NCBI GenBank assembly: GCA_965224245.1
Contig: OZ245046.1
Span: 64,001-128,000, forward strand
Direction: 5' to 3'
Source of the DNA: Candidatus Eiseniibacteriota bacterium
GTDB taxonomy: Bacteria; Eisenbacteria; RBG-16-71-46; CAZAMP01
Length of the DNA stretch: 64,000 bases
A model generated the notes under the pieces. It was not told the origin of the DNA. It saw only the letters and a list, made by a program, of their open reading frames with translations, and did not search any database. The position numbers and the translations under genes are program-made. Of this stretch, positions 1 through 64,000 are shown piece after piece. Each line of letters opens with the position of its first letter. Position 1 is the stretch's first letter.

Positions 1-1101
1 CTGCTCGTCGCGGTCCTTCGCGACCCTGCTCCTGATCCAGCTCGCAAGATCCGCGACGAAATCGTCACGGATCTCCGCCTCTCCTTTCTCCCTGAGGATG
101 ACGGGATCGTAGAGAGCGTGCCCGGATTCGGGATACACGCGAACCGTGACGTCATGGCCCGGCGCGAGCTCCTCTTCGATTCGGGCGACGCTGGCAACGA
201 CCGGTACGTTGTCCTGCTCGTCGGCCTCGCCGTATGCAAAGAACATCGGCTCCGATAGGCGCTGCCAGTGACGGAGCGGATCGAAGTCGATCACGTGCGA
301 GATCCACGACCACATCCAGTGGTCTGGCGTCGATGGGAACTTGGCCACGACCTCTCCCGCGCCTGCACGAAGAGCCTCCGCTCGAACCGAGTCGTACCCT
401 TGCCACTCGCGATCTCGAACGTATCGAATGGCCGCGTGCTGCACGGCCATCGCCATGCCGTGCATCTCGCCACTGAGCCCCTCCTGACGGAAGGTGTTGG
501 CCATCTCGTGGTCGAGCGTGTCTTCGAACGGCATGACGGAGGCCGACACCGCAGCGACGAACGCGACGCTCTCGGGACCGTCGGCGACGACGGGGGCGTA
601 GAAGCCTCCCTGACTGAGACCGACCACGCCGACCGACCCTGCGTCGACTTCCGGTCGCCTGCCGAGGTACGCTACCGCCGCTCTGATGTCGTCAGCCAGC
701 TCCGCGAAGGACGACCGCTTCCAGTCGCCGCCGCTGTCGCCGGTTCCCCGCTTGTCCGGCACGAGGACGGCGATCCCCTGCAACGCGAGACCCTGACCGA
801 TCATCAGGGACCAGATGTTCTTTCGACTCGAGTCTCCGGCCCCCTGGATCAACACCGCTGCCGGCTGCGGTCGCGGGACGTTCGTCACAAAAGCCGTTGC
901 CACCACCTGGAAGCCACCCGACTCGTACGTCACATCTTGCATTCGGTATGGCTCTTCCACGTCGGACGAGTCCGTTGCAGATACCCCGGCGCCGGCCGAC
1001 GACCCGACCATCAGTACGGGCAAGATGAGGATGCACGTGAGTCGCCGGGTCGGGTGTCGGGGTAACGGAGCGGCGTCGGGTGTCCGAGGAAACACGCACA
1101 C
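1..1101 (-). CDS. Exported alpha/beta-fold hydrolase (serine peptidase/esterase-like); 3' end runs off the window
   Basis: Not in the ORF track because there is no stop inside the window. Manual translation gives a hydrophobic leader LTCILILPVLMVGSSAGA, then PDKRGTGDSGG, the nucleophile elbow GLSQGG, YGEADEQDNVP and YPESGH (catalytic His). Start uncertain (GTG at 1101 or 1095). Confidence 0.85.
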   Translation of the reverse strand, partial: MCVFPRTPDAAPLPRHPTRRLTCILILPVLMVGSSAGAGVSATDSSDVEEPYRMQDVTYESGGFQVVATAFVTNVPRPQPAAVLIQGAGDSSRKNIWSLMIGQGLALQGIAVLVPDKRGTGDSGGDWKRSSFAELADDIRAAVAYLGRRPEVDAGSVGVVGLSQGGFYAPVVADGPESVAFVAAVSASVMPFEDTLDHEMANTFRQEGLSGEMHGMAMAVQHAAIRYVRDREWQGYDSVRAEALRAGAGEVVAKFPSTPDHWMWSWISHVIDFDPLRHWQRLSEPMFFAYGEADEQDNVPVVASVARIEEELAPGHDVTVRVYPESGHALYDPVILREKGEAEIRDDFVADLASWIRSRVAKDRDEQ

Positions 1102-1322
1102 ATCGTGTCGTCCACGACACGTATCGTGCACTGATCCGCGTGACCTGATCATGGATCCATCCTGTGGTGGCCGAAAGCTCGAACGCGTCACCGGATGATA
1201 GCGTACAGCCCCGGTCAGGGACTCTCGCATTCGAGCGGACTCGTAAAGCCCCGGCGACGGCTGCTGCACGTTCCGGGTCTGGATGGGGCGGCGAGATCAG
1301 GCGTGCGAAGCTGGAGGGACGC

Positions 1323-1356
1323 AAAACGCCCCGGCGCGCGTGTGCGCCGGGGCGTT
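1323..1356 (-). terminator. Rho-independent terminator downstream of the fasciclin gene
   Basis: 13-bp stem AACGCCCCGGCGC / GCGCCGGGGCGTT ending in a short U-run on the minus strand, about 20 nt after the stop at 1377. Confidence 0.75.
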
Positions 1357-1376
1357 CAATCGTGGCGTCGACAGTG

Positions 1377-1982
1377 TTACGGGAGGAGAACCCGGTCGAT
1401 CACGTGGATGACGCCGTTCGACGCTTCGATGTCGGTCATCACGATCTCGGCGTTCGGCGTGATGTCGCTGGTGTCCCGGAGGAAGACGTCGCCGTCCAGC
1501 TGCGGGAACGTGAAGCCGCCCGCCTTCATGCGAACCCGATCCGACTCGAGGATGTCCGCGGCGAAGCGCTGGCCGGGCGACACGTGGTAGAGCAGCACCG
1601 TGGTCAGAAGCTCCGTGTTGCCGAGCAACTCCTCGGGCGTGTAGGGGAAGCTCGGGTTCTCGAAGAGTGCCTGGAACGCGGCGTCGGTGGGTGCGAACAC
1701 GGTCCGCTGCCCCTTTGCGCCCAGATCCGCCGCCACGGCGGGATCGGCGGCCAGCACGGCGGCGACGAGCGTCGTGAACTCCGGCACGTCGGCCGTCGAG
1801 AGGCCGAGCGCGATGTCGAGGATCGTGTTGCCGGACTCGTCCGGACGCCGCTCGGCATCATCGGTGAGGCTGATCGAGTCGGTCGCGCCCAGCGGCTGCG
1901 TGGCGGAAGGATCGTCGGCACAACCGGTGAGGCCCGCAGCCGAGATGGCCAGCGCGCCGATGATGGCGGTACGAGTACGCAT
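1377..1982 (-). CDS. Fasciclin (FAS1) domain lipoprotein
   Basis: Lipobox GLTGC; FAS1 motifs TVFAPTDAAF, LLYHV and DIEASNGVIHVIDRVLLP; GGAGA RBS before ATG at 1982. Confidence 0.92.
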   Translation of the reverse strand: MRTRTAIIGALAISAAGLTGCADDPSATQPLGATDSISLTDDAERRPDESGNTILDIALGLSTADVPEFTTLVAAVLAADPAVAADLGAKGQRTVFAPTDAAFQALFENPSFPYTPEELLGNTELLTTVLLYHVSPGQRFAADILESDRVRMKAGGFTFPQLDGDVFLRDTSDITPNAEIVMTDIEASNGVIHVIDRVLLP

Positions 1983-2241
1983 GAGATGTCTCCCGTGAGT
2001 TGAAAGGGATCTGGTTTCGAGCGATTGGGCCATCCGGCCCGCTGGAAAGTTAGACACTGGAGTTCGCAAATATGTTCAGAAAAATTCTTGGACAAAAACC
2101 GCAAGCTTGCGTACTGGGCGGCCGTGGGGACCGGTGGACTCGCTCGAGCTGCAACAGACTGCCGCACAAGGACTTCGTGGCCCAGCTACCCCGAGGTCTC
2201 GGCCACGCCGATCCACGTCCCCGAGGGTCCGGCGGCTCCGA

Positions 2242-5200
2242 TCACGGTAGCCGGACCAGCTTGCGAGTCAGGATCCACGAGGCGGACTCGAGTCGGACGA
2301 AGTACACGCCGGGCGCGATTCCGAGCCCCGCGGTCGACCGACCATCCCAGGTCACGTCGTGTACTCCGGGCTCCAGGGTTCCCGACACGAGTGACCGCAC
2401 CTGCCGACCCTGAACGTCGTAGACACGTAGCGAGATCGGGCTCCGTTCGACGAGGCCGAAGCGGAAGCGCGTGCCCTTTCGGAAGGGATTGGGTCGGTTC
2501 TGTGCGAGGAACGGACGAAGCGCGACAGCGCCGGGATCCTGCCCCGCGAGCAGCCCGGTCGGGATGACGTCGAGGCGGCGCTCGTGGTCGAGAAGCACGA
2601 TCTCGTCCACGCTGATCATCTCGGCGCCCGTACCATCGAAGAGCAGCTGCGCGAGGAAGCCGTCGCCCTCGGGGGCGACCGACTCCGACGGTCGCTGAAG
2701 TGCATTGGCCACGAGTACCCGCCCCGGGGGCGTTTCTGGAAGTGTGGTCACGAAGACCGGTGTCTCTCCGCCGTTCCGGGTGAGGATGTTGCCGGCCGAC
2801 CCACCGCTGTCCGGCATCGCGCTCACGAAGGTCATCGATCCGGCCGGGTAGGTCACCGCCAGGCTGTAGCCGGCGAGGTTCGACACGTTCTGGACGGAGA
2901 CGTTCACGAGCCAGTTCGTACCGCCGGCGGGAATCGTCTCGTAGTAGACGTTCGCCAGGCCGTTCTCTCCGGGCGGGTCGCTCGTCGGCACGCCCCCCTC
3001 TCCGAAGTGCGTCTCCAGGCTGTCCGCATCGGCGTCGTGCAGCACGTCGTCGCCGTTGAGGTCGAAGAGCGGATCGAACTCCGGATCGGTGGCGTCGCGC
3101 GCGAAGATGGTGAGCAGGTGACTGAGATCGTCGACGCCCACGATGCCGTCGGACGTGAAGTCCGCAACCGGCACGCCGACGTTGACGGCGGGGAGAGCGA
3201 GGTTCGAGGGTCCGATGGTCTCGTGCACGCCGTCGATCGCGCTCACCCAGTACGTGTAGGTCGTCCGGTTCTCCACGCCGGGATCCACGTACGCATCGGT
3301 GCTGGCCGGAACCGTGTCGAGGGAGTCCAGCAGCGTTGACGGGGGCGCCCCGCGGTAGATGCGATAGCCGGTCACCGTGTCCTTCCCCGCTCCATCGTCG
3401 AGCGACAGATCCCAGGTGAGGGTCACCGAGCCGCCTCCGTCCCCGGGCGTGTCGACGGCGCGCATGTCGGTCGGCGGAGCGGGGAGCCGGTTCGGATCGG
3501 ACGCGCCGGACACCGCGAACGCCACGTTGGAGAGCGGGGAGAGGTTGCTCGCCTCGTCCTTGCCGCGGATGGCCAGGTGATAGAGGTGTCCCTCCTCGGG
3601 CAGCTCCAGGACGGCGCTCTCGGGGGATCCCGGTGCGCCGGGGGTCGCGGTGATCGCGATCTGCGGATACAGGTCCCAGTCGGTCTCGACGAGGGGCGAG
3701 TCGGCGTACGCCACGACGTAGCCTTCGAGCGTGCCCGCCAGCCCATCGTCACCGGTCGCCGTCCACAGGACCTCGATGGTGCCGCCTCCCGGGACCCCGA
3801 CGGCTCCGAGGTCGTCGATGCGACCCGGCGGGACGAGGTCGTCACTCATGGCGGTGCCGAGGACGGCGTATACACCACCCCCGGGGACCGGAGCGGAGAC
3901 CACGTTCGACCGCGTGCTCACGAGGCCGTCCAGCAGTGGATCCCAGGTCCGGGTCACCTCGTTCCACCGGAAGGCGGCGAGCGTCGTCTCGTCGATACCC
4001 GCCAGAAGCGAGTCGTCGTACGCCAGGTTCATGCCGCCCGCGCCGGCGAACACGTCGTCGGCCACGAGGTGAACCGCGTAGAGGTCGGAGACCTGCAAGA
4101 GCCCCTGAGCCGCGGCACCGTGGGCGACCGCGTTGCTCGATGCCGCGATGACGAGCTGCGTGCTCTCGAGCTCGTCGCCCGGAACGTTCAGCTCGCTCGA
4201 GCCCAGGTGAGCTTCGTAGTACGCCGACGCCTCCGCCTCGTCGACGACGAACGCCGTCGTGAAGATGCTCGTGCCTCCCGACGTGCCCTCGAGCCAGATC
4301 TCCAGCGTACCCGTTCGGTCGAACAGGGGATCGTCGAGGTCGAAGGCGTATGTCCCGGTCCAGCGGTCCTCCGAGGGGACGTACTCCATCGAGATCATGG
4401 TGACGGCGGAGCCGCAGAAGCACGTGACCGTCGGCTCGTCCGCGAGGGACTCGTCCGCCCAGACGTCGATCTCGAAGCCGGCATCCGCGGTGGTTCCAGT
4501 GGGCGCCAGGCTCACCGATGCCCCCGGTCCATCGGCGCCGGCTCCACGCTCGGCCGGGGCGGAGCTCTCGGCTTCGCCTCCCTCGGGCTCGTCGGAGAGA
4601 CGAAGCGCCAGCTCGCTGCCGGCATCCCGGGACGTGAGGCCGGCCAGCGCCCCATGTCGCGTGCGTGTGCCCGTGCGCAGATAGGCGGACAGTGCGTCGC
4701 CCTCCTTCAGTCCGACCGCGTGAAGCCATCCCCGCGGATCGGTCTCCCCCAGGAACGTCAGCGTCTCGCCTCGTCTCCCGTACACGCGCGCACCCGCCGC
4801 TGGCCCGCGCTCGTCGGAGACCCTCACCGTGCTCGAGAACGATCCCGGGCCCGCGTCGGCGATCTCGACCTCGATCGTGGGCGGGAGACGGGTCCCGCCG
4901 TTGTCGATCCCATAGCCGAACAGGCCGATGAATGCCGTGGGGCCGGCGCGGTCCGGGCTCGTGGACGCGCCGTTCACGAACCACCCGGCCTGAGGCGTGA
5001 CGATGTCGGCGTATCCGCTGTCGCCCTCGAGCTGACCCTCGAGCTGCTCCCAGCACGACTTCCCCCGTACGGACAGCTGCTCGGTCTCCACCTCCCAGCA
5101 GGAGATCCACGCGCAGCCGTAGTCGTAGTTCGTGAGGTAGTCGTTGCGAGAGGACATCTCGGTCGTGCCCGTCTCGACATCCATGAACCCGAAGTTGGAT

Positions 5201-7320
5201 GGGTAGCGAAGCGGTTGATCACGCTTCAGCTGATCCAGGCGCGCGTAGCCGCCGATGACCGTCTCGTACTCGTCCTTCAGGTTGAGTGCGTAGTGTCCGA
5301 ACTCGTGCGCGAACGTCGCCGGCCATCCCGAGCTCAGGGTCTGCTCCACGTAGAAGTGCTCGTTGTCGGACCAGTCGTCACAGTCCATGAACTGACCGGT
5401 GTCCGCGTGCGGGTGCACCGAGTGGAGGATGTGCACGTCGACGTCGTCCCAGCGCTGGTGAGCGTCGTAGATCACGACGCGCCCCAGCGCGATCTGTCCG
5501 TCGCTGGCGTTGAAGAGGTAATTGGATGCGTCCTGAAGAGCCGTCGCCAGGTCGCTCCAGTAGGCGTCTCCCGTCGGGATGTCCCACTCGGTGGCGATGC
5601 CGAGGTCGTAGCGGTAGAGGGTGTGCCTCAGCGAGAGATCGATCGGCGAGGTCTGTCCGGTGATGAGGTGCGTGTGGTAGTCCCCCTGCGCATCCATCAC
5701 GTCGGTGTCGAGGTAGAGCTGTCGGCCCAGATCCGAGTAGAGCTCACCGTTGTAGCCGCGGCAGGTGTTCCACGACTTCGCCTTCCACCAGGCACGCACC
5801 CGATCTCCGATCTTCAGCCCGGTGGCGGTGAAGTTCCCGTTCGCGTCGGTGGTTCCCTCGGGAAAGAACCCGATGCCACGGTCGAGCTCCACGGTCGCGC
5901 CGACGATGTCCTGAGTGCCGAAGGCGACGTGGATCGTGGCCTGGAAGCTCCCCGGATCGCTCGGCGTGGTGATCGATCCGCTCTCCACCCACGCCGAGAA
6001 GCCGTACTGGTTGTACGCCCGGATCCGGTACCAGTACACGTGCTCGCTGAGAAGGCCCTGGTCGAGACGGAACTGGAGGCTGGCGGAGGTGTGCGGAAGC
6101 AGGTCGACGTACGGAACGAACTCACCGTCGCGCCGCTGGATCTGGAATCCCATCTCCTCCGACGAGTTGTCCGACCACGTGAGGAAGACGGCCGAGGGTG
6201 CCGGGATGCCCATGAAGTCGGAGGGGGCCGCGGGTACGATTCCGGGCGTGGCGGTCGTGTAGTTCGAGACGTCCGATTGCTCCCCCGGCGCGACGGCGAC
6301 GAGGCGGTAGTAGTAGGGCTGGTCCTCGAGTACGGTGGCGTCCTCCCAGGACGTGGCGTCCCCGGGCGCAACGTACATGAGCTCCCAGCTTCCACCCGGA
6401 CCCTCCTTTCGTTCGACGCGATAGCTCTCCGCGAACGGGGAGTCGTCGTCCCAGGAGACGAGCACCGAGGACGGATCGATCGTGGAGGCCTGCACGTTCG
6501 ACGGAGGAGCCAGGGGAGCGCAGGGGTCGGGATCACAGGAGAGTACACCGGCGTGCCACTCGCCACCCATCTCGAGGCACGTCGTCTCGAGCGTGAGCGA
6601 GCACTCGTCGGTGACGGGATCACAGCACGCCGCGAGCGCGGGAGCATCACCTCCGACGCGGATGCTCGAGACGTACCAGCCCGGACCGGTCACGCTGATG
6701 TCCGAGCCGAAGTCGAGCTCGATGGCGATGCTCTGGCCCATGAATGCGGAGAGATCGAAGCAGTCCGTGCGCCAGCCACTGCTGGATCCGGTCCAGCCGG
6801 GCTCGCCGTCGACGCACCACGGCGTGTAGGAGGGGGACGGAGAGATCTCAGGGACGGTGTAGCCGGCGATCGGTGCCACCACCGTTCCGTGCGGATCGAT
6901 GGTGACGTTCGCACCATCGTACTCCCACTCCATGTCGAACGTGTGGGTGACCTCCACGAGGTAGCTCTCGGAAGTGACGGTGAACGTCGGAGACCGCAAC
7001 CCGCTCCCGGCATCATTGGGATAATCGGCGAGGAGTACGGTGCCCCACACCGGCGTCCCCGAGAGCTCGCTGAGGCCATGCTCCCACACCGGCAGCCCGC
7101 TCGCGTCGCAGTCCACCGGTACGAACCCGTGATCGTCCTCCGCGAAGTCCCAGTCCTGGCTCACCGACTCGATCGCGCAGAGTTCGGCCGGTCGCTGTCG
7201 ACCCGTCGGCACGACGGGCTTGTCGGAGTCCGTGTCCGCCACGCTCGCGACGGGGATGATGAGGAACACGGCGACGAGGGCGAGGCGCGTGGCCGGCCCG
7301 TGGCGATGGCCCAGCGGCAT
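2242..7320 (-). CDS. Secreted multidomain protein: jelly-roll/MAM-like domain, Cys-rich module, Fn3 repeats, CLCA-like zinc metalloprotease, dockerin-like and cohesin-like modules, FlgD-Ig/T9SS-type CTD
   Basis: Signal peptide; HEFGHYALNLKDEY; ASNYLFNASDGQIALGRVVIY; Fn3 motifs (YYYRLVAV, YWYRIRAYN); DFTSDGIVGVDDL...DLNGDDVLHDADAD; C-terminal QNRPNPF...VYDVQGRQVRSLV...WDG...GVYFVRL. Confidence 0.85.
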   Translation of the reverse strand: MPLGHRHGPATRLALVAVFLIIPVASVADTDSDKPVVPTGRQRPAELCAIESVSQDWDFAEDDHGFVPVDCDASGLPVWEHGLSELSGTPVWGTVLLADYPNDAGSGLRSPTFTVTSESYLVEVTHTFDMEWEYDGANVTIDPHGTVVAPIAGYTVPEISPSPSYTPWCVDGEPGWTGSSSGWRTDCFDLSAFMGQSIAIELDFGSDISVTGPGWYVSSIRVGGDAPALAACCDPVTDECSLTLETTCLEMGGEWHAGVLSCDPDPCAPLAPPSNVQASTIDPSSVLVSWDDDSPFAESYRVERKEGPGGSWELMYVAPGDATSWEDATVLEDQPYYYRLVAVAPGEQSDVSNYTTATPGIVPAAPSDFMGIPAPSAVFLTWSDNSSEEMGFQIQRRDGEFVPYVDLLPHTSASLQFRLDQGLLSEHVYWYRIRAYNQYGFSAWVESGSITTPSDPGSFQATIHVAFGTQDIVGATVELDRGIGFFPEGTTDANGNFTATGLKIGDRVRAWWKAKSWNTCRGYNGELYSDLGRQLYLDTDVMDAQGDYHTHLITGQTSPIDLSLRHTLYRYDLGIATEWDIPTGDAYWSDLATALQDASNYLFNASDGQIALGRVVIYDAHQRWDDVDVHILHSVHPHADTGQFMDCDDWSDNEHFYVEQTLSSGWPATFAHEFGHYALNLKDEYETVIGGYARLDQLKRDQPLRYPSNFGFMDVETGTTEMSSRNDYLTNYDYGCAWISCWEVETEQLSVRGKSCWEQLEGQLEGDSGYADIVTPQAGWFVNGASTSPDRAGPTAFIGLFGYGIDNGGTRLPPTIEVEIADAGPGSFSSTVRVSDERGPAAGARVYGRRGETLTFLGETDPRGWLHAVGLKEGDALSAYLRTGTRTRHGALAGLTSRDAGSELALRLSDEPEGGEAESSAPAERGAGADGPGASVSLAPTGTTADAGFEIDVWADESLADEPTVTCFCGSAVTMISMEYVPSEDRWTGTYAFDLDDPLFDRTGTLEIWLEGTSGGTSIFTTAFVVDEAEASAYYEAHLGSSELNVPGDELESTQLVIAASSNAVAHGAAAQGLLQVSDLYAVHLVADDVFAGAGGMNLAYDDSLLAGIDETTLAAFRWNEVTRTWDPLLDGLVSTRSNVVSAPVPGGGVYAVLGTAMSDDLVPPGRIDDLGAVGVPGGGTIEVLWTATGDDGLAGTLEGYVVAYADSPLVETDWDLYPQIAITATPGAPGSPESAVLELPEEGHLYHLAIRGKDEASNLSPLSNVAFAVSGASDPNRLPAPPTDMRAVDTPGDGGGSVTLTWDLSLDDGAGKDTVTGYRIYRGAPPSTLLDSLDTVPASTDAYVDPGVENRTTYTYWVSAIDGVHETIGPSNLALPAVNVGVPVADFTSDGIVGVDDLSHLLTIFARDATDPEFDPLFDLNGDDVLHDADADSLETHFGEGGVPTSDPPGENGLANVYYETIPAGGTNWLVNVSVQNVSNLAGYSLAVTYPAGSMTFVSAMPDSGGSAGNILTRNGGETPVFVTTLPETPPGRVLVANALQRPSESVAPEGDGFLAQLLFDGTGAEMISVDEIVLLDHERRLDVIPTGLLAGQDPGAVALRPFLAQNRPNPFRKGTRFRFGLVERSPISLRVYDVQGRQVRSLVSGTLEPGVHDVTWDGRSTAGLGIAPGVYFVRLESASWILTRKLVRLP

Positions 7321-7544
7321 GGCCAGTCCTCCGCGGTGGGGGAGAGGGGTTCAGCTCGCGGACATGCGCGGCGGCCGGTCGTCGATCGATCCGGGCCGTC
7401 GTTGATTGCCCGTGCAAATCGCAATCGGATTCTCGCATGGATGAGTCGCGAAGCGAAACGCACCGGCGGGACGTGGCTGCCTGACGTCTCGGAAACTACG
7501 TATGGACGCGCCGGCGTGGCAGAGAGGGATCCGCGACGGTCGAC

Positions 7545-9716
7545 CTAGTCGATCCGGGTCACGCGCTGGACGACGCGGGTTCGCTGCCCGTGAGCTCGCA
7601 CGAGATAGACGCCCGCGGGCACCGGCCGGCCATCGTCGTCGGTGCCGTCCCAGAACACCTCGTGTATCCCGGACGGCAGCTGTTCCCGGCACAGGAGCTC
7701 CCGGACGAGCCGGCCGGACACGTCGTACACGCGGAGCCATGCCGTGTCTCTCCTCACCAGGCCGAGCTGGAGCGCCGTGCCGGCATGGAAGGGGTTCGGG
7801 TAGCTCGTGAGCGTCGCGGGCGCGACCGCCGGCAGGCCCGGGGTGGTGAGCGGCCCTCTCGTGTCCACGATCAGAGGGAGACGCACCGTGTAGACGACGT
7901 CGGCCGGGTCCTGGTAGTGAGCCTCCATGATCACGAGGAACCAGTCGGGCGCGGTCGGAGACAGCTCGAGCTGGTACGTGTTGAGCCCCTCGCCGATCGA
8001 TCCCGGTGGGAGATCCCCGTACACGGCTCCGGGGCGGATCAGCGTGACGAACGGTGGGACCTCGACGAGCTCGGCGGAGACGTTCCGCGCGCCGTGCGCG
8101 CCGGAGTTCCGCAGCTCCACGAGCAGCTCGAGAAGCGATCCGTCCCACTCGACCACGACGAAGCCGGTCACACGCAGGAACGTCCAGGCACGCTTCACCT
8201 CCTCGCATTCCGAGAACTCCGAGGTGGTACCGAAGCTCGTGGCCCGGTCCGCAGCCGTGGACGTGATCAGAGCGCCGATGTCGGGACCGCCCTCGTCGAT
8301 CGTGTACGTGAACGTGCGTGACCAGTAGAACGCCGTGGTCAGGTCGACGTTCCCGAGGTACGTCTCGCCCTCGCCGAAACCGGACGGATCACAGGTGTCG
8401 TTGGTGAACAGCTCGATGCGATAGTCATGACTCATGCGACTCTCCAGGTATCCCGTGACCATGACGCGTCCGGTCGCGGCCTCGCGGTCCACGGACGTGA
8501 TGACCGGGAAGTTCTGAAGCTCGTTCCCGCCGACGTCGCCGTCCACGATGTCGTTGGGCGTGACGCCGTCGTCGTCGAGATCGATCCCGATGTCGCCGTT
8601 GTCGACGATGGAGTTCTTCCAGATCCCGTTCCCCGACGCGCCGGTGACGATCACGCCCTTTCCCTGGTTCGACTGGATCAGGTTGTAGGCGATGAAGTTG
8701 TCCACGCCCAGCACCTCGACGCCCGTGACGGAGTTGTACATGATGATGTTGCCCTGATCCGCGCCGTACCCGCCGATCCAGTTGTTGTCGGCGTCCATGT
8801 ACACGCCGACCTCGTTCCCGAGGGCGGTCGAGCCGTCGGCGTTCGTGCCGATGTAGTTTCCCTCCACCAGATTGCTCTCCGAGATCCCCGTGATCTCGAC
8901 CCCGTGGGTGGCGCCGGCGAGCACGTTGGGTTCGCCGGCCTCGTGGCCACCGATGAAGTTGGCGAAGGCGCCGTCGATGCAGACCCCTGCCTGGAATCCA
9001 CTGAGGACGGTGCTTCCTCCGGGATCGGTTCCCACGAGGTTCCCCTGAACGTAGTTGTAGAGTGAACCGCCGCCCTCGATGTGAACGCCACACTCGTTGC
9101 CGCCGTCCGACGGCGCGATCACGTTGATCTCGGTGGGAGACGTTCCCCCGATGAGGCAGTAGGCCGAGTAGTAGAGCAGCACGCCGTTCTCCACGCCGAT
9201 CACGTTCCCGCCGGCGTCGATCCCGAGGCGATTGCCCCACACGTGGACGTTCTCGGATTCCTCCACGTAGATCGCCGCGCCGGTGTAGCGCGTGATCGAG
9301 AGCCCGGAAATCTCGGTGTCGTCGGCGCCGATCACCGAGAGTCCGTAGAACGTCGTGCCGTGGAGCTCGATCATGAAGACGGCGTCGGTGCCCATGCCGA
9401 GCCCGAGCGTGTTCACGCTGGCTCCCGGCTGCGAGTAGCCGTCGATGACGACGGTCTCGGTGATGTCCGGGCTGGACTCGGTGATGAGATGGGGACCGGG
9501 TCCGTACGTGGACTCGGGGACGTCGAACTGGATCGTGTCGGCGCCCGGGTTCGTGTTTGCCGCGTCGACGGCCTCGGCCAGGGAGAGGCCCGTGCCGGAC
9601 CCGGACTCGAGGCGGTCCACGGTGTAGGTGGCCGCCTCGACCTCACGCGTGGTGATGGTCGCAAGCGAGAGGACCACGAGGGGTAGCACCCTGCGGACGG
9701 CGTCGTTGTAGTCCAT
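7545..9716 (-). CDS. Secreted right-handed beta-helix protein with FlgD-Ig/T9SS-type CTD
   Basis: GGAGGAG RBS before ATG at 9716; signal peptide; SLAEAVDAAN..PGADTIQF; repeated GNxIGT motifs; GIDLDDDGVTPND..DGDVGGNELQNFP; CTD YPNPF...VYDVSGRLVR. Confidence 0.85.
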   Translation of the reverse strand: MDYNDAVRRVLPLVVLSLATITTREVEAATYTVDRLESGSGTGLSLAEAVDAANTNPGADTIQFDVPESTYGPGPHLITESSPDITETVVIDGYSQPGASVNTLGLGMGTDAVFMIELHGTTFYGLSVIGADDTEISGLSITRYTGAAIYVEESENVHVWGNRLGIDAGGNVIGVENGVLLYYSAYCLIGGTSPTEINVIAPSDGGNECGVHIEGGGSLYNYVQGNLVGTDPGGSTVLSGFQAGVCIDGAFANFIGGHEAGEPNVLAGATHGVEITGISESNLVEGNYIGTNADGSTALGNEVGVYMDADNNWIGGYGADQGNIIMYNSVTGVEVLGVDNFIAYNLIQSNQGKGVIVTGASGNGIWKNSIVDNGDIGIDLDDDGVTPNDIVDGDVGGNELQNFPVITSVDREAATGRVMVTGYLESRMSHDYRIELFTNDTCDPSGFGEGETYLGNVDLTTAFYWSRTFTYTIDEGGPDIGALITSTAADRATSFGTTSEFSECEEVKRAWTFLRVTGFVVVEWDGSLLELLVELRNSGAHGARNVSAELVEVPPFVTLIRPGAVYGDLPPGSIGEGLNTYQLELSPTAPDWFLVIMEAHYQDPADVVYTVRLPLIVDTRGPLTTPGLPAVAPATLTSYPNPFHAGTALQLGLVRRDTAWLRVYDVSGRLVRELLCREQLPSGIHEVFWDGTDDDGRPVPAGVYLVRAHGQRTRVVQRVTRID

Positions 9717-10221
9717 GTCGGTTCTCCTCCCGCCGGTCGCCGCCTCGCGTCCACGCCCGGGGAGCGAGCTGACGCCGTTCACCGCCTCGTCGAGCTCGTG
9801 CTGGCTCGGATCGACGGCTGGGCGTCTGGTCCCGGAGCCCACGCGAGATGGTCCCGCGTGCGCGTGATCTCCTCGACGAGACGTGCGGAATCCTCATCGA
9901 GCATGTGCAATCGCGCGAGGGCCAGAATTCCGTAGTATCCAGAGACTCTCAACATTACCAGATTATAGCCCACGGTCTCCGTGCTGGGCAGGGCGCCAGG
10001 CAGCCAGGGGCCCGCGACGATGTTCGTGCCTGGGCGGGATTCATCGAAGAGCGTGCAGGATCGACGATCCCCGGAGGTTCCGGAGCCGAATGATGCACTC
10101 GCATCATTGCCCAGATCACCATGTCAGTCGAGTATGCTCTCATTCGGATCGTTATCGAAAGGCACACGTTTCGATGTCCCTCGGCCACACCCGATCCAGC
10201 CCGGCGTGAGAGGGAGGATGC

Positions 10222-12573
10222 ATGTCGACGACCGACTTCGGCTCGAGCGCCACGGACCCTCGACAGGTTCGACAGCTTCTCGTGCGGCTCGACGCCAGTG
10301 TGCCGCCCGACGAGATCGGTGCGGATGGTGCCGACCTCGACATCTTCGCCGAGGTCCTCGCGCGGCATCCCGATCTGACCATTCGCCAGTGCTTCCCGAG
10401 GTTCGTGCGACGGCTTCGCGTGCGCCACAAGGGCCATGTGCCTGCGCCGAGGGGTCAGCCGGAGCGAAGGCTCGATCTTTTCTTTCGCGTGACCGTGCCG
10501 GACCCGAGGATGGATCTGAACCGACTGCTCGCGGAGATCCGGGCAGAGAATGGGATATCGGACGTACGTCACATCATCCCGGCGTCGTCGAAACCGCCCG
10601 CGGCCGACTGCTCGGTGAGCGATCTACAGGGCTACCATCGTCGGAGCATCCATCATGGCATCGACACGTGCTATGCGTGGAACGTGACCTCCGATCCGCC
10701 GGGTTTGCCGAGCGGCGGGGGCGCCGGCGAACGGGTCGTCGTCTGCGTCGTGGACTTCGATTTCGGGACGGGTCACGTGAACGGCGCGGAGGTCACCACG
10801 ACGCTGGGTACCCCGACTGGAGGGAACAACAACTACGAGCGACACGGCTGCATGGCGCTCGGGGTTCTCGGGTCGCCCGGTAATGGTGACGAGGAGCTGC
10901 GCGGAATCTGTCCAGAGGCGACCCTGTGCTTCTCGTATGTCGAGGAAGAGACCTCGGGTCATCCACTGTCGGAACGTGCCGACGAGGCGATCGACCGTGC
11001 GCTCGAGCTCCTCGATGAGACCATGAGAACTGGGCTGGGAGCTGTGCTCGTCATCGAAGCGCAGCTGGACACGTTGAGCTCCGTCGAGGTGATCCCGCAC
11101 GGGGGCGGTCCGGAGATGCTGCCGGCGGAGGCGAACGTGCAGGTGTACAGCGCGCTGGCCACGGCCGCGTCGGAGGGAGTCACCGTGGTCGAGGCCGCGG
11201 GCAACGGGGACAAGGAGTTCGTGAAGATCGTCGACGGGGACACGGAGTACTGGGACCCGAACCCGGCTGACGGGACCTCGTCGGGTGCCATCATGGTGGG
11301 GGCCGGCCACGCCACCACTCACGAGTGCGTCTCACAGGGAAACTGGGGCCCGCGCGTGGACTGCCAGGGCTGGGGCCACAACGTCTTCGCGCCCGCCGTT
11401 CCCAGCGTCACCGGTGACGTATCGTTCGGCGACGCCGGATCCTACGATCCGAACTTCAACGGGACCTCGTCCGCGACCGCGATTGTCGGAGGCGTCGTCG
11501 CGGTGCTTCAGGGCGCGTTTCACGCGGTGAACGGTTCCTTTCTCGATCCGGCCGAGATTCGCGAGATGCTCCGGGACCCGAACCTCGGGCACCCGGACCC
11601 ACTGGACGAGATCGGTCCCCTGCCGGATCTGTATCGGCTTCTCTGCACGTCTCTCGGTATCTGTACCGATCTCTTCGTTCGCGACGATGACGAGGACACG
11701 GGTAGGCGTCCACTGGGCGCGACGACGCTGCCACCGGAACCGATCTTCTCCTTCGCCAGCCCGGACATCTTCGTCCAGCCGACCGAGATGGGCGTCGGCG
11801 GCGACTTCGAGGCGGGGGCCGCACACTCCGCCCGCAGCCACCCGCGTGTGAGCGGCGGCGAAAACCATGTCTACGCCCGTGTGATGAATCGAGGGCGAGG
11901 TGCCGACAGCGGTCGGCTGTCGATCTTCTGGTCCGAGCCCAGCTCGTTCCTGCATCCCCGATGGTTGAAGATCGCGGCGGAGCCCGGGTCGTTCCCCTGC
12001 ATCCGCCCCGGGAGCGAGTCGATCGTACACGTCCCCTGGGATGCACCGTTCGGGGATGCCGGCGAGCACTGCGCGCTCGTGGCCGTGGTGGAGCCGAGTC
12101 GTGGCGGTGTCGTCCACCTCGATGCCGCGATGACGACAGCCGAGTACCGTGACCTTCTCGTCAGCAGGAACGACGTGGGGATTCGCAACGTACATGTGGG
12201 GCACGTCGAGGGTGGTGACGTGTCGTTCCGGTATCACCTGCGCGGACAGCCCGAAGGCCCGGCGACCTTCAGGCTGAACTTCACGACGGACGTGCCGGCG
12301 GACGCGCTGGAACTCAAACCGGATACGACCGTGACGTTCGTCAGAGGCGACCGGGAGCTGAGGCTCACGTCGGAACGAGTCACGTCGTTGGATCTGGGCG
12401 ATGCCGAGGTTGATGTCGAGCTCGCCATGAACGCCGAAATCATCTTCGACCTCGTCGTGACGCTGCCCCGGACGGCACCTCCGGGTCAATACACCCTGAC
12501 GATCGATCAGTACCTCGGAGCACTTCAGCTGGGACGCTGCACCTACGTCATCGTGGTTCCGTCTGTCACCTGA
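10222..12573 (+). CDS. S8 (subtilisin-like) serine peptidase with C-terminal Ig/CARDB-like domains; no obvious signal peptide
   Basis: Catalytic motifs VVDFDF, HGCMALG and FNGTSSATAIVGG; oxyanion motif AAGNG; C-terminal FASPDIFV...NHVYARVMNRG; GGAGG RBS. Confidence 0.88.
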   Translation: MSTTDFGSSATDPRQVRQLLVRLDASVPPDEIGADGADLDIFAEVLARHPDLTIRQCFPRFVRRLRVRHKGHVPAPRGQPERRLDLFFRVTVPDPRMDLNRLLAEIRAENGISDVRHIIPASSKPPAADCSVSDLQGYHRRSIHHGIDTCYAWNVTSDPPGLPSGGGAGERVVVCVVDFDFGTGHVNGAEVTTTLGTPTGGNNNYERHGCMALGVLGSPGNGDEELRGICPEATLCFSYVEEETSGHPLSERADEAIDRALELLDETMRTGLGAVLVIEAQLDTLSSVEVIPHGGGPEMLPAEANVQVYSALATAASEGVTVVEAAGNGDKEFVKIVDGDTEYWDPNPADGTSSGAIMVGAGHATTHECVSQGNWGPRVDCQGWGHNVFAPAVPSVTGDVSFGDAGSYDPNFNGTSSATAIVGGVVAVLQGAFHAVNGSFLDPAEIREMLRDPNLGHPDPLDEIGPLPDLYRLLCTSLGICTDLFVRDDDEDTGRRPLGATTLPPEPIFSFASPDIFVQPTEMGVGGDFEAGAAHSARSHPRVSGGENHVYARVMNRGRGADSGRLSIFWSEPSSFLHPRWLKIAAEPGSFPCIRPGSESIVHVPWDAPFGDAGEHCALVAVVEPSRGGVVHLDAAMTTAEYRDLLVSRNDVGIRNVHVGHVEGGDVSFRYHLRGQPEGPATFRLNFTTDVPADALELKPDTTVTFVRGDRELRLTSERVTSLDLGDAEVDVELAMNAEIIFDLVVTLPRTAPPGQYTLTIDQYLGALQLGRCTYVIVVPSVT

Positions 12574-12587
12574 TCGGCAGCGGAGAG

Positions 12588-15449
12588 CTAGTCGAAGTTC
12601 CGGATCAGCACGAGATCGCGTGCGGTGGTGGCGTGTCGAAACGCGATCGTGTCGCGCGTCTCGAGCCAGACCATGTTGGCAATGTAGCCACTCGGGAAAG
12701 ACGCCAGCTCCACCGCCTCGCCGTCGGCGTGTTCTCCGTCGAAGGGCTGGACCCAGAGACCAATCCCGTTCTCGTGTCCGCGATCGATGATCAGGTACTG
12801 CCCGTCGGGGCTCCAGAAGTGCCAGTCGATCCACCCGTCGGTGAAGCGGGTCAGCGGACGAGGGTCGCCGCCGTCGAGCTGGATCCGGTAGACGTTCTCG
12901 CCGTCGAACTGCCTGGGTGTCTGGAAGCTGAGACCGGCCCCGTCCGGGGTCCAGCGAACGTTCAGCATGCCCGGTCGCGGCGGTGCGATCGTGTACAGGG
13001 GATCGCCTCCCTCCGCGGGTCGCACCATGTAGTGCCGGACCCAGCGTTCCCCGATCGGCCGGAGGGCGCTCGTCAGGATGAACCGCGAGTCCGGCGAGAA
13101 CATCACGACGCCGGCATCGGTCAGGCCGTCGGCGATGTGAGTCGGCTCTCCACCCTCGACGGGGAGTGACCAGACGGTGCCCTCCTCGCCCCGGAAGAGG
13201 AGCGTCTGTCCGTCGGGTGAGCGGCCGACGATGAACTCACCAGAACCGTTGGTGAGCTGCTGCCGGTTCTCTCCCTCGAAGTCCATCCGCCAGACGTGCG
13301 GGGTGAAGTCGTCCGCGATCCTCCGGAACACGATGGCGTCGCCGGCCGCGACGGCACCCCATTCGTGGCCGTCGACCGGGGAGAGCGACCGCAGATTCGA
13401 TCCGTCGGGCGACACTCGCGCCACCACGGAGGATTCCTCTCGAACCCAGTCGCCCAGGATGTCCCCGTTCGGCAGCGAGCTGAGGGGGAGGAGCCTGCCT
13501 CCACCGGCGAAGGAGAGCTGTCGCGCGGGGCTGGCTCCGTCGATCGGGGTCGTCCAGAGGCTCGACGACTCCGTTATGCGGATCGCCGCGATGGTGCTTC
13601 CGCCCTCGCCGACGGAGAGTGCCTGGTACTCGTTCAGGTCGTTCGTGATCCGCGTGAGGTCGCCCGTCTCGGTCTCGATGCGCCAGATCTGCGGCCGCTG
13701 AGACATGACCGCCCCGCCGGCGCAGACGAGGTGCTGCGCGTCGGGTAGCCACTCGATGTCGTCGATCACGAAGCCGCGGGGGAAGCGGATCCGGTCGGGC
13801 TCTCCTCCCTCGACGGGGAAGATCTCGAGGACGGTGTGGATCCCGCCTTCCGGGGTGGAGAACGTCCACGCGATGGACGTTCCGTCGGGTGACCACACCG
13901 GCGGGGTGATGACGAACGCGTCTCCGGTCTCGCCCCGCACGACCTCGGTCCCGTCGGATAGATCCGCGATGACGAGCTGGTTCCGACCCTGCTGGGGAAC
14001 GCCCCGCCGGAAGCACGCTCTCGATCCGTCAGGCGACATCGAGATGGGCGAGTCGACATCGAACAGGCGCTTCCGCGGCGTACCTCCCAGGGACGGGACC
14101 GAGAAGATGGCCGAGTAGTTCGGCGTGTCCGGATCGCGCCGCCTGAAGAACACGTAGCTTCCGTCGGGGCTGAACGAGACGCGGCCGATGTCGGGCTCGG
14201 GTCCGGCGATCCGGACCTGGCTCCCGGTGGCCACCTGACGGACCCACAGCTCCCTCCCGTCAGGAGACCCGCCGACGAACGCCAGGTAGCGACCGTCCGC
14301 GCTCAGCACCGGCGAGTCGATCCTCTCCGCGCTCAGCACGCTCGTCATGGTCATGGTCTGGAAAGGGCGTGACGTGTCGTCGGGGCTCTTGCTTCGCGTG
14401 AGGGACCACACTCCCACGGCGAGCCCCGCGATGCCCAGCGCCGCGATGGCGAGCACCGCGGTCACGGGGAGCCCCCGCCGAGTCGCCGGTGGTGGGGTGG
14501 CGAACGAGCTGGCGCTGCCGGAGCTGGCGAGCGTGTCGTACTCGTCGACGATGGCCTCCAGCTCGATCGCGATGTCCTTCATGGAGGTGGCCCGCCGGTC
14601 GGGAGATTTGGCGAGGCAGCGCTTGATCAGCCGGCGAACCGCGCTGGGCACCTCGGGCGAGACCTCCTCCACCGGTGCCGGCTGCTGATTCAGGATCTGG
14701 TGCATCGTCTCCACGTCGGTGTCCGCCTGAAACGGCCGGCGCCCGGTCGCCGCCTCGTAGAGGAGGCAGCCGAACGAGAAGATGTCCGAGCGGTGGTCCA
14801 CCGACTGCCCCCGCACCTGCTCGGGGCTCATGTAGCCGACGGTGCCCAGCACGACGCCCGCGCCGGTACGGTCAGCGGGCGCCGTCTCGGCCAGCGTGGT
14901 GTCGCCGTCCGCAATCGTCCGCTCGGTGAGCTTCGCGAGACCGAAGTCGAGCACCTTCGCGTATCCGTCGCGACTGATCATGATGTTGCTCGGCTTCAGG
15001 TCGCGATGCACGATTCCCAGCGCGTGGGCCTTGGCCAGTCCCTCGGCGACCTGCGCGAGGTGACCGAGCAGGGTGCGAAGGTCGGTTCTCTCGTGGTGGA
15101 TCTTCTCCTGCAGGGTCTGGCCCTGAATCAGCTCCATCGAGATGTAGTGTACCGGAGCCGACGCGTCGCTCCCGGTGTCGTCGTCGCCGGTCTCCACCGG
15201 GGCCTGACCGATCTCGTAGATCGCGACGATGTGAGGATGGCTCAGCGACGACGCGGACTTCGCCTCGGTGACGAAGCGGCGTACGCGCTCCTCGTTGCGA
15301 ACCAGCTCCGCCGGGAGGACCTTGAGTGCCACGTGTCGCTCGAGCGTCTCGTCCCTCGCGACGTAGACCTCGCCCATGCCGCCGGCACCGAGCTGACCGA
15401 CGACGCGATAGTGAGCGATCCGATCCTCTGGCTGGAGGGTGCGATTCAT
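12588..15449 (-). CDS. Membrane Ser/Thr protein kinase with TolB/PD40-like beta-propeller sensor (STK1)
   Basis: GAGGMGEVY, VALK, HRDLKPSN, DFGLAK, GTVGYMSPE; TM segment LPVTAVLAIAALGIAGLAVGVW; repeated SPDG motifs. Start set at MNRTLQP (15449). Confidence 0.93.
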   Translation of the reverse strand: MNRTLQPEDRIAHYRVVGQLGAGGMGEVYVARDETLERHVALKVLPAELVRNEERVRRFVTEAKSASSLSHPHIVAIYEIGQAPVETGDDDTGSDASAPVHYISMELIQGQTLQEKIHHERTDLRTLLGHLAQVAEGLAKAHALGIVHRDLKPSNIMISRDGYAKVLDFGLAKLTERTIADGDTTLAETAPADRTGAGVVLGTVGYMSPEQVRGQSVDHRSDIFSFGCLLYEAATGRRPFQADTDVETMHQILNQQPAPVEEVSPEVPSAVRRLIKRCLAKSPDRRATSMKDIAIELEAIVDEYDTLASSGSASSFATPPPATRRGLPVTAVLAIAALGIAGLAVGVWSLTRSKSPDDTSRPFQTMTMTSVLSAERIDSPVLSADGRYLAFVGGSPDGRELWVRQVATGSQVRIAGPEPDIGRVSFSPDGSYVFFRRRDPDTPNYSAIFSVPSLGGTPRKRLFDVDSPISMSPDGSRACFRRGVPQQGRNQLVIADLSDGTEVVRGETGDAFVITPPVWSPDGTSIAWTFSTPEGGIHTVLEIFPVEGGEPDRIRFPRGFVIDDIEWLPDAQHLVCAGGAVMSQRPQIWRIETETGDLTRITNDLNEYQALSVGEGGSTIAAIRITESSSLWTTPIDGASPARQLSFAGGGRLLPLSSLPNGDILGDWVREESSVVARVSPDGSNLRSLSPVDGHEWGAVAAGDAIVFRRIADDFTPHVWRMDFEGENRQQLTNGSGEFIVGRSPDGQTLLFRGEEGTVWSLPVEGGEPTHIADGLTDAGVVMFSPDSRFILTSALRPIGERWVRHYMVRPAEGGDPLYTIAPPRPGMLNVRWTPDGAGLSFQTPRQFDGENVYRIQLDGGDPRPLTRFTDGWIDWHFWSPDGQYLIIDRGHENGIGLWVQPFDGEHADGEAVELASFPSGYIANMVWLETRDTIAFRHATTARDLVLIRNFD

Positions 15450-15841
15450 GGGACTCCCTGGGTGGCGCAGACGAGCGTGGGCGGCGAGTGTAGGGGAGGG
15501 GTGGACACGTCGCAATCCTGCCGGCGTCGTGCGTGGCCATCGGAGGGACGGTTTCGCGGCGGGCCTGCGTCGCTCGGTCTGTAGTCGCAAGGTGTTATCT
15601 GCCAGCCTGATAGGGTCGTCTGACCGAATAGGTCGATCTCGTGACCGCGAAAACCGACTGCGGCGTGTCGTGTCCCGTCCCCGGAATCCGCGTTCGGTCT
15701 TCAGACGGGGCACGCGATCACAGGAACTCGCGGGTGACGACGGGAGCCGGGCCGGAGCCTCTCCGCGCGAAGCGCTCGGCGTGCAGGCCCCTCGTCGGCT
15801 ACGGCGTGCCCGATCGAACACTGTCTCTGCTGCGGAGGTGC

Positions 15842-18670
15842 ATGATGTGGGTCCTGGTCGTCCGCGCGTCCGGCTGGAGCGTCTTGCCGGCCCTTCTGGT
15901 CGGCTTCATGATTGGGAACGCCCGGGCGGAGCTCCTTTTCCCTGCCGAAGACGCTCCCAATCCCGACAACCGTGCCTCGTTCTCCCGAGTCGTGCGGGTG
16001 AGCCCGGATGCCATCGTCGATCTCGATGACGGCGCGCCCTTGTTCGATGCGGATGCGTCGACCACGGTCAGCCTTCGCGCCGATGGATCGGAGCGGCTCG
16101 AACTGCGTTTCCGCGGGTCTCCCCGGTGGCTGAACCACGTCGAGGTCGTCTCCGATGATCTCGACCTCGAGGTCCAGCTCCTGGATCTCACCGGCAAGTG
16201 GGTCACGTATGGCGAGCGCTCCGGTGGCGGTCGCGAGGTCGTGGTCGATGGACGGGACATGCGTGCGCAGGGGCTCCGCCTCTTGCCGTCGGTATCCGCC
16301 CGATCGGCCAGCACCGTCGCGATCTCGGAGGTGTTCGCCGATTTCCGGCAGGTCGATCCGGATCGGAGCGGCTCCTCCAGCGCGCGCGCCGGTGGTGGCA
16401 TCTACCACTACGACTGGGTCAACGATTACTCCGCCACCTCGGCGGGGAACCTGAGCAAGTGTGACGATGACGCCAGGGGGCTGCGCGACGAGCTCCCCGG
16501 GAGCTGGACGTACGGCGGGCACGGGAACAGCGGCGCCAAGGAGAACCATTTCAAGCGCACCGACATCGGCACCGGAGACAACCAGGATCACATAGACTGG
16601 GCCGACCTCTCCTACTACTCCGGTCACGGTAGCTCCAGCCGGTCCGACAGCTACTGGGGCCTCAACCTGAGCGCGTTCAGTCTGGGTACCTTCGTGGACG
16701 ATCGCTTCGTCGTGCCGAGCGACGGAAGAGCGGCCTGGGGCGATGGGAACATGGAGTGGCTGTGTGCGAGCGCCTGCAACATCCTGACCACGCTCTCCGA
16801 CAACTACTGGGCCAAGAACATGGATCGCCTCCACCTCATGTGTGGAGCACAGAGCACCATCGTCGACGCGGCGTACGGCGAACGCTTCGGGCGGAAGCTC
16901 GTCGACAACGGGCTGTTCGACTCCGCCTGGACGATCAAGAGCTCGTGGTGGGACTGCATGGATCACCACAACTCGTCCGGGCGGGTGGTCGTGATCGGGG
17001 AGACGAGCGCCGCGGGCGGAGACTACATCTGGGGTGAAGGATCGGTGATCTCCGACCCGACTCACGACAGCACGTTCTACCGCTGGACGAAGAGGCTCAC
17101 GGCTGCCACCGCACCCGAAGAGGACGTTCTGCAGGCTCACATCGTTCACGACCCCGAGCACTACCGGCGGTCCGAGAACCTGCGCGTGTTCTCGCCCAGG
17201 AGCGAGAACGGATTCACGGTGCGAATCGATCCGGCCCTTCTCGTCCAGGCTCGTGTGGCCGAGATGACCGTCTACGACGTGGTGCCATCGGGTATCGACG
17301 ACGACTACGTGAGGCAGGTCGCAGCCTCGATCTGTGCCGCAGAGGGGTTCTTGTGTGGTCTGGAGGACGTCGGCGCCGGCGATCTCGGGGAGCGGATCGC
17401 CACCATCGGCCCCCACGAGCTGCGCGTGAGGATCGCGAGCGGACGCTACGCCTATGCCAACACCGAGGAGTGGCTGGGGTGGCGGACGAACCCGGCCTCG
17501 CTTCCGAACGAGTCGCAGGCCCTGGATCGCGCGACCGCGATCGCCAGCGCCTGGCAGGGTGGGCAGCTGCCGGGTGCCCAGGTGAAGGGCATCGACTACG
17601 TCTTCCAGTCGGCGTTCGAGCTGTTCGCCGACGGCACGGAACAGGAGGACCCGGACAGCAGCCACGCCGTCGCCATCAACGTGAACTTCCAGCGGGAGCT
17701 GGGCGGGTTCTTGGTGGGTGGCGCGGGCGGTGTTGCCCGGATCTCTCTCGGTGACATGGGGAGGGTCCTGCGAGTCTCGCAGAATGGCTGGCGTCAGGTG
17801 ACGCCGGGTCCCACGGTTCCGACGATGCCCTTCACCGAGGCCATCGATGCGCTCACCGTCGAGGGCTGGGATGCCTGCATCCAGGGAGTCAAGTCGGATG
17901 CGGACGACATCGAGATCACGGCCTGGGAGCTGGGCTACTTCGAGGCTCCGGGATCCGTACCGGTGACTCAGATCCGTCCCTGCTTCATCCTCTACACCAT
18001 GATCGGGTCCGGTGACCCCGGCAGTGTCGTCCCCGCCGAGTTCTACGTCTGGGCGGAGCGCGTGCAGCCCCAGGGCACGATCCTGTCGCCACCCGACGGC
18101 ACGGAGATCGAGCCCGGGATGGAGGTCTGCTTCGCCGCTGCCGCCGTGCACGGCGTACCTCCGTACAGCTTCAGGTGGCTCGACACGGAGGGTGCGGTGA
18201 TCGGCGTCGGGGCCGAGGCCTGCGCCACGCTCATGCCTCCGCCGCCCGACGAAACCGGTCACGTGGATGATCGGGTGAGCATCGAGCTCGAGGTCCAGGA
18301 CGCCGCCGGACAGCAGAGCCACCGGTTCGTACAGATCGGCTTCGCGATGCCGCTATCGGTCGAGCCCTCGAGCACCCCTGCGATGGCCGTGCTCGAGCAG
18401 AATCGACCGAACCCGTTCCTGCCCTCGACGGAGATCTCGTTCGTGATCTCCGATGGAGCGAGCACGTCCGTACCCGTGAGACTCGTCGTGTACGACGTTG
18501 CCGGACGCGAGGTGCGCACGCTCGTCGACGAGCTCGCATCCCCCGGCCGACACACGCTGAGCTGGGATGCCCGGAACGACGCGGGCCACCGCGTCGAGGA
18601 GGGCGTCTACTTCTACCGGTTGCGGGCGGGAGACACGGACCTCGTGCGCAAGATGGTGATGGCGAGGTAG
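15842..18670 (+). CDS. Secreted DUF6345-like protein (putative His-Cys peptidase) with FlgD-Ig/T9SS-type CTD
   Basis: GGAGG RBS; signal peptide ending NARA; DWADLSYYSGHG...WGDGNMEWLCASACNIL...LHLMCG; CTD QNRPNPF...VYDVAGREVRTLV...GVYFYRL. Confidence 0.75.
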   Translation: MMWVLVVRASGWSVLPALLVGFMIGNARAELLFPAEDAPNPDNRASFSRVVRVSPDAIVDLDDGAPLFDADASTTVSLRADGSERLELRFRGSPRWLNHVEVVSDDLDLEVQLLDLTGKWVTYGERSGGGREVVVDGRDMRAQGLRLLPSVSARSASTVAISEVFADFRQVDPDRSGSSSARAGGGIYHYDWVNDYSATSAGNLSKCDDDARGLRDELPGSWTYGGHGNSGAKENHFKRTDIGTGDNQDHIDWADLSYYSGHGSSSRSDSYWGLNLSAFSLGTFVDDRFVVPSDGRAAWGDGNMEWLCASACNILTTLSDNYWAKNMDRLHLMCGAQSTIVDAAYGERFGRKLVDNGLFDSAWTIKSSWWDCMDHHNSSGRVVVIGETSAAGGDYIWGEGSVISDPTHDSTFYRWTKRLTAATAPEEDVLQAHIVHDPEHYRRSENLRVFSPRSENGFTVRIDPALLVQARVAEMTVYDVVPSGIDDDYVRQVAASICAAEGFLCGLEDVGAGDLGERIATIGPHELRVRIASGRYAYANTEEWLGWRTNPASLPNESQALDRATAIASAWQGGQLPGAQVKGIDYVFQSAFELFADGTEQEDPDSSHAVAINVNFQRELGGFLVGGAGGVARISLGDMGRVLRVSQNGWRQVTPGPTVPTMPFTEAIDALTVEGWDACIQGVKSDADDIEITAWELGYFEAPGSVPVTQIRPCFILYTMIGSGDPGSVVPAEFYVWAERVQPQGTILSPPDGTEIEPGMEVCFAAAAVHGVPPYSFRWLDTEGAVIGVGAEACATLMPPPPDETGHVDDRVSIELEVQDAAGQQSHRFVQIGFAMPLSVEPSSTPAMAVLEQNRPNPFLPSTEISFVISDGASTSVPVRLVVYDVAGREVRTLVDELASPGRHTLSWDARNDAGHRVEEGVYFYRLRAGDTDLVRKMVMAR

Positions 18671-18729
18671 CCGGCCGGCGTCCGCCGGGCGGCAGCATCG
18701 TCCTGACGGCGGGAAGATGCGATTGGAGC

Positions 18730-21700
18730 TCAGTCGTGCCCCGGCGATCGGGATGACCGGCCCGGGAGCGCGCCCCGCAACGTGGCGCGGGCGCGCTCTG
18801 CCAGCTCGGGGGCCACGCTCCCGACGAACGCGGAGAGCGACATCGCCGCCCCCGCCTCCTGCGCGCGCACCAGCGCGGACTCGCCGATCCGATCCCGGAT
18901 CGAGCGAACCCATCCGTCCTGGAGCTCCAGTGCGCGAGGGGTCCTCGGAAGGTGGAGGTCCTCGTAGGCTCGATCCAGGGCACTCCAGTAGAGCGCGGCA
19001 CGCGTCGGATCCCCCAGCTCGGTCTCCGTGGCACAGTACTCGAAGAGGATCGCAAGCACACGACCCGGATGGCTCATCTCCACCGCGACGGTCAGCCCCT
19101 CGCGGTGGGTGCCTGCCGAGGACTCGTAGCGCCCCAGGCGTCTGTACGTCGCGGCGACGTTGATGAGCACCGTGAAGCGACCGACGGGGTCATCGAACTC
19201 CTGGAAGATGGCACCCGCACCCTGCATGGGACCCAGGGCCGCCTCCAGCTCACCCCGGAAGCCGAGATTGCGTCCGATCGAGAGCAACGCCCGGGCCTCG
19301 CCGGGACGATCCTGCGCGCGACGGTGAAGGGTCAACGACTCTTTCCACAGCACGTGTGCTTCCTCGTGCTCCTGGGCGAGCGTGAGTGCGGAGGCGAGGC
19401 TGTGAAGGGTCCGTGCGAGCTCGGCATCCTGCTGTTCGTGACGGAAGATCCGTGCCGCCTCGCGGAGCTCCTCGATGGCCCGCTCGTTCTCGGCGCGGAA
19501 GTGATCGCAGATCCCCGAGCGACGCAGGACGGTTCCCAGCAGCACCGGCTCGCCGATCCTGCGCGCGCGTGCGAGCGCCTCGTCCAGCATGGGGCGAGCC
19601 ACGTCGAAGCGTTGCAGCTCCGTGGCCAGGGTGGCCGTTCCGGCCAGGACCTCCACGTACAGTGCTTCTCGAGTCGAGCGGTCGTCCGGACGAAATGCCT
19701 CCAGGATCGGGGTCAGGAGCCGCAGCCCCTCACTCCAGCGGCCCCGAGGTCCCCAGTACCCGAGCAGGTTCGCGCATAGCCGCAGGGCATCTCCACTCAC
19801 CTCGAGGTCGAGGACGCGCTGCAAGGCGTGCTCGATGGTCGCGTACTCGGCGGCCACCGTCCGGAACCACCGATCGTCGCTGATCGAGGCCGGCGGCTCG
19901 GTCCATCGGGCGAGCGTGCGGACGAGGCGTTCGTACACGGTGTGGCAGTCGGGATGCGTCTCCAGGCGATGCACCGCGTACTCACGCACGGTATCGAGGA
20001 GTCGATACCGCACGCTCGCGTCGGGACCGGGAAGGGTGGTGACCAGCGACGCCTCCACCAGCCGGAGCAGATGACCCGCAACATCGGAGTCCGGCAGATC
20101 GCCTCCGGCGCACACGTCGCGCGCCATCGGCAGCGACCAGCTGCCCCGCAGAGCGGCGAGCCGGGTGAACAGCTCCTGCTCCGCGGGCGACAACAGCTCG
20201 AAGCTCCATGCCACGAGCTTGCGTAGGGATTGATGACGCGTCGGCCGCCGCCGCACCGCCCGGGCCGACGGACCGGGATCGATGACCAGCGCCGGGATCT
20301 GCTCGAAGTCGACAATCCCCACATGCGCGGCCGCGAGCTCGATGGCCAGGGGCAGTCCATCGAGTGCATGGCACAACGCCACGACTCGTTCGGGGGACAT
20401 GGCGTCGAGGAAGTCGCCGCGACCTCGCGCCGCCACGCGGTCGCGCAGGAGTGCCACGGCAGCGTCCTCAGTGCCATCGGCCTGTTCACCCAGCAATGGG
20501 CCGATCTCGATTCTCCGCTCGTCCGCGACGCCCAGTGGCCGGCGACTCGTGGCGAGGATGGTCACCGCTTGCGTACGGGACAGCAGATCTTCCACCAGAT
20601 CCGACACGGGCCGGACGACGTGCTCGCAGCTGTCGAGGACGAGGAGCGATCTCGCACCAGCCATCGCGGATAGCACGGTCTCCTCGGGACGACGACCCGG
20701 CTGCTCCTCGATCCCGACCGTGAGACAGATCGCCGCCGCCACCTGTCCCGCATCCACGGCAGATAGATCGATGAGCCAGGTGCCCTCGGGATACTGATCA
20801 CGCAGCTCGACCGCCGCCTCGATGGCGGTGCGCGTCTTCCCGGCACCTCCATGCCCCGTCAACGTGACGAGTCGCGACTGCTCCAGCGCATCGAGGACAT
20901 CGCGCATCGTGCGCTGACGACCGATGAACCGGAGTCCCTGACTCGTCACGTTTCCCAGCACGGCACCGGGGTGCGAGACGGACACGCCGAGAGCGGTCGC
21001 TCGCAGCCGCAGAAGCTCTTCCTCGAGTCGGTGGCGGATCACCCGTGCGTCCGTCGGGCGCTCCTCGGGTCTCCTGGACAGGGACGCGCGCGTGATGGCC
21101 TCGAGTTCCGCGCACTCGCCCGGGAGTGCGTCGAACGCGATGGGGCCGGTCAGCGTGCCGTCGCGGATCTCGCTCCAGGTCCGTCCGCTGATGGCCGGCC
21201 GTGACGTCAGGCACTCGAATAGAATGCAGCCCAGTGCCCACAGATCACCGGCCGGTCCGGCCGCGGCTCCGGCGAAGACCTCGGGGCTCACGTAGCCCGG
21301 CGTTCCCGAGACGCGGGTCGATGTGACGCGCGGGGCCGCCGGATCCGTTGCGAGCCCGAAGTCGAGCACCTTCAACGTGCCACCGGACGTGAGCATCACG
21401 TTTCCCGGCTTGAGATCTCGGTGCACGATGCCCCGTGCGTGTGCGGCCTCGAGCGCGGAAGCGATCTGCATGCCGATCCGACACGTCTGCTCCGACCCCA
21501 GAGCGCCCCGGCGGAGCGCTTTCTGGAGCGTCTCACCCGGCACGAGCTCCATGGTCAGGAATACGGTTCCGTCCGATTCCTCCAGCGTGTGGAGCGTGGC
21601 GAGGTTCGCGTGGACAATCGACGCCTGCGCGCGTGCTTCCTTGCGAAGCCGTTCGCGGCGCTCGGGGTCGGCGGCGATGTGAGGGGCCAGCGTCTTGATG

Positions 21701-21987
21701 GCGATGCGACGACCCAGCTCCGGGTCGTGTGCCTCGTAGACGATGCCCATGCCACCTCGGCCGATCTCGCGCAGCACACGATACTTCCCGATCTCGGCGG
21801 GCGGCGCCTCGCTGCCACGAGGCGGGGCGAGAAACGTCGGCGCTTCCTCGAATGCTGCCAGCAGCTCGATCACGCGCTGCTTCAGGATCTCGTCGCCGCC
21901 GCAGGTCCGGGCGAGGTGCTCCGGTCGCTCATCCGGGTCGAGCTCGACGAGCTCGTTGAAGAGCTCCGCGGCACGGTGCGGGCTCAT
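18730..21987 (-). CDS. Cytoplasmic Ser/Thr kinase-STAND ATPase-TPR protein (STK2)
   Basis: [19 protein letters not shown]; Walker A GHGGAGKT; Walker [20 protein letters not shown]-terminal TPR-like helices; no TM segment seen. Confidence 0.92.
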
Positions 21988-22616
21988 GACCCCCCCGACC
22001 GGGAGCCCGGGTCGTCCACACCGTCGTCGCGGAGGATTTCCCAGAGAAACGCCCGCGCATAGCGCCAGTCCCGGACGACGGTCCGCAGCGAGACCTCGAG
22101 TACGTCCGCGACCTCCTCGTGTGTGAGTCCCGCGAAGTAGATCAGCTCCACGCTCCGGGCCGCGCGAGGCGACTCCTCGGACAGCTGCATCAGGGCCTCT
22201 TCGAGCGCGAGCAGGTCCGGCGTGGAGCTCTGTGCGGGTGTGACCGAAGCCGACGATAGCGGAACGCGATGGCGATCGCTTCCCCGCTTGGCCGCCGCAT
22301 GCGCTCGCGCATGGTCGACCAGAACGCGACGCATCGCCGTGGCCGCCAGCGCGAGCAGATGCCGGCCGTCGTCGATCCGAGAGCGACGCTGGCTCGCCAG
22401 GCGCAGGTAGGCCTCGTGTGCGAGAGCCGTGGTCCGCAGTGTGTGGTCGGAGCGTTCCCAGCGCATGAGCTGGCTGGCCAGGCCCCGGAACTCGGTGTAG
22501 ACCCGGGGCAGGATCTGGTCGAGCGTCGTCGGCGCGTCGGCGGTCGCGTGCGTGACCACGTCACGCACGAAGCGATCGACGAACGCGTTGGCTTCCGGGT
22601 CGGGGCCGGGCGACAT
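21984..22616 (-). CDS. ECF sigma factor, TIGR02999-like (ECF1)
   Basis: HTLRTTALAHEAYLRL, AMRRVLVDHAR, AAKRG, VELIYFAGLT, SLRTVVRDW; 4-bp ATGA overlap with STK2. Confidence 0.93.
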   Translation of the reverse strand: MSPGPDPEANAFVDRFVRDVVTHATADAPTTLDQILPRVYTEFRGLASQLMRWERSDHTLRTTALAHEAYLRLASQRRSRIDDGRHLLALAATAMRRVLVDHARAHAAAKRGSDRHRVPLSSASVTPAQSSTPDLLALEEALMQLSEESPRAARSVELIYFAGLTHEEVADVLEVSLRTVVRDWRYARAFLWEILRDDGVDDPGSRSGGS

Positions 22617-22954
22617 GGACGCGTCTCCTGACGGTTCTATCCCGGCGAGTATACCTCATGCGATCGGGAGAATCTGACCACGGCTCTGCACGCTGTGCAT
22701 CGTGGTCTGCGGAAACTACGTACTCGGTGTAAGTAGTCGGCTCGTCGTCGTCGAGAACGGCGTCTCTCGCGATGACCGGATATCATGTGACTCGGACCGT
22801 ACGATGGCGGCCCGGGCGCCTCGGTTTTGGTGCTCTCGTCATCGTGGAGGCGGCGGCGAGTAGCTCACCGTCTCCACGTCCACGAGGAGGCCGTCGAGGT
22901 GTTCTCGCAGTGCGGGATCAACCGACGTCTGCATCCGACCACCGAGGTGCTTCT

Positions 22955-23664
22955 CCGTCGCGCCATCCGCGGTCACGCGTACGGCGAGACGCGGCTGACC
23001 CTCCAGGTCGAATGGAAACCGCGAACGCGATCGACGTTCTCGTAGACGAGCGTGCGCTCGCCCGTGGCGAGGACGACGCGGTACAGATCGTGCCATCCAC
23101 GATCCCGGTCGTTCAGGCCGAGCCAGATCACGTCGGGCGTGGCATCGGGAGTTGCAAGCAGGGTGGCTTGATCCCATCGAGAGGCGTGAGATCTCGGGCG
23201 GGGGGTGCGCCGTCCCCGTCCTGCGGGTCGCCCGGGTCGATCACGTGGATGTGGTGGTTCTGGCTTCCACCGCGATCCTGTCGGTACAGAACGTAGTGCC
23301 CATCCCGGCTGCACGTGTACGCGCTGACGGCACGGACACCGGCCGTCAGCAGACGGGCATCTTCGAGCGGCTCACCCGTGTCCGCGACCCAGAGGTTCAT
23401 GACTCCGTTATGAGGCTTGACGAACGACACGTGGCGACCATCCGGAGAGAGCTGGCCGCTCGCGTACCGGGGGTTGCCCGCGAAGATCGCGCGATCGAGC
23501 AACGGCGAGAGATCGGCGCCCTGAAGCCCGGGCGCCGTGGGTGCGCTGCCCTCGGCTTCCTGCCCGATTGCGGGGGTCGTCATGACGAGTGCCGCGATCG
23601 TGCCCGCGACGGAGAGGCGAATGGTACGGGCTGGACGACGGAACAGCAGCGACGCTCGTCTCAT
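22955..23664 (-). pseudogene. Frameshifted, truncated S9 (acylaminoacyl/dipeptidyl peptidase-like) gene; only the N-terminal propeller part remains
   Basis: Signal peptide, then QLSPDGRHVSFVKPHNGVMNLWV...YRQDRGGSQNHH...RDLTP. Frameshift near 23170 continues as GLNDRDRGWHDLYRV; frameshift near 23012 continues as FDLEGQPRLAVR. No catalytic GxSxG domain follows. Confidence 0.8.
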
Positions 23665-23810
23665 GATGGCTCCACGGAGTTGAACATCGTTGGCAAGCCA
23701 ATGAGCGGGCGAACATACCACGACGTCGGCGACGGCCATGTCTCGAAACGTCACGACGTCGCCAGGTCACCCTTCACGAAGCCTGGGGGACACCGGCCTC
23801 GTCAACGGAA

Positions 23811-24491
23811 TCAACGTCGCTCGGCGGCCTGATCGACGTCGAAGCCGACCACGACGGGATGGAGCTCGCGAGGATAGCCCGCACGCTCGAAGGCATACAG
23901 GACGCCCGAGATCCGTGGCACCGAGAATGGCCAGGGATCGACGATCACCTCGCCGGCCGCCCGGACCTCGTAGCTGACCTCGACCGCGGCCGCAGCTGGA
24001 CCGTAGCGACTGAACACCTCGCGGGCGCGCTGACGGGGTGACTCGAAGCAGAGGTCGAAGGACACGAGATCGCAGAAGTTGGTGATGCGATCCGCCTGCT
24101 GGTAGCTCGCGAGTGTGAAGGGACTCTCGCGCAGGCGGCGGCTCACGATCTCGTCCACCTGCGCCATCAGCGTCTGCGACTCCGGATCCGGCCCCGAGAG
24201 CAATCGACGCAGGTGCAGCTTGGCGACGATGTCCGTGGTCGGGTCATCAAATCGTGTCGACACGCCCTTGCGCATGACCGCCAGCCACTCGTCGTCGGAG
24301 CTCTCGCCGATGGACAGATCGTCCAGCGGCCCGTATGCCCAGTCGTGGAGCGTCACGCCGGCCACGAACGCATCGAAGTCGAGATCGGGCCGGTCGAACG
24401 TCTCGTTTCCCCAGAGCCGGGCCAGGGTCCCCGAGAGGCGTGCATGCTCGTACTGGGTGAAGATGATCGGTCTGGTCTTGGACTTGAACAT
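23811..24491 (-). CDS. DUF3891-like protein
   Basis: QYEHARLSGTLARLWG, LHDWAY..LD, CDLVSFDLC and VDPWPF resemble the DUF3891 pattern as recalled. Confidence 0.72.
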   Translation of the reverse strand: MFKSKTRPIIFTQYEHARLSGTLARLWGNETFDRPDLDFDAFVAGVTLHDWAYGPLDDLSIGESSDDEWLAVMRKGVSTRFDDPTTDIVAKLHLRRLLSGPDPESQTLMAQVDEIVSRRLRESPFTLASYQQADRITNFCDLVSFDLCFESPRQRAREVFSRYGPAAAAVEVSYEVRAAGEVIVDPWPFSVPRISGVLYAFERAGYPRELHPVVVGFDVDQAAERR

Positions 24492-24892
24492 GTCGACGAG
24501 CCGGGCCTGTTCTTCGGATCACTCACACGGACGATCGAGTGGGATGATAGGCGACGACGTCGAGGCTGCGCAGCGGAATCCAGGCCGCCGCGCGTGCCGA
24601 GAGAGTGCCCGAGCGGCATGCGCCCCGAGCGCGAGCTTGCCTCGACCGAGTCACAACCGACTGGAACACATGGACTTCGTGGTGCGGTCACTCAACCGGT
24701 CCGACCAGCCCCCTGATCCAGGTCTTGATCGTCTGGCTCAACCAGCGGCGACGGGGGGAGAGCGACCACCTCAGGATATACGGTATTCCGCGCCGGACGA
24801 CTTGCGCGCCGCCGACCTCGGCGAGTAGCGTTGTGGCAACTCCCTTCCGTGTCGATGGACGAGTTGCTGCGAACGTCCGGAGGCAAGGCAAC

Positions 24893-26383
24893 GTGAAACC
24901 GACTCACGATCATCGGGAGCCGAGGATCGGTCGTGCGGCCGCGATGGGGTGCGTCCTCGCCGTCGCGACTCTGACCACTTCTCCCGACATGTCCAGCTCC
25001 GCCGTCATCCACGTGGACGGTGACGCGACCGACCCGATCGAAGACGGCTCGAGCTGGTGCAAGGCGTATCGGTCTCTCTCCGATGCATTGAACGCCGCCG
25101 CTCCCGGAGACGAGGTGCGAGTGGCGAACGGTACGCACCGTCCCGATCCAGCCGGGCTGGTCGATCCGCGCGCGGCGACGTTCACCCTGCTGGACGATGT
25201 CGTCCTCGTGGGCGGATACGCCGGATGCGGTGCGACCGAGCCCGATCAGCGCGACATTCGACTCTTCGAGAGCGTCCTCTCCGGCGACCTCGGCGCGGCC
25301 GGCGACCCCTCCGACAATGCCTACAACGTGCTCACCGCGAGCGGCGCCGACGGAGCGCGGGTCGACGGCTGCACCGTCGCCGAGGGGAATGCCGACGCCT
25401 GTCCCGACGTCTGTGCTCCGCACGATCGGGGCGGCGGCGCATCGATCACCTTCGGTGACCTGACGTTCGAGCGATGCACGTTCCGCCACAACGTCGCGAA
25501 TCGTGGCGGAGCCATCCATGTCGACAGCGGCACCCTCACGCTGCACGCCTGTGCATTCGTCGAGAACGAGTCTCTGCGTGAGGGCGGTGCGATCTTCGAG
25601 TTCAACATCGACATGATCGCCGAATCGTGCCTCTTTCACGACAACACCGCGGCATCCGACGGCGGTGCGATCTTCTCCGACTTGGGACTCGTCACGTTGA
25701 CGAACGTCACCGTGGTTGCAAACACGTCGTCTTCGCGCGGAGGCGGGATCTACAACTACGTCGGCGTGGAGATGCGGATCACCAACGCGATCTTCTGGGA
25801 CAACGAGGACCTGAGCGGGGTAACCGAGGACGCGCAGCTCTTCAACAACCCCAGCAATCCTCTGACCGTGAACTACTCGTGCGTCGAAGGGTGGAGTGGA
25901 ATACACGGGGGCACCGGGAACATGGGGGCCGATCCCGAGTTCCTCGATCCGACCGGTGGCGACCTGCACCTGGTCGGATCCTCGCCGTGCGTGAACGCCG
26001 GCGACAATTCGGCGGTCACGCTCGCGTTCGATCTCGACGGTGAGGCTCGCATCGTCGATGACGTGGTCGACCTCGGCGCCTACGAGTATCGAGCGGTGCT
26101 CGGCGTCGGTAGCCCGGGCCCGCCACCGCCGGTGGCCATCACGGTGCGGCCGCATCCCATTCGCCACCGGACCACGATCGGGCTGGCCGTGCCATCGACT
26201 CACGTGGACGTGTTCGACGTGACCGGGCGAAAGGTGATGTCGATCGATACCGCTCGTCGGTCCGAGGTCATCTGGGATCGCCGCGATCACCGCGGACGCG
26301 ACGTCGCGCCAGGCGTGTACGTGCTCCGCGCGCACGACGGAACGACGACGAGCGGATTGAGGACGATCGTCGTTACGCAATGA
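24893..26383 (+). CDS. Secreted beta-helix protein (Pmp-like GGAI repeats, choice-of-anchor Q-like) with FlgD-Ig/T9SS-type CTD
   Basis: DGSSWCKAYRSLSDAL; repeated FxxNxAxxGGAI; ADPEF..GDLHL..SSPCVNAG...VDLGAYE; CTD VFDVTGRKV...WD...PGVYVLR. GTG start after GGAGG (alternative ATG at 24944). Confidence 0.85.
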   Translation: MKPTHDHREPRIGRAAAMGCVLAVATLTTSPDMSSSAVIHVDGDATDPIEDGSSWCKAYRSLSDALNAAAPGDEVRVANGTHRPDPAGLVDPRAATFTLLDDVVLVGGYAGCGATEPDQRDIRLFESVLSGDLGAAGDPSDNAYNVLTASGADGARVDGCTVAEGNADACPDVCAPHDRGGGASITFGDLTFERCTFRHNVANRGGAIHVDSGTLTLHACAFVENESLREGGAIFEFNIDMIAESCLFHDNTAASDGGAIFSDLGLVTLTNVTVVANTSSSRGGGIYNYVGVEMRITNAIFWDNEDLSGVTEDAQLFNNPSNPLTVNYSCVEGWSGIHGGTGNMGADPEFLDPTGGDLHLVGSSPCVNAGDNSAVTLAFDLDGEARIVDDVVDLGAYEYRAVLGVGSPGPPPPVAITVRPHPIRHRTTIGLAVPSTHVDVFDVTGRKVMSIDTARRSEVIWDRRDHRGRDVAPGVYVLRAHDGTTTSGLRTIVVTQ

Positions 26384-26538
26384 GCTCCCCCCTCGGGGCC
26401 GTGGGATGTTGCGCCGGGCAGGCATGACTCCCGGTGGGTGGGCGACTAGCAAAGACCCTATGTCTCTCCACCCAGAGGCGATTCGACCCTTCCAGCTGAT
26501 ACCCTGTCGGCGGACCGGCACCGAGGCCGCACATCACC

Positions 26539-29500
26539 ATGTCCGCTGACATCCCCCCAGCGGAGGACGCGCTCGTGCACCCGGATCGCCTCGTTCGCCT
26601 GAAGACGGTGCTCACTCATGCGAGGAGCCTCCCGGACGCCGAACGCCGCGTGTTTCTGGAGGTCGCGTCGCGGGACGAGCCCGAGATCGCTCGAGACGTC
26701 GACGTGCTGCTGGCGCACGACGTCGATCCCGACGACATCCGCCTCTTGCTGCCCTTCCTTCGTGGTACCTCGACGCGTCCGGACAGTCTCCCTCCCGACG
26801 CGCACAACGCCCGGGTCTACCGGCTCTTCGACGAGGTGGTCTCGCTCGAGGGCGCCGAGCGTGAGAGCCATCTCGAGCACGAATGCTCCGATGAGCCGGA
26901 CGTACGCCGCGAGGTCGAGAAGCTCCTGGCGCTTGCCGTGGAGACGGCGGACCTACCCGTTCGCCCACTGGTGGAGCAGACTGCGGGCACGCCGACGGGC
27001 GGCCGGCTGTCAGGTGCGGTCAGCGTCCCCGAGCAAGTCGGTCGGTACCGTGTCGTGGGTACGCTCGGTTCCGGCGGCATGGGCGTCGTGTACCTGGGTG
27101 AGGATGACACGCTCGGCCGGCAGGTTGCGATCAAGATGGTGCACGGTGTGTCCTCGGGGCAGGAGCGCGCGCTGCGGCGCTTCGAGAAGGAGGCACGCCT
27201 TCTCGCGAGCCTCAATCATCCGAACATCGCGACGCTCTACTCGCTGGAGAGAGAGCCACCCCACGTGTTTCTCACGATGGAGGTGATCGAGGGGTGTTCG
27301 CTCGCCGAGCGATTGCAGGATGGTCCTCTTCGGATCGACGAGGCGCTCGCCGTCGGGCGAGAGCTGGCACTCGCGATCGAAGCGGCACATGCACGCGCGA
27401 TCGTACACCGGGATCTGAAGCCTTCGAACGTGATGCTGACCACCGCGGGTACGGTGAAGGTGCTGGATTTCGGTCTGGCCAAGCTCGCCGAGGTGGCCGA
27501 CGCCGTCGCGTCTTCCGGCGAGACGGGTGCCTCGATGCCCGGCGGAGCCACGGAAGTAACGCTGACCCGCGTGGCCGGTACCCCCGGCTACATGAGCCCC
27601 GAGCAGGTGCGCGGCGAGAGCGCGGACCATCGCGCCGACATCTGGGCATACGGCTGTCTCCTCTACGAGATCCTGACCGGCAACCGAGTGTTCGGTGGGA
27701 GCACGGCGGACGCGCGACTTCATGCCACGCTCGCGCTCGATCCCGACCTGGAGAGACTCCCGAAGGACGTCCCTACCGCGATCCGTGAGCTCGTGGCTTC
27801 CTGCCTGCAGAAGGACATCACGACTCGACTCGGATCGATCGTCGAGGCTCGTCGCGTGATCACGCGGACCATCGAGGCGCGCAAGCGATCCACCACGACC
27901 CGGAGGATGCGCGTTCTCTGGACCGTGACCGCGTTGCTGGTGGTAGCCGTCGTCTCGCTCCTCCTGGTTCGCGGCACAGCCGTCGACGAGGGACCCGTCG
28001 CAACACAGCTCACGCGTCGCCCGGCGGACGTGTACATCAACCATGCGGAGATCTCGCCAGATGGTCGCTCGGTGCTGATTTGTGAGTCAGGACGACCCGT
28101 TCTCTTGCAGGACATCGAGACGCAGGTGATGAGGGAGCTTCTGCTTCCCGAGGGAACGCGATCGTCAGGAACCATCGCGATCTGGCATCCGACCCGCGAC
28201 GTCGTGTTGACGCCTCTCTGGAAAGACACCGAGTACGACATGTGGTTCGTATCGCCGAGTGGCGGCGGAGAGCTGGCGTTTCCGGAGCTCGACCGCCAGT
28301 CGATCGGGGGCTCGTGGTCTCCGATGCTGGACCTCGCGATGTCGCCGGATGGACGGCTTCTGCTCAACAAGGGTCCGGGACACGGTACGTGGATCATCGT
28401 GCCCGGTGAGACGGCTGCCCGGCAGATCCTACCCGGCGTGAGCCTGGCGTCAGCCACCTGGAGTCCGACGGGCCAGGTCATTGCCTTCAAGGAGTCGGCG
28501 TCCGGGGTCAGCGTGGTCACGATGGACGCGGACGGAAACACGCATGTGATCATCGAGCCGTCCGACGGCCGTCTCGCGGCGGCGCACCTGAACATGGGCG
28601 AGCTGAGATCGCTTTTGTGGCTACCCGACGGTCGACTGATCTTCACACGAGCGATGGCTCCACCCGACGCGAAGAGTACGGAGCTGTGGTCGGTCGAGGT
28701 CGAACCCACGACGGGTGTCCGACTCGGAGATCCCGAACGGTTCGCGGGCTGGGTGCAGTGGGTCGCCGGGAATGTTACGAGCTCGCGTGCGGGGGACCGC
28801 CTCGCGCTGATCCGCAGGCGCACTGACGACGAGGTCCTCCGCATGGCGCTCGCCGAGGACGGCCGCTCCGCCGGTGAGCCGGTACGGGTGACGTTCGACT
28901 ACCGATCCGATCGCCCCGGAGTCTGGACGCTCGACGGGCGATACCTGTTTGCGTCGGAGCGATACGGAACGTATGACGTGCTGGCGACGACGGACGGTTC
29001 GACGGCGCCCCGGAAGCTCCTGACGGGTCCGGACGACGAACGCCCGATCTGCCTGACACCGACCGGTTCGCACGTTCTCGTCCGTGTCTCCGAGCCGGGG
29101 CGTCACTGGCTTTCGTCGGGCACCAGCATGCTGCTTCGCGTGCCGCTGAGCGGGGACCAGGAACCGAGCCCCGTCATGACGCTCGATCCCAACGAGGAGA
29201 TCGCGTGTGCGACCGACCCGGACGGATCGTGTGTGCTGATGAGGTTCAGAGATGCCGAGGTCGCGTTCCACCGGCTCGACGATTCGTGGCAGCCGGATCG
29301 CGTACTCGGCCGCACGGACATCGACGAGCTGCAGGGCTGGTTTGGATTCGACTGGGCGCTGTCGCCGGACGGACACGAGATCGCGGTCGTCTACCAGGAC
29401 GGACGCGCGCGATTCCTCGACGTCGCCTCGGGAACCTGGCGAGAAGTGAGAGCCAGCAGAAGGGGCTGGGACCACATCACGTATGCGAACGACGGGGAGA

Positions 29501-29694
29501 GCCTCTACATCACGCGATGGAGCAGCCGTGCGCCGACGATCGACCGCCTCTGGCACGACGGCACGTGGGAGACGGTATGGGACAACCACTACGGGCATTG
29601 GATGTCTGCACCGCAGGTGTCTCCCGAGGGTGACGAGCTGAGGTTTGGCATCAGGTTCAACGATGGCGACGTCTGGATGCTCGAGAAGTTCTGA
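26539..29694 (+). CDS. Membrane Ser/Thr kinase with beta-propeller sensor and duplicated N-terminal module (STK3)
   Basis: GSGGMGVVY, HRDLKPSN, DFGLAK, GTPGYMSPE; TM segment VLWTVTALLVVAVVSLLLV; SPDG repeats. Confidence 0.93.
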   Translation: MSADIPPAEDALVHPDRLVRLKTVLTHARSLPDAERRVFLEVASRDEPEIARDVDVLLAHDVDPDDIRLLLPFLRGTSTRPDSLPPDAHNARVYRLFDEVVSLEGAERESHLEHECSDEPDVRREVEKLLALAVETADLPVRPLVEQTAGTPTGGRLSGAVSVPEQVGRYRVVGTLGSGGMGVVYLGEDDTLGRQVAIKMVHGVSSGQERALRRFEKEARLLASLNHPNIATLYSLEREPPHVFLTMEVIEGCSLAERLQDGPLRIDEALAVGRELALAIEAAHARAIVHRDLKPSNVMLTTAGTVKVLDFGLAKLAEVADAVASSGETGASMPGGATEVTLTRVAGTPGYMSPEQVRGESADHRADIWAYGCLLYEILTGNRVFGGSTADARLHATLALDPDLERLPKDVPTAIRELVASCLQKDITTRLGSIVEARRVITRTIEARKRSTTTRRMRVLWTVTALLVVAVVSLLLVRGTAVDEGPVATQLTRRPADVYINHAEISPDGRSVLICESGRPVLLQDIETQVMRELLLPEGTRSSGTIAIWHPTRDVVLTPLWKDTEYDMWFVSPSGGGELAFPELDRQSIGGSWSPMLDLAMSPDGRLLLNKGPGHGTWIIVPGETAARQILPGVSLASATWSPTGQVIAFKESASGVSVVTMDADGNTHVIIEPSDGRLAAAHLNMGELRSLLWLPDGRLIFTRAMAPPDAKSTELWSVEVEPTTGVRLGDPERFAGWVQWVAGNVTSSRAGDRLALIRRRTDDEVLRMALAEDGRSAGEPVRVTFDYRSDRPGVWTLDGRYLFASERYGTYDVLATTDGSTAPRKLLTGPDDERPICLTPTGSHVLVRVSEPGRHWLSSGTSMLLRVPLSGDQEPSPVMTLDPNEEIACATDPDGSCVLMRFRDAEVAFHRLDDSWQPDRVLGRTDIDELQGWFGFDWALSPDGHEIAVVYQDGRARFLDVASGTWREVRASRRGWDHITYANDGESLYITRWSSRAPTIDRLWHDGTWETVWDNHYGHWMSAPQVSPEGDELRFGIRFNDGDVWMLEKF

Positions 29695-29712
29695 CCACCC
29701 GCGGGGGGGAAC

Positions 29713-30285
29713 ATGGCCGACAGGGACATTCCGATCACGCAGCTGCTGAACCGCGCGGGAGGGGGGGACGAGAAGGCCGCCGCGCTCGTTCTCTCCGAGC
29801 TGTACGAGAAGCTGAGAGGCCTGGCCAGGGCTCAGCGCGCTCGCTTGCGTCCCGGCGAGACGATGGACACCACAGCCCTCGTGCACGAAGCATATGTCCG
29901 GCTGGTCGATCGACGCACGGTGTCCTGGAACGGGCGACATCACTTCTACTGCACGGTTGCCCGGTCGATGCGGGATCTTCTCGTGGAGGAGGCACGACGG
30001 AAGCGGTCGCTCAAGCGTGGTGGCGATCAGCAGCGGGTCACGTTGCGCGACATCGCGGCCGTCGTAGATGCGGCTCCCGAGCGCGTGCTGGCGCTGGAAC
30101 AGGTGCTTCAGCGGCTCGAGCGCGATCATCCGGACAAGTACCAGGTCGTCATGTTGCGCTACTTCACCGGTCTCACCGTCCCGGAGATCGCGGAGGTTCT
30201 CGACATATCCGTGAGCAGCGTCGAGCGGCGCTGGCGCTTCTGCCGCTCGTGGCTGTTCCGGGAGCTGGGAGAGAGTGACGCCTGA
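29713..30285 (+). CDS. ECF sigma factor, TIGR02999-like (ECF2)
   Basis: ITQLL..AGGGD, TMDTTALVHEAYVRL, KRGG, LRYFTGLT; starts 18 nt after the STK3 stop. Confidence 0.93.
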   Translation: MADRDIPITQLLNRAGGGDEKAAALVLSELYEKLRGLARAQRARLRPGETMDTTALVHEAYVRLVDRRTVSWNGRHHFYCTVARSMRDLLVEEARRKRSLKRGGDQQRVTLRDIAAVVDAAPERVLALEQVLQRLERDHPDKYQVVMLRYFTGLTVPEIAEVLDISVSSVERRWRFCRSWLFRELGESDA

Positions 30286-30344
30286 GAGGACCCGGCGCGC
30301 TCACGATACGTGCTTCGCGAGCGACCGCCGGGCCATGGGGGTTT

Positions 30345-30893
30345 CTATGACTGCATGTCGAAGGGATCCGGATGCAGTCGGCTTGCCTCGCCGCTGATTC
30401 CGAACGCTCGGATGTCGTGGGCGTCGGACGAGCCCGGAAGCGCCAGAGTGACGAACAGGCTCACGCCCTCGTCGGGATCGATCTCGACATCGACGTTCTG
30501 AACCACGACGTAGCGCACCTCCGGCTCGCTCTCCGATGCGAGGTCGATGTTCAGCTCGCCGCTCCAGACTCCTTCGTTGGGATTGACGAAGTGGACATCC
30601 AGCTCCACGAGATCGTCGTGCTCGTAGATGACCATGGTGATCTCCAGGCCCCCGCAGGGATCTCCCGAGTCGGGCGCAGTCGACGCTCGTGGAGAGGCCA
30701 GGAGCCCCTGGTACTCGGCGGCCGGCAGTCGCACGAGCTCGCAGGAGCGAACGATCGCGCGATGGCCGCCGAATGTGGCGTTCGAGTCCCGTTCGTCGAC
30801 GCGGGGAGCGAGACTCGTCTGGGAGCAAGCGGTCGTCAGCAAGAGTGCCAGCGCGACACTCGTGGCCAGCGCGTTCACACGACGGGTACGCAT
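30345..30893 (-). CDS. Hypothetical lipoprotein
   Basis: GAGGAG RBS; MRTRR plus a hydrophobic stretch and lipobox LTTAC; acidic, beta-strand-like body. Confidence 0.7.
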   Translation of the reverse strand: MRTRRVNALATSVALALLLTTACSQTSLAPRVDERDSNATFGGHRAIVRSCELVRLPAAEYQGLLASPRASTAPDSGDPCGGLEITMVIYEHDDLVELDVHFVNPNEGVWSGELNIDLASESEPEVRYVVVQNVDVEIDPDEGVSLFVTLALPGSSDAHDIRAFGISGEASRLHPDPFDMQS

Positions 30894-31332
30894 CCTGTGA
30901 CTCCTCGGTGGTCGTTGTCGTCCTGCCACCGGTGCTCGGCTGTCGGAGCGGACGGTGGGCCTTCTGTCTGGGGAGCTGAGAAAGGAGGGAGGAACCCTTC
31001 ACGTGCGACCGAAGAGCGATCGGCGGGCCTGCCCGACGCGACCGACCGAGGGACCGAACGCGTTTCCTGATGACGACTTAGGGGCGACGGCGACCGTGAT
31101 GTCGCCATTCCGAAGACGCATCTCGAGGTCACCGTGCCCCACGCGTGCAAAGCGCGGCAGTCGACCGACCGATGGAGGTGAGGGAAACTGCGAGCATGCC
31201 GTTCCCGTTCGTAGAATGGGCGTCGGGAGAAGCCGGGGAGGCTGCCATGACCGCCGGCACGAGGTAGACGGAGGAAAGGTGAAGTGGTCTTCAGGCCCCA
31301 GTAGTGCCGCCACCGGCCAGGCACTGTGCAAG

Positions 31333-32130
31333 GTGTGTCGGGTGGTGGGGATCGTGGAGAGGTGCCTCGCAGCAGCTGTGCTGCTCTGTATCGGAGCTCC
31401 GGCCTGGAGTGACCAGCCCGCTGGTCAGTCGGGCTCGGAGGCTCATTCCATGCCCGCTGTCCCGGACTCGACGGGGCTCCGAGGTGACGCGGCCCCGATC
31501 GCCGATGCCGAGGCGATGGTCGACGCCATGGGCGGAAAGGAGATCTGGGCCGGGCTCGGCAGCCTGACCTTCGTCCACGAGTGGTTTCCGTGGTACCGGG
31601 TCGACTCGTACGTGGAGACCGAGACGCTCGATCTCACCGGGCCCCGCTCACTGGCGGAGCGGAAGAGCGAGATCCACCATGCGGTCCGGGCCTACAGCCC
31701 CGAGGGCCGGCGCTGGAACCTGAGCGACGGCGAGCTCGCCTACGGTTCGGAGGAGGCACTCGAGCGCGATCTCGAACGCGCCCCCTTCAACTTCTACCGG
31801 CTCGTCAAGGGTGTCGCCGTGGGCGACCCCTTCTACGAGGTGCGGTATGGGGAAGGCGACATACCCGGAACGAAGCGGATCGAGTTCTACGATCCGGACG
31901 GAAACCTGGGGGGATGGGTCATCCTGAACGTGCGCCACGAGCCGGTCGTGAAGGCAACACCGGCCTACCGCTACACGCTGGGGCCACTCCGACGCTTCGG
32001 GAACCTGCTGGTTCCGGCCTGGGGCGTGTACGACAACGGCACGACGAGGTACGAGATGATCTCGCTGGCGGGTGACGCCGATCCGCCGGACCCGGAAATG
32101 TTCCAGCCACCTGAGCCGTCTAGAGAATGA
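31333..32130 (+). CDS. Hypothetical exported protein
   Basis: Signal-like CLAAAVLLCIGAPAWS; MVDAMGGKEIW motif; strong coding-type codon usage. Start uncertain. Confidence 0.7.
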   Translation: MCRVVGIVERCLAAAVLLCIGAPAWSDQPAGQSGSEAHSMPAVPDSTGLRGDAAPIADAEAMVDAMGGKEIWAGLGSLTFVHEWFPWYRVDSYVETETLDLTGPRSLAERKSEIHHAVRAYSPEGRRWNLSDGELAYGSEEALERDLERAPFNFYRLVKGVAVGDPFYEVRYGEGDIPGTKRIEFYDPDGNLGGWVILNVRHEPVVKATPAYRYTLGPLRRFGNLLVPAWGVYDNGTTRYEMISLAGDADPPDPEMFQPPEPSRE

Positions 32131-32184
32131 TGCGACGATCGCCAGCCGTCATGAGCAGTGATGTCGAGATCACGATCGGATCAC

Positions 32185-35100
32185 TCAGGATGGACCCTCC
32201 GAGAATATCGCCTGAACCTCCTCGACGCTCAACGAGCCACAGTAGACGCGAACGTCGTCGATGGTCCCGTCGAAGTGCTCGAGCGGCCGCAGGGTCTTGA
32301 ATGCATCGCGGCCTACCAGAAGTGGGGCGTCCGGATCGATCGCGCTCTGGTCGGGGAGCGGTGCTCGTCCCAGGAGTGCGCCGTCCAGGAAGAAGGATAC
32401 CGAGCGCGTATCGCTGTGGAAGGCCACTCCGATGTGCCGGGCTCGCGAGAGCAGCTGAGCTTCCACCGCGAACTGCCGATACGTCGTCGTGAATCCACCT
32501 GCGGCGAACGGATGTCGCAGCGTCAGCGTCAGGGTGGTGAGGCCGATCGATAGCGACCAGCCGGAGCCGGAAAGTCGATTCCCGCGCTCGTGTGCAAGGA
32601 GTGTCTGGGATCCGTCCTGCGCCCCCGGACCGAACCATCCTAGAATGGTGAAGCTCTGAGCGTCGACGAGACAGTCGGGAACGTCGTCGACTCTGAGAAC
32701 GGCGGTAGGTCCCTCGAGCGAGAAGACGTGTCCCGTCCCTTCCACACGGACCGACGCGCCGTTCTCCAGGCGTCCATCATGCGAACCGATCACGTCACTG
32801 GCCCCCCGGGTCGCATTCCACTGGGCGACGAGCGTGCCATGCGCCGAGTCGATCGCATCGGGAAGAGATCGCGCCGGTGGGCGCGCACCGTCGTCATTCT
32901 CCGTTGACGATCGCTCCGGAGCTCGCGTCGACTCGCTGGTTCGACCGCGTGGGTGTCTGTCCCAGATCTTGACCGTCCCGTCCCTGGAGGCCGATACGAG
33001 CGAACCATCGCGCGAACAGTCCATGTCGACGATCCGATTGGCATGAGCGTCGACCTGCACGATCTCCGTGAGCGAGGTGCCATCCAGTATGTGCAGGACT
33101 CCCGTCGTCGAGCCCAGGAAGAGCCTGCTTCCATCGGAGGAGAAGCCCACCGAGGTGACACTACGGCCGTCGATCACCGTGTCGGATCGGTCAGCTCCGG
33201 TGCAGGGCAGCACACGCACCGCGCCGTCCGCGTAAGCCACGGCCAGCGTGGCTCCATCCGGCGTCGCGGCGACATCCACCACCGCGGCCGCATGCGAGTC
33301 CAGCATCTCGGCGGGATGCCATCCGCTGCACGGCCAGCTGAACACGCGCCCGTCATCGGTTCCCGTGACGAGACGGGATCCGTCCGGAGTGAACAGCGCT
33401 GCCGTCACCAGAGAGGGATGTGGAAGCGGGTCGGCCGCAGGATCCATCGAGCCGAGCGTCCAGATCCTGACGAGGGGCTCGCTGCCCGCAGTGACGTAGA
33501 GATCCTCGGTGGGATGAGTTGCGACCACGAGCACCTGCTCGGGGTCCGCCTGAAAGCAGTGAACGGGGGCTCCGCGGCGATGGCTCGACACGGAGACGAC
33601 GCCGTGCAGCAGCGCGGCGACCAGGTGGTCGCCGTCGTGGGCGAACGCCAGCGCCCGGCAGTCTATGGGCTCGACTCCGGGAATCTGACGCCCGTCGGAT
33701 CCGGCGCCGATGTCCCAGACCCCCGGCAGGTCTCCATCGTGCGCGGCGACCACGGAGCCTCCATCCGGCGTGAACGTCACGCAGATCGGCCACGTCGGTC
33801 GCCACTTGCGGGATGCTCTCCATGTCGGGATGTCGGTCGCGCCCACGTTCCACATCCGCAGGTCACCGCGATCGTCCCCGCTGATGACGGTACCGCCGTC
33901 GGGAGTCAGCGCGAGTGCGCGAACCGGAGTGCGGTGTCCCCTGAGGATGCGTGTCAGAGAGCCACCGGCCACCGACCAGGCGAGCACTCGCCCGTCGTCG
34001 GATACCGAGAACACCTCGTCGCCCGACGGCGAAAAGGCGAGATCGTTCACACCGCCTACATCCCCCGGGAGCGCGGCGACGACGTTTCCGCTCGCGATCT
34101 CCCGAATGATGACCGGGCCTTCCCGGACGATCGCCGCAAGTCGGCCGCCGTCGGGGCTGAACGACACCGCCTCGACTCCTCGACCCATCTGTGGCCACGC
34201 GGACACGCGTGTCCAGGTGGTCGTGTCCCAGAGTTCGATGGTCTGCCGTGCCGTTGCCAGCAGGTCCCCACCGGGCTGAAACGCGACGCCGTGAAGTCGG
34301 ACATGAAAGGGTGCCACCCCGTCCTCGCCGTCGAGCCCGACCTGTGACGGCTGGATCACGGCGACGGGACTCGACAGGTCCGAGAGCGGTGAGACGTATA
34401 CCCGGCCGTCGAGGACGCCCACCGCCGCGTACTCCCCGGCCCCGTCGACGGTGACCTCGCTCCAGAGCATGTCCGGCGCTCCGTCGATCGCTTCGGCTGT
34501 CTCGACGTTCCAGAGAACGACACCCTCGGGATGAGCACTCGTCGGTTCGACGTAGCCGACCAGGATGTGGCGTCCATCCGGCGCGAAGTCGAGGCTCAAG
34601 ACGCCGTGAGCCCACGTCTCCGCGTCGTCCCGTCTCAACGTCCGGATGTGCGACGAGTCCTCGAGATCCCAGATCTTGACGGTCCCATCATAAGAGCCGG
34701 ATGCGAGCCGGGCGCCGTCGGGAGAGACGGCGAGTGCGGTCACCCAGTGATCGTGGCCGTGCCACGTCGCGTAGCTACCGTCGAGGCGACCGTACAGATG
34801 ATCCCACTCCCATCCACGAAGGGAAGGAGGTGCATCGTTCAGCGCCCGTTCCGCCGAATCGAGCTGGTTCGCGAGGATCGCCTTCTCCGCGGCCGCGATG
34901 CTCGCGGAGTACGCGAGTCGTCTCGCGGTCTCCGCTTGCTGCTGGGCACGCGAGTACTGGGTCAGAGCCACGACCAGTCCGACGGCCAGGGCGAGGACGA
35001 TTCCCACGACGCTCGTGACCAGAGCCCGTTGCTTTCGCACGAAGACGCGCGTTCGGTAGCGAAACGTGTCCGGTCGCGCCGTGACGGTGGATCCGTCGAG

Positions 35101-36192
35101 GTGACGTCGAATGTCCTCGCCCAGCTCGTCCGCGGATCGGTAACGATCGTTCGGGTCTTTTCGCAGCGCCTTCGTGAGGATCGTGTCGACGTCGCCTCTC
35201 AGCCGTCGCCGGCGCTGCCGTGCCGACCTCGATTCCCAGGCGGCACCCGAGGGCAGCCGCGCGCTGGCCCGCGGAGGCGTGTCCTCGCAGATGGCCCGGT
35301 CGAGCTTCCACGTATCGACCTCGGACACCTCGTACGGTGAGCAACCCGTCAGAATCTCGTAGAGGACGACCCCGAGCGAGTACACGTCCGTCGCGGGGGT
35401 CACCCGCTCGCCTCGGATCTGCTCGGGGCTGGCATAGCGAGGGGTCAACATGCGGAGTCGCGTGACCGCCTGCTCGGCGACGTCACTCGGATCCAGGATC
35501 TTCGCCAGTCCGAAGTCGAGCAGCTTCACGTGTCCGGAGCGGTCGACGAGGATGTTGGAGGGCTTGAGATCGCGATGGACGATGAGATTGCGATGTGCGG
35601 AGCTGACCGCGGCGCAGACGGCGCGGAAGAGCTCGAGACACTCGCGTGTGGAGAGTGCGGCGGTGTGGCAATGCTCGTCGATGGGGCGGCCGTCCACGTA
35701 CTCCATGACGATGTACGGAACGCCCTCCTCGGTCGCGCCGCCGTCCAGAAGCCGGGCGATGTTGGGATGATCGAGGCTCGCGAGCACCTGCCGCTCGGTG
35801 CGAAAGCGATCGAGCATCACCTCCGCCACGAGCGCGGACCGCAGGAGCTTGATCGCGACCTGCTTCTCGTACTCGGCGTCGCTTCGCTCCGCCAGATAGA
35901 CGGCTCCCATCCCACCCGTCGCGATGAGTGACCGGATCGTGTAAGAGCCGACTCGCGTACCCACGGGGAACTCGTCGAGCGCACGGATCGCCGCGGCCAG
36001 ATCGGCCTTCGCCGCCGACGGATCCAGGGTATCGCCCACCGCCTCGTGGGCCCTCAGCAGGGAGCGAACCTCCTCCAGCAGCTCCGAATCTCCGGCACAT
36101 ACCCGGTGGAGAAAGCCATCACGTTCCTCGGCCGGAAGGCCGAGCGCGTCGTGGAAGAGCGTCGCGGCGTCTGACGAGTTCTGGTCGTTCAT
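32185..36192 (-). CDS. Membrane Ser/Thr kinase with WD40 repeats and C-terminal LamG/ConA-like domain (STK4)
   Basis: GGMGAVY, HRDLKPSN, DFGLAK, LTPRYASPE; TM segment; GH...SGSYDGTVKIWD repeats; terminal FDGTIDDVRVY..SLS.EEV. Confidence 0.93.
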   Translation of the reverse strand: MNDQNSSDAATLFHDALGLPAEERDGFLHRVCAGDSELLEEVRSLLRAHEAVGDTLDPSAAKADLAAAIRALDEFPVGTRVGSYTIRSLIATGGMGAVYLAERSDAEYEKQVAIKLLRSALVAEVMLDRFRTERQVLASLDHPNIARLLDGGATEEGVPYIVMEYVDGRPIDEHCHTAALSTRECLELFRAVCAAVSSAHRNLIVHRDLKPSNILVDRSGHVKLLDFGLAKILDPSDVAEQAVTRLRMLTPRYASPEQIRGERVTPATDVYSLGVVLYEILTGCSPYEVSEVDTWKLDRAICEDTPPRASARLPSGAAWESRSARQRRRRLRGDVDTILTKALRKDPNDRYRSADELGEDIRRHLDGSTVTARPDTFRYRTRVFVRKQRALVTSVVGIVLALAVGLVVALTQYSRAQQQAETARRLAYSASIAAAEKAILANQLDSAERALNDAPPSLRGWEWDHLYGRLDGSYATWHGHDHWVTALAVSPDGARLASGSYDGTVKIWDLEDSSHIRTLRRDDAETWAHGVLSLDFAPDGRHILVGYVEPTSAHPEGVVLWNVETAEAIDGAPDMLWSEVTVDGAGEYAAVGVLDGRVYVSPLSDLSSPVAVIQPSQVGLDGEDGVAPFHVRLHGVAFQPGGDLLATARQTIELWDTTTWTRVSAWPQMGRGVEAVSFSPDGGRLAAIVREGPVIIREIASGNVVAALPGDVGGVNDLAFSPSGDEVFSVSDDGRVLAWSVAGGSLTRILRGHRTPVRALALTPDGGTVISGDDRGDLRMWNVGATDIPTWRASRKWRPTWPICVTFTPDGGSVVAAHDGDLPGVWDIGAGSDGRQIPGVEPIDCRALAFAHDGDHLVAALLHGVVSVSSHRRGAPVHCFQADPEQVLVVATHPTEDLYVTAGSEPLVRIWTLGSMDPAADPLPHPSLVTAALFTPDGSRLVTGTDDGRVFSWPCSGWHPAEMLDSHAAAVVDVAATPDGATLAVAYADGAVRVLPCTGADRSDTVIDGRSVTSVGFSSDGSRLFLGSTTGVLHILDGTSLTEIVQVDAHANRIVDMDCSRDGSLVSASRDGTVKIWDRHPRGRTSESTRAPERSSTENDDGARPPARSLPDAIDSAHGTLVAQWNATRGASDVIGSHDGRLENGASVRVEGTGHVFSLEGPTAVLRVDDVPDCLVDAQSFTILGWFGPGAQDGSQTLLAHERGNRLSGSGWSLSIGLTTLTLTLRHPFAAGGFTTTYRQFAVEAQLLSRARHIGVAFHSDTRSVSFFLDGALLGRAPLPDQSAIDPDAPLLVGRDAFKTLRPLEHFDGTIDDVRVYCGSLSVEEVQAIFSEGPS

Positions 36193-36329
36193 CGGCCCCT
36201 TTGATCGATGACCGGCGCCCCGCCCGCGCGGTGGCCGGGGTGCCTCGGAAGGATGTGGCCGGCAGTCGTTGAAGTGGCTTGTTTGCTAGTATATAGCAGG
36301 TTTGGGGATCGACTGAAGAGGACACGAGC

Positions 36330-36899
36330 TTGTCACGACGCCACGACTTCACCGACCTGCTGCGAGCGACCGCCAGCGGTGACCCGTCCGCCGCCGCGGA
36401 CATGATTCCTGTCGTCTATGGTGAGCTTCGCCGTCTCGCGCAGTCCTATCTGGCCGGCGAGAGACCGGACCACACGCTACAGGCCACCGAGCTGGTCCAC
36501 GAGGCGTATCTTCGACTCGTCGACCAGACCCGCGCACGAATCAACGACCGCGGGCACTTCATGGCACTCGCGGCGACGGCCATGAGGCGGGTCCTGGTGG
36601 ATCATGCCCGGCGTCGCGGAAGCCGCCGGCGCGGCCGAGGTGCGGCGACGCTGCCGCTCGACGAGGCCGCGACGGTCACGGCCGATCCATTACGGATCGA
36701 CTATGTCGCACTGGACCGCGCGCTCGACGAGCTGGCGGGTGTCGCTCCGGACTCGGCGAAGGTCGTGGAGCTGCGCTTCTTCTCCGGACTCACGGTTGAC
36801 GACGTGGCCACCTGCATCGGTGTCTCGTCGAGAACGGTGAGGCGACACTGGACATACGGGCGTGCCTGGCTCCACAGGCGCCTGAACGAGCCTGCCTAG
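36330..36899 (+). CDS. ECF sigma factor, TIGR02999-like (ECF3), divergent from STK4
   Basis: FTDLL..TASGD, HTLQATELVHEAYLRL, AMRRVLVDHAR, VELRFFSGLT; TTG start after a GAGGA RBS. Confidence 0.92.
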   Translation: MSRRHDFTDLLRATASGDPSAAADMIPVVYGELRRLAQSYLAGERPDHTLQATELVHEAYLRLVDQTRARINDRGHFMALAATAMRRVLVDHARRRGSRRRGRGAATLPLDEAATVTADPLRIDYVALDRALDELAGVAPDSAKVVELRFFSGLTVDDVATCIGVSSRTVRRHWTYGRAWLHRRLNEPA

Positions 36900-37000
36900 C
36901 CGTGCGTTCGCTGGTAGCCAGACGGTCTTGACCGACTCTCCTGACGCGAACTCCTCGAATCTCCATGGGCGCGAGGGGCGCGAGGGGCCCACGGTACACG

Positions 37001-37009
37001 TGATACACT
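37001..37009 (+). promoter_or_regulatory. Candidate sigma70 extended -10 element (TGnTACACT)
   Basis: TGATACACT upstream of the 37146 gene; the same 11-mer TGATACACTCG occurs at 44231. Confidence 0.45.
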
Positions 37010-37145
37010 CGTCGAACGGTCGGAGCCGTCCTTCTCCAGTCCCCGCTCCTGCTGGCGACGTTCTCGGCCGAGGTTCATGACGGGTATCGGTGCCGCATCC
37101 AGTCCGCTCCGGACGAGATCGGCCCACCGTCCGCATGGGGGTGTC

Positions 37146-40100
37146 ATGAACACGCTGCGCCGCCACGGCGACCACCGTCGCCGAGATCCCCTCGTCGCCA
37201 CACCGCTCATGTTTCGGTGTCTCATCCGCGTGGTGATCGGGTGCCTCGTGGCGGCGATGGCATCGGCTTCCACTCCAGAAGCAGGCTCGGGCAACGACCC
37301 GCTCCCACCGCGATCCGGACTCGAGGATCTGATCGTCACGACGGACTCGGTGCTCGTCGCGGGCTCATACGTCTTCGACATGGTCTCGGTGACCAACGGT
37401 GCGACGTTGACTCTGGAAGGGTACGTCGAGATCGATGCCGCGAGCGTCTCCATCGACGCGGGGGCTCGTGTGTCTGCCGACGGAACCGGATATGGATCGG
37501 GTCAAGGGCCCGGTGGTGGAGGCGGGGACGGTTACGGGGGCGCCGGAGGTGGCCACGGCGGTCGTGGCGGCGACGGTGGGCTCGGTCAGAGCGGCGGATC
37601 GACATACGGATCGGCAGTCGGTCCCGACCAGATGGGCAGCGGAGGTGGCGGTCCGGGTGGAAGCGGGGGATCCGGTGGGGGCGCCATCGTGCTCGACGTC
37701 ACCGGTGCGGTGACGATCGACGGCGTGCTGTCCGCCGACGGGGCGAGCGCGAGTGGACAGAGCGGTGGCGGAGCCGGCGGTACGATTCGCATCGACGCCA
37801 CGACCGTTTCCGGCACCGGGGAGCTCCACGCGAACGGGGGCGCGAGTGGCTCCACCGGTGGTGCCGCGGCAGGCGGCGGCGGTGGAGGGGGACGGATCTA
37901 TCTTCGAAGCTCCGTCTTCGACCTCACCGGACCGATCACGGCGACCGGTGGCACCGGCGTCGCGGAGTCCGGCGCGGCCGGAACGATAGGACGTGAAGAC
38001 GTCAGCACCGGGTCGTTTCACGCCGGAGCGACGTGGCGCTTCCAGATCGACGACTCCCCCTTCACGTTCGACCACGTGGTGCTCGCCACCGCGACGGCCC
38101 AGTTGGACAGCGCGGTCGTGATCACATCGCAGGACCTCGTGATCCGCGACGGATCGACGCTCTTCACGACCGGCACCGAGACGCTCGGCGTCCAGGAGAT
38201 TCGAGTCGTGTCGACGTCCCAGGTTCGAGGCAACGTCGAGATCGACGTCGATGAGCTGCGGGTCGACGCGACCTCCTCGATCTCGGCAGACGGTCATGGA
38301 TACCCGGCGGCGCAGGGTCCCGGCGCCGGTTCCGGTGGGGGCTACGGTGGTAGTGGTGGGGGGCACGGAGGCCGCGGAGGGAGTGGTGGTCTCGGCTTCG
38401 TCGGCGGGGCGCGCAACGGCTCGGCGACCAGCCCCGATGACTTCGGGAGCGGTGGCGGCGGACCGAGCAGCGGTGGCGGGCGCGGTGGCGGCCGGATCCG
38501 CATCATCGTCGCGGACTCCCTTCACGTGGACGGCGTCGTCTCTGCACACGGAGACGGCGCATCGGGCGCCCAGTCCGGCGGCGGTGCGGGAGGCACCATC
38601 TTCGCGAGCACGAGCTACCTGTCTGGTTCCGGGTTGCTCGCGGCTTCGGGAGGTGCGAGCGGCCCGACCGGTGGCGCCGCGGCGGGCGGTGGTGGCGGTG
38701 GAGGTCGAGTCCTCGTCGAGTACGTCTCGTCGACGTTCGGCGGCAGCCTCGACGTCGCCGGCGGCACCGGCGTTGGCGAGGACGGCGAGGACGGAACGGC
38801 GGCCTTTCACGATCTGTCGCTCGACGCCCTCGTCACTGGCCATGCGTGGCGGTTCCAGGAGAGCGACAGCCCCTTCTTTGCCGATTTCGTGATCATCGGA
38901 GGCGGGTCGTCGGCCATCGCCGACTCGGGAGCGGTGATCGGCGCCGGCGAGCTCACGCTGTCCGATGGAGGGCAGCTCCACGTGTCGGGCGACGAGTCTC
39001 TGACGGCCGACGCGACCTACCTGACCGGCGGCTCGACGATCGCCGGCAACTTGCGGATCTTCGGAACGGACCTGACGATCGACGCGACGTCGAGCATCTC
39101 GGCCGAGAAGCTCGGATATGCGCGCGGAGCGGGCCCCGGTGCCGGCCAGACCCCATCTCCCGGCGGATGCGGCGCGGGACACGGCGGACGTGGAGGAGAC
39201 GCCCTCGGCCTTCCGGGCGGACTGGACTACGGGATAGCCAGTGCGCCCCTGCAGTGGGGCAGTGGAGGCGGCGGTAGCGGCGGCGCCGGCGGCGGCGCCA
39301 TCCAGATCTTGCTCACGGGACAGCTCGTCGTCGACGGCGTCATCTCGGTGGACGGCGGCGCGGCGGCGGGTGGCAGTCAGGACGGCGGTGGCTCGGGGGG
39401 AAGCATCTACGTGATCGCGGACGCCGTATCCGGGAGCGGCTCCCTCACCGCCAACGGGGGCGCGAGCGGTCCAGTCGGCGGCGCCGCGGCCGGGGGAGGG
39501 GGGGGCGGAGGCCGCATCGCGATCTACTACGACACGGTTCTCGACGTGACGGGTGCGATCGTCGCGGACGGAGGACCCGGCGTCGGGGACGATGGGGATC
39601 CCGGCACGATCGTGCTCTCTCAGGACCCACTGGCGATCTATCCGACGCGGGGCGGGCGCACCGGTGTCATCACGACCATCATCTCCGGCGCGTTCTTCGC
39701 TCCCGGATCGACGGTGCGTCTCCAGGGGCCGGGATCGATCGAGGCGGCCTCGGTCGACGTCGTCACGAGCACGTATGCACGCGCGACGTTTCAGCTCCTG
39801 GACGACGCGCTCGGATCCTACGACGTCGTGGTCGCGGCTCCCGACGGCACCGAGATCCGACTGCACGATGGATTCACGATCGAGGAGGTCGAGGCGCCCG
39901 ATCCGTGGATCGACGTGATCGGACGTAGCCAGACACGGACCGGGTTCCACGAGACGTTCACGATTCTCTACGGGAACCGAGGAAACGTCGATGCGCTGTG
40001 GGTGCCGATCACGTTCGACGGCATCCCGCTCGCCGCGGAGTGGGAGCTGCGCACCGAGCTGACCTACCTCGAGGCTGAAGGACACTCCATCGACTGGACC

Positions 40101-41804
40101 ACGATACCGGTCGACGTCGACTCGCTGACCACGGCGCGATTCGTGCCGCTGCTCGTCAGTCGGATCCCCGCCGGCCACACCGGCACCATCCAGTTCACGG
40201 TGGAGGTGTCCCAGCCGATCACGTTCCGGACGTGGGCGAATCCGCCGCTGATTCGGAACCTCCCGTCGTCGCTGGTGGGAACAGCCGGTCAGCCGGGTGA
40301 AGAGTGCGCGCTCGCGCTGCTGCAGCTCTCGTCGGCGATTCTGGACGCCGTGCCCGGCGCGTCGTGCGTGAGTGCGGCGACGTCGTATCTGATGGACAAC
40401 CTCCAGTCGTACTCCCTCGCGTTTGCCGAACCAACCGTGCTCTCCGGGCTCCAGGTGTTCGCCAGCCAGTTTCTCGGTGCCTTCTCGATCGCGGGACCGT
40501 GCCTCAAGGAAGAGGTCCCGTACATCGGCGAGATCATGACGGCCCTGAAGGTCACGTTTGCCGGGATCGCCACGGTCGAGGAGTGTGGGCCCGTGTTCGC
40601 CGCACTGGCCGAGCACTACTTCCCCGTCGAGCCGGCGATGGCGCGCGATCCGAACGCAAAGTACGGCCCGCTCGGGATTGGCGTGCCCCGGTACGTTCGG
40701 GGACTGGATCCGCAGCGGTACGTGGTCATGTTCGAGAACGTCGAGGACGCGACGGCGGCGGCGCGGGACGTCGTGATCGCCGATTCCCTCGACGCCACCA
40801 AAGCGGACATCGGTACGTTCGAGGTCGGCCCGATCACGATCGGGGAGCGCATCGTCGTGCCTCCACCCGGGCTCAGCTTCTTCGAGACGACCGTCGACCT
40901 GCGTCCGGATCTGGACGTGCTCGTGCGCGTCAGCGGCGGGCTCGAGGTCGGATCGTCGAGAGCGATCTGGCGGTTTCGGACGCTGGATCCGGCCACGGGA
41001 CTTCCGCCGGCCGACCCGCTCGCTGGTTTTCTGCCGCCGAACCTCAACCCTCCCGAAGGCGAAGGCAGCGTCACGTTCAGCGTCGGGCTCGTCGAGGGGC
41101 TCGTCACCGGAACGCAGGTCACCAACGATGCGTCGATCGTGTTCGACACGAACGACCCGATCCTCACGGACGTGTGGTGGAACTCGCTCGACGTCACCGA
41201 GCCCTCGTCCGAGGTTCAACAGCTCGCGTTTGACCAGGACACGACGAGCTTCGTCGTGAACTGGTCCGGATCCGACGGCGAGTCCGGACTTCGTGACTTC
41301 AACGTGTACGTCGCGCGGAGTGAGACCGACCCCTCGGGGGGCCCGTTCGAGGCGTGGCTCGTCAACACGAGCGCCGTGTCGGACACGTTCCATGCGGATG
41401 CCGGCTACATCTACGCGTTCTACAGCACGGGACGTGACTCCGTCGGGAACCGCGAGGCCGCGCCGTCCGTTCCGGATGCGATCACGCAAGTTCTTCTCGA
41501 CGCGGGGGAGGTGCCTGGCGTTCCGAAGGTGCACGCTCTGCATGCGAGCCGACCGAACCCGTTTCACCGTCATGCCGTGATTCGGTTCGACGTTGCGGAG
41601 GCCGCACCGGTGCGCGTCGCCGTGTTCGACGTGGCGGGACGCCTGGTGCGGACGCTCGTCGACGAGTCGACCGTGCCGGGGTGGTACGCCACGACCTGGA
41701 CGGGAGTCACGTCGAGCGGGTCGATGGCAGCCGCCGGGGTCTACTTCGTGGAGATGGAGGTCGCCGGACGACGTTTCACGCGCCGGCTCGTCCACGTCAG
41801 GTGA
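37146..41804 (+). CDS. Large secreted Gly-rich repeat protein with Ig-like domains and FlgD-Ig/T9SS-type CTD
   Basis: Signal peptide (start 37146 or 37209); three ~270-aa Gly-rich repeats; ARDPNAKYGP; GEGSVTFSV...NDASIVFDTNDPI; CTD SRPNPF...VFDVAGRLVRTLV...GVYFV. Confidence 0.85.
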   Translation: MNTLRRHGDHRRRDPLVATPLMFRCLIRVVIGCLVAAMASASTPEAGSGNDPLPPRSGLEDLIVTTDSVLVAGSYVFDMVSVTNGATLTLEGYVEIDAASVSIDAGARVSADGTGYGSGQGPGGGGGDGYGGAGGGHGGRGGDGGLGQSGGSTYGSAVGPDQMGSGGGGPGGSGGSGGGAIVLDVTGAVTIDGVLSADGASASGQSGGGAGGTIRIDATTVSGTGELHANGGASGSTGGAAAGGGGGGGRIYLRSSVFDLTGPITATGGTGVAESGAAGTIGREDVSTGSFHAGATWRFQIDDSPFTFDHVVLATATAQLDSAVVITSQDLVIRDGSTLFTTGTETLGVQEIRVVSTSQVRGNVEIDVDELRVDATSSISADGHGYPAAQGPGAGSGGGYGGSGGGHGGRGGSGGLGFVGGARNGSATSPDDFGSGGGGPSSGGGRGGGRIRIIVADSLHVDGVVSAHGDGASGAQSGGGAGGTIFASTSYLSGSGLLAASGGASGPTGGAAAGGGGGGGRVLVEYVSSTFGGSLDVAGGTGVGEDGEDGTAAFHDLSLDALVTGHAWRFQESDSPFFADFVIIGGGSSAIADSGAVIGAGELTLSDGGQLHVSGDESLTADATYLTGGSTIAGNLRIFGTDLTIDATSSISAEKLGYARGAGPGAGQTPSPGGCGAGHGGRGGDALGLPGGLDYGIASAPLQWGSGGGGSGGAGGGAIQILLTGQLVVDGVISVDGGAAAGGSQDGGGSGGSIYVIADAVSGSGSLTANGGASGPVGGAAAGGGGGGGRIAIYYDTVLDVTGAIVADGGPGVGDDGDPGTIVLSQDPLAIYPTRGGRTGVITTIISGAFFAPGSTVRLQGPGSIEAASVDVVTSTYARATFQLLDDALGSYDVVVAAPDGTEIRLHDGFTIEEVEAPDPWIDVIGRSQTRTGFHETFTILYGNRGNVDALWVPITFDGIPLAAEWELRTELTYLEAEGHSIDWTTIPVDVDSLTTARFVPLLVSRIPAGHTGTIQFTVEVSQPITFRTWANPPLIRNLPSSLVGTAGQPGEECALALLQLSSAILDAVPGASCVSAATSYLMDNLQSYSLAFAEPTVLSGLQVFASQFLGAFSIAGPCLKEEVPYIGEIMTALKVTFAGIATVEECGPVFAALAEHYFPVEPAMARDPNAKYGPLGIGVPRYVRGLDPQRYVVMFENVEDATAAARDVVIADSLDATKADIGTFEVGPITIGERIVVPPPGLSFFETTVDLRPDLDVLVRVSGGLEVGSSRAIWRFRTLDPATGLPPADPLAGFLPPNLNPPEGEGSVTFSVGLVEGLVTGTQVTNDASIVFDTNDPILTDVWWNSLDVTEPSSEVQQLAFDQDTTSFVVNWSGSDGESGLRDFNVYVARSETDPSGGPFEAWLVNTSAVSDTFHADAGYIYAFYSTGRDSVGNREAAPSVPDAITQVLLDAGEVPGVPKVHALHASRPNPFHRHAVIRFDVAEAAPVRVAVFDVAGRLVRTLVDESTVPGWYATTWTGVTSSGSMAAAGVYFVEMEVAGRRFTRRLVHVR

Positions 41805-41928
41805 CCCGACCGGGCTCTCGGCGCGTACGTAGTATTCCCGATGGTGCCCGACATCGCCGCCGTCCCATGCTCGTCAAACCGAGCTGTCTCGAGCCAGGGG
41901 CGCCGGCAACCGGATCCCGGAGCGTGCC

Positions 41929-42831
41929 ATGACCCTCACCGGCCTGCATCTGCTTCTCACCTACCGCTGCAACTACCAGTGCGATCACTGCTTCGTGTGG
42001 GGAGGACCCTGGCAGGCCGGAACGATGACGCTGTCGGACATCGACGAGATCCTGAGGCAGGCCCGGGACCTCGGCACGATCCGGCGGATCTACTTCGAAG
42101 GCGGCGAGCCGTTCCTGTACTACGCGGTTCTGGTGGAGGCCGTGAAGCGCGCGGTCGCCAGCGGCTTCGAGACCGGTCTCGTCTCCAACGCCTACTGGGC
42201 CACCGATCCCGCCGACGCCGTCCAGTGGCTCCGGCCGATGGTCGGTCTCGTGCACGATCTCTCCATCTCCAGTGACCTCTACCACTGGACGGAGACGCTA
42301 GAGGCGCAGGTCCGGAACGCGCACCATGCGGCCGAGGTGCTCGGTATTCCGCTCGGGGTCATCTCGATCGGCGGATCCGACCGATCCGGGGCGTCGGCGG
42401 TCGTGGGCCAGCTACCCGACGGGGAGAGCCGGGTCATGTACCGGGGACGCGCGGTCGATGCGCTGGCGCCGCGTGCCGATCGTCGACCGGTGACCGACCT
42501 CGTGACGTGTCCATTCGAGGATCTCCGGGAGCCCGGTCGCGTCCACGTCGATCCATTCGGCAACGTGCACGTGTGCCAGGGGATCTCGATCGGGAACGTG
42601 TTCGAGACGCCGCTGCGCGAGCTGTGTGTCGCCTACGATCCCGACGCCCACGAGATCACCGGTCCACTGCTCCGGGGCGGGCCGCTCGAGCTGGCCCGTA
42701 CCCACGGAACTCGACACGCCGACGCCTATGCGGACGAATGTCACCTCTGCTTCGGGGTCCGGCGCTCGCTCCGCGAGCGGTTCCCGTCGACCCTCACCCC
42801 GCGCCAGATGTACGGCGAGCCCGAGGCGTAG
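41929..42831 (+). CDS. Radical SAM protein
   Basis: CNYQCDHC (CxxxCxxC); FEGGEPFL; extra C-terminal cysteines (VTCP, HVCQG, DECHLC). Confidence 0.92.
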   Translation: MTLTGLHLLLTYRCNYQCDHCFVWGGPWQAGTMTLSDIDEILRQARDLGTIRRIYFEGGEPFLYYAVLVEAVKRAVASGFETGLVSNAYWATDPADAVQWLRPMVGLVHDLSISSDLYHWTETLEAQVRNAHHAAEVLGIPLGVISIGGSDRSGASAVVGQLPDGESRVMYRGRAVDALAPRADRRPVTDLVTCPFEDLREPGRVHVDPFGNVHVCQGISIGNVFETPLRELCVAYDPDAHEITGPLLRGGPLELARTHGTRHADAYADECHLCFGVRRSLRERFPSTLTPRQMYGEPEA

Positions 42832-43118
42832 GGATCGAGCTCTGGACGGCGTCCACTACATCCCGGGCCGGACACGGATCGTCGCCTCCAGCGCTGGCCC
42901 GTCGGGCAGCAGCCCCGATGACGACTCGAGCACGTCTTCCTCGAGACGAGTTGCAGTTTCCTGCCTCGGATTTCGAACTGTCTTACGGACGGGATGGCGG
43001 GACGCCGCGTCGGCGCCCCATCCCGGCCACGGCATTGAGTCATCCGGTCTCCCGGCCGAGCCACTCTCACCGGGAACCGGCGCTCGAACAGTGGAACTCC
43101 GACGGAAAGGAACCCGAA

Positions 43119-43757
43119 GTGACCCTCCGACTGGGCGATACCGCCCCCAACTTCACACAGGACTCGACCGAGGGACCGATCGACTTCTACGACTACGTCG
43201 GCGATTCGTGGGCGGTCCTGTTCTCCCACCCCGCCGACTTCACACCGGTGTGCACCACCGAGCTCGGGGCGGTGGCCCGCCTCGAAACCGAGTTCGAGCG
43301 ACGCAACGTCAAGGTGCTCGCCCTGTCGGTCGACCCCGTCCAGTCTCACCACGAGTGGATTCGTGACATCAACGAGACCCAGAGTACGACCGTCAACTAC
43401 CCGATCCTCGCGGACGCCGATCGCAAGGTCAGCGACCTCTACGGCATGATCCATCCCGGTGAGGACAGCACGCAGACGGTGCGGTCGGTGTTCGTGATCG
43501 GACCCGACAAGAAGGTCAAGCTCACGCTCACCTATCCGGCCTCGACGGGGCGGAGCTTCGACGAGATACTCCGGGTGATCGACTCTCTCCAGCTGACCGC
43601 CTACCACGGCGTGGCGACACCCGTGAACTGGACGCACGGAGAGGACGTCGTCATCTTGCCCGCGATCCAGGACCCCGAGGAGCTGGCGACGCGCTTCCCC
43701 AGGGGATGGAAGTCGGTGCGACCGTACCTTCGCATCACTCCCCAGCCGGTAGCATAG
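43119..43757 (+). CDS. 1-Cys peroxiredoxin (Prx6 subfamily)
   Basis: FSHPADFTPVCTTE, YPASTGRSFDEILRVIDSLQ and TPVNW; GTG start after AAGGA. Confidence 0.95.
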   Translation: MTLRLGDTAPNFTQDSTEGPIDFYDYVGDSWAVLFSHPADFTPVCTTELGAVARLETEFERRNVKVLALSVDPVQSHHEWIRDINETQSTTVNYPILADADRKVSDLYGMIHPGEDSTQTVRSVFVIGPDKKVKLTLTYPASTGRSFDEILRVIDSLQLTAYHGVATPVNWTHGEDVVILPAIQDPEELATRFPRGWKSVRPYLRITPQPVA

Positions 43758-43772
43758 TGGACGCACTGGATG

Positions 43773-43801
43773 GCGGAGCCGCTCGAGCGGAGCGGCTCCG
43801 C
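43773..43801 (+). terminator. Stem-loop downstream of the peroxiredoxin gene (possible terminator)
   Basis: Perfect 12-bp stem GCGGAGCCGCTC / GAGCGGCTCCGC with a 5-nt loop; no U-tract. Confidence 0.5.
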
Positions 43802-44230
43802 AGGACGCCTTCTGACCGAACTAAATCCGTCCTCGGCTGGAGTCGCACGTCGTCCGAGCCGGTGACGAGGCCGAGCGCGAGACAGCCTGGTCGATATCCT
43901 GCTGTCCACCTCGTCCGTGTGCACCAGGCGCTTCTCGATGGTTCAGTGGTCGGGACAGGGAGCGCTTCGCGAGGCCCGCTCGGTCCGAGGCGATGGAGAT
44001 CCCCTCGACGTCCTTCATGTTGTGATGACTGACGGGCGCGTGGTCGAGGGCGAAGTCGTGCAGAACGTATGCACCGATCGCGATCGGCAGGAGCGCAGTG
44101 GGGACTCCAGGCCGCATCACAACACCTCATCACGAGCTTCGCGATGCTCGGAACCTCGTAGCATCTGAAGACCCGATCGGCGTCGTGCTCTCGGAGTCGA
44201 ACGTGCCGTGAGATCGTGGCGTGCGGCCCA

Positions 44231-44239
44231 TGATACACT
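44231..44239 (+). promoter_or_regulatory. Candidate sigma70 extended -10 element
   Basis: TGATACACT about 90 nt upstream of the STK5 start. Confidence 0.45.
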
Positions 44240-44326
44240 CGCCCCGTGAGTGAGTTGCCCATCTCCGGCTCCTTCTGGCGCTTCAGGTCGATGAGGGTTT
44301 CGTTCTCTCGAGGAAGACATCGAGCA

Positions 44327-47300
44327 ATGCGCCGACCACCGCACGACGAGAACTCGGTCGAGAACGCCGAAGCCGAGAGCGTGTTGGGCCCCGGTCACTC
44401 GACGATGACGCGTCGTCTCGAACCGCGACAGCTGCTCTCCGGCCGGTTCCGCATCGAGGCATTCGTCGCCGGTGGAGGAATGGGGCAGGTCTATCGCGCT
44501 CACGACCTGGAGCTCGACGTCCCGGTGGCGCTGAAGACCATCCACCCGGAGATAGCGTCCGAACCGGCGTCCCTGCGCCGGTTCAAGCGTGAGGTCCTTC
44601 TGGCACGCTCGGTCACTCATGCGAACGTGTGCCGGATCTACGATCTCTGGCACGACGATGTCACCCAGGCCACGTTTCTCACCATGGAGTTTCTCTCCGG
44701 GCAGACGGTCGGCGAACGGATTCGGGCGCGGGGCCCGTTCTCGCCCGAGGACGCGCTTCCGCTGGTTCACCAGATGTGCATCGCGCTCGATGCCGCCCAT
44801 CGGGCGGGAGTCGTCCACCGCGACTTCAAGAGCTCCAACGTGATTCTGGTGCCCGACGGCGGGGGATACCGGGCTGTGATCACGGACTTCGGCGTGGCGA
44901 TCTCCGTCGAGCCTCACGTGGCCGCAAGGCGATCGACGATGGGCGGGGAGGCCCGTATCAGGAACATCGACGCCGGCGACGTCACCGAGCGACTGAACGC
45001 TACGCAGGCGTCGAGCCCGGGTATCGTGGGCACGCCCGCGTACATGTCTCCCGAGCAGGTCGTTGGCGGTCCTACGGGCCCACAGAGCGATCTCTACGCG
45101 CTGGGTGTCGTGATCTTCGAGATGCGAACCGGTCGGTTGCCATTTCGCGGTGCTTCACCGATCGAGACCGCACTGGCTCGTCTGCGATCCGATCCGCCGA
45201 GCCCGAGTACGTTCGCGGACGTCGACGAGGTCTGGGAACGCGTCATCCTTCGCCTCCTCTCGAGAGATCCGGGCGATCGGTTCCCGACCGCCCGCGAGGT
45301 CGTCTCGGCGCTCGAGCGCGAGGACTGTCCCCATCATGAGATCCGACACTCGCTTCCGGCCGAGCGAGATACGTTCCTCGGAAGAGAAGAGGAGCTCGCC
45401 GATCTCGGCTCACGCCTGGAGGGACCCGAAACGGGCCGCCTCGTCACCCTCCAGGGCGCCGGCGGCACAGGCAAGACCCGCCTCGCGCAACGGTACGGAT
45501 GGGAGAGCCTCGTGCGCTGGCCCGGAGGCGTGTGGTTTTGTGATCTCTCCGAGGCCCGAAGTCCGGACGGCATCGCGCGCACGGTCGCCGAGGTGCTCGA
45601 CGTACCATCGATGTCCGGGGACACGGTGACCCGGATCGGGCACGTGATCGCCGCCCGGCAGAGGTGTCTGTTCGTCCTCGACAACCTCGAGCAGGCCATC
45701 GATCACGTCGAGTCCACACTGGGGTGCTGGCTCGCGGGCACGCACGATGCCCGTTTCCTCGTCACGAGTCGCGAGCGTCTGCGGCTCGAGGGGGAAGTGG
45801 TGATGGCCCTGGAGCCCCTCGATCCGGCTAGCGAGGGGCTGAAGCTGTTCGAGCTCCGCGCGCAGGCCCAGCGACCGGGCTTCGTCATCGACGAGTCCAC
45901 CCGCGCGCAGGTCGAGAGGATCGTAAGAAGGCTGGACGGGCTGCCGCTGGCGATCGAGCTGGCGGCCTCTCGCCTGCGGATGATGACGCTTGCCCAGCTC
46001 GAGCGACGTCTCGACGACCGCTTCCGGGTTCTGGTGGGTGGGAACAGGGGGCGTCACATGACCCTCGTCGCGACGCTGGACTGGTCCTGGGAGCTGCTCG
46101 AGCATTACGAGCAGTCGACCCTCGCACAGGCGTCCGTCTTCGACGGAGGGTTCACGCTGGAGGCGGCCGAAGCCGTGATCGACGGTCCCGGAGACGACCC
46201 GAGCGGATCGGTGCTCGACGTTCTCCAGTCCCTCATCGACAAGAGCTGGCTACGAGTTCGGGTCGAGGGAGTGGTTCCCCGGTTCGAGGTGAGCTCGACC
46301 GTGCAGGAGTACGCCGCGTCCAAGCTGGCCACGATCAGCCAGGCCTCCCCGGCCCGGCCGTCCCGCGACGCCGCCGAGGCGGCGCACGGCATGTACTTTG
46401 CGGCACTCGGCTCCCGGGAGTCGATAGAGCGGCTCGATCTCGTCGATGAGGAGGATCACCGGAGGTCCTTTCGCGCGGAGCTCGACAACTTCGTCGTCGC
46501 CTGCCGGCGCGCCGCGCGGCGGGGGGAAGAGGACGTGGCGGTCAGTGCGTATGCCGCCACGATGGCGGCGCTCCAGGTTCGAGTCGGGCGGGTGGGGGTG
46601 GTGTCACTCGGCCAGAGAGTCATTGAGATCGTCCGGAATCCGGAGAATCGGAGCCGGGTCGACGTAGTTCTCGCGATGGCGAAGCGCATCGCGGGCGATA
46701 CGAAGGGAGCGCGGTCACACCTGGAGACGGCCCTGGCCGAGGTGCACGGGAGAGGCGACCGACGCCGTGAGGGACACGTCCTCGCGTCACTGGGCAGGGT
46801 CGAGCTCGAGCTGGGAGAGACATCCCGCGCCTACCGGAGCTTCAGTGATGCCCTCGACGTCGCCCGATCGGCCGGGTGCCCGATCGTCGAGGGAGTGGCG
46901 CTCCGCGGTCTCGGGAACATCGACCGAGCGAAAGGGCAGCTGCCGGAAGCACGCCGCAAGCACGAGGACGCCCTGGCGATCTTCAGGAGGGTCGGAGCCC
47001 TTCGTGAAGAGGGTTTCACGCTGGTCGCTCTGGGCAACCTCGCGCGCGTGGAGGGCAACTACGAGGAGGCCAGGGGGTGCTTGTGGCGCGCCCTCGAGAT
47101 CCACCGGCGATTCGGGGACCCGCGTGCGCGGTCCATGGTGCTGTCCGCCCTGGGCATCGTGTCCAGTCTTCAGGGTCAGCTCGATGATGCGCGGAATCGG
47201 TTCGAAGCTGCGATGGCCATCGCTCGTGACACCGGCGATCGCATCGACGAGGCCGTCGCGATGAACAACCTCGGCAACATCGCGGAGATGCAGGGACGAA

Positions 47301-47908
47301 TCGAGGATGCACGAGACCTCTTCCAGCGGGCGCTTCACATTTACCGTGAATCCGGCGAGCGGAGTCGCGTGGCGATTGCGCTGCTGAATCTGAGCAGCAC
47401 CCATCGCAGGCTGGGACGACTCGAGCCCGCTCGGGAATGCGTCCAGGACGCGCTGCTCATGTTTCGGGAGCTCGGCGAGCGGCTTCGTGAGGGCGTCGCC
47501 CTGAGCAGTCTCGCCGAGATCGATCGTGAAGACGGCCGGCTCGAGCAGGCGATCACCGGGTTCGAGGCGGCACTGGCGATTCACCGCCTCACCGGAAACA
47601 GACGCCTCGAAGGAATGGTGCTCCGCGATCTCGGAGACATCCACGCCGAACGCGGGAGCCTCGACGTCGGTCTCCGGTGCGTCGAGGAGGGGGTGTCGAT
47701 CCTGCGGGATGTCGAGGCGATCTCGGAGCTGGCAGCAGCGGTCGCCGTGATGGGGCGTGTCCAGCTTCGACGGGGCGAGCTCGACGGGGCCAGGGCGAGC
47801 CTCGAAGAGGCAGAGCACATGGTGAGAATGCAGGGAATCGAGACGTCATCCGATCTGCGGCTCGGAATCGAAGCACTCCGCGAGGCACTCGATGATCCCG
47901 CCCCGTGA
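44327..47908 (+). CDS. Cytoplasmic Ser/Thr kinase-STAND ATPase-TPR protein (STK5)
   Basis: GGMGQVY, HRDFKSSN, DFGVA, GTPAYMSPE; Walker A GAGGTGKT; Walker [19 protein letters not shown]; many ~40-aa TPR repeats. Confidence 0.92.
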   Translation: MRRPPHDENSVENAEAESVLGPGHSTMTRRLEPRQLLSGRFRIEAFVAGGGMGQVYRAHDLELDVPVALKTIHPEIASEPASLRRFKREVLLARSVTHANVCRIYDLWHDDVTQATFLTMEFLSGQTVGERIRARGPFSPEDALPLVHQMCIALDAAHRAGVVHRDFKSSNVILVPDGGGYRAVITDFGVAISVEPHVAARRSTMGGEARIRNIDAGDVTERLNATQASSPGIVGTPAYMSPEQVVGGPTGPQSDLYALGVVIFEMRTGRLPFRGASPIETALARLRSDPPSPSTFADVDEVWERVILRLLSRDPGDRFPTAREVVSALEREDCPHHEIRHSLPAERDTFLGREEELADLGSRLEGPETGRLVTLQGAGGTGKTRLAQRYGWESLVRWPGGVWFCDLSEARSPDGIARTVAEVLDVPSMSGDTVTRIGHVIAARQRCLFVLDNLEQAIDHVESTLGCWLAGTHDARFLVTSRERLRLEGEVVMALEPLDPASEGLKLFELRAQAQRPGFVIDESTRAQVERIVRRLDGLPLAIELAASRLRMMTLAQLERRLDDRFRVLVGGNRGRHMTLVATLDWSWELLEHYEQSTLAQASVFDGGFTLEAAEAVIDGPGDDPSGSVLDVLQSLIDKSWLRVRVEGVVPRFEVSSTVQEYAASKLATISQASPARPSRDAAEAAHGMYFAALGSRESIERLDLVDEEDHRRSFRAELDNFVVACRRAARRGEEDVAVSAYAATMAALQVRVGRVGVVSLGQRVIEIVRNPENRSRVDVVLAMAKRIAGDTKGARSHLETALAEVHGRGDRRREGHVLASLGRVELELGETSRAYRSFSDALDVARSAGCPIVEGVALRGLGNIDRAKGQLPEARRKHEDALAIFRRVGALREEGFTLVALGNLARVEGNYEEARGCLWRALEIHRRFGDPRARSMVLSALGIVSSLQGQLDDARNRFEAAMAIARDTGDRIDEAVAMNNLGNIAEMQGRIEDARDLFQRALHIYRESGERSRVAIALLNLSSTHRRLGRLEPARECVQDALLMFRELGERLREGVALSSLAEIDREDGRLEQAITGFEAALAIHRLTGNRRLEGMVLRDLGDIHAERGSLDVGLRCVEEGVSILRDVEAISELAAAVAVMGRVQLRRGELDGARASLEEAEHMVRMQGIETSSDLRLGIEALREALDDPAP

Positions 47909-47999
47909 GTGCCGTGGCGGTAAACGCAGGGTCGAGACGCTCGACCTCTCGCCGCGGCTGATCGCCCTCGATCTGCTTCGCGAGAGGGTCGTGTGCGTT

Positions 48000-48554
48000 T
48001 CAGAACATGACGCGGAGCGCTTCCGGCAGGTGCGAGACATCGTTGATCGACGACACACGCGCACCGTCCCGCCTCGAGACGCGCAGCAACGAGACCGAGC
48101 AGAGCAACGTGTCGATCCGAAACCACGTCGCCGGATGAACGTCGAGCGTTCGCATGATCAAGTATCGGATGATGTTGCCGTGACACACGACGACCTCGTG
48201 GCGGTCCCGGCCTCGGCAAGGACGCACGAGTCGCTCGTACGCGCGATCCATGCGAGCGCGATCGACGCGATGTCGCTTCCGGTGCGGCAGCTCCTTCATT
48301 CCCGGCAGGCCCTCGCGAAGTGACCTCGAGCTCCGCACGTCGACGCCGCGCAGCTCTTTCCGAAGGATGTCGGCGGTCTCCACCGCGCGCGCGAGGTCGC
48401 TGTGGTGGATGACATCGATCGGGAGGCGACGAAGTCGTCTCGAGAGGTGCCGCGCTTGACGACGACCGGTGGTCGTCAGGTGACCGCGGGTTCGGCTGCC
48501 CGGAGTCATGTCGTACTGACCGTGGCGCACGAGATAGATCCAGCGATACCTCAT
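48000..48554 (-). CDS. Histidine phosphatase superfamily protein, PGAM5-like
   Basis: IYLVRHGQY, HSDLARAVETA, LREG and EVVVCHGNIIRY. Confidence 0.88.
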   Translation of the reverse strand: MRYRWIYLVRHGQYDMTPGSRTRGHLTTTGRRQARHLSRRLRRLPIDVIHHSDLARAVETADILRKELRGVDVRSSRSLREGLPGMKELPHRKRHRVDRARMDRAYERLVRPCRGRDRHEVVVCHGNIIRYLIMRTLDVHPATWFRIDTLLCSVSLLRVSRRDGARVSSINDVSHLPEALRVMF

Positions 48555-48808
48555 GCGTGATCACTCCCGAAGGGTGAGAAGGATCGGTCGACGCGCAGCG
48601 TCCAGCCCGTGGTGGCCAAAGACTTGCTCACGTTGCCAGAGAGTAGCCTACTCCCGCTCGGGACGAGGCAGGCACGAGCCGTCCCCGACTGGCCAGGGAC
48701 TAATCGACTTCACTGAAATGAGTTAGGCGCCTCATCGACGGTCGTTCCCATCGACACCCTCGAGATCGCGAGAGTCCGGGGATCCCGTCTCGTCGGGAGC
48801 GCGACTCG

Positions 48809-49107
48809 CATCTCGCGGGCTCGGCGCCCGCGCACGGTGAGCGGGAGTACGACATGCTCGTCGAGTTCCTTGCCGACTCGATGCTGAACGGAGGCATGCA
48901 CTGGTCAGTGTTCTCGACGAGACGGCGTCCGTGATCGGGGAGACGGTGCAGCCCACATTGCCCGTGTCGGGCCATCCCTGGTACCACGTGACCGCGCGGG
49001 ACTTCGCCGGCAACGAGGGGGAGGCGTCCAGCATCGAGGACCAGCTGGGAATCCCTGGAGCGCCACTGCCCGCGACGTACGCGCTCCGCCCGATCGCGAC
49101 ATCCTAG
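48809..49107 (+). pseudogene. Relic fragment of a secreted CTD-type protein (internally deleted, truncated)
   Basis: First frame reads APAHGEREYDMLVEFLADSMLNGGMHWSVF. The frame changes at 48913 to LDETASVIG...WYHVTARDFAGNEGEASS...LPATYAL, with a stop at 49105-49107. No start codon or RBS. Confidence 0.6.
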
Positions 49108-52100
49108 TCCCAGATTCGAACGGTGCCGTCGCGCGATGCGGTGACCAGTGCGCCCGTCGACCGATCCTCGACCATGTCGAGGATCCCGCCGAAGTGCCCG
49201 CTCAGCCGGACGAGCTCCGTGTAGCTGCTCGTCTCGTAGATCCGGACCACTTCGTCCACGCCGCCCACGGCGATCCGCGTCCCGGCCGCGAGGTAGGTCG
49301 CGGCGTTCATCGCCGCGGAGTGTGCCATCAGGACGGCGATCGACGTGCCGTCGGTGGCGTCCCAGATGCGTGCACTCCCGTCCGCCGACGTGGTGACGAG
49401 CTCCCGACCCGACGGAGCGAAGACGATGCTCGTCACGGAGTCCTCGTGTGCCGCCAGCGTGGTGATCGGCTGCATCGTGTCGGCATCCCGAAGGATGACG
49501 CGGCCGTCGTCGTCGCCCACGGCGAGACGGCGTCCGTCGGGCGAGAAGGCGATCGCACCGACGCCATCGGACCGAACCTCGGCGAGAAGATCACCCTTCA
49601 CGCTCACGACGCGCAGCCCTCCGTCCGCGCACGCGAGCGCCATGCGATCGTCGGCGGGATCGGCCGCCAGCACGCGAACGACCTCGGTCTCGAGTATCGC
49701 CTCGAGCGCCTCGTCGGGCATGAGAACGACGGCGACGTCACCGTCGTCGAGGGGAAGAAGCAGGCGGCTCCCGTCGCCAGTGACGGCGAGACCGTGAGCC
49801 AGGGGAGACTCCAGCGGCGCGTGGCGGACGCGTGTGTGACGATCGAACACCTCGAGCTCTCCCGAAACGACGGCCACCCAGCGACCCATCGGGTCGACCG
49901 CCACCGCCTCGGCGATCGGAATGCTCATTCCCGAGGTGGCCAGATGGAGCGTTGGAACGTCCGCGGCATCTCGATCGAAGACGAGCAGCGTGCCGTCCCA
50001 GGCTCCGGCTGCGACGTGTCGTCCGTCCGGCGAGAACGCGACCGCGAACACATCCGATTGATGACCCCGCAGTCGTGCGAGCAGGTTGCCTGTCGCCGAG
50101 TCCCAGCGGAGAACCCGACGATCCGCGCCGGAGCTGACGAGATCCGTTCCGAGAGGATCGAACGCGAGCCCCGTGACCGTGGCATCGTGACGACCGAAGA
50201 CGACGGGGGGAGCATCGTCACCGAGTCGCCACACGCGTGCTGTTTGATCCATCGACCCACTCGCCAGGAGATCGCCCGAACCGGAGCTGGCGAGACTGAT
50301 CACGCGGCGAGTGTGTCCTTCCAGCGCTCGCTGGGGCTCGAACGTGTCGGGATCGACGATCCACAGTCCCCTGCTGGTGCCGACGGCGAGTCGCTCGCCG
50401 GAGCCGAGATAGAGCGGGAGCGCGAAGTAGCCGTCGAGACTCGCCCGGCCAAGCACCCGACCCTCCGGGATCGAGAGCGTGGCCAGGTCTCCACGGTATA
50501 GCCCGGCGACCAGGCTCTTGCCGGAGGGATGGAAGCAGACGCGCGCCCAGCCGTCGCCCCGATACAGCTCGACCGGGTCGTTCGCGGATGGAGTCGTCGC
50601 ATCCGTCAGGAGGACACGACCGTCGTTGAGACCCGCCGCCAGCCACGTGCCGTCGGGCGACAGGTCGATGGACTCGACGGCCGCGCCCAGCGGGCCGATC
50701 TCGGTCAGAGGGCGGCCCTCGTCGCGAGTGTGGCTCACGATCCGCCCGTCGATGCCACAGGACCATACGACCGTCCCGTCCGGCGTGAAGGCGATGTCCG
50801 TCACGCCCCCCTCGTGCGCCGGGAATGAGCGCTCGCTCCGGTCCAGGCGTCCGGCCAGATGGTTCCACTCCCATCCTCTCAGAGCGGCAGGTGCACGCTC
50901 GAGCTGCCTCCGTGCCTCGTCGATCTGATCGGCGCGGAGCGAGGACTCCGCGGCAGAGAGGCTGGCTGCATAGGCGATCCGTTCGGCCTCCCGTCTCGCC
51001 ACGGTTGCCCGATGCGACTGGATCGTCGTGGCGACGAGCCCGATCACGAGCGCCAGCAGGACAGCCAGCGCGCCCGCCACGATCGGACGGTTCCGTCTCA
51101 GCAGCGTGCTGACCCGGTAGCCCAGCGTGTCCGGTCGAGCCTGGATCGTGTGTCCGTCCAGGTGCCGCCGGATGTCGCTCGCGAGCTGCTCGACGCCGAC
51201 GTACCGCCGCTCGGGATCCTTGTGCAGGGCGCACGCGACGACGTTGTCGAGGTCCCCGCGGAGCGCCCGCCGGAGCGCGTCCACCCCGGTGGATCGGGCG
51301 GCGGCGATGGACGAACGCGTTCCCACCTCTGCCGCCACCACGGCGTCCGACATGGCGGGCGGCTCGGATTCCGTGACCACGCGCTCGATCTCGGCCGCGC
51401 TCCCGCCCTCGAACACGTACGGCCGGGCGCCCGCGAGCAGCTCGTAGAGGACCACGCCGAGGGCGTAGACATCCGTCGCGATGGTGATGATCTCTCCCCG
51501 GACCTGTTCGGGGCTGGCGAACTCCGGGGTGAGCAATCGCTCCATGGACATCGTACGCACGAGCACGGGCTGGTCGACGTCGAGGAGCTTGGCGATGCCG
51601 AAGTCGAGGAGCTTCACGGTACCGTCGCCCGTCACGAGGATGTTGCTCGGCTTCAGATCCCGGTGAATCACGAGCCTGGAGTGGGCGTGCTGCACGGCCG
51701 CACACACCGACAGGAAGAGTCGCAGCCGCGCGCGGATGTCCAGGTGTTCTGCGTCGCAGTACACATCGATGGGCCGGCCGTCGACGTACTCCATGACGAG
51801 ATACGGAAGCCCGTCCCCGGTCTCTCCACCGTCCAGGAGCTGGGCGATGTTGGGGTGAGTGAGTGACGCGAGGATCTGGCGCTCGCTCCGGAATCGAGCG
51901 ATGCGGCTCGAGTCCACGAAGCCGCCGCGAACGACCTTGATGGCCACCCGGTGCTCGTACAGTCGATCCGCGCGGCGGGCACGATAGACCGTGCCCATGC
52001 CTCCTCGACCCAGCTCCGTCTCGATCTCGTAGGGACCCAGCCGGTGCGGCGTCGGGGCGTCGAGCGCCGTATCGAGGCCGGCCCGGGCCTCCTCCGCGAT

Positions 52101-52280
52101 GACGCGCCCGATGAACGAGTGCGCGTCCGGATGGGACGCGAGCAGGGACTCGACCTCAGATCGGATCCGGGGGTCCTCGGAACTCGCGTCGAGGAATGCC
52201 TGGCGTCGTGACGGAGGCAGCTCCAGGGCGTCATGAAAGAGGCGCTCGACACGCTCCCACGACGCGGAATCGAACGTCAT
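49104..52280 (-). CDS. Membrane Ser/Thr kinase with WD40 repeats (STK6)
   Basis: GRGGMGTVY, HRDLKPSN, DFGIAK, LTPEFASPE; TM segment; WD40 repeats ending ASRDGTVRIWD; ATG at 52280 overlaps the ECF4 stop. Confidence 0.93.
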   Translation of the reverse strand: MTFDSASWERVERLFHDALELPPSRRQAFLDASSEDPRIRSEVESLLASHPDAHSFIGRVIAEEARAGLDTALDAPTPHRLGPYEIETELGRGGMGTVYRARRADRLYEHRVAIKVVRGGFVDSSRIARFRSERQILASLTHPNIAQLLDGGETGDGLPYLVMEYVDGRPIDVYCDAEHLDIRARLRLFLSVCAAVQHAHSRLVIHRDLKPSNILVTGDGTVKLLDFGIAKLLDVDQPVLVRTMSMERLLTPEFASPEQVRGEIITIATDVYALGVVLYELLAGARPYVFEGGSAAEIERVVTESEPPAMSDAVVAAEVGTRSSIAAARSTGVDALRRALRGDLDNVVACALHKDPERRYVGVEQLASDIRRHLDGHTIQARPDTLGYRVSTLLRRNRPIVAGALAVLLALVIGLVATTIQSHRATVARREAERIAYAASLSAAESSLRADQIDEARRQLERAPAALRGWEWNHLAGRLDRSERSFPAHEGGVTDIAFTPDGTVVWSCGIDGRIVSHTRDEGRPLTEIGPLGAAVESIDLSPDGTWLAAGLNDGRVLLTDATTPSANDPVELYRGDGWARVCFHPSGKSLVAGLYRGDLATLSIPEGRVLGRASLDGYFALPLYLGSGERLAVGTSRGLWIVDPDTFEPQRALEGHTRRVISLASSGSGDLLASGSMDQTARVWRLGDDAPPVVFGRHDATVTGLAFDPLGTDLVSSGADRRVLRWDSATGNLLARLRGHQSDVFAVAFSPDGRHVAAGAWDGTLLVFDRDAADVPTLHLATSGMSIPIAEAVAVDPMGRWVAVVSGELEVFDRHTRVRHAPLESPLAHGLAVTGDGSRLLLPLDDGDVAVVLMPDEALEAILETEVVRVLAADPADDRMALACADGGLRVVSVKGDLLAEVRSDGVGAIAFSPDGRRLAVGDDDGRVILRDADTMQPITTLAAHEDSVTSIVFAPSGRELVTTSADGSARIWDATDGTSIAVLMAHSAAMNAATYLAAGTRIAVGGVDEVVRIYETSSYTELVRLSGHFGGILDMVEDRSTGALVTASRDGTVRIWD

Positions 52281-52846
52281 GAGGCGGGTCCGAGCTCCCG
52301 ATGGAGCCATGCGCGGGCCATCTGAAGATCGCGCTGCACCGTCGCCTCGGACACCCCGAGTACGGTCGCGAGATCCGGGTCCGTGAGGCCACCGAAATAG
52401 CGAAGCTCGACCGCCTTTGCCTTGCGCTCGTCCTGCTGGCTCAGGCGATCGAGCGCCTGGTCGAGCGCCAGAACGTCCACGTCGGGTCCTTCGATACGGA
52501 GGGCTTCCTCGTGAAGAGGGACGCGCTTCCAGCCACCGCCTCGCTTCTGGCGTCGTCGAGCGCGGGCATGGTCGACCAGGATCCGGCGCATGGTGCTGGA
52601 CGCGATCGCCAGGAAGTGGGCCCGATCGTTGAAAGAGACACCGGAGCCGACAAGACGCGCGAACGCCTCGTGCACGAGCGCGGTGGGCTGGAGGGTGTGG
52701 CTCTCGCGCTCGCCGCTCATGCTGCGCCGAGCGAGAACACGGAGCTCGTCGTAGACGCGGGGGATCAGATGATCGAGCGCGTCCGGGTCGCCGGCTTGCC
52801 AGGCGCGAAGGAGATGTCCCGTTTCTGTCGGCTCGCTCGGTGACAT
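52277..52846 (-). CDS. ECF sigma factor, TIGR02999-like (ECF4)
   Basis: LLRAWQAGD, HTLQPTALVHEAF, MRRILVDHAR, KRGG, VELRYFGGLT. Confidence 0.94.
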   Translation of the reverse strand: MSPSEPTETGHLLRAWQAGDPDALDHLIPRVYDELRVLARRSMSGERESHTLQPTALVHEAFARLVGSGVSFNDRAHFLAIASSTMRRILVDHARARRRQKRGGGWKRVPLHEEALRIEGPDVDVLALDQALDRLSQQDERKAKAVELRYFGGLTDPDLATVLGVSEATVQRDLQMARAWLHRELGPAS

Positions 52847-53292
52847 GGCCAGCCCGCGTCCTCTCGCTGCGCGACCGTCGGCTGCGTCCGACCGGCTCTG
52901 CCACCGGGACTGCCGGAGAGCCCGTAACTCTTCAGATTGTCAGTGATTTGCGGGTTTCCGGTCAAGCGGCCACCCGGGCCGGCGTCGCGACACCCCCGGT
53001 TGCATCCGTCACGTTCGCGCCCAATCCGGCGATGAGCCGCGAGAGGCGCATCTACCTTCGGCTCGACCGGGCGGTGAAAGCGTGGTGTCGGAAGAGTCGG
53101 TCGGTGCCCTGATCCACGAGCTCGCTGGCAGAGAGACGCGGCCGGGTTCCGGTTGACGGTGCTGCAAACACGCGGGAGGATGCGGCCGAATCGAAGCTCG
53201 GATCGATCGCGTGCTCGCCGGCGTTTGTGAGCACTGCGGCCGATCCGGGATGAGTCAGCGCTCGGTGCCAACCCCGATCCAGGAGCCCCGAC

Positions 53293-53820
53293 ATGCGTGC
53301 CACACTGATCCTCGCCGCGGCGTTGACGCTCTCGCTGACCGCGGTCGCCGCCGGCGCGGAGAAGCCGGTCAACGTCAGCCTGTTCAATCCCGTCCAGCTC
53401 GTGAACGAGACCGACGACGTCCGTGGCGTGCGACTGAACCTGATCTATGGACGCAACGTGAACGTGACCGGACTCGACATCGGGTTCATCGCCGGTCACG
53501 CCACCGGCAACTTCTCCGGTGTCCAGTGGCATCCCATCAACCTCGTGGACGGCTCCTTCACCGGCTGGCAGAACGGCTGGCTTCTGGCGAGAACGCGCGG
53601 AGACTTCGTCGGCGTGCAGAGTGCATCGATCAACATCGGGAGCTCGCGAAACGAAGGGATCCAGTTCGGACTGGTGAACGTCGCGGCGGAGACGAGCGGG
53701 ATTCAGATCGGCATCGTGAACGTCACGGACCGCATGTACGGGCTGCAGATCGGACTCGTGAACGTCATCGAGTCCAAGGACTCGCTACCGATCCTGCCCA
53801 TCGTCAACTGGCGGTTCTGA
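53293..53820 (+). CDS. LA_2272-like surface/outer-membrane repeat protein
   Basis: Signal peptide; VRGVRLNLIYG; repeated GxQxGxVN; terminal LPIVNWRF (C-terminal Phe). Confidence 0.82.
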   Translation: MRATLILAAALTLSLTAVAAGAEKPVNVSLFNPVQLVNETDDVRGVRLNLIYGRNVNVTGLDIGFIAGHATGNFSGVQWHPINLVDGSFTGWQNGWLLARTRGDFVGVQSASINIGSSRNEGIQFGLVNVAAETSGIQIGIVNVTDRMYGLQIGLVNVIESKDSLPILPIVNWRF

Positions 53821-53887
53821 CGGTCTCGGAAACTCGTGGAGGATGTGCGGCGTCCGACGATGCGTGCGCCGCGAGTGATCGTCGGTG

Positions 53888-54691
53888 TCAGCGTGATGTC
53901 TCGAGGCCGTGATCCCTCGCGTACCGATCGCGCACCTCCTGGGCGGCGATGTAGAGCGTCGGGTCGGCCCCGAACACCTCCGCGAGCACGGCCGGCGCCT
54001 CCGTGGGCGAGACCTCGGTCGTCACCGGTGAGCCCGGCGCGTAGCGGGTCAGCTTGCCGTCGCGCAGGCTCGTGAACACGTCGTCCACGTAGCCGGCGTA
54101 CGCGAGGCGGTAGAGGAAGCTGTGCGGGATCGCCCAGTCGTTGGCGGCGGTTATGAAGGATCGCAGCTCGTCGAGGACGCGCGGCGTCGGGTCGAGCGTC
54201 TTCGCCGGTCCGGGGTTCCGTGTGACCACGATGCCGTCCTCACCGACGTCGTACACGAACTTCTCCCGGTGGGTGTCGAGCGCGAACGACTGGAAGAGCG
54301 GATACGCCCGGAAGATCGGCGCCGCATACCCCACGTCGGCGTAGAACGGGCCCTCCGGCAGCTCGACGCGCACGCAGCAGTGGCCCGGGTCCATGTACAT
54401 GTAGGCGACGTCGTAGCCCAGCTCCTCGAGGAGCGCGTGAAGCCCGCGCGCGAGCGTCCAGCAGAGACCGCCCGCCCGACGCGTGACGATTCGATCCACG
54501 TACTCGTCGAGGGGTGGCAGGAAGTCGCCGCGACGGCGCCCGGGCTCGTAATCGATGAGCTTGCTGAGCGTTTCGAAGGGCACGCGAGTCTGGTGGCGGC
54601 GTACGATCCGGTGGAGGTACCCGAGCGACGGCGGCTCTCGCGGAAGCTCGAGGTGCGCCAGGAACGGGTCGGCGATGCGGGGCGTCGTCAT
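53888..54691 (-). CDS. Arylamine N-acetyltransferase family protein
   Basis: HQTRVPFETL; RRAGGLC (Cys); GHCC (His); YADVGY (Asp). Confidence 0.88.
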   Translation of the reverse strand: MTTPRIADPFLAHLELPREPPSLGYLHRIVRRHQTRVPFETLSKLIDYEPGRRRGDFLPPLDEYVDRIVTRRAGGLCWTLARGLHALLEELGYDVAYMYMDPGHCCVRVELPEGPFYADVGYAAPIFRAYPLFQSFALDTHREKFVYDVGEDGIVVTRNPGPAKTLDPTPRVLDELRSFITAANDWAIPHSFLYRLAYAGYVDDVFTSLRDGKLTRYAPGSPVTTEVSPTEAPAVLAEVFGADPTLYIAAQEVRDRYARDHGLETSR

Positions 54692-55042
54692 TCAGCCTCT
54701 CGGTGGGCGCCGGCGCCGGGCTCGGCGTGGATCCGTTCAAGGGAGACACTGCGCGCTGAAGCGCGGACCGCGCGATCACGTTGCGAGGGCAACAACTCAC
54801 AGGTCGAACCGTGGGCGCCGTCTCGCCCCGTGCCCCGTGGGCTCATCGTCGTGAACGGGGAGTATCCGCGACAACCGGACGGCAGACCAGCATGATGATG
54901 GGAATCCGCAAGCTCGTCGTCCGGGTCCTCGACACGTGTGGCCGTCGGATGAGGCGGCTGCCGATCGGCTGCCCCGGTCGACTGACGCTGCGAGACGACG
55001 AGGACGAGGGTATCACGGCCTCGCCGTCCCCACGATCCGTGC

Positions 55043-55801
55043 TCACTCCGTCTGAAACTCCGTCTCCGTGATCGTCTTGTTGCCGTGTTCGTCGACGGCC
55101 AGCACCTCCGCTTTGTAGGACGTACCGGGGTGTACGAAGGCGTCCGGTACGTCGAAGGAGGTCGCGTCGGGCGCCAGCTCGGCTTCGAGACCGAGGTCTC
55201 GGTCCTCGTCGCTGACGATCACCTCGAAGTACTCCATCCCGGCGATGGCGTCCCACTCGATCACCAGGCCGGTGGCCGGCACCGAGCTACCGGACGTCGG
55301 CGTCATCACCGGGGCGGGCGGCAGGGTGTGCGACAGATAGCTGTCGCCGCTCAGCACGTCGCCGTCCACCGAGAGAGCCACGATCGTGTACTCGCCTTCC
55401 GGGAACCGCTCGAGCACCTCGGCCGGGCTCGGCTCCGCGCTCTCGAATCGGAGCTCCGTCAGACCGAGCTCACTCAGCTCGCCCTTCGCCTTGAAGTCGA
55501 CGAGGCGTCGCCCCCCGGGGCCGATGAGCCGGGCGCGTCGCCATCCGTCACCGTCCATGAAGAGCTGAAGACCGAGATCGTCGTCGGTGGAGTTGAACTC
55601 GAAGAAGACATCGGCTTCCGAGAGCTCTCCCCCGCCGCCGCGGGTGAGCAAGTCCTCGATCTGTTCGTCAGAGAGCTCGGTGGCGTTCGTCTCGACCGGC
55701 CCCGGGGCGCCCGGAGCGGAGGCCGGTGGGGTATCGCATCCCAGGAGCGCGACGGCGCCGAGGATGGAGCCCAGAAGGACGGAGTGGGGGGTCGCGTTCA
55801 T
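55043..55801 (-). CDS. Hypothetical lipoprotein with C-terminal Fn3-like domain
   Basis: Lipobox LLGC; FEFNSTDDDLGLQLFMDGDGW; ELRFESAEP; terminal YKAEVLAVDEHGNKT; GAGGAG RBS. Confidence 0.8.
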   Translation of the reverse strand: MNATPHSVLLGSILGAVALLGCDTPPASAPGAPGPVETNATELSDEQIEDLLTRGGGGELSEADVFFEFNSTDDDLGLQLFMDGDGWRRARLIGPGGRRLVDFKAKGELSELGLTELRFESAEPSPAEVLERFPEGEYTIVALSVDGDVLSGDSYLSHTLPPAPVMTPTSGSSVPATGLVIEWDAIAGMEYFEVIVSDEDRDLGLEAELAPDATSFDVPDAFVHPGTSYKAEVLAVDEHGNKTITETEFQTE

Positions 55802-56107
55802 GTCGTCTCCTCTCGGTGGTGGTCCGGGTCACACCCGACATTGAACGCAGCGGAGATGAACGGCACATGAGAGGACGCAGAAGTCGCGGCGCGGCTCCAC
55901 CAGAGGCGAAAGAGATCGGCCGTGTCGCCCGGCTCGACGAGAGGATACACGCGGCCGAAATGGCACGACACGACCTGGCACGAAGCACCGCATGCGGGGC
56001 CGGCGTCGGGGAGGTACGACGTCCGGCCGCGAATCTCCAACGGGTGCTCGTCCGTCGCGTCACTCGTATCAGGCGAGTGGTGACCGGCCGCTCTCTCCGG
56101 CGCCCGG

Positions 56108-59029
56108 CTAGCTCCGGTACTTGTCCTTCTTGCTCGCTCCCTTGCCATCGGGGTCGGGGAACAGCTCGCGGCGAGCGAGTCGCTTCGCATCCAGCCGCTG
56201 CGGCTTCGCGGGACTCACCTTGCGCCGCTTCGCCTCCTTGGCAACCACACGGAGCCAGGCGGATGATGGCTGTGCGGGTGTGGTGCGTCTCGGCTCGGTG
56301 ACGCGGGGTTCGCGATGCTTCCGCTCGCAGTCTCGGAGACACCGTTCCAGCGACTTGCGATCCAGTCGGAGGCGCTTCAAGCGCCGGGCCAGCTTGGAGC
56401 TCGAGCCGATCGACCCGAGGGCACACCGCAGGAAACGGCAGAACGTGTCACCGCTCGGGTCGGCGACCGGCCGGTCTCCGCCGAGGAAGATGCCCGCACT
56501 CAACGTCTTCTCGCGCGTGAAGCGTTCTCCCGCGCTCGCGTAGCCGGTAGCCCGGACGCGAATGCGATGGAGCCCCGCGGTCCCGGCGATGAGCAGTCCC
56601 GCGAACGTGCCTTCGCCGTCCGGCTCGAGCTCGACGCGCATCTCGGAGCCGTCCGGCGCGACGATCTCGGCCCACACGTGGGCGCGTCCCGCGAACGGTG
56701 CCTGGTACTCGAGCAGCCTCGCCTGGAGATCGATGGGTGCACCGGGCTCGAAAGATGTCTGTAGCGCGCGAGCGTCGAACGTCACGTTCGACGTGGCGTG
56801 AACGAGGCAGCTCCACGGAACGGCGCCTCGGAGAAGAGACTCGAAGCGACCCAGCTCATCGTCTCGCATCGACTTCAGGTCGATGTGCTCCCGCTTCCGG
56901 AGAGAGAAGACAGCCTTCCACGTTCCCCCGTGGGACGACGACGGCTTCGCGGGATCGGCGGGAAGGACGAGTCGCCACGCCTGCATCTCGGGGTGCGCGA
57001 CGTGCGTCACGTTCGGCATGCCGGCCGCGGAGCCCACGTCGATCACGTCCCCTCCGGGTGTGACGAGCGAGAGATCGAGCCACGGCGCCAGCGGGCAGAG
57101 CGCAATCACGTCGACATACGTGTCTGCGTTCGATAGCGGGATGTCGAGCACCTGGCGGGCACCCCAGGTGAGCGCCCCCTCGGGGTCGAGAACGACGTTC
57201 TGACTCTGCACACCGGCCAGAATCTGAAGGAAGTACTTCGTCAGAAGGAATCTCTCGGCCTCCGAGTGGAGCTCGCCGGTGATGACGAGGTCCCCACCGG
57301 TGTTGGTCGTGATCCGGTTGAGCACGTCGTCGGATACGTGTCCCGGAAGGCCGAACCCGATCGCGTACGTCGAGGACGTGACGGTTCCCGCCGGTAGCTC
57401 GTCGACGTACGGGTGGACGTTCTCGTTTCCATCGGTCAGAACGAGCATCGCCTCCCGCGCGTGGGTGGCGCCGGCGAGCATCGCGGCGCCCGCCTCGACT
57501 CCGAGACCGATGCCGGTGGTTCCACGAGGATCGAGATCTCCGCCGGGGTCGAGTGCGGTTCCCAGGCCGGCCGAAGCGGGGCCGAACGCGAGCACCTCCA
57601 CCGCGACGTCGTCGAACCCGACGAGCCCGATCTCGTCGCCCGGGTCGAGGAGGGCGTGGAAGACGCTCACCGCGGACCTCATGAGCTCCGAACGCGTCAT
57701 CGCGCCTCCGGCTTCGGCGGCCATGCTGCCCGATCGGTCGAGCACCATCGCAATCGAGGTGCCGACACGCGGCACGATCTCCGACGTCAGCGTGATGGTC
57801 CACGTCCCGAGGACCAGCTCGTCGCCTTCGCTCGCGGTGTAGTAGCCCTCGTCGTCGACGATGTACGCCTCGATCTCGACACTGCCCGGCGTGGTATCTC
57901 CGCCGGAGCCGTCGAACTGCACCCAGACCAGCGCGTCGACGGGGTCCGGGTCGTAGTCCGTGTCGATGACGAACTCCGAGCCCAGGCTCGTGAGCGCGTA
58001 CGGGGCGCCCGAGATCGCGGTGATGCGAAAGCGCGTCGGCCGACACGTCTGCACGCGGAAGCGAACGGCACGGTAAGCGGTCAGTCCCTCGGGGACGTCG
58101 TCGAAAGCGAGCGAGAGACCCGACTCGAGTGAGATCTCCGGGAGATCGGTGTCATACCAGACCCCGTCGCCGTGCATGGCGTGTCCGTCGACGACGTCTT
58201 CCGGATTGGTCGTGCCGGGCCACGGTGGGGTCCCGAGCCCGAAGACCATGGGGGCGCCCTCGACGTGTCCGGTCGCGCCGGAGGTGTTGACGTAACGGTC
58301 GGCCACGGACGGGTCGTTGCGTCCCTGCCAGAGCGACCACATGCGGTCGATGGCGGCGTGGTGGAGAAAGAAGACGGGGTCGTTGGGGGAGCTGGCCGTG
58401 ATCATGTTGCCGTTGCACCAGCGATGGACGAGGTTGTGAATGCTCTCGGAGCGACTTCGATGCGTCTCGTAGGGCACGTCGTCGATGGCCTGTCGGAACG
58501 CCCAGCTCGTGCCCGTGACGGCCGTGTCGTTCTCGGGCAAGCTCGGCGCATCGGAGCGCGTGCCGAACGAGCGCTGCAGGAAGTCGGGCTCACCGCCATC
58601 CTTCACGGTGATGTCCCAGTCCTCGGGATCGAACGCGTGCGGATATGCGGCCGGGTCGGCGCCGGGGTCACGTTTCACCCTGTCGCTGTCGGCGGGGTCT
58701 CCGTTCGGACCGAGGAAGTCGTAGGTGAACGGGTATCCGTCGTCGCCCGGGTCGTGGGCGCGTGTCCAGTCCCAGTAGGGTACGCGAATCCCGAGCTCCT
58801 GCTCGAGCTGCCACAGCAGCTCCCGATGCCAGGGAAAGAAGGCGGAGTCTCCGTGCGCGGGATCGGGAGACGTGCTCATCGCATCTCGGTGAATCTCGAC
58901 GTAGTCGTCATACCTGGACTGCGCACCCGGGTGTAGCACGCTGTCGACCTCGCGAAGCGCGTAGAGCGCTTCCACGTAGAGTCGTTTCTCGGTGTCCGTG
59001 AGGTTCTTGACGTTCTTGCGGCATTTCAT
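56108..59029 (-). CDS. Tyrosinase (type-3 copper) - vWA fusion protein
   Basis: CuA site EIH...AHGDSAFFPWHR; CuB site IHNLVH...NDPVFFLHHAAID; vWA MIDAS VLDRSGSM...GTT...LTDG. Start MKCRKNV at 59029 after AGGAG. Confidence 0.9.
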   Translation of the reverse strand: MKCRKNVKNLTDTEKRLYVEALYALREVDSVLHPGAQSRYDDYVEIHRDAMSTSPDPAHGDSAFFPWHRELLWQLEQELGIRVPYWDWTRAHDPGDDGYPFTYDFLGPNGDPADSDRVKRDPGADPAAYPHAFDPEDWDITVKDGGEPDFLQRSFGTRSDAPSLPENDTAVTGTSWAFRQAIDDVPYETHRSRSESIHNLVHRWCNGNMITASSPNDPVFFLHHAAIDRMWSLWQGRNDPSVADRYVNTSGATGHVEGAPMVFGLGTPPWPGTTNPEDVVDGHAMHGDGVWYDTDLPEISLESGLSLAFDDVPEGLTAYRAVRFRVQTCRPTRFRITAISGAPYALTSLGSEFVIDTDYDPDPVDALVWVQFDGSGGDTTPGSVEIEAYIVDDEGYYTASEGDELVLGTWTITLTSEIVPRVGTSIAMVLDRSGSMAAEAGGAMTRSELMRSAVSVFHALLDPGDEIGLVGFDDVAVEVLAFGPASAGLGTALDPGGDLDPRGTTGIGLGVEAGAAMLAGATHAREAMLVLTDGNENVHPYVDELPAGTVTSSTYAIGFGLPGHVSDDVLNRITTNTGGDLVITGELHSEAERFLLTKYFLQILAGVQSQNVVLDPEGALTWGARQVLDIPLSNADTYVDVIALCPLAPWLDLSLVTPGGDVIDVGSAAGMPNVTHVAHPEMQAWRLVLPADPAKPSSSHGGTWKAVFSLRKREHIDLKSMRDDELGRFESLLRGAVPWSCLVHATSNVTFDARALQTSFEPGAPIDLQARLLEYQAPFAGRAHVWAEIVAPDGSEMRVELEPDGEGTFAGLLIAGTAGLHRIRVRATGYASAGERFTREKTLSAGIFLGGDRPVADPSGDTFCRFLRCALGSIGSSSKLARRLKRLRLDRKSLERCLRDCERKHREPRVTEPRRTTPAQPSSAWLRVVAKEAKRRKVSPAKPQRLDAKRLARRELFPDPDGKGASKKDKYRS

Positions 59030-59280
59030 GGGGGTGCTCCCTGCATTTGTGGGGCTCTTTCCTCGAAGAGCCGGCACCGGATCCGTGGCATGGGATTCGT
59101 CCGGCGCCCGGTGGCGCCGCACTCGTTCAATACGATCGCGAGGAGCGTCGGTCCGACAGGGTGACGGCGCCGGCGCTCGCGGTACCGAGGCTGGACGGGG
59201 CTGTGTGGCGTGGTGCTCGCAATGGGTCGCTCGTGCCTGCGGACCGCACTGGCGGTTCGATGGGTGCCGCCAGACGCTCG

Positions 59281-59490
59281 ATTGAGTTCATTATATAACA
59301 AGTAGTACTGCAAAATCAACATAGATTGGGTCATCACAAGTGGAGTTCGGAGAAGTGGGTAGGTGCGACAGTGTGAGAGCTAAAATATTTATAAATAGTG
59401 ATTTGAATGGATCCAGTACGTTCGCACCAGGTGAAGCCGGTCAATCTGTCTTCCAAAGACAGAATATGATGACCGTATCATCGTTTAAGT
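59281..59490. promoter_or_regulatory. AT-rich divergent promoter region with inverted repeats
   Basis: Strongly AT-rich relative to the flanks; contains TATTTATAAATA, TCTGTCTT-CCA-AAGACAGA (59445-59463) and ATGAT-n6-ATCAT (59466-59481). Confidence 0.6.
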
Positions 59491-59716
59491 AGCCGTTCGC
59501 TCGGCGTCCCTCGCGGCGCCCCCCGTGCCGAACGCGCGGCGCACCGACCATGCCTGGACGCTCACCGCGTGGCACCCGATCGTGGCGGTTTCCCACCCAC
59601 TTCGACGCGTAGTGTAACGACCGGAAGAGGCCTGCCGGACACGGCCGCGCCGCCCGGCTCCGCCCGCGTCGTCGCGGAGCTCGTACAGCCGGCTTCTGCC
59701 GTGTTGCTTGCAGACC

Positions 59717-60289
59717 ATGATCCCGAACCCGAGGGTGGCCATGCTCCACAGACTCCCGTGGGCGCTCGCGCTCGCGCTCGTCGCAGCTGCCGTCGGTCTC
59801 CGCGGAGCCGAGCCCACCGAGCTCGTCCGCGGCGCCGTCTCCGGTGGCGTGGCCTCCACGACCGACGGCAGCGTGATCCTCGAGGGGACGATCGCAGAGG
59901 CCGGGGTCGTCGGAAGGACCGGCGACGGCTCCGTCGAGTTGATCGAGGGCTTCTGGCTCCCACCGCTCGTGCTGCTGGACGCCGACCTGCCGGTGGGGCC
60001 GCTCCTTCCCACCGCGCCCGAGATGCGACGCCCCATGCCGAACCCGCTCCGGGCGGCGACCGTGATTCCGTACGCGGTCTCCGAGCCGGGCACGGTGCGC
60101 ATGCACGTCTACGACATCTTCGGTCGCCGCGTGCGCACGCTCGTCGACCGGCCGCACATGGCCGGCTGGTTCCTGGCGCGCTGGGACGGACGCGACACCG
60201 ACGGCCTCAGCGTCGGTAACGGCGTGTACTACGTTCGCACGCGCATCGGCGACTGGGCGCGTACCACCAAGGTCGTCGTGACCCGATGA
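59717..60289 (+). CDS. Small secreted protein: short Gly-rich N-module plus FlgD-Ig/T9SS-type CTD
   Basis: Signal peptide; SGGVASTTDGSVILEGTIAE...VELIEGFW; PMPNPL...VYDIFGRRVRTLV...WDG...GVYYVR. Confidence 0.82.
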   Translation: MIPNPRVAMLHRLPWALALALVAAAVGLRGAEPTELVRGAVSGGVASTTDGSVILEGTIAEAGVVGRTGDGSVELIEGFWLPPLVLLDADLPVGPLLPTAPEMRRPMPNPLRAATVIPYAVSEPGTVRMHVYDIFGRRVRTLVDRPHMAGWFLARWDGRDTDGLSVGNGVYYVRTRIGDWARTTKVVVTR

Positions 60290-62361
60290 ACGCGAATCAC
60301 CACCACACGAAAACCGGAGCCACATCCATGCGAGCACTCACCATCACGGCGCTCCTGACGAGTATCGTCGCGCTCGATGCGCGCGCCCAGAACGAGATCG
60401 GTCCCGGTGAGGGTCCCACCCGGCTCCCGCTGGACGAGCCGCGTGCGGCCGCCGTCGTACCGGGTCGGATGGGCTTCCAGGGCTTCTTGACCGACACCGG
60501 CGGCTCACCGCTGGATGGCATGGTCAACCTGGATCTGGCGCTCTACTCGACGGACAGCGGTGGGACCGAGTTCTGGGCCGAGACGCAGACGGACGTCATC
60601 GTGAGTCAGGGCATCTTCTCGATCCAGCTCGGCGCCGTGTCGCCCCTCGTTCCGGGCGACTTCGACGGATCCGCCATCTATCTCGGCATCCGCGTGGACG
60701 GCGGCGCGGAGATGGTTCCCCGCACCGAGCTCCTCACGAGCCCGTACGCCTTCCACTCGCTGGACGCCGACCAGCTCGGCGGAATGGGGCCGGCGGGCTA
60801 CGTCGAGACCGCCGGCGACGACATGAGCGGTCCGCTCGGACTCCACGGTGGTGTCCAGGCGCTCACCCACGGAGGAGTCTCGGAGCGCGTGTCGTCGACC
60901 ACCGACATCATCGTTCGGAAGTACTACTTCGATGGACAGGCCGATGGATGGAGCCGGGAGGCGCGAATCGTTCTGTCGTTCAACGGAGTCGGGGACACGC
61001 CGACCGGTGGCGCCGGAACGGCTACCGTGTACCTCAACGGTGCCGTTCACACGATCATCGACGTTTCGGCGAGCGGGGGACGTGCGTGGACGTACGTCGT
61101 GGACCTCGGAACGCTCGCGAACAACTGGAGCGCCGACGTGTACGTGCGCTCCGACGACCCGGCCTCGCCGATGTTCATCCGCGACATCTCGCTCGACCTC
61201 GGGGGTAGCGTGCTCGCGCCATCCGGCAACACGCTGGACGAGGCTTACGACGAGGGCGGGTTCGGTGAGGGTCGCACCATCAACGCCACCTCGGGGGCGG
61301 TCGAGATCACCGGGAGCGGAGGTCTCGAGGCACACGACCACGTGTATGCGGGTGCAGCGTCCGCTCAGACCGGCCACGTGCACGTCTACGGCAGCTTCGC
61401 GGCGGATCCGCTCGTCGAGCTGACCACCCGCAACAGCGGTGGCGCGGTCTACATCCGCGACAACAACGAAGTGCGCATGCACTACTACGAGACCGACGGC
61501 TCCACGGGTGGCGGCGCATGGTGGGGGGTCTACGGCAACACGAGCTTCAGCGGGTACGTCAACATCGACGGAAACGTCGCGGGGACGGGGAACCCCTTGA
61601 TGACGATTGCCGGCTCCGGAAGCACCACGCGTTTCGACACGCGCGAGGCGGGTGATGACGCCGTGGAGCTTCCCGCAGCGTCCGTGAGCGCCGCCGAGAT
61701 CTCCGACGAGCCGGGTCTCTCACAGGGGCGGTCGTCAGGGAACGTCGCCATCACCGAGACGGCCACCATGCAGGACGTCGTGACGACGACGATCACGATC
61801 CCGGCGCCGGGCTACATTCACGTGACGGCGTCGGCGCAGTTCCGCATGACGGGAGTGGGAACGTCAGACTACGTCGGGTTTCAGATCGACGAGACCGAGG
61901 GCGGTTCGCAGGACACCAACTACTACCAATACGCCGGCTGGAGCAGCGACGCTGGCGGGGACGGCACGCACTACCGACCCGGGCACGCACAGCGGACCTA
62001 CTACAAGAGCACCGCGGGAACGTACACGTTCCGGCTCGAGGCCCGAGACGCGTCGGGAGCGTCGACGAAGTATGCCTGGAACCCCGTGGTCACGGCGCTC
62101 TATGTTCCGACGTCGTACGGAACCGTTCAGGTCCGGGTGAGTGAACCGGAGCTCGCCGGGTTCGGCGACGTCGAGCACGGCTCGACCGGAACGAACGGAC
62201 CCGGGACGGCCGATCGTGTGTCCGCCGTCGTCGATCTGAGAGAGCTGGAGCTGCGCGTCGCTCGCGCCGAGGCGGAGGCGAGGTCGGCCCGGATGGCCCT
62301 CCTCGAGGCGCAGCTCGCGGATGGGGGCAACGGGCCTCAGCGGTCGGTCACGTCGAGGTGA
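60286..62361 (+). CDS. Secreted fibre/spike-like protein with C-terminal coiled coil
   Basis: Signal peptide (alternative start 60328); MGFQGFLTDTGGSPLDG...WAETQ...GIFSIQLG...PRTELLTSPYA; GNTLDEAYDEGG; terminal heptads LRELELRVARAEAEAR. Confidence 0.7.
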   Translation: MNANHHHTKTGATSMRALTITALLTSIVALDARAQNEIGPGEGPTRLPLDEPRAAAVVPGRMGFQGFLTDTGGSPLDGMVNLDLALYSTDSGGTEFWAETQTDVIVSQGIFSIQLGAVSPLVPGDFDGSAIYLGIRVDGGAEMVPRTELLTSPYAFHSLDADQLGGMGPAGYVETAGDDMSGPLGLHGGVQALTHGGVSERVSSTTDIIVRKYYFDGQADGWSREARIVLSFNGVGDTPTGGAGTATVYLNGAVHTIIDVSASGGRAWTYVVDLGTLANNWSADVYVRSDDPASPMFIRDISLDLGGSVLAPSGNTLDEAYDEGGFGEGRTINATSGAVEITGSGGLEAHDHVYAGAASAQTGHVHVYGSFAADPLVELTTRNSGGAVYIRDNNEVRMHYYETDGSTGGGAWWGVYGNTSFSGYVNIDGNVAGTGNPLMTIAGSGSTTRFDTREAGDDAVELPAASVSAAEISDEPGLSQGRSSGNVAITETATMQDVVTTTITIPAPGYIHVTASAQFRMTGVGTSDYVGFQIDETEGGSQDTNYYQYAGWSSDAGGDGTHYRPGHAQRTYYKSTAGTYTFRLEARDASGASTKYAWNPVVTALYVPTSYGTVQVRVSEPELAGFGDVEHGSTGTNGPGTADRVSAVVDLRELELRVARAEAEARSARMALLEAQLADGGNGPQRSVTSR

Positions 62362-62472
62362 CGGGTCTCGTGGGACGGCCCGCGGGTCGAGACTGATGGC
62401 ATGGGGCGTGCCGGTCGGTGGAGAGACGGCGGGGTTGCCGAGTGACGACCATCGCGAACGCGGCGCGGAGAT

Positions 62473-64000
62473 CTATGCTTCCGACGCACTTATCCTTCGA
62501 AGCGCGACCCTGACCCGCTCGAGGATGGCGTCGAATCGCGGATCTCCCCGGAGCCCATCGAGAAACCAGTCGTGCTCGGCGATGTAGAGGTAGCTGAGCA
62601 GGCCGAGGTCAACCGCGCGCTCGATCCACCTCAGCGCCGCTTCCCGTTCTCCCGCCAGTGCGTAGCAGTGGCTCAGCTCCCGCGCGAACATCTCGTTGCT
62701 CTCGGCCGCGGCCTCGAACTCGGGAGTGATTGCCCGCACCGCACGCTCGGGCTCGCCGCGAAGTGCGTGACCGAACGACCGGGCGTACGACGCGAACACC
62801 GTCCCGGGGAACCGCTCGGCGGCCTCCTCGAGCGCCGACGCGGCCTCATCCGTCCGTCGATCGTAGGCCAGCGCCCAGCCGTAGAAGACGGCCGCGAACG
62901 GGCTCTCGGGATCCATCTCCCGGCAGCGACGATAGGCACCCACGGCGTCCGCGTACCGGCCCTCGAAGATCGGAACCAGCCCTTGCACGCCGATGACGAG
63001 GGGGGTGAGGGGATCCAGCTCGAGGACGCGCTCGAAGAGTGTCCGGGCGTCGTCGTTCCGGCCGATGTGGATGTAGACGTACCCGAGGAGGAGCATCGTG
63101 TCGGGATCGTCGGGGTCCAGCGCGTGCGCGTGCTCGCCCAGCCGGACCGCGTCGGCGATGTCGCCACGGTGGAACGCCGCCCATGCCTTGAGCCAGTGTC
63201 CCCGAGACGAGGCCGGGTTACGAACGAACACCTCGTCGGCCAGTCGGTCGATCTGCTCCACCGCCGAGCCGTCCGGATCGAGCCCGACCTCCGCGTGCAT
63301 GGCCGTGATGTGACCCAGGGTCGCGACGAGCAGCTCGTTGTCTCCCACGATCTCCCTGGCCGCGTCGATGTACCGCCTTGCGCGTTCGAGCCCCTCCGCC
63401 GAGAACCGCCAGGCCTCGTACCGCGCCCGCAGATACGACTCGTAGGCCCGGGCATCCCGGATGGGCCGGTCGGATCCGCGGACGATCTCGTCGGGCGAGA
63501 GATGTAGCCGGAGGGCTCGGGCGACCGACCGCGCCACCTGACCCTGCATCTCGAAGACGTCATCCAACGTGCCGTCGAAGGCATCGGTCCAGACCTGGCA
63601 ATCGTCCCGTGCGTCGATCAGGGCGGCCGTGATCCGGACCGCGCCACCCACTCGCCGCACGCTCCCGTCCACGAGGTAGCGGACGTCCAGATCGTGGGCG
63701 ACCGTCACCGGATCGAGCTCGCGTCCCTTGAGACGCATCGAGGATCCGCGAGAGATGACCCGGAGAGAACGGATCCGGGACAGGTCGACGATGACCTCCT
63801 CGGTGAGACCATCCACGAAGTACTCGTCCTCCGGATCCGAGCCGACGTTCCGGAATGGAATCACCGCCAGCGACGGGTTCATGTCGCTCGCGACCGCATC
63901 CGCCACGGACCGCAGCTCGGCAAGCAGCGTCGCCGCGCTCGCGTGCCGCCGGGATCGGTCTCGACTCAGGCAGCGGTGGACGGCGTGGCACAGCTTGGGC
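62473..64000 (-). CDS. Ser/Thr kinase with TolB-N-like domain and TPRs (STK7); 5' part lies outside the window
   Basis: Kinase subdomain XI remnant [23 protein letters not shown]...[12 protein letters not shown]...LRVISRGS; TPRs; terminal LRGDPRF. Confidence 0.85.

Follow-up and report, generated by a model that had tools for sequence, protein, structure and literature searches.

A widespread small N-terminal domain of Hanks-type kinases, coupled to ECF43 sigma factors and predicted to dock on their sigma-4 domain

The activation of ECF43 sigma factors via threonine phosphorylation is a recently established bacterial signalling route. According to the available text of PMC8999054 and PMC13147305, region 2.2 of these factors has no acidic DAED-type motif and carries instead a conserved phospho-acceptor threonine. 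EcfK-PknS of Xanthomonas citri and EcfP-PknT of Vibrio parahaemolyticus share with the pairs described below the sigma family, the threonine of region 2.2 and a neighbouring gene for the same kind of kinase. PknS begins with an 83-residue segment of three to four predicted helices, which «may play a functional role» and which is described, in the available text of PMC13147305, solely as conserved among Xanthomonadaceae, its function being left unassigned. The first 81 residues are invisible in the PknS crystal, and the construct that phosphorylated EcfK included them (PMC13147305, available text); the published data are thus silent on whether these residues are needed. How a kinase finds its ECF43 sigma factor is not addressed in the available text of the literature searched.

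The window, i.e., the whole analysed stretch of 64,000 nucleotides, encodes six complete Hanks-type kinases (Pfam Pkinase E 4e-36 to 1e-50). The features considered, with their coordinates in the window, are:

12588..15821, minus strand: STK1 (comparison), Hanks kinase and PD40 beta-propeller (Pfam); nearest ECF43 gene 6.6 kb off
18730..21987, minus strand: STK2, module, Hanks kinase (Pkinase E 1.1e-43, residues 69-319), STAND NTPase (AAA_16/NB-ARC) and TPR (TPR_12 and NB-ARC matches)
21826..21987, minus strand: STK2 module, first 54 residues (domain E 1.7e-11 after iteration; in alignment A1)
21984..22616, minus strand: ECF2, ECF43-type sigma factor (TIGR02999 186.4 bits; PF07638 E 1.6e-45); its stop overlaps the STK2 start (ATGA)
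26539..29694, plus strand: STK3, two modules, Hanks kinase (Pkinase E 1.3e-50, residues 170-432), membrane span and beta-propeller tail
26578..26745, plus strand: first module copy of STK3 (domain E 1.5e-9; in A1)
26794..26961, plus strand: second module copy of STK3, adjoining the kinase domain (domain E 2.7e-13; in A1)
29713..30285, plus strand: ECF3, ECF43-type sigma factor (TIGR02999 195.6 bits; PF07638 E 4.7e-51); starts 19 bp past the STK3 stop
32185..36192, minus strand: STK4, module, Hanks kinase (Pkinase E 1.3e-46, residues 84-352), WD40 propellers (E 2.7e-51) and Laminin_G_3
36022..36189, minus strand: STK4 N-terminal module (domain E 1.9e-13; in A1)
36330..36899, plus strand: ECF4, ECF43-type sigma factor (TIGR02999 203.3 bits; PF07638 E 3e-55); divergent from STK4, 137 bp gap
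44246..47908, plus strand: STK5 (comparison), Hanks kinase, NB-ARC and TPR (Pfam); nearest ECF43 gene 4.4 kb off
49104..52280, minus strand: STK6, module, Hanks kinase (Pkinase E 2.7e-43), membrane span and WD40 propellers (E 1.4e-66)
52107..52280, minus strand: STK6 N-terminal module (domain E 5.5e-14); copy used in the complex prediction
52277..52846, minus strand: ECF6, ECF43-type sigma factor (TIGR02999 217.4 bits; PF07638 E 6.1e-57); its stop overlaps the STK6 start (ATGA)

A first-pass annotation of this DNA had reported a module of ~45 residues at the start of STK2, STK3 (two copies), STK4 and STK6, all neighbours of an ECF gene, and its lack in STK1 and STK5. A profile recovers all five copies, and the profile search gives no match in STK1 and STK5, which have no ECF43 neighbour. 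The four sigma genes belong to the ECF43 group, with TIGR02999 scores (186-217 bits) above the curated cut-off of 126.15 bits. Their region 2.2 has no acidic DAED-type motif and reads Q-P-T-A, R-T-T-A, D-T-T-A and Q-A-T-E at this place; the threonine is invariant in alignment A2 and at least 90% conserved among 56 sequences. Each of the four is adjoined by a Hanks-type kinase gene, and none of the 8 neighbouring frames scanned around them has an anti-sigma Pfam match. From the reading of the sequence, the true start of STK6 is the ATG at 52280, inside the ATGA; a longer open frame, up to 52904, overlaps ECF6 in a different frame. The Pfam tails also agree with the shared sensor architectures noted earlier: beta-propellers (PD40-type) for STK1 and STK3, NB-ARC/AAA plus TPR for STK2 and STK5. 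The sensors of the window kinases (WD40, PD40 propeller, STAND-TPR) differ from the periplasmic TPR of PknS. The number of pairs differs also, i.e., 31 or more in this genome vs. one for the PknS system.

The profile built from the five proposed copies was iterated over the open frames of the genome. The five copies are recovered by their own profile with domain E-values from 1e-18 to 4e-22. On convergence the iterated search has 45 domains, spread over 44 open frames; the weakest has E 3.5e-7 and nothing else in the genome scores below 0.1. This clean gap between the weakest copy and noise shows a genuine domain family rather than a motif arisen by chance. The resemblance among kinase N-termini could have been a chance or compositional effect of a GC-rich genome, the segments being short helical stretches with much A, L, E and R. 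This explanation has practically no chance of being right: it is refuted by the domain E-values (down to 1e-22), by the match to the PknS chain given below and by the number of matching database proteins (65,914 representative proteins at E<=1e-3 and 13,220 at E<=1e-10).

The module is ~45-55 residues long. It is predicted (AlphaFold2, mean pLDDT 84.5) to fold as three helices (2-16, 20-30 and 34-46), and a poorly conserved linker of 23-47 residues separates it from the kinase domain. This corresponds to the PknS-type extension, i.e., three to four antiparallel helices and a flexible linker. Moreover, the module profile A1 matches residues 8-54 of PknS (Xanthomonas; PDB 9EED, chain 9eed_A) with E 1.3e-9 and 40.8 bits, the next match having E 1.4. 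By this match the module is homologous to the start of PknS. It is matched by no model of Pfam or NCBIfam, anti-sigma models included. Among 89 PDB matches at E<=10 (Foldseek), none reaches E<=0.001 (best E 2.9), and the module profile has no similarity to that of the sigma factor. The module is thus a real, very widespread and unnamed small domain. It is found in tandem (two copies in STK3, ten in P0001) and also as free-standing genes of 70-72 residues, two in this genome and one in G006, which neighbour ECF43 genes and have no remnant of a kinase close by.

The genome holds 98 Hanks kinases and 44 ECF43 genes; cross-talk is thus a real problem. An ECF43 gene lies within 1.5 kb of 31/42 module kinases vs. 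6/56 module-less ones (odds ratio 23, Fisher p 1.3e-10). An equal frequency of the module in kinases without ECF neighbours, named in the first-pass annotation as an argument against its own proposal, is not what is observed. The statement that the module occurs only in ECF-adjacent kinases holds in the window and fails for the genome as a whole: for 11 of the 42 module kinases the nearest ECF43 gene is 4-116 kb off, beyond the 1.5 kb limit. As for the 6 ECF43-adjacent kinases without module according to the first profile, one later gave a weak match (E 7.5e-5) and one is a fusion. Neither kinase nor module lies alongside 6 of the 44 ECF43 genes.

Seven pairs provide phylogenetically independent contrasts within the genome: 4.4 go the same way, 0.2 the opposite way and 2.4 show no difference (median p 0.125). 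The direction agrees with the coupling, for a test that is underpowered at 7 pairs. On the kinase-domain tree, module kinases cluster: one clade has the module in 25/26 members, and the module label needs 14 changes vs. 31.8 when shuffled. This clustering, the non-significant contrasts and the 11 module kinases without sigma neighbour would suit an element intrinsic to the kinase, for regulation or dimerisation and without contact to the sigma factor, the link to ECF43 coming from joint duplication and inheritance. However, the well-supported branches of the same tree imply that the module was gained or lost at least 7 times. The free-standing copies, moreover, retain a sigma neighbour and have no kinase. 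With the fusions and the covariation presented below, which also argue against it, such an element is improbable.

The coupling extends beyond this genome. Kinases are found in all of 20 relatives, and module and ECF43 occur together in the same 12. In these relatives an ECF43 gene lies within 300 bp of 49/67 modules and within 4 kb of 59/67. The phyletic co-occurrence holds in a sample of 100 genomes from the phylum: both features occur in 63, the module only in 2, ECF43 only in none and neither in 35, and the counts of the two are correlated (rho 0.91). Genera are split alike for both features (e.g., g21 3/6, g29 2/4, g9 1/8). At 80 ECF43 loci from several phyla, a module kinase comes within 700 bp after 57/83 sigma genes, and a kinase without detectable module after 3/83. 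The order sigma, module, kinase recurs in Acidobacteriota, Planctomycetota and Gammaproteobacteria.

ECF43-kinase fusions have the same sigma and kinase families as the split pairs and differ from them by a covalent tether. In all 4 fusions examined, 28-33 residues lie between the end of the sigma domain and the kinase domain, and the module is absent, even at E<1. The sigma domain thus takes the place of the module, which is hardly expected from an element intrinsic to the kinase. It must be added that in P0062, a database protein of 513 aa that a contig end probably truncates, one frame encodes the C-terminal part of a sigma factor, a module and a kinase; a fusion can thus retain the module.

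The complex of ECF6 with residues 1-64 of STK6 was predicted. The ipSAE values are 0.70, 0.71 and 0.73 (0.00, 0.00 and 0.01 for the controls); they may draw on the covariation described below and their calibration is only rough, because the alignments were supplied to the predictor with cognate rows in matching order. The mark used for this score is reached by 58/80 solved complexes and 2/110 mismatched pairs, which is a rough guide here. The partners have pLDDT of at least 79, and at least 58% of the contacts are common between runs. The interface, predicted with confidence, lies on sigma-4 of ECF6, i.e., residues 137-139 and 172-183 (last helix). No contact with sigma-2 is predicted with confidence.

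Covariation was estimated by a simple measure (mutual information with average-product correction) on 98 mutually related cognate pairs. Among the 10,260 inter-protein column pairs, predicted contacts take ranks 2, 3, 4 and 6 (Mann-Whitney p 2.9e-4), and four column pairs are above the shuffled-partner maximum. The signal persists in the 42 pairs never seen by the predictor (ranks 11, 16 and 51; p 0.008), and the 31 pairs of this genome alone give ranks 2, 23 and 89 (p 0.029). In the STK6/ECF6 numbering, the residue combinations (with their counts) are F-A (60), L-L (10) and L-M (4) for module 15 and sigma 179; S-R (43) and R-D (5) for module 45 and sigma 183; E-K (22) and K-Q (21) for module 12 and sigma 142. 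This compensation of charge and size makes physical sense. As a control, the module was compared with its own kinase domain: none of 14,079 column pairs is above the shuffle maximum. The module thus covaries, on coherent helix faces, with a separately encoded sigma factor and not above shuffle level with the kinase that carries it, contrary to what a kinase-intrinsic role would imply.

Class I anti-sigma domains (RseA, RsrA, ChrR type) bind sigma-4 together with sigma-2 and prevent binding to the core. The module resembles them as a small helical domain with a predicted hold on sigma-4. It differs from them by its three helices, the lack of a zinc motif and of any predicted sigma-2 contact, and its fusion to a kinase that would activate rather than inhibit the sigma factor. 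The searches of Pfam, NCBIfam and PDB folds place it outside this class (zf-HC2/RsrA, RseA_N and related models; four-helix ASD fold). The term «anti-sigma-like» of the first-pass annotation thus does not stand as a kinship, the likeness being restricted to the predicted hold on sigma-4.

The module might nevertheless act mainly as an inhibitor, its hold on sigma-4 keeping the sigma factor from both RNA polymerase and the -35 element as long as the kinase has not fired; the free-standing copies would then be small anti-sigma proteins. The predicted site, on the sigma-4 recognition helix (residues 172-183), and the position of these kinase-less copies beside ECF43 genes are in keeping with such a role. 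It is unlikely, however, as sequestration is not needed to explain ECF43 regulation, no likeness to known anti-sigma domains is found in sequence or fold (Pfam, NCBIfam, Foldseek against PDB) and no contact with sigma-2 is predicted. Inhibition and docking have the binding step in common and differ solely in the consequence of binding.

Five independent computational lines, namely neighbourhood, phyletic co-occurrence (100 genomes), fusions, predicted complex (ipSAE 0.71 vs. 0.01) and covariation, support the proposal of the first-pass annotation that the module docks the cognate ECF. The module probably attaches to its own sigma factor at the last sigma-4 helix, and each kinase would in this way phosphorylate the right partner. 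We infer in vivo binding of kinase and sigma factor, and also that this binding is for phosphorylation and determines specificity. The proposed mechanism is as follows: (i) the module would mark those Hanks-type kinases whose partner is a sigma factor of the ECF43 group (TIGR02999/PF07638); (ii) its target would be the last helix of sigma-4, with the conserved R-D-W-x-x-A-R-A-W-L stretch of the family; (iii) the bound sigma factor would be held ~30 residues from the catalytic domain, its conserved region 2.2 threonine being open to phosphorylation; (iv) the choice of partner would be set by variable residues on both faces (module 12, 15, 45 and 49; sigma 142, 176, 179 and 183), and such a residue code may keep dozens of paralogous kinase-sigma pairs apart in one cell.

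Kinase substrate-docking elements are non-catalytic, lie beside the catalytic domain, recruit a specific substrate and set specificity. The module, in its proposed role, would act likewise, but it is not known to be related to them in sequence or fold; its substrate would be a sigma factor and the proposed site is the DNA-recognition domain of that factor. With respect to the PknS paper, what is new is that the segment belongs to a domain family which spans phyla and is coupled to ECF43, and that a binding face for sigma-4 is predicted.

More tentatively, the module could form, together with the final sigma-4 helix, a readable pairing code, made of the eight positions given above, which insulates dozens of parallel kinase-to-sigma channels; by tandem and free-standing copies one kinase could serve several sigma factors, or small proteins could compete. 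If true, this would be a previously undescribed domain class, present in at least 65,000 protein clusters, and the code would be the missing substrate-recognition step of sigma-factor phosphorylation. A docking domain with few covarying contact residues would be a concrete answer, open to mutational testing. A domain found, unannotated, in tens of thousands of protein clusters would thereby receive a name and a hypothesis, partners could be predicted for orphan kinases and sigma factors, and parts would become available for orthogonal synthetic circuits.

The genome that holds the window (C1:64001-128000) has 6.94 Mb (67% GC), and six complete Hanks-type kinases (STK1 to STK6) are found in the window. 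Four small genes match TIGR02999 with 186-217 bits (cut-off 126.15) and also PF07638 far over its cut-off, i.e., the sigma factors named ECF43 in the literature. All four retain the threonine of region 2.2, which is the phosphorylation site in the ECF43 members studied, according to PMC8999054 and PMC13147305.

Hanks-type kinases and ECF43 genes of the window
12588-15821, minus strand, STK1, Hanks-type kinase
18730-21987, minus strand, STK2, Hanks-type kinase
21984-22616, minus strand, ECF2, TIGR02999/PF07638, 3' end within the STK2 start codon (ATGA)
26539-29694, plus strand, STK3, Hanks-type kinase
29713-30285, plus strand, ECF3, TIGR02999/PF07638, begins 19 bp past STK3
32185-36192, minus strand, STK4, Hanks-type kinase
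36330-36899, plus strand, ECF4, TIGR02999/PF07638, divergent from STK4
44246-47908, plus strand, STK5, Hanks-type kinase
49104-52280, minus strand, STK6, Hanks-type kinase
52277-52846, minus strand, ECF6, TIGR02999/PF07638, 3' end within the STK6 start codon (ATGA)

A seventh kinase (62473-63999, minus strand) is cut by the right end of the window; its module (C1:128780-128947, contig coordinates) and an ECF43 gene (C1:128962-129927) lie just past that end, in the same pattern. STK5 is flanked by a peroxiredoxin (AhpC-TSA plus 1-cysPrx_C) and a gene of the histidine phosphatase family. Several very large predicted secreted proteins are closed by a shared tail of about 80 residues (N-R-P-N-P-F ... 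V-Y-D-V-x-G-R), which we take to resemble a C-terminal sorting or FlgD-Ig-like domain.

Other genes of the window
2242-7320, minus strand, large predicted secreted protein with the shared tail
7545-9842, minus strand, large predicted secreted protein with the shared tail
15641-18670, plus strand, large predicted secreted protein with the shared tail
24605-26383, plus strand, large predicted secreted protein with the shared tail
37077-41804, plus strand, large predicted secreted protein with the shared tail
42507-43757, plus strand, gene flanking STK5
48000-48554, minus strand, gene flanking STK5

The first-pass annotation had proposed five copies of an N-terminal module of about 45 residues (STK2, two in STK3, STK4 and STK6). 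A profile built from these copies recovers all of them (E 1e-18 to 4e-22) and, after three rounds over the whole genome, 45 domains in 44 open frames; STK1 and STK5, said to lack the module, are indeed absent from these frames. The weakest copy stands at 3.5e-7 and no other frame falls below 0.1 in this search. No Pfam model (E<=0.01) covers the residues N-terminal to any kinase domain of the window, and no NCBIfam model matches the module. The consensus of 56 sequences from several phyla reads P-E-R-W, then L-F-x-x-A-L-E, R-x-x-F-L, A-C-x-x-D-x-x-L-R-x-E-V-E-S-L-L and F-L. Three helices (2-16, 20-30 and 34-46) are predicted by AlphaFold2 with a mean pLDDT of 84.5 (25-row alignment). A Foldseek comparison of this model with the PDB returned no solved relative (best E 2.9, generic three-helix bundles); it is uninformative and counts against no reading.

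Among 1.84 billion representative proteins, 65,914 match the module at E<=1e-3 and 13,220 at E<=1e-10; a kinase domain is present in the ten representative matches scanned. The arrangement varies: P0001 (1156 aa) carries ten tandem copies N-terminal to its kinase domain, and P0129 two copies C-terminal to it. Many short matches stop where the kinase domain is expected to start and so look like contig-end fragments.

With 98 Hanks-kinase frames and 44 genes of the ECF43 type, the signalling repertoire of this 6.9-Mb genome is unusually large. The boundary of the ECF43 set is sharp, scores dropping from at least 109 bits directly to 27 bits. An ECF43 gene lies within 1.5 kb of 31 module-bearing kinases (n=42; none for 11) and of 6 module-less ones (n=56; none for 50), i.e., an odds ratio of 23 (Fisher p 1.3e-10, 98 kinases). 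Kinase-level comparisons of this kind cover this genome and the fetched loci, as 150 of the 447 kinase rows of the relatives were listed. The large enrichment thus upholds the proposed association, but the claim that the module occurs only in ECF-adjacent kinases is too strong genome-wide. The six module-less neighbours include an ECF43-kinase fusion, a second kinase whose sigma gene already has a module kinase, and one with a weak module match (E 7.5e-5, deeper profile). Seen from the sigma side (n=44), the neighbour is a module kinase for 31 genes, a module-less kinase for 5, only a free-standing module for 2 and nothing for 6. The commonest layout (21 of the 31 pairs) has the sigma gene upstream on the same strand.

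The same association is found in other genomes. Kinases occur in all 20 relatives (373 matches, summed from the table); module and TIGR02999 are present together in the same 12 and both absent from the other 8. An ECF43 gene lies within 300 bp of 49 of the 67 module matches of the relatives, and within 4 kb of 59. Even sampling of the phylum (100 genomes, the unpublished G028 among them) finds module and ECF43 together in 63 genomes and neither in 35; the module occurs alone in 2 (one at E 9.6e-4) and ECF43 alone in none. Several genera are split, identically for both. Counts in these genomes (254 modules, 270 sigma genes) correlate with rho 0.91; since kin genomes are not independent, p-values overstate the significance. 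Eighty ECF43 loci were also retrieved, from MAGs that bear labels such as Gemmatimonadota, Acidobacteriota, Planctomycetota, Gammaproteobacteria and Ignavibacteriales; the sigma alignment was used for this search, as the module alignment has no stretch conserved enough. The order sigma, module, kinase is found for 57 of their 83 sigma genes; the remainder have a downstream kinase with no detectable module (3), no room on the contig (5) or other layouts (18).

Within this genome the module kinases group together in part on the kinase tree. On the tree of 98 kinase domains the module label requires 14 changes (shuffled mean 31.8), and one clade holds 25 module kinases out of 26. Nevertheless, well-supported branches force at least 7 changes, and STK5 groups with two module kinases (95% support), a placement that fits independent shuffling of sensors and module; the first-pass annotation had noted that STK1/STK3 and STK2/STK5 share sensor architectures. 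Seven usable independent contrasts give ECF adjacency in the same direction in 4.4, the opposite in 0.2 and no difference in 2.4; with so few pairs the test is underpowered, and the result has the right direction without significance (median p 0.125).

The complex of ECF6 (189 residues) with STK6 residues 1-64, each with a 56-row alignment, was predicted with ipSAE of 0.70, 0.71 and 0.73, versus 0.00, 0.00 and 0.01 for three controls. An interface between module and cognate ECF, as had been anticipated, is thus predicted. Partner pLDDT is 79 or higher, and the runs have 58% or more of their contacts in common. Of solved complexes, 58 of 80 reach the mark used, and of mismatched pairs 2 of 110; this calibration is only rough, because author-supplied alignments were used. 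The predicted sigma face (137-139, 172, 175-176 and 178-183, ECF6 numbering) corresponds to the last helix of sigma-4, in which lie the most conserved C-terminal residues of the family (R172, A177, W180, L181). The predicted module face (2-3, 8, 12, 15-16, 19, 45-50, 52-54 and 56) lies on the first and third helices and on the F-L motif, and includes the nearly invariant L46. The description of the module as anti-sigma-like holds for the predicted target, sigma-4, and fails for family membership, as the available tests place it in no known anti-sigma family; on this model the likeness is one of predicted target only. That a hold on sigma-4 would be mainly inhibitory appears unlikely. Descent of the module from a sigma region, or mimicry of one, was also considered and rejected (profile-profile probability against ECF43 sigma 0.4%).

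In 98 cognate pairs, of which this genome supplies 31 and the fetched loci 67, covariation between module and sigma columns was scored as mutual information with average-product correction. Among the 24 predicted contacts that were mapped are ranks 2, 3, 4 and 6 out of 10,260 column pairs (Mann-Whitney p 2.9e-4), and rank 1 joins the interface residue 12 of the module to sigma 142. Four pairs (0.39, 0.37, 0.36 and 0.24) exceed the maximum of 20 partner shuffles (0.21). Contacts keep ranks 11, 16 and 51 of 8,413 for the 42 pairs unseen by the predictor (p 0.008), and 2, 23 and 89 for the 31 pairs of this genome (p 0.029). The residue pairs are physically sensible: F-A (60), L-L (10), L-A (7) and L-M (4) for module 15 / sigma 179; S-R (43), R-D (5) and E-R (4) for 45 / 183; E-K (22) and K-Q (21) for 12 / 142. 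To control for shared descent, the same comparison was made between the module and its own kinase domain, and none of 14,079 column pairs exceeds the shuffle maximum. A role of the module independent of sigma is, because of this control, unlikely. Four sigma-kinase domain column pairs lie marginally over their maximum (0.217-0.236 vs. 0.206, 98 pairs), possibly a sign that the catalytic domain recognises its substrate.

The analysis covered four fusions of ECF43 and kinase: one in this genome (C1:2978589-2982230, minus strand, outside the window), two in G005 and one in G020, the latter three at loci L101, L102 and L103. They are single chains of 1214-1318 residues, and a threshold as loose as E<1 detects no module in any of them. 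Between the end of the sigma domain and the kinase domain lie 28-33 residues, against 23-47 between module and kinase domain in split pairs; the sigma factor therefore occupies the place of the module. Absence of the module from fusions is no rule, since the database protein P0062 combines a sigma C-terminal piece, module and kinase in one frame. Loss of the docking-helix motif in fused or orphan ECF43 proved too weak as evidence: the four fusions have F or Y at the second W, and several paired sigma factors also have F. Free-standing modules (70-72 residues) are encoded next to ECF43 genes, and the surrounding 3 kb or so shows no remains of a kinase gene. Their role may be that of small competitors or adaptors.

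Free-standing module genes, each adjoining an ECF43 gene
C1:1063441-1063659, plus strand, this genome, outside the window
C1:1212478-1212684, minus strand, this genome, outside the window
L104:4247-4462, in G006

The module profile matches residues 8-54 of PDB chain 9eed_A with E 1.3e-9 (next match E 1.4). According to PMC13147305, 9EED is PknS(1-364) of Xanthomonas citri, a kinase whose phosphorylation substrate is EcfK, an ECF43 sigma factor. Its N-terminal segment of 83 residues is described there as 'conserved among Xanthomonadaceae homologs' and as one that 'may play a functional role'; residues 1-81 cannot be seen in the crystal structure, and the AlphaFold2 prediction has three to four helices attached through a flexible linker. 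In the papers reached by full-text search, no function is given for this segment. That ECF43 sigma factors and kinases are partners, and that PknS has such an extension, was known before. As far as this search reaches, four points are absent from print: the domain as a family-wide feature, its coupling with ECF43, the predicted site on sigma-4 and the candidate positions for pairing. The module is probably a docking domain: it would grip the cognate ECF43 sigma-4, so that the sigma factor would be held beside the catalytic domain of the kinase, and would contribute part of the specificity of kinase-sigma pairing.
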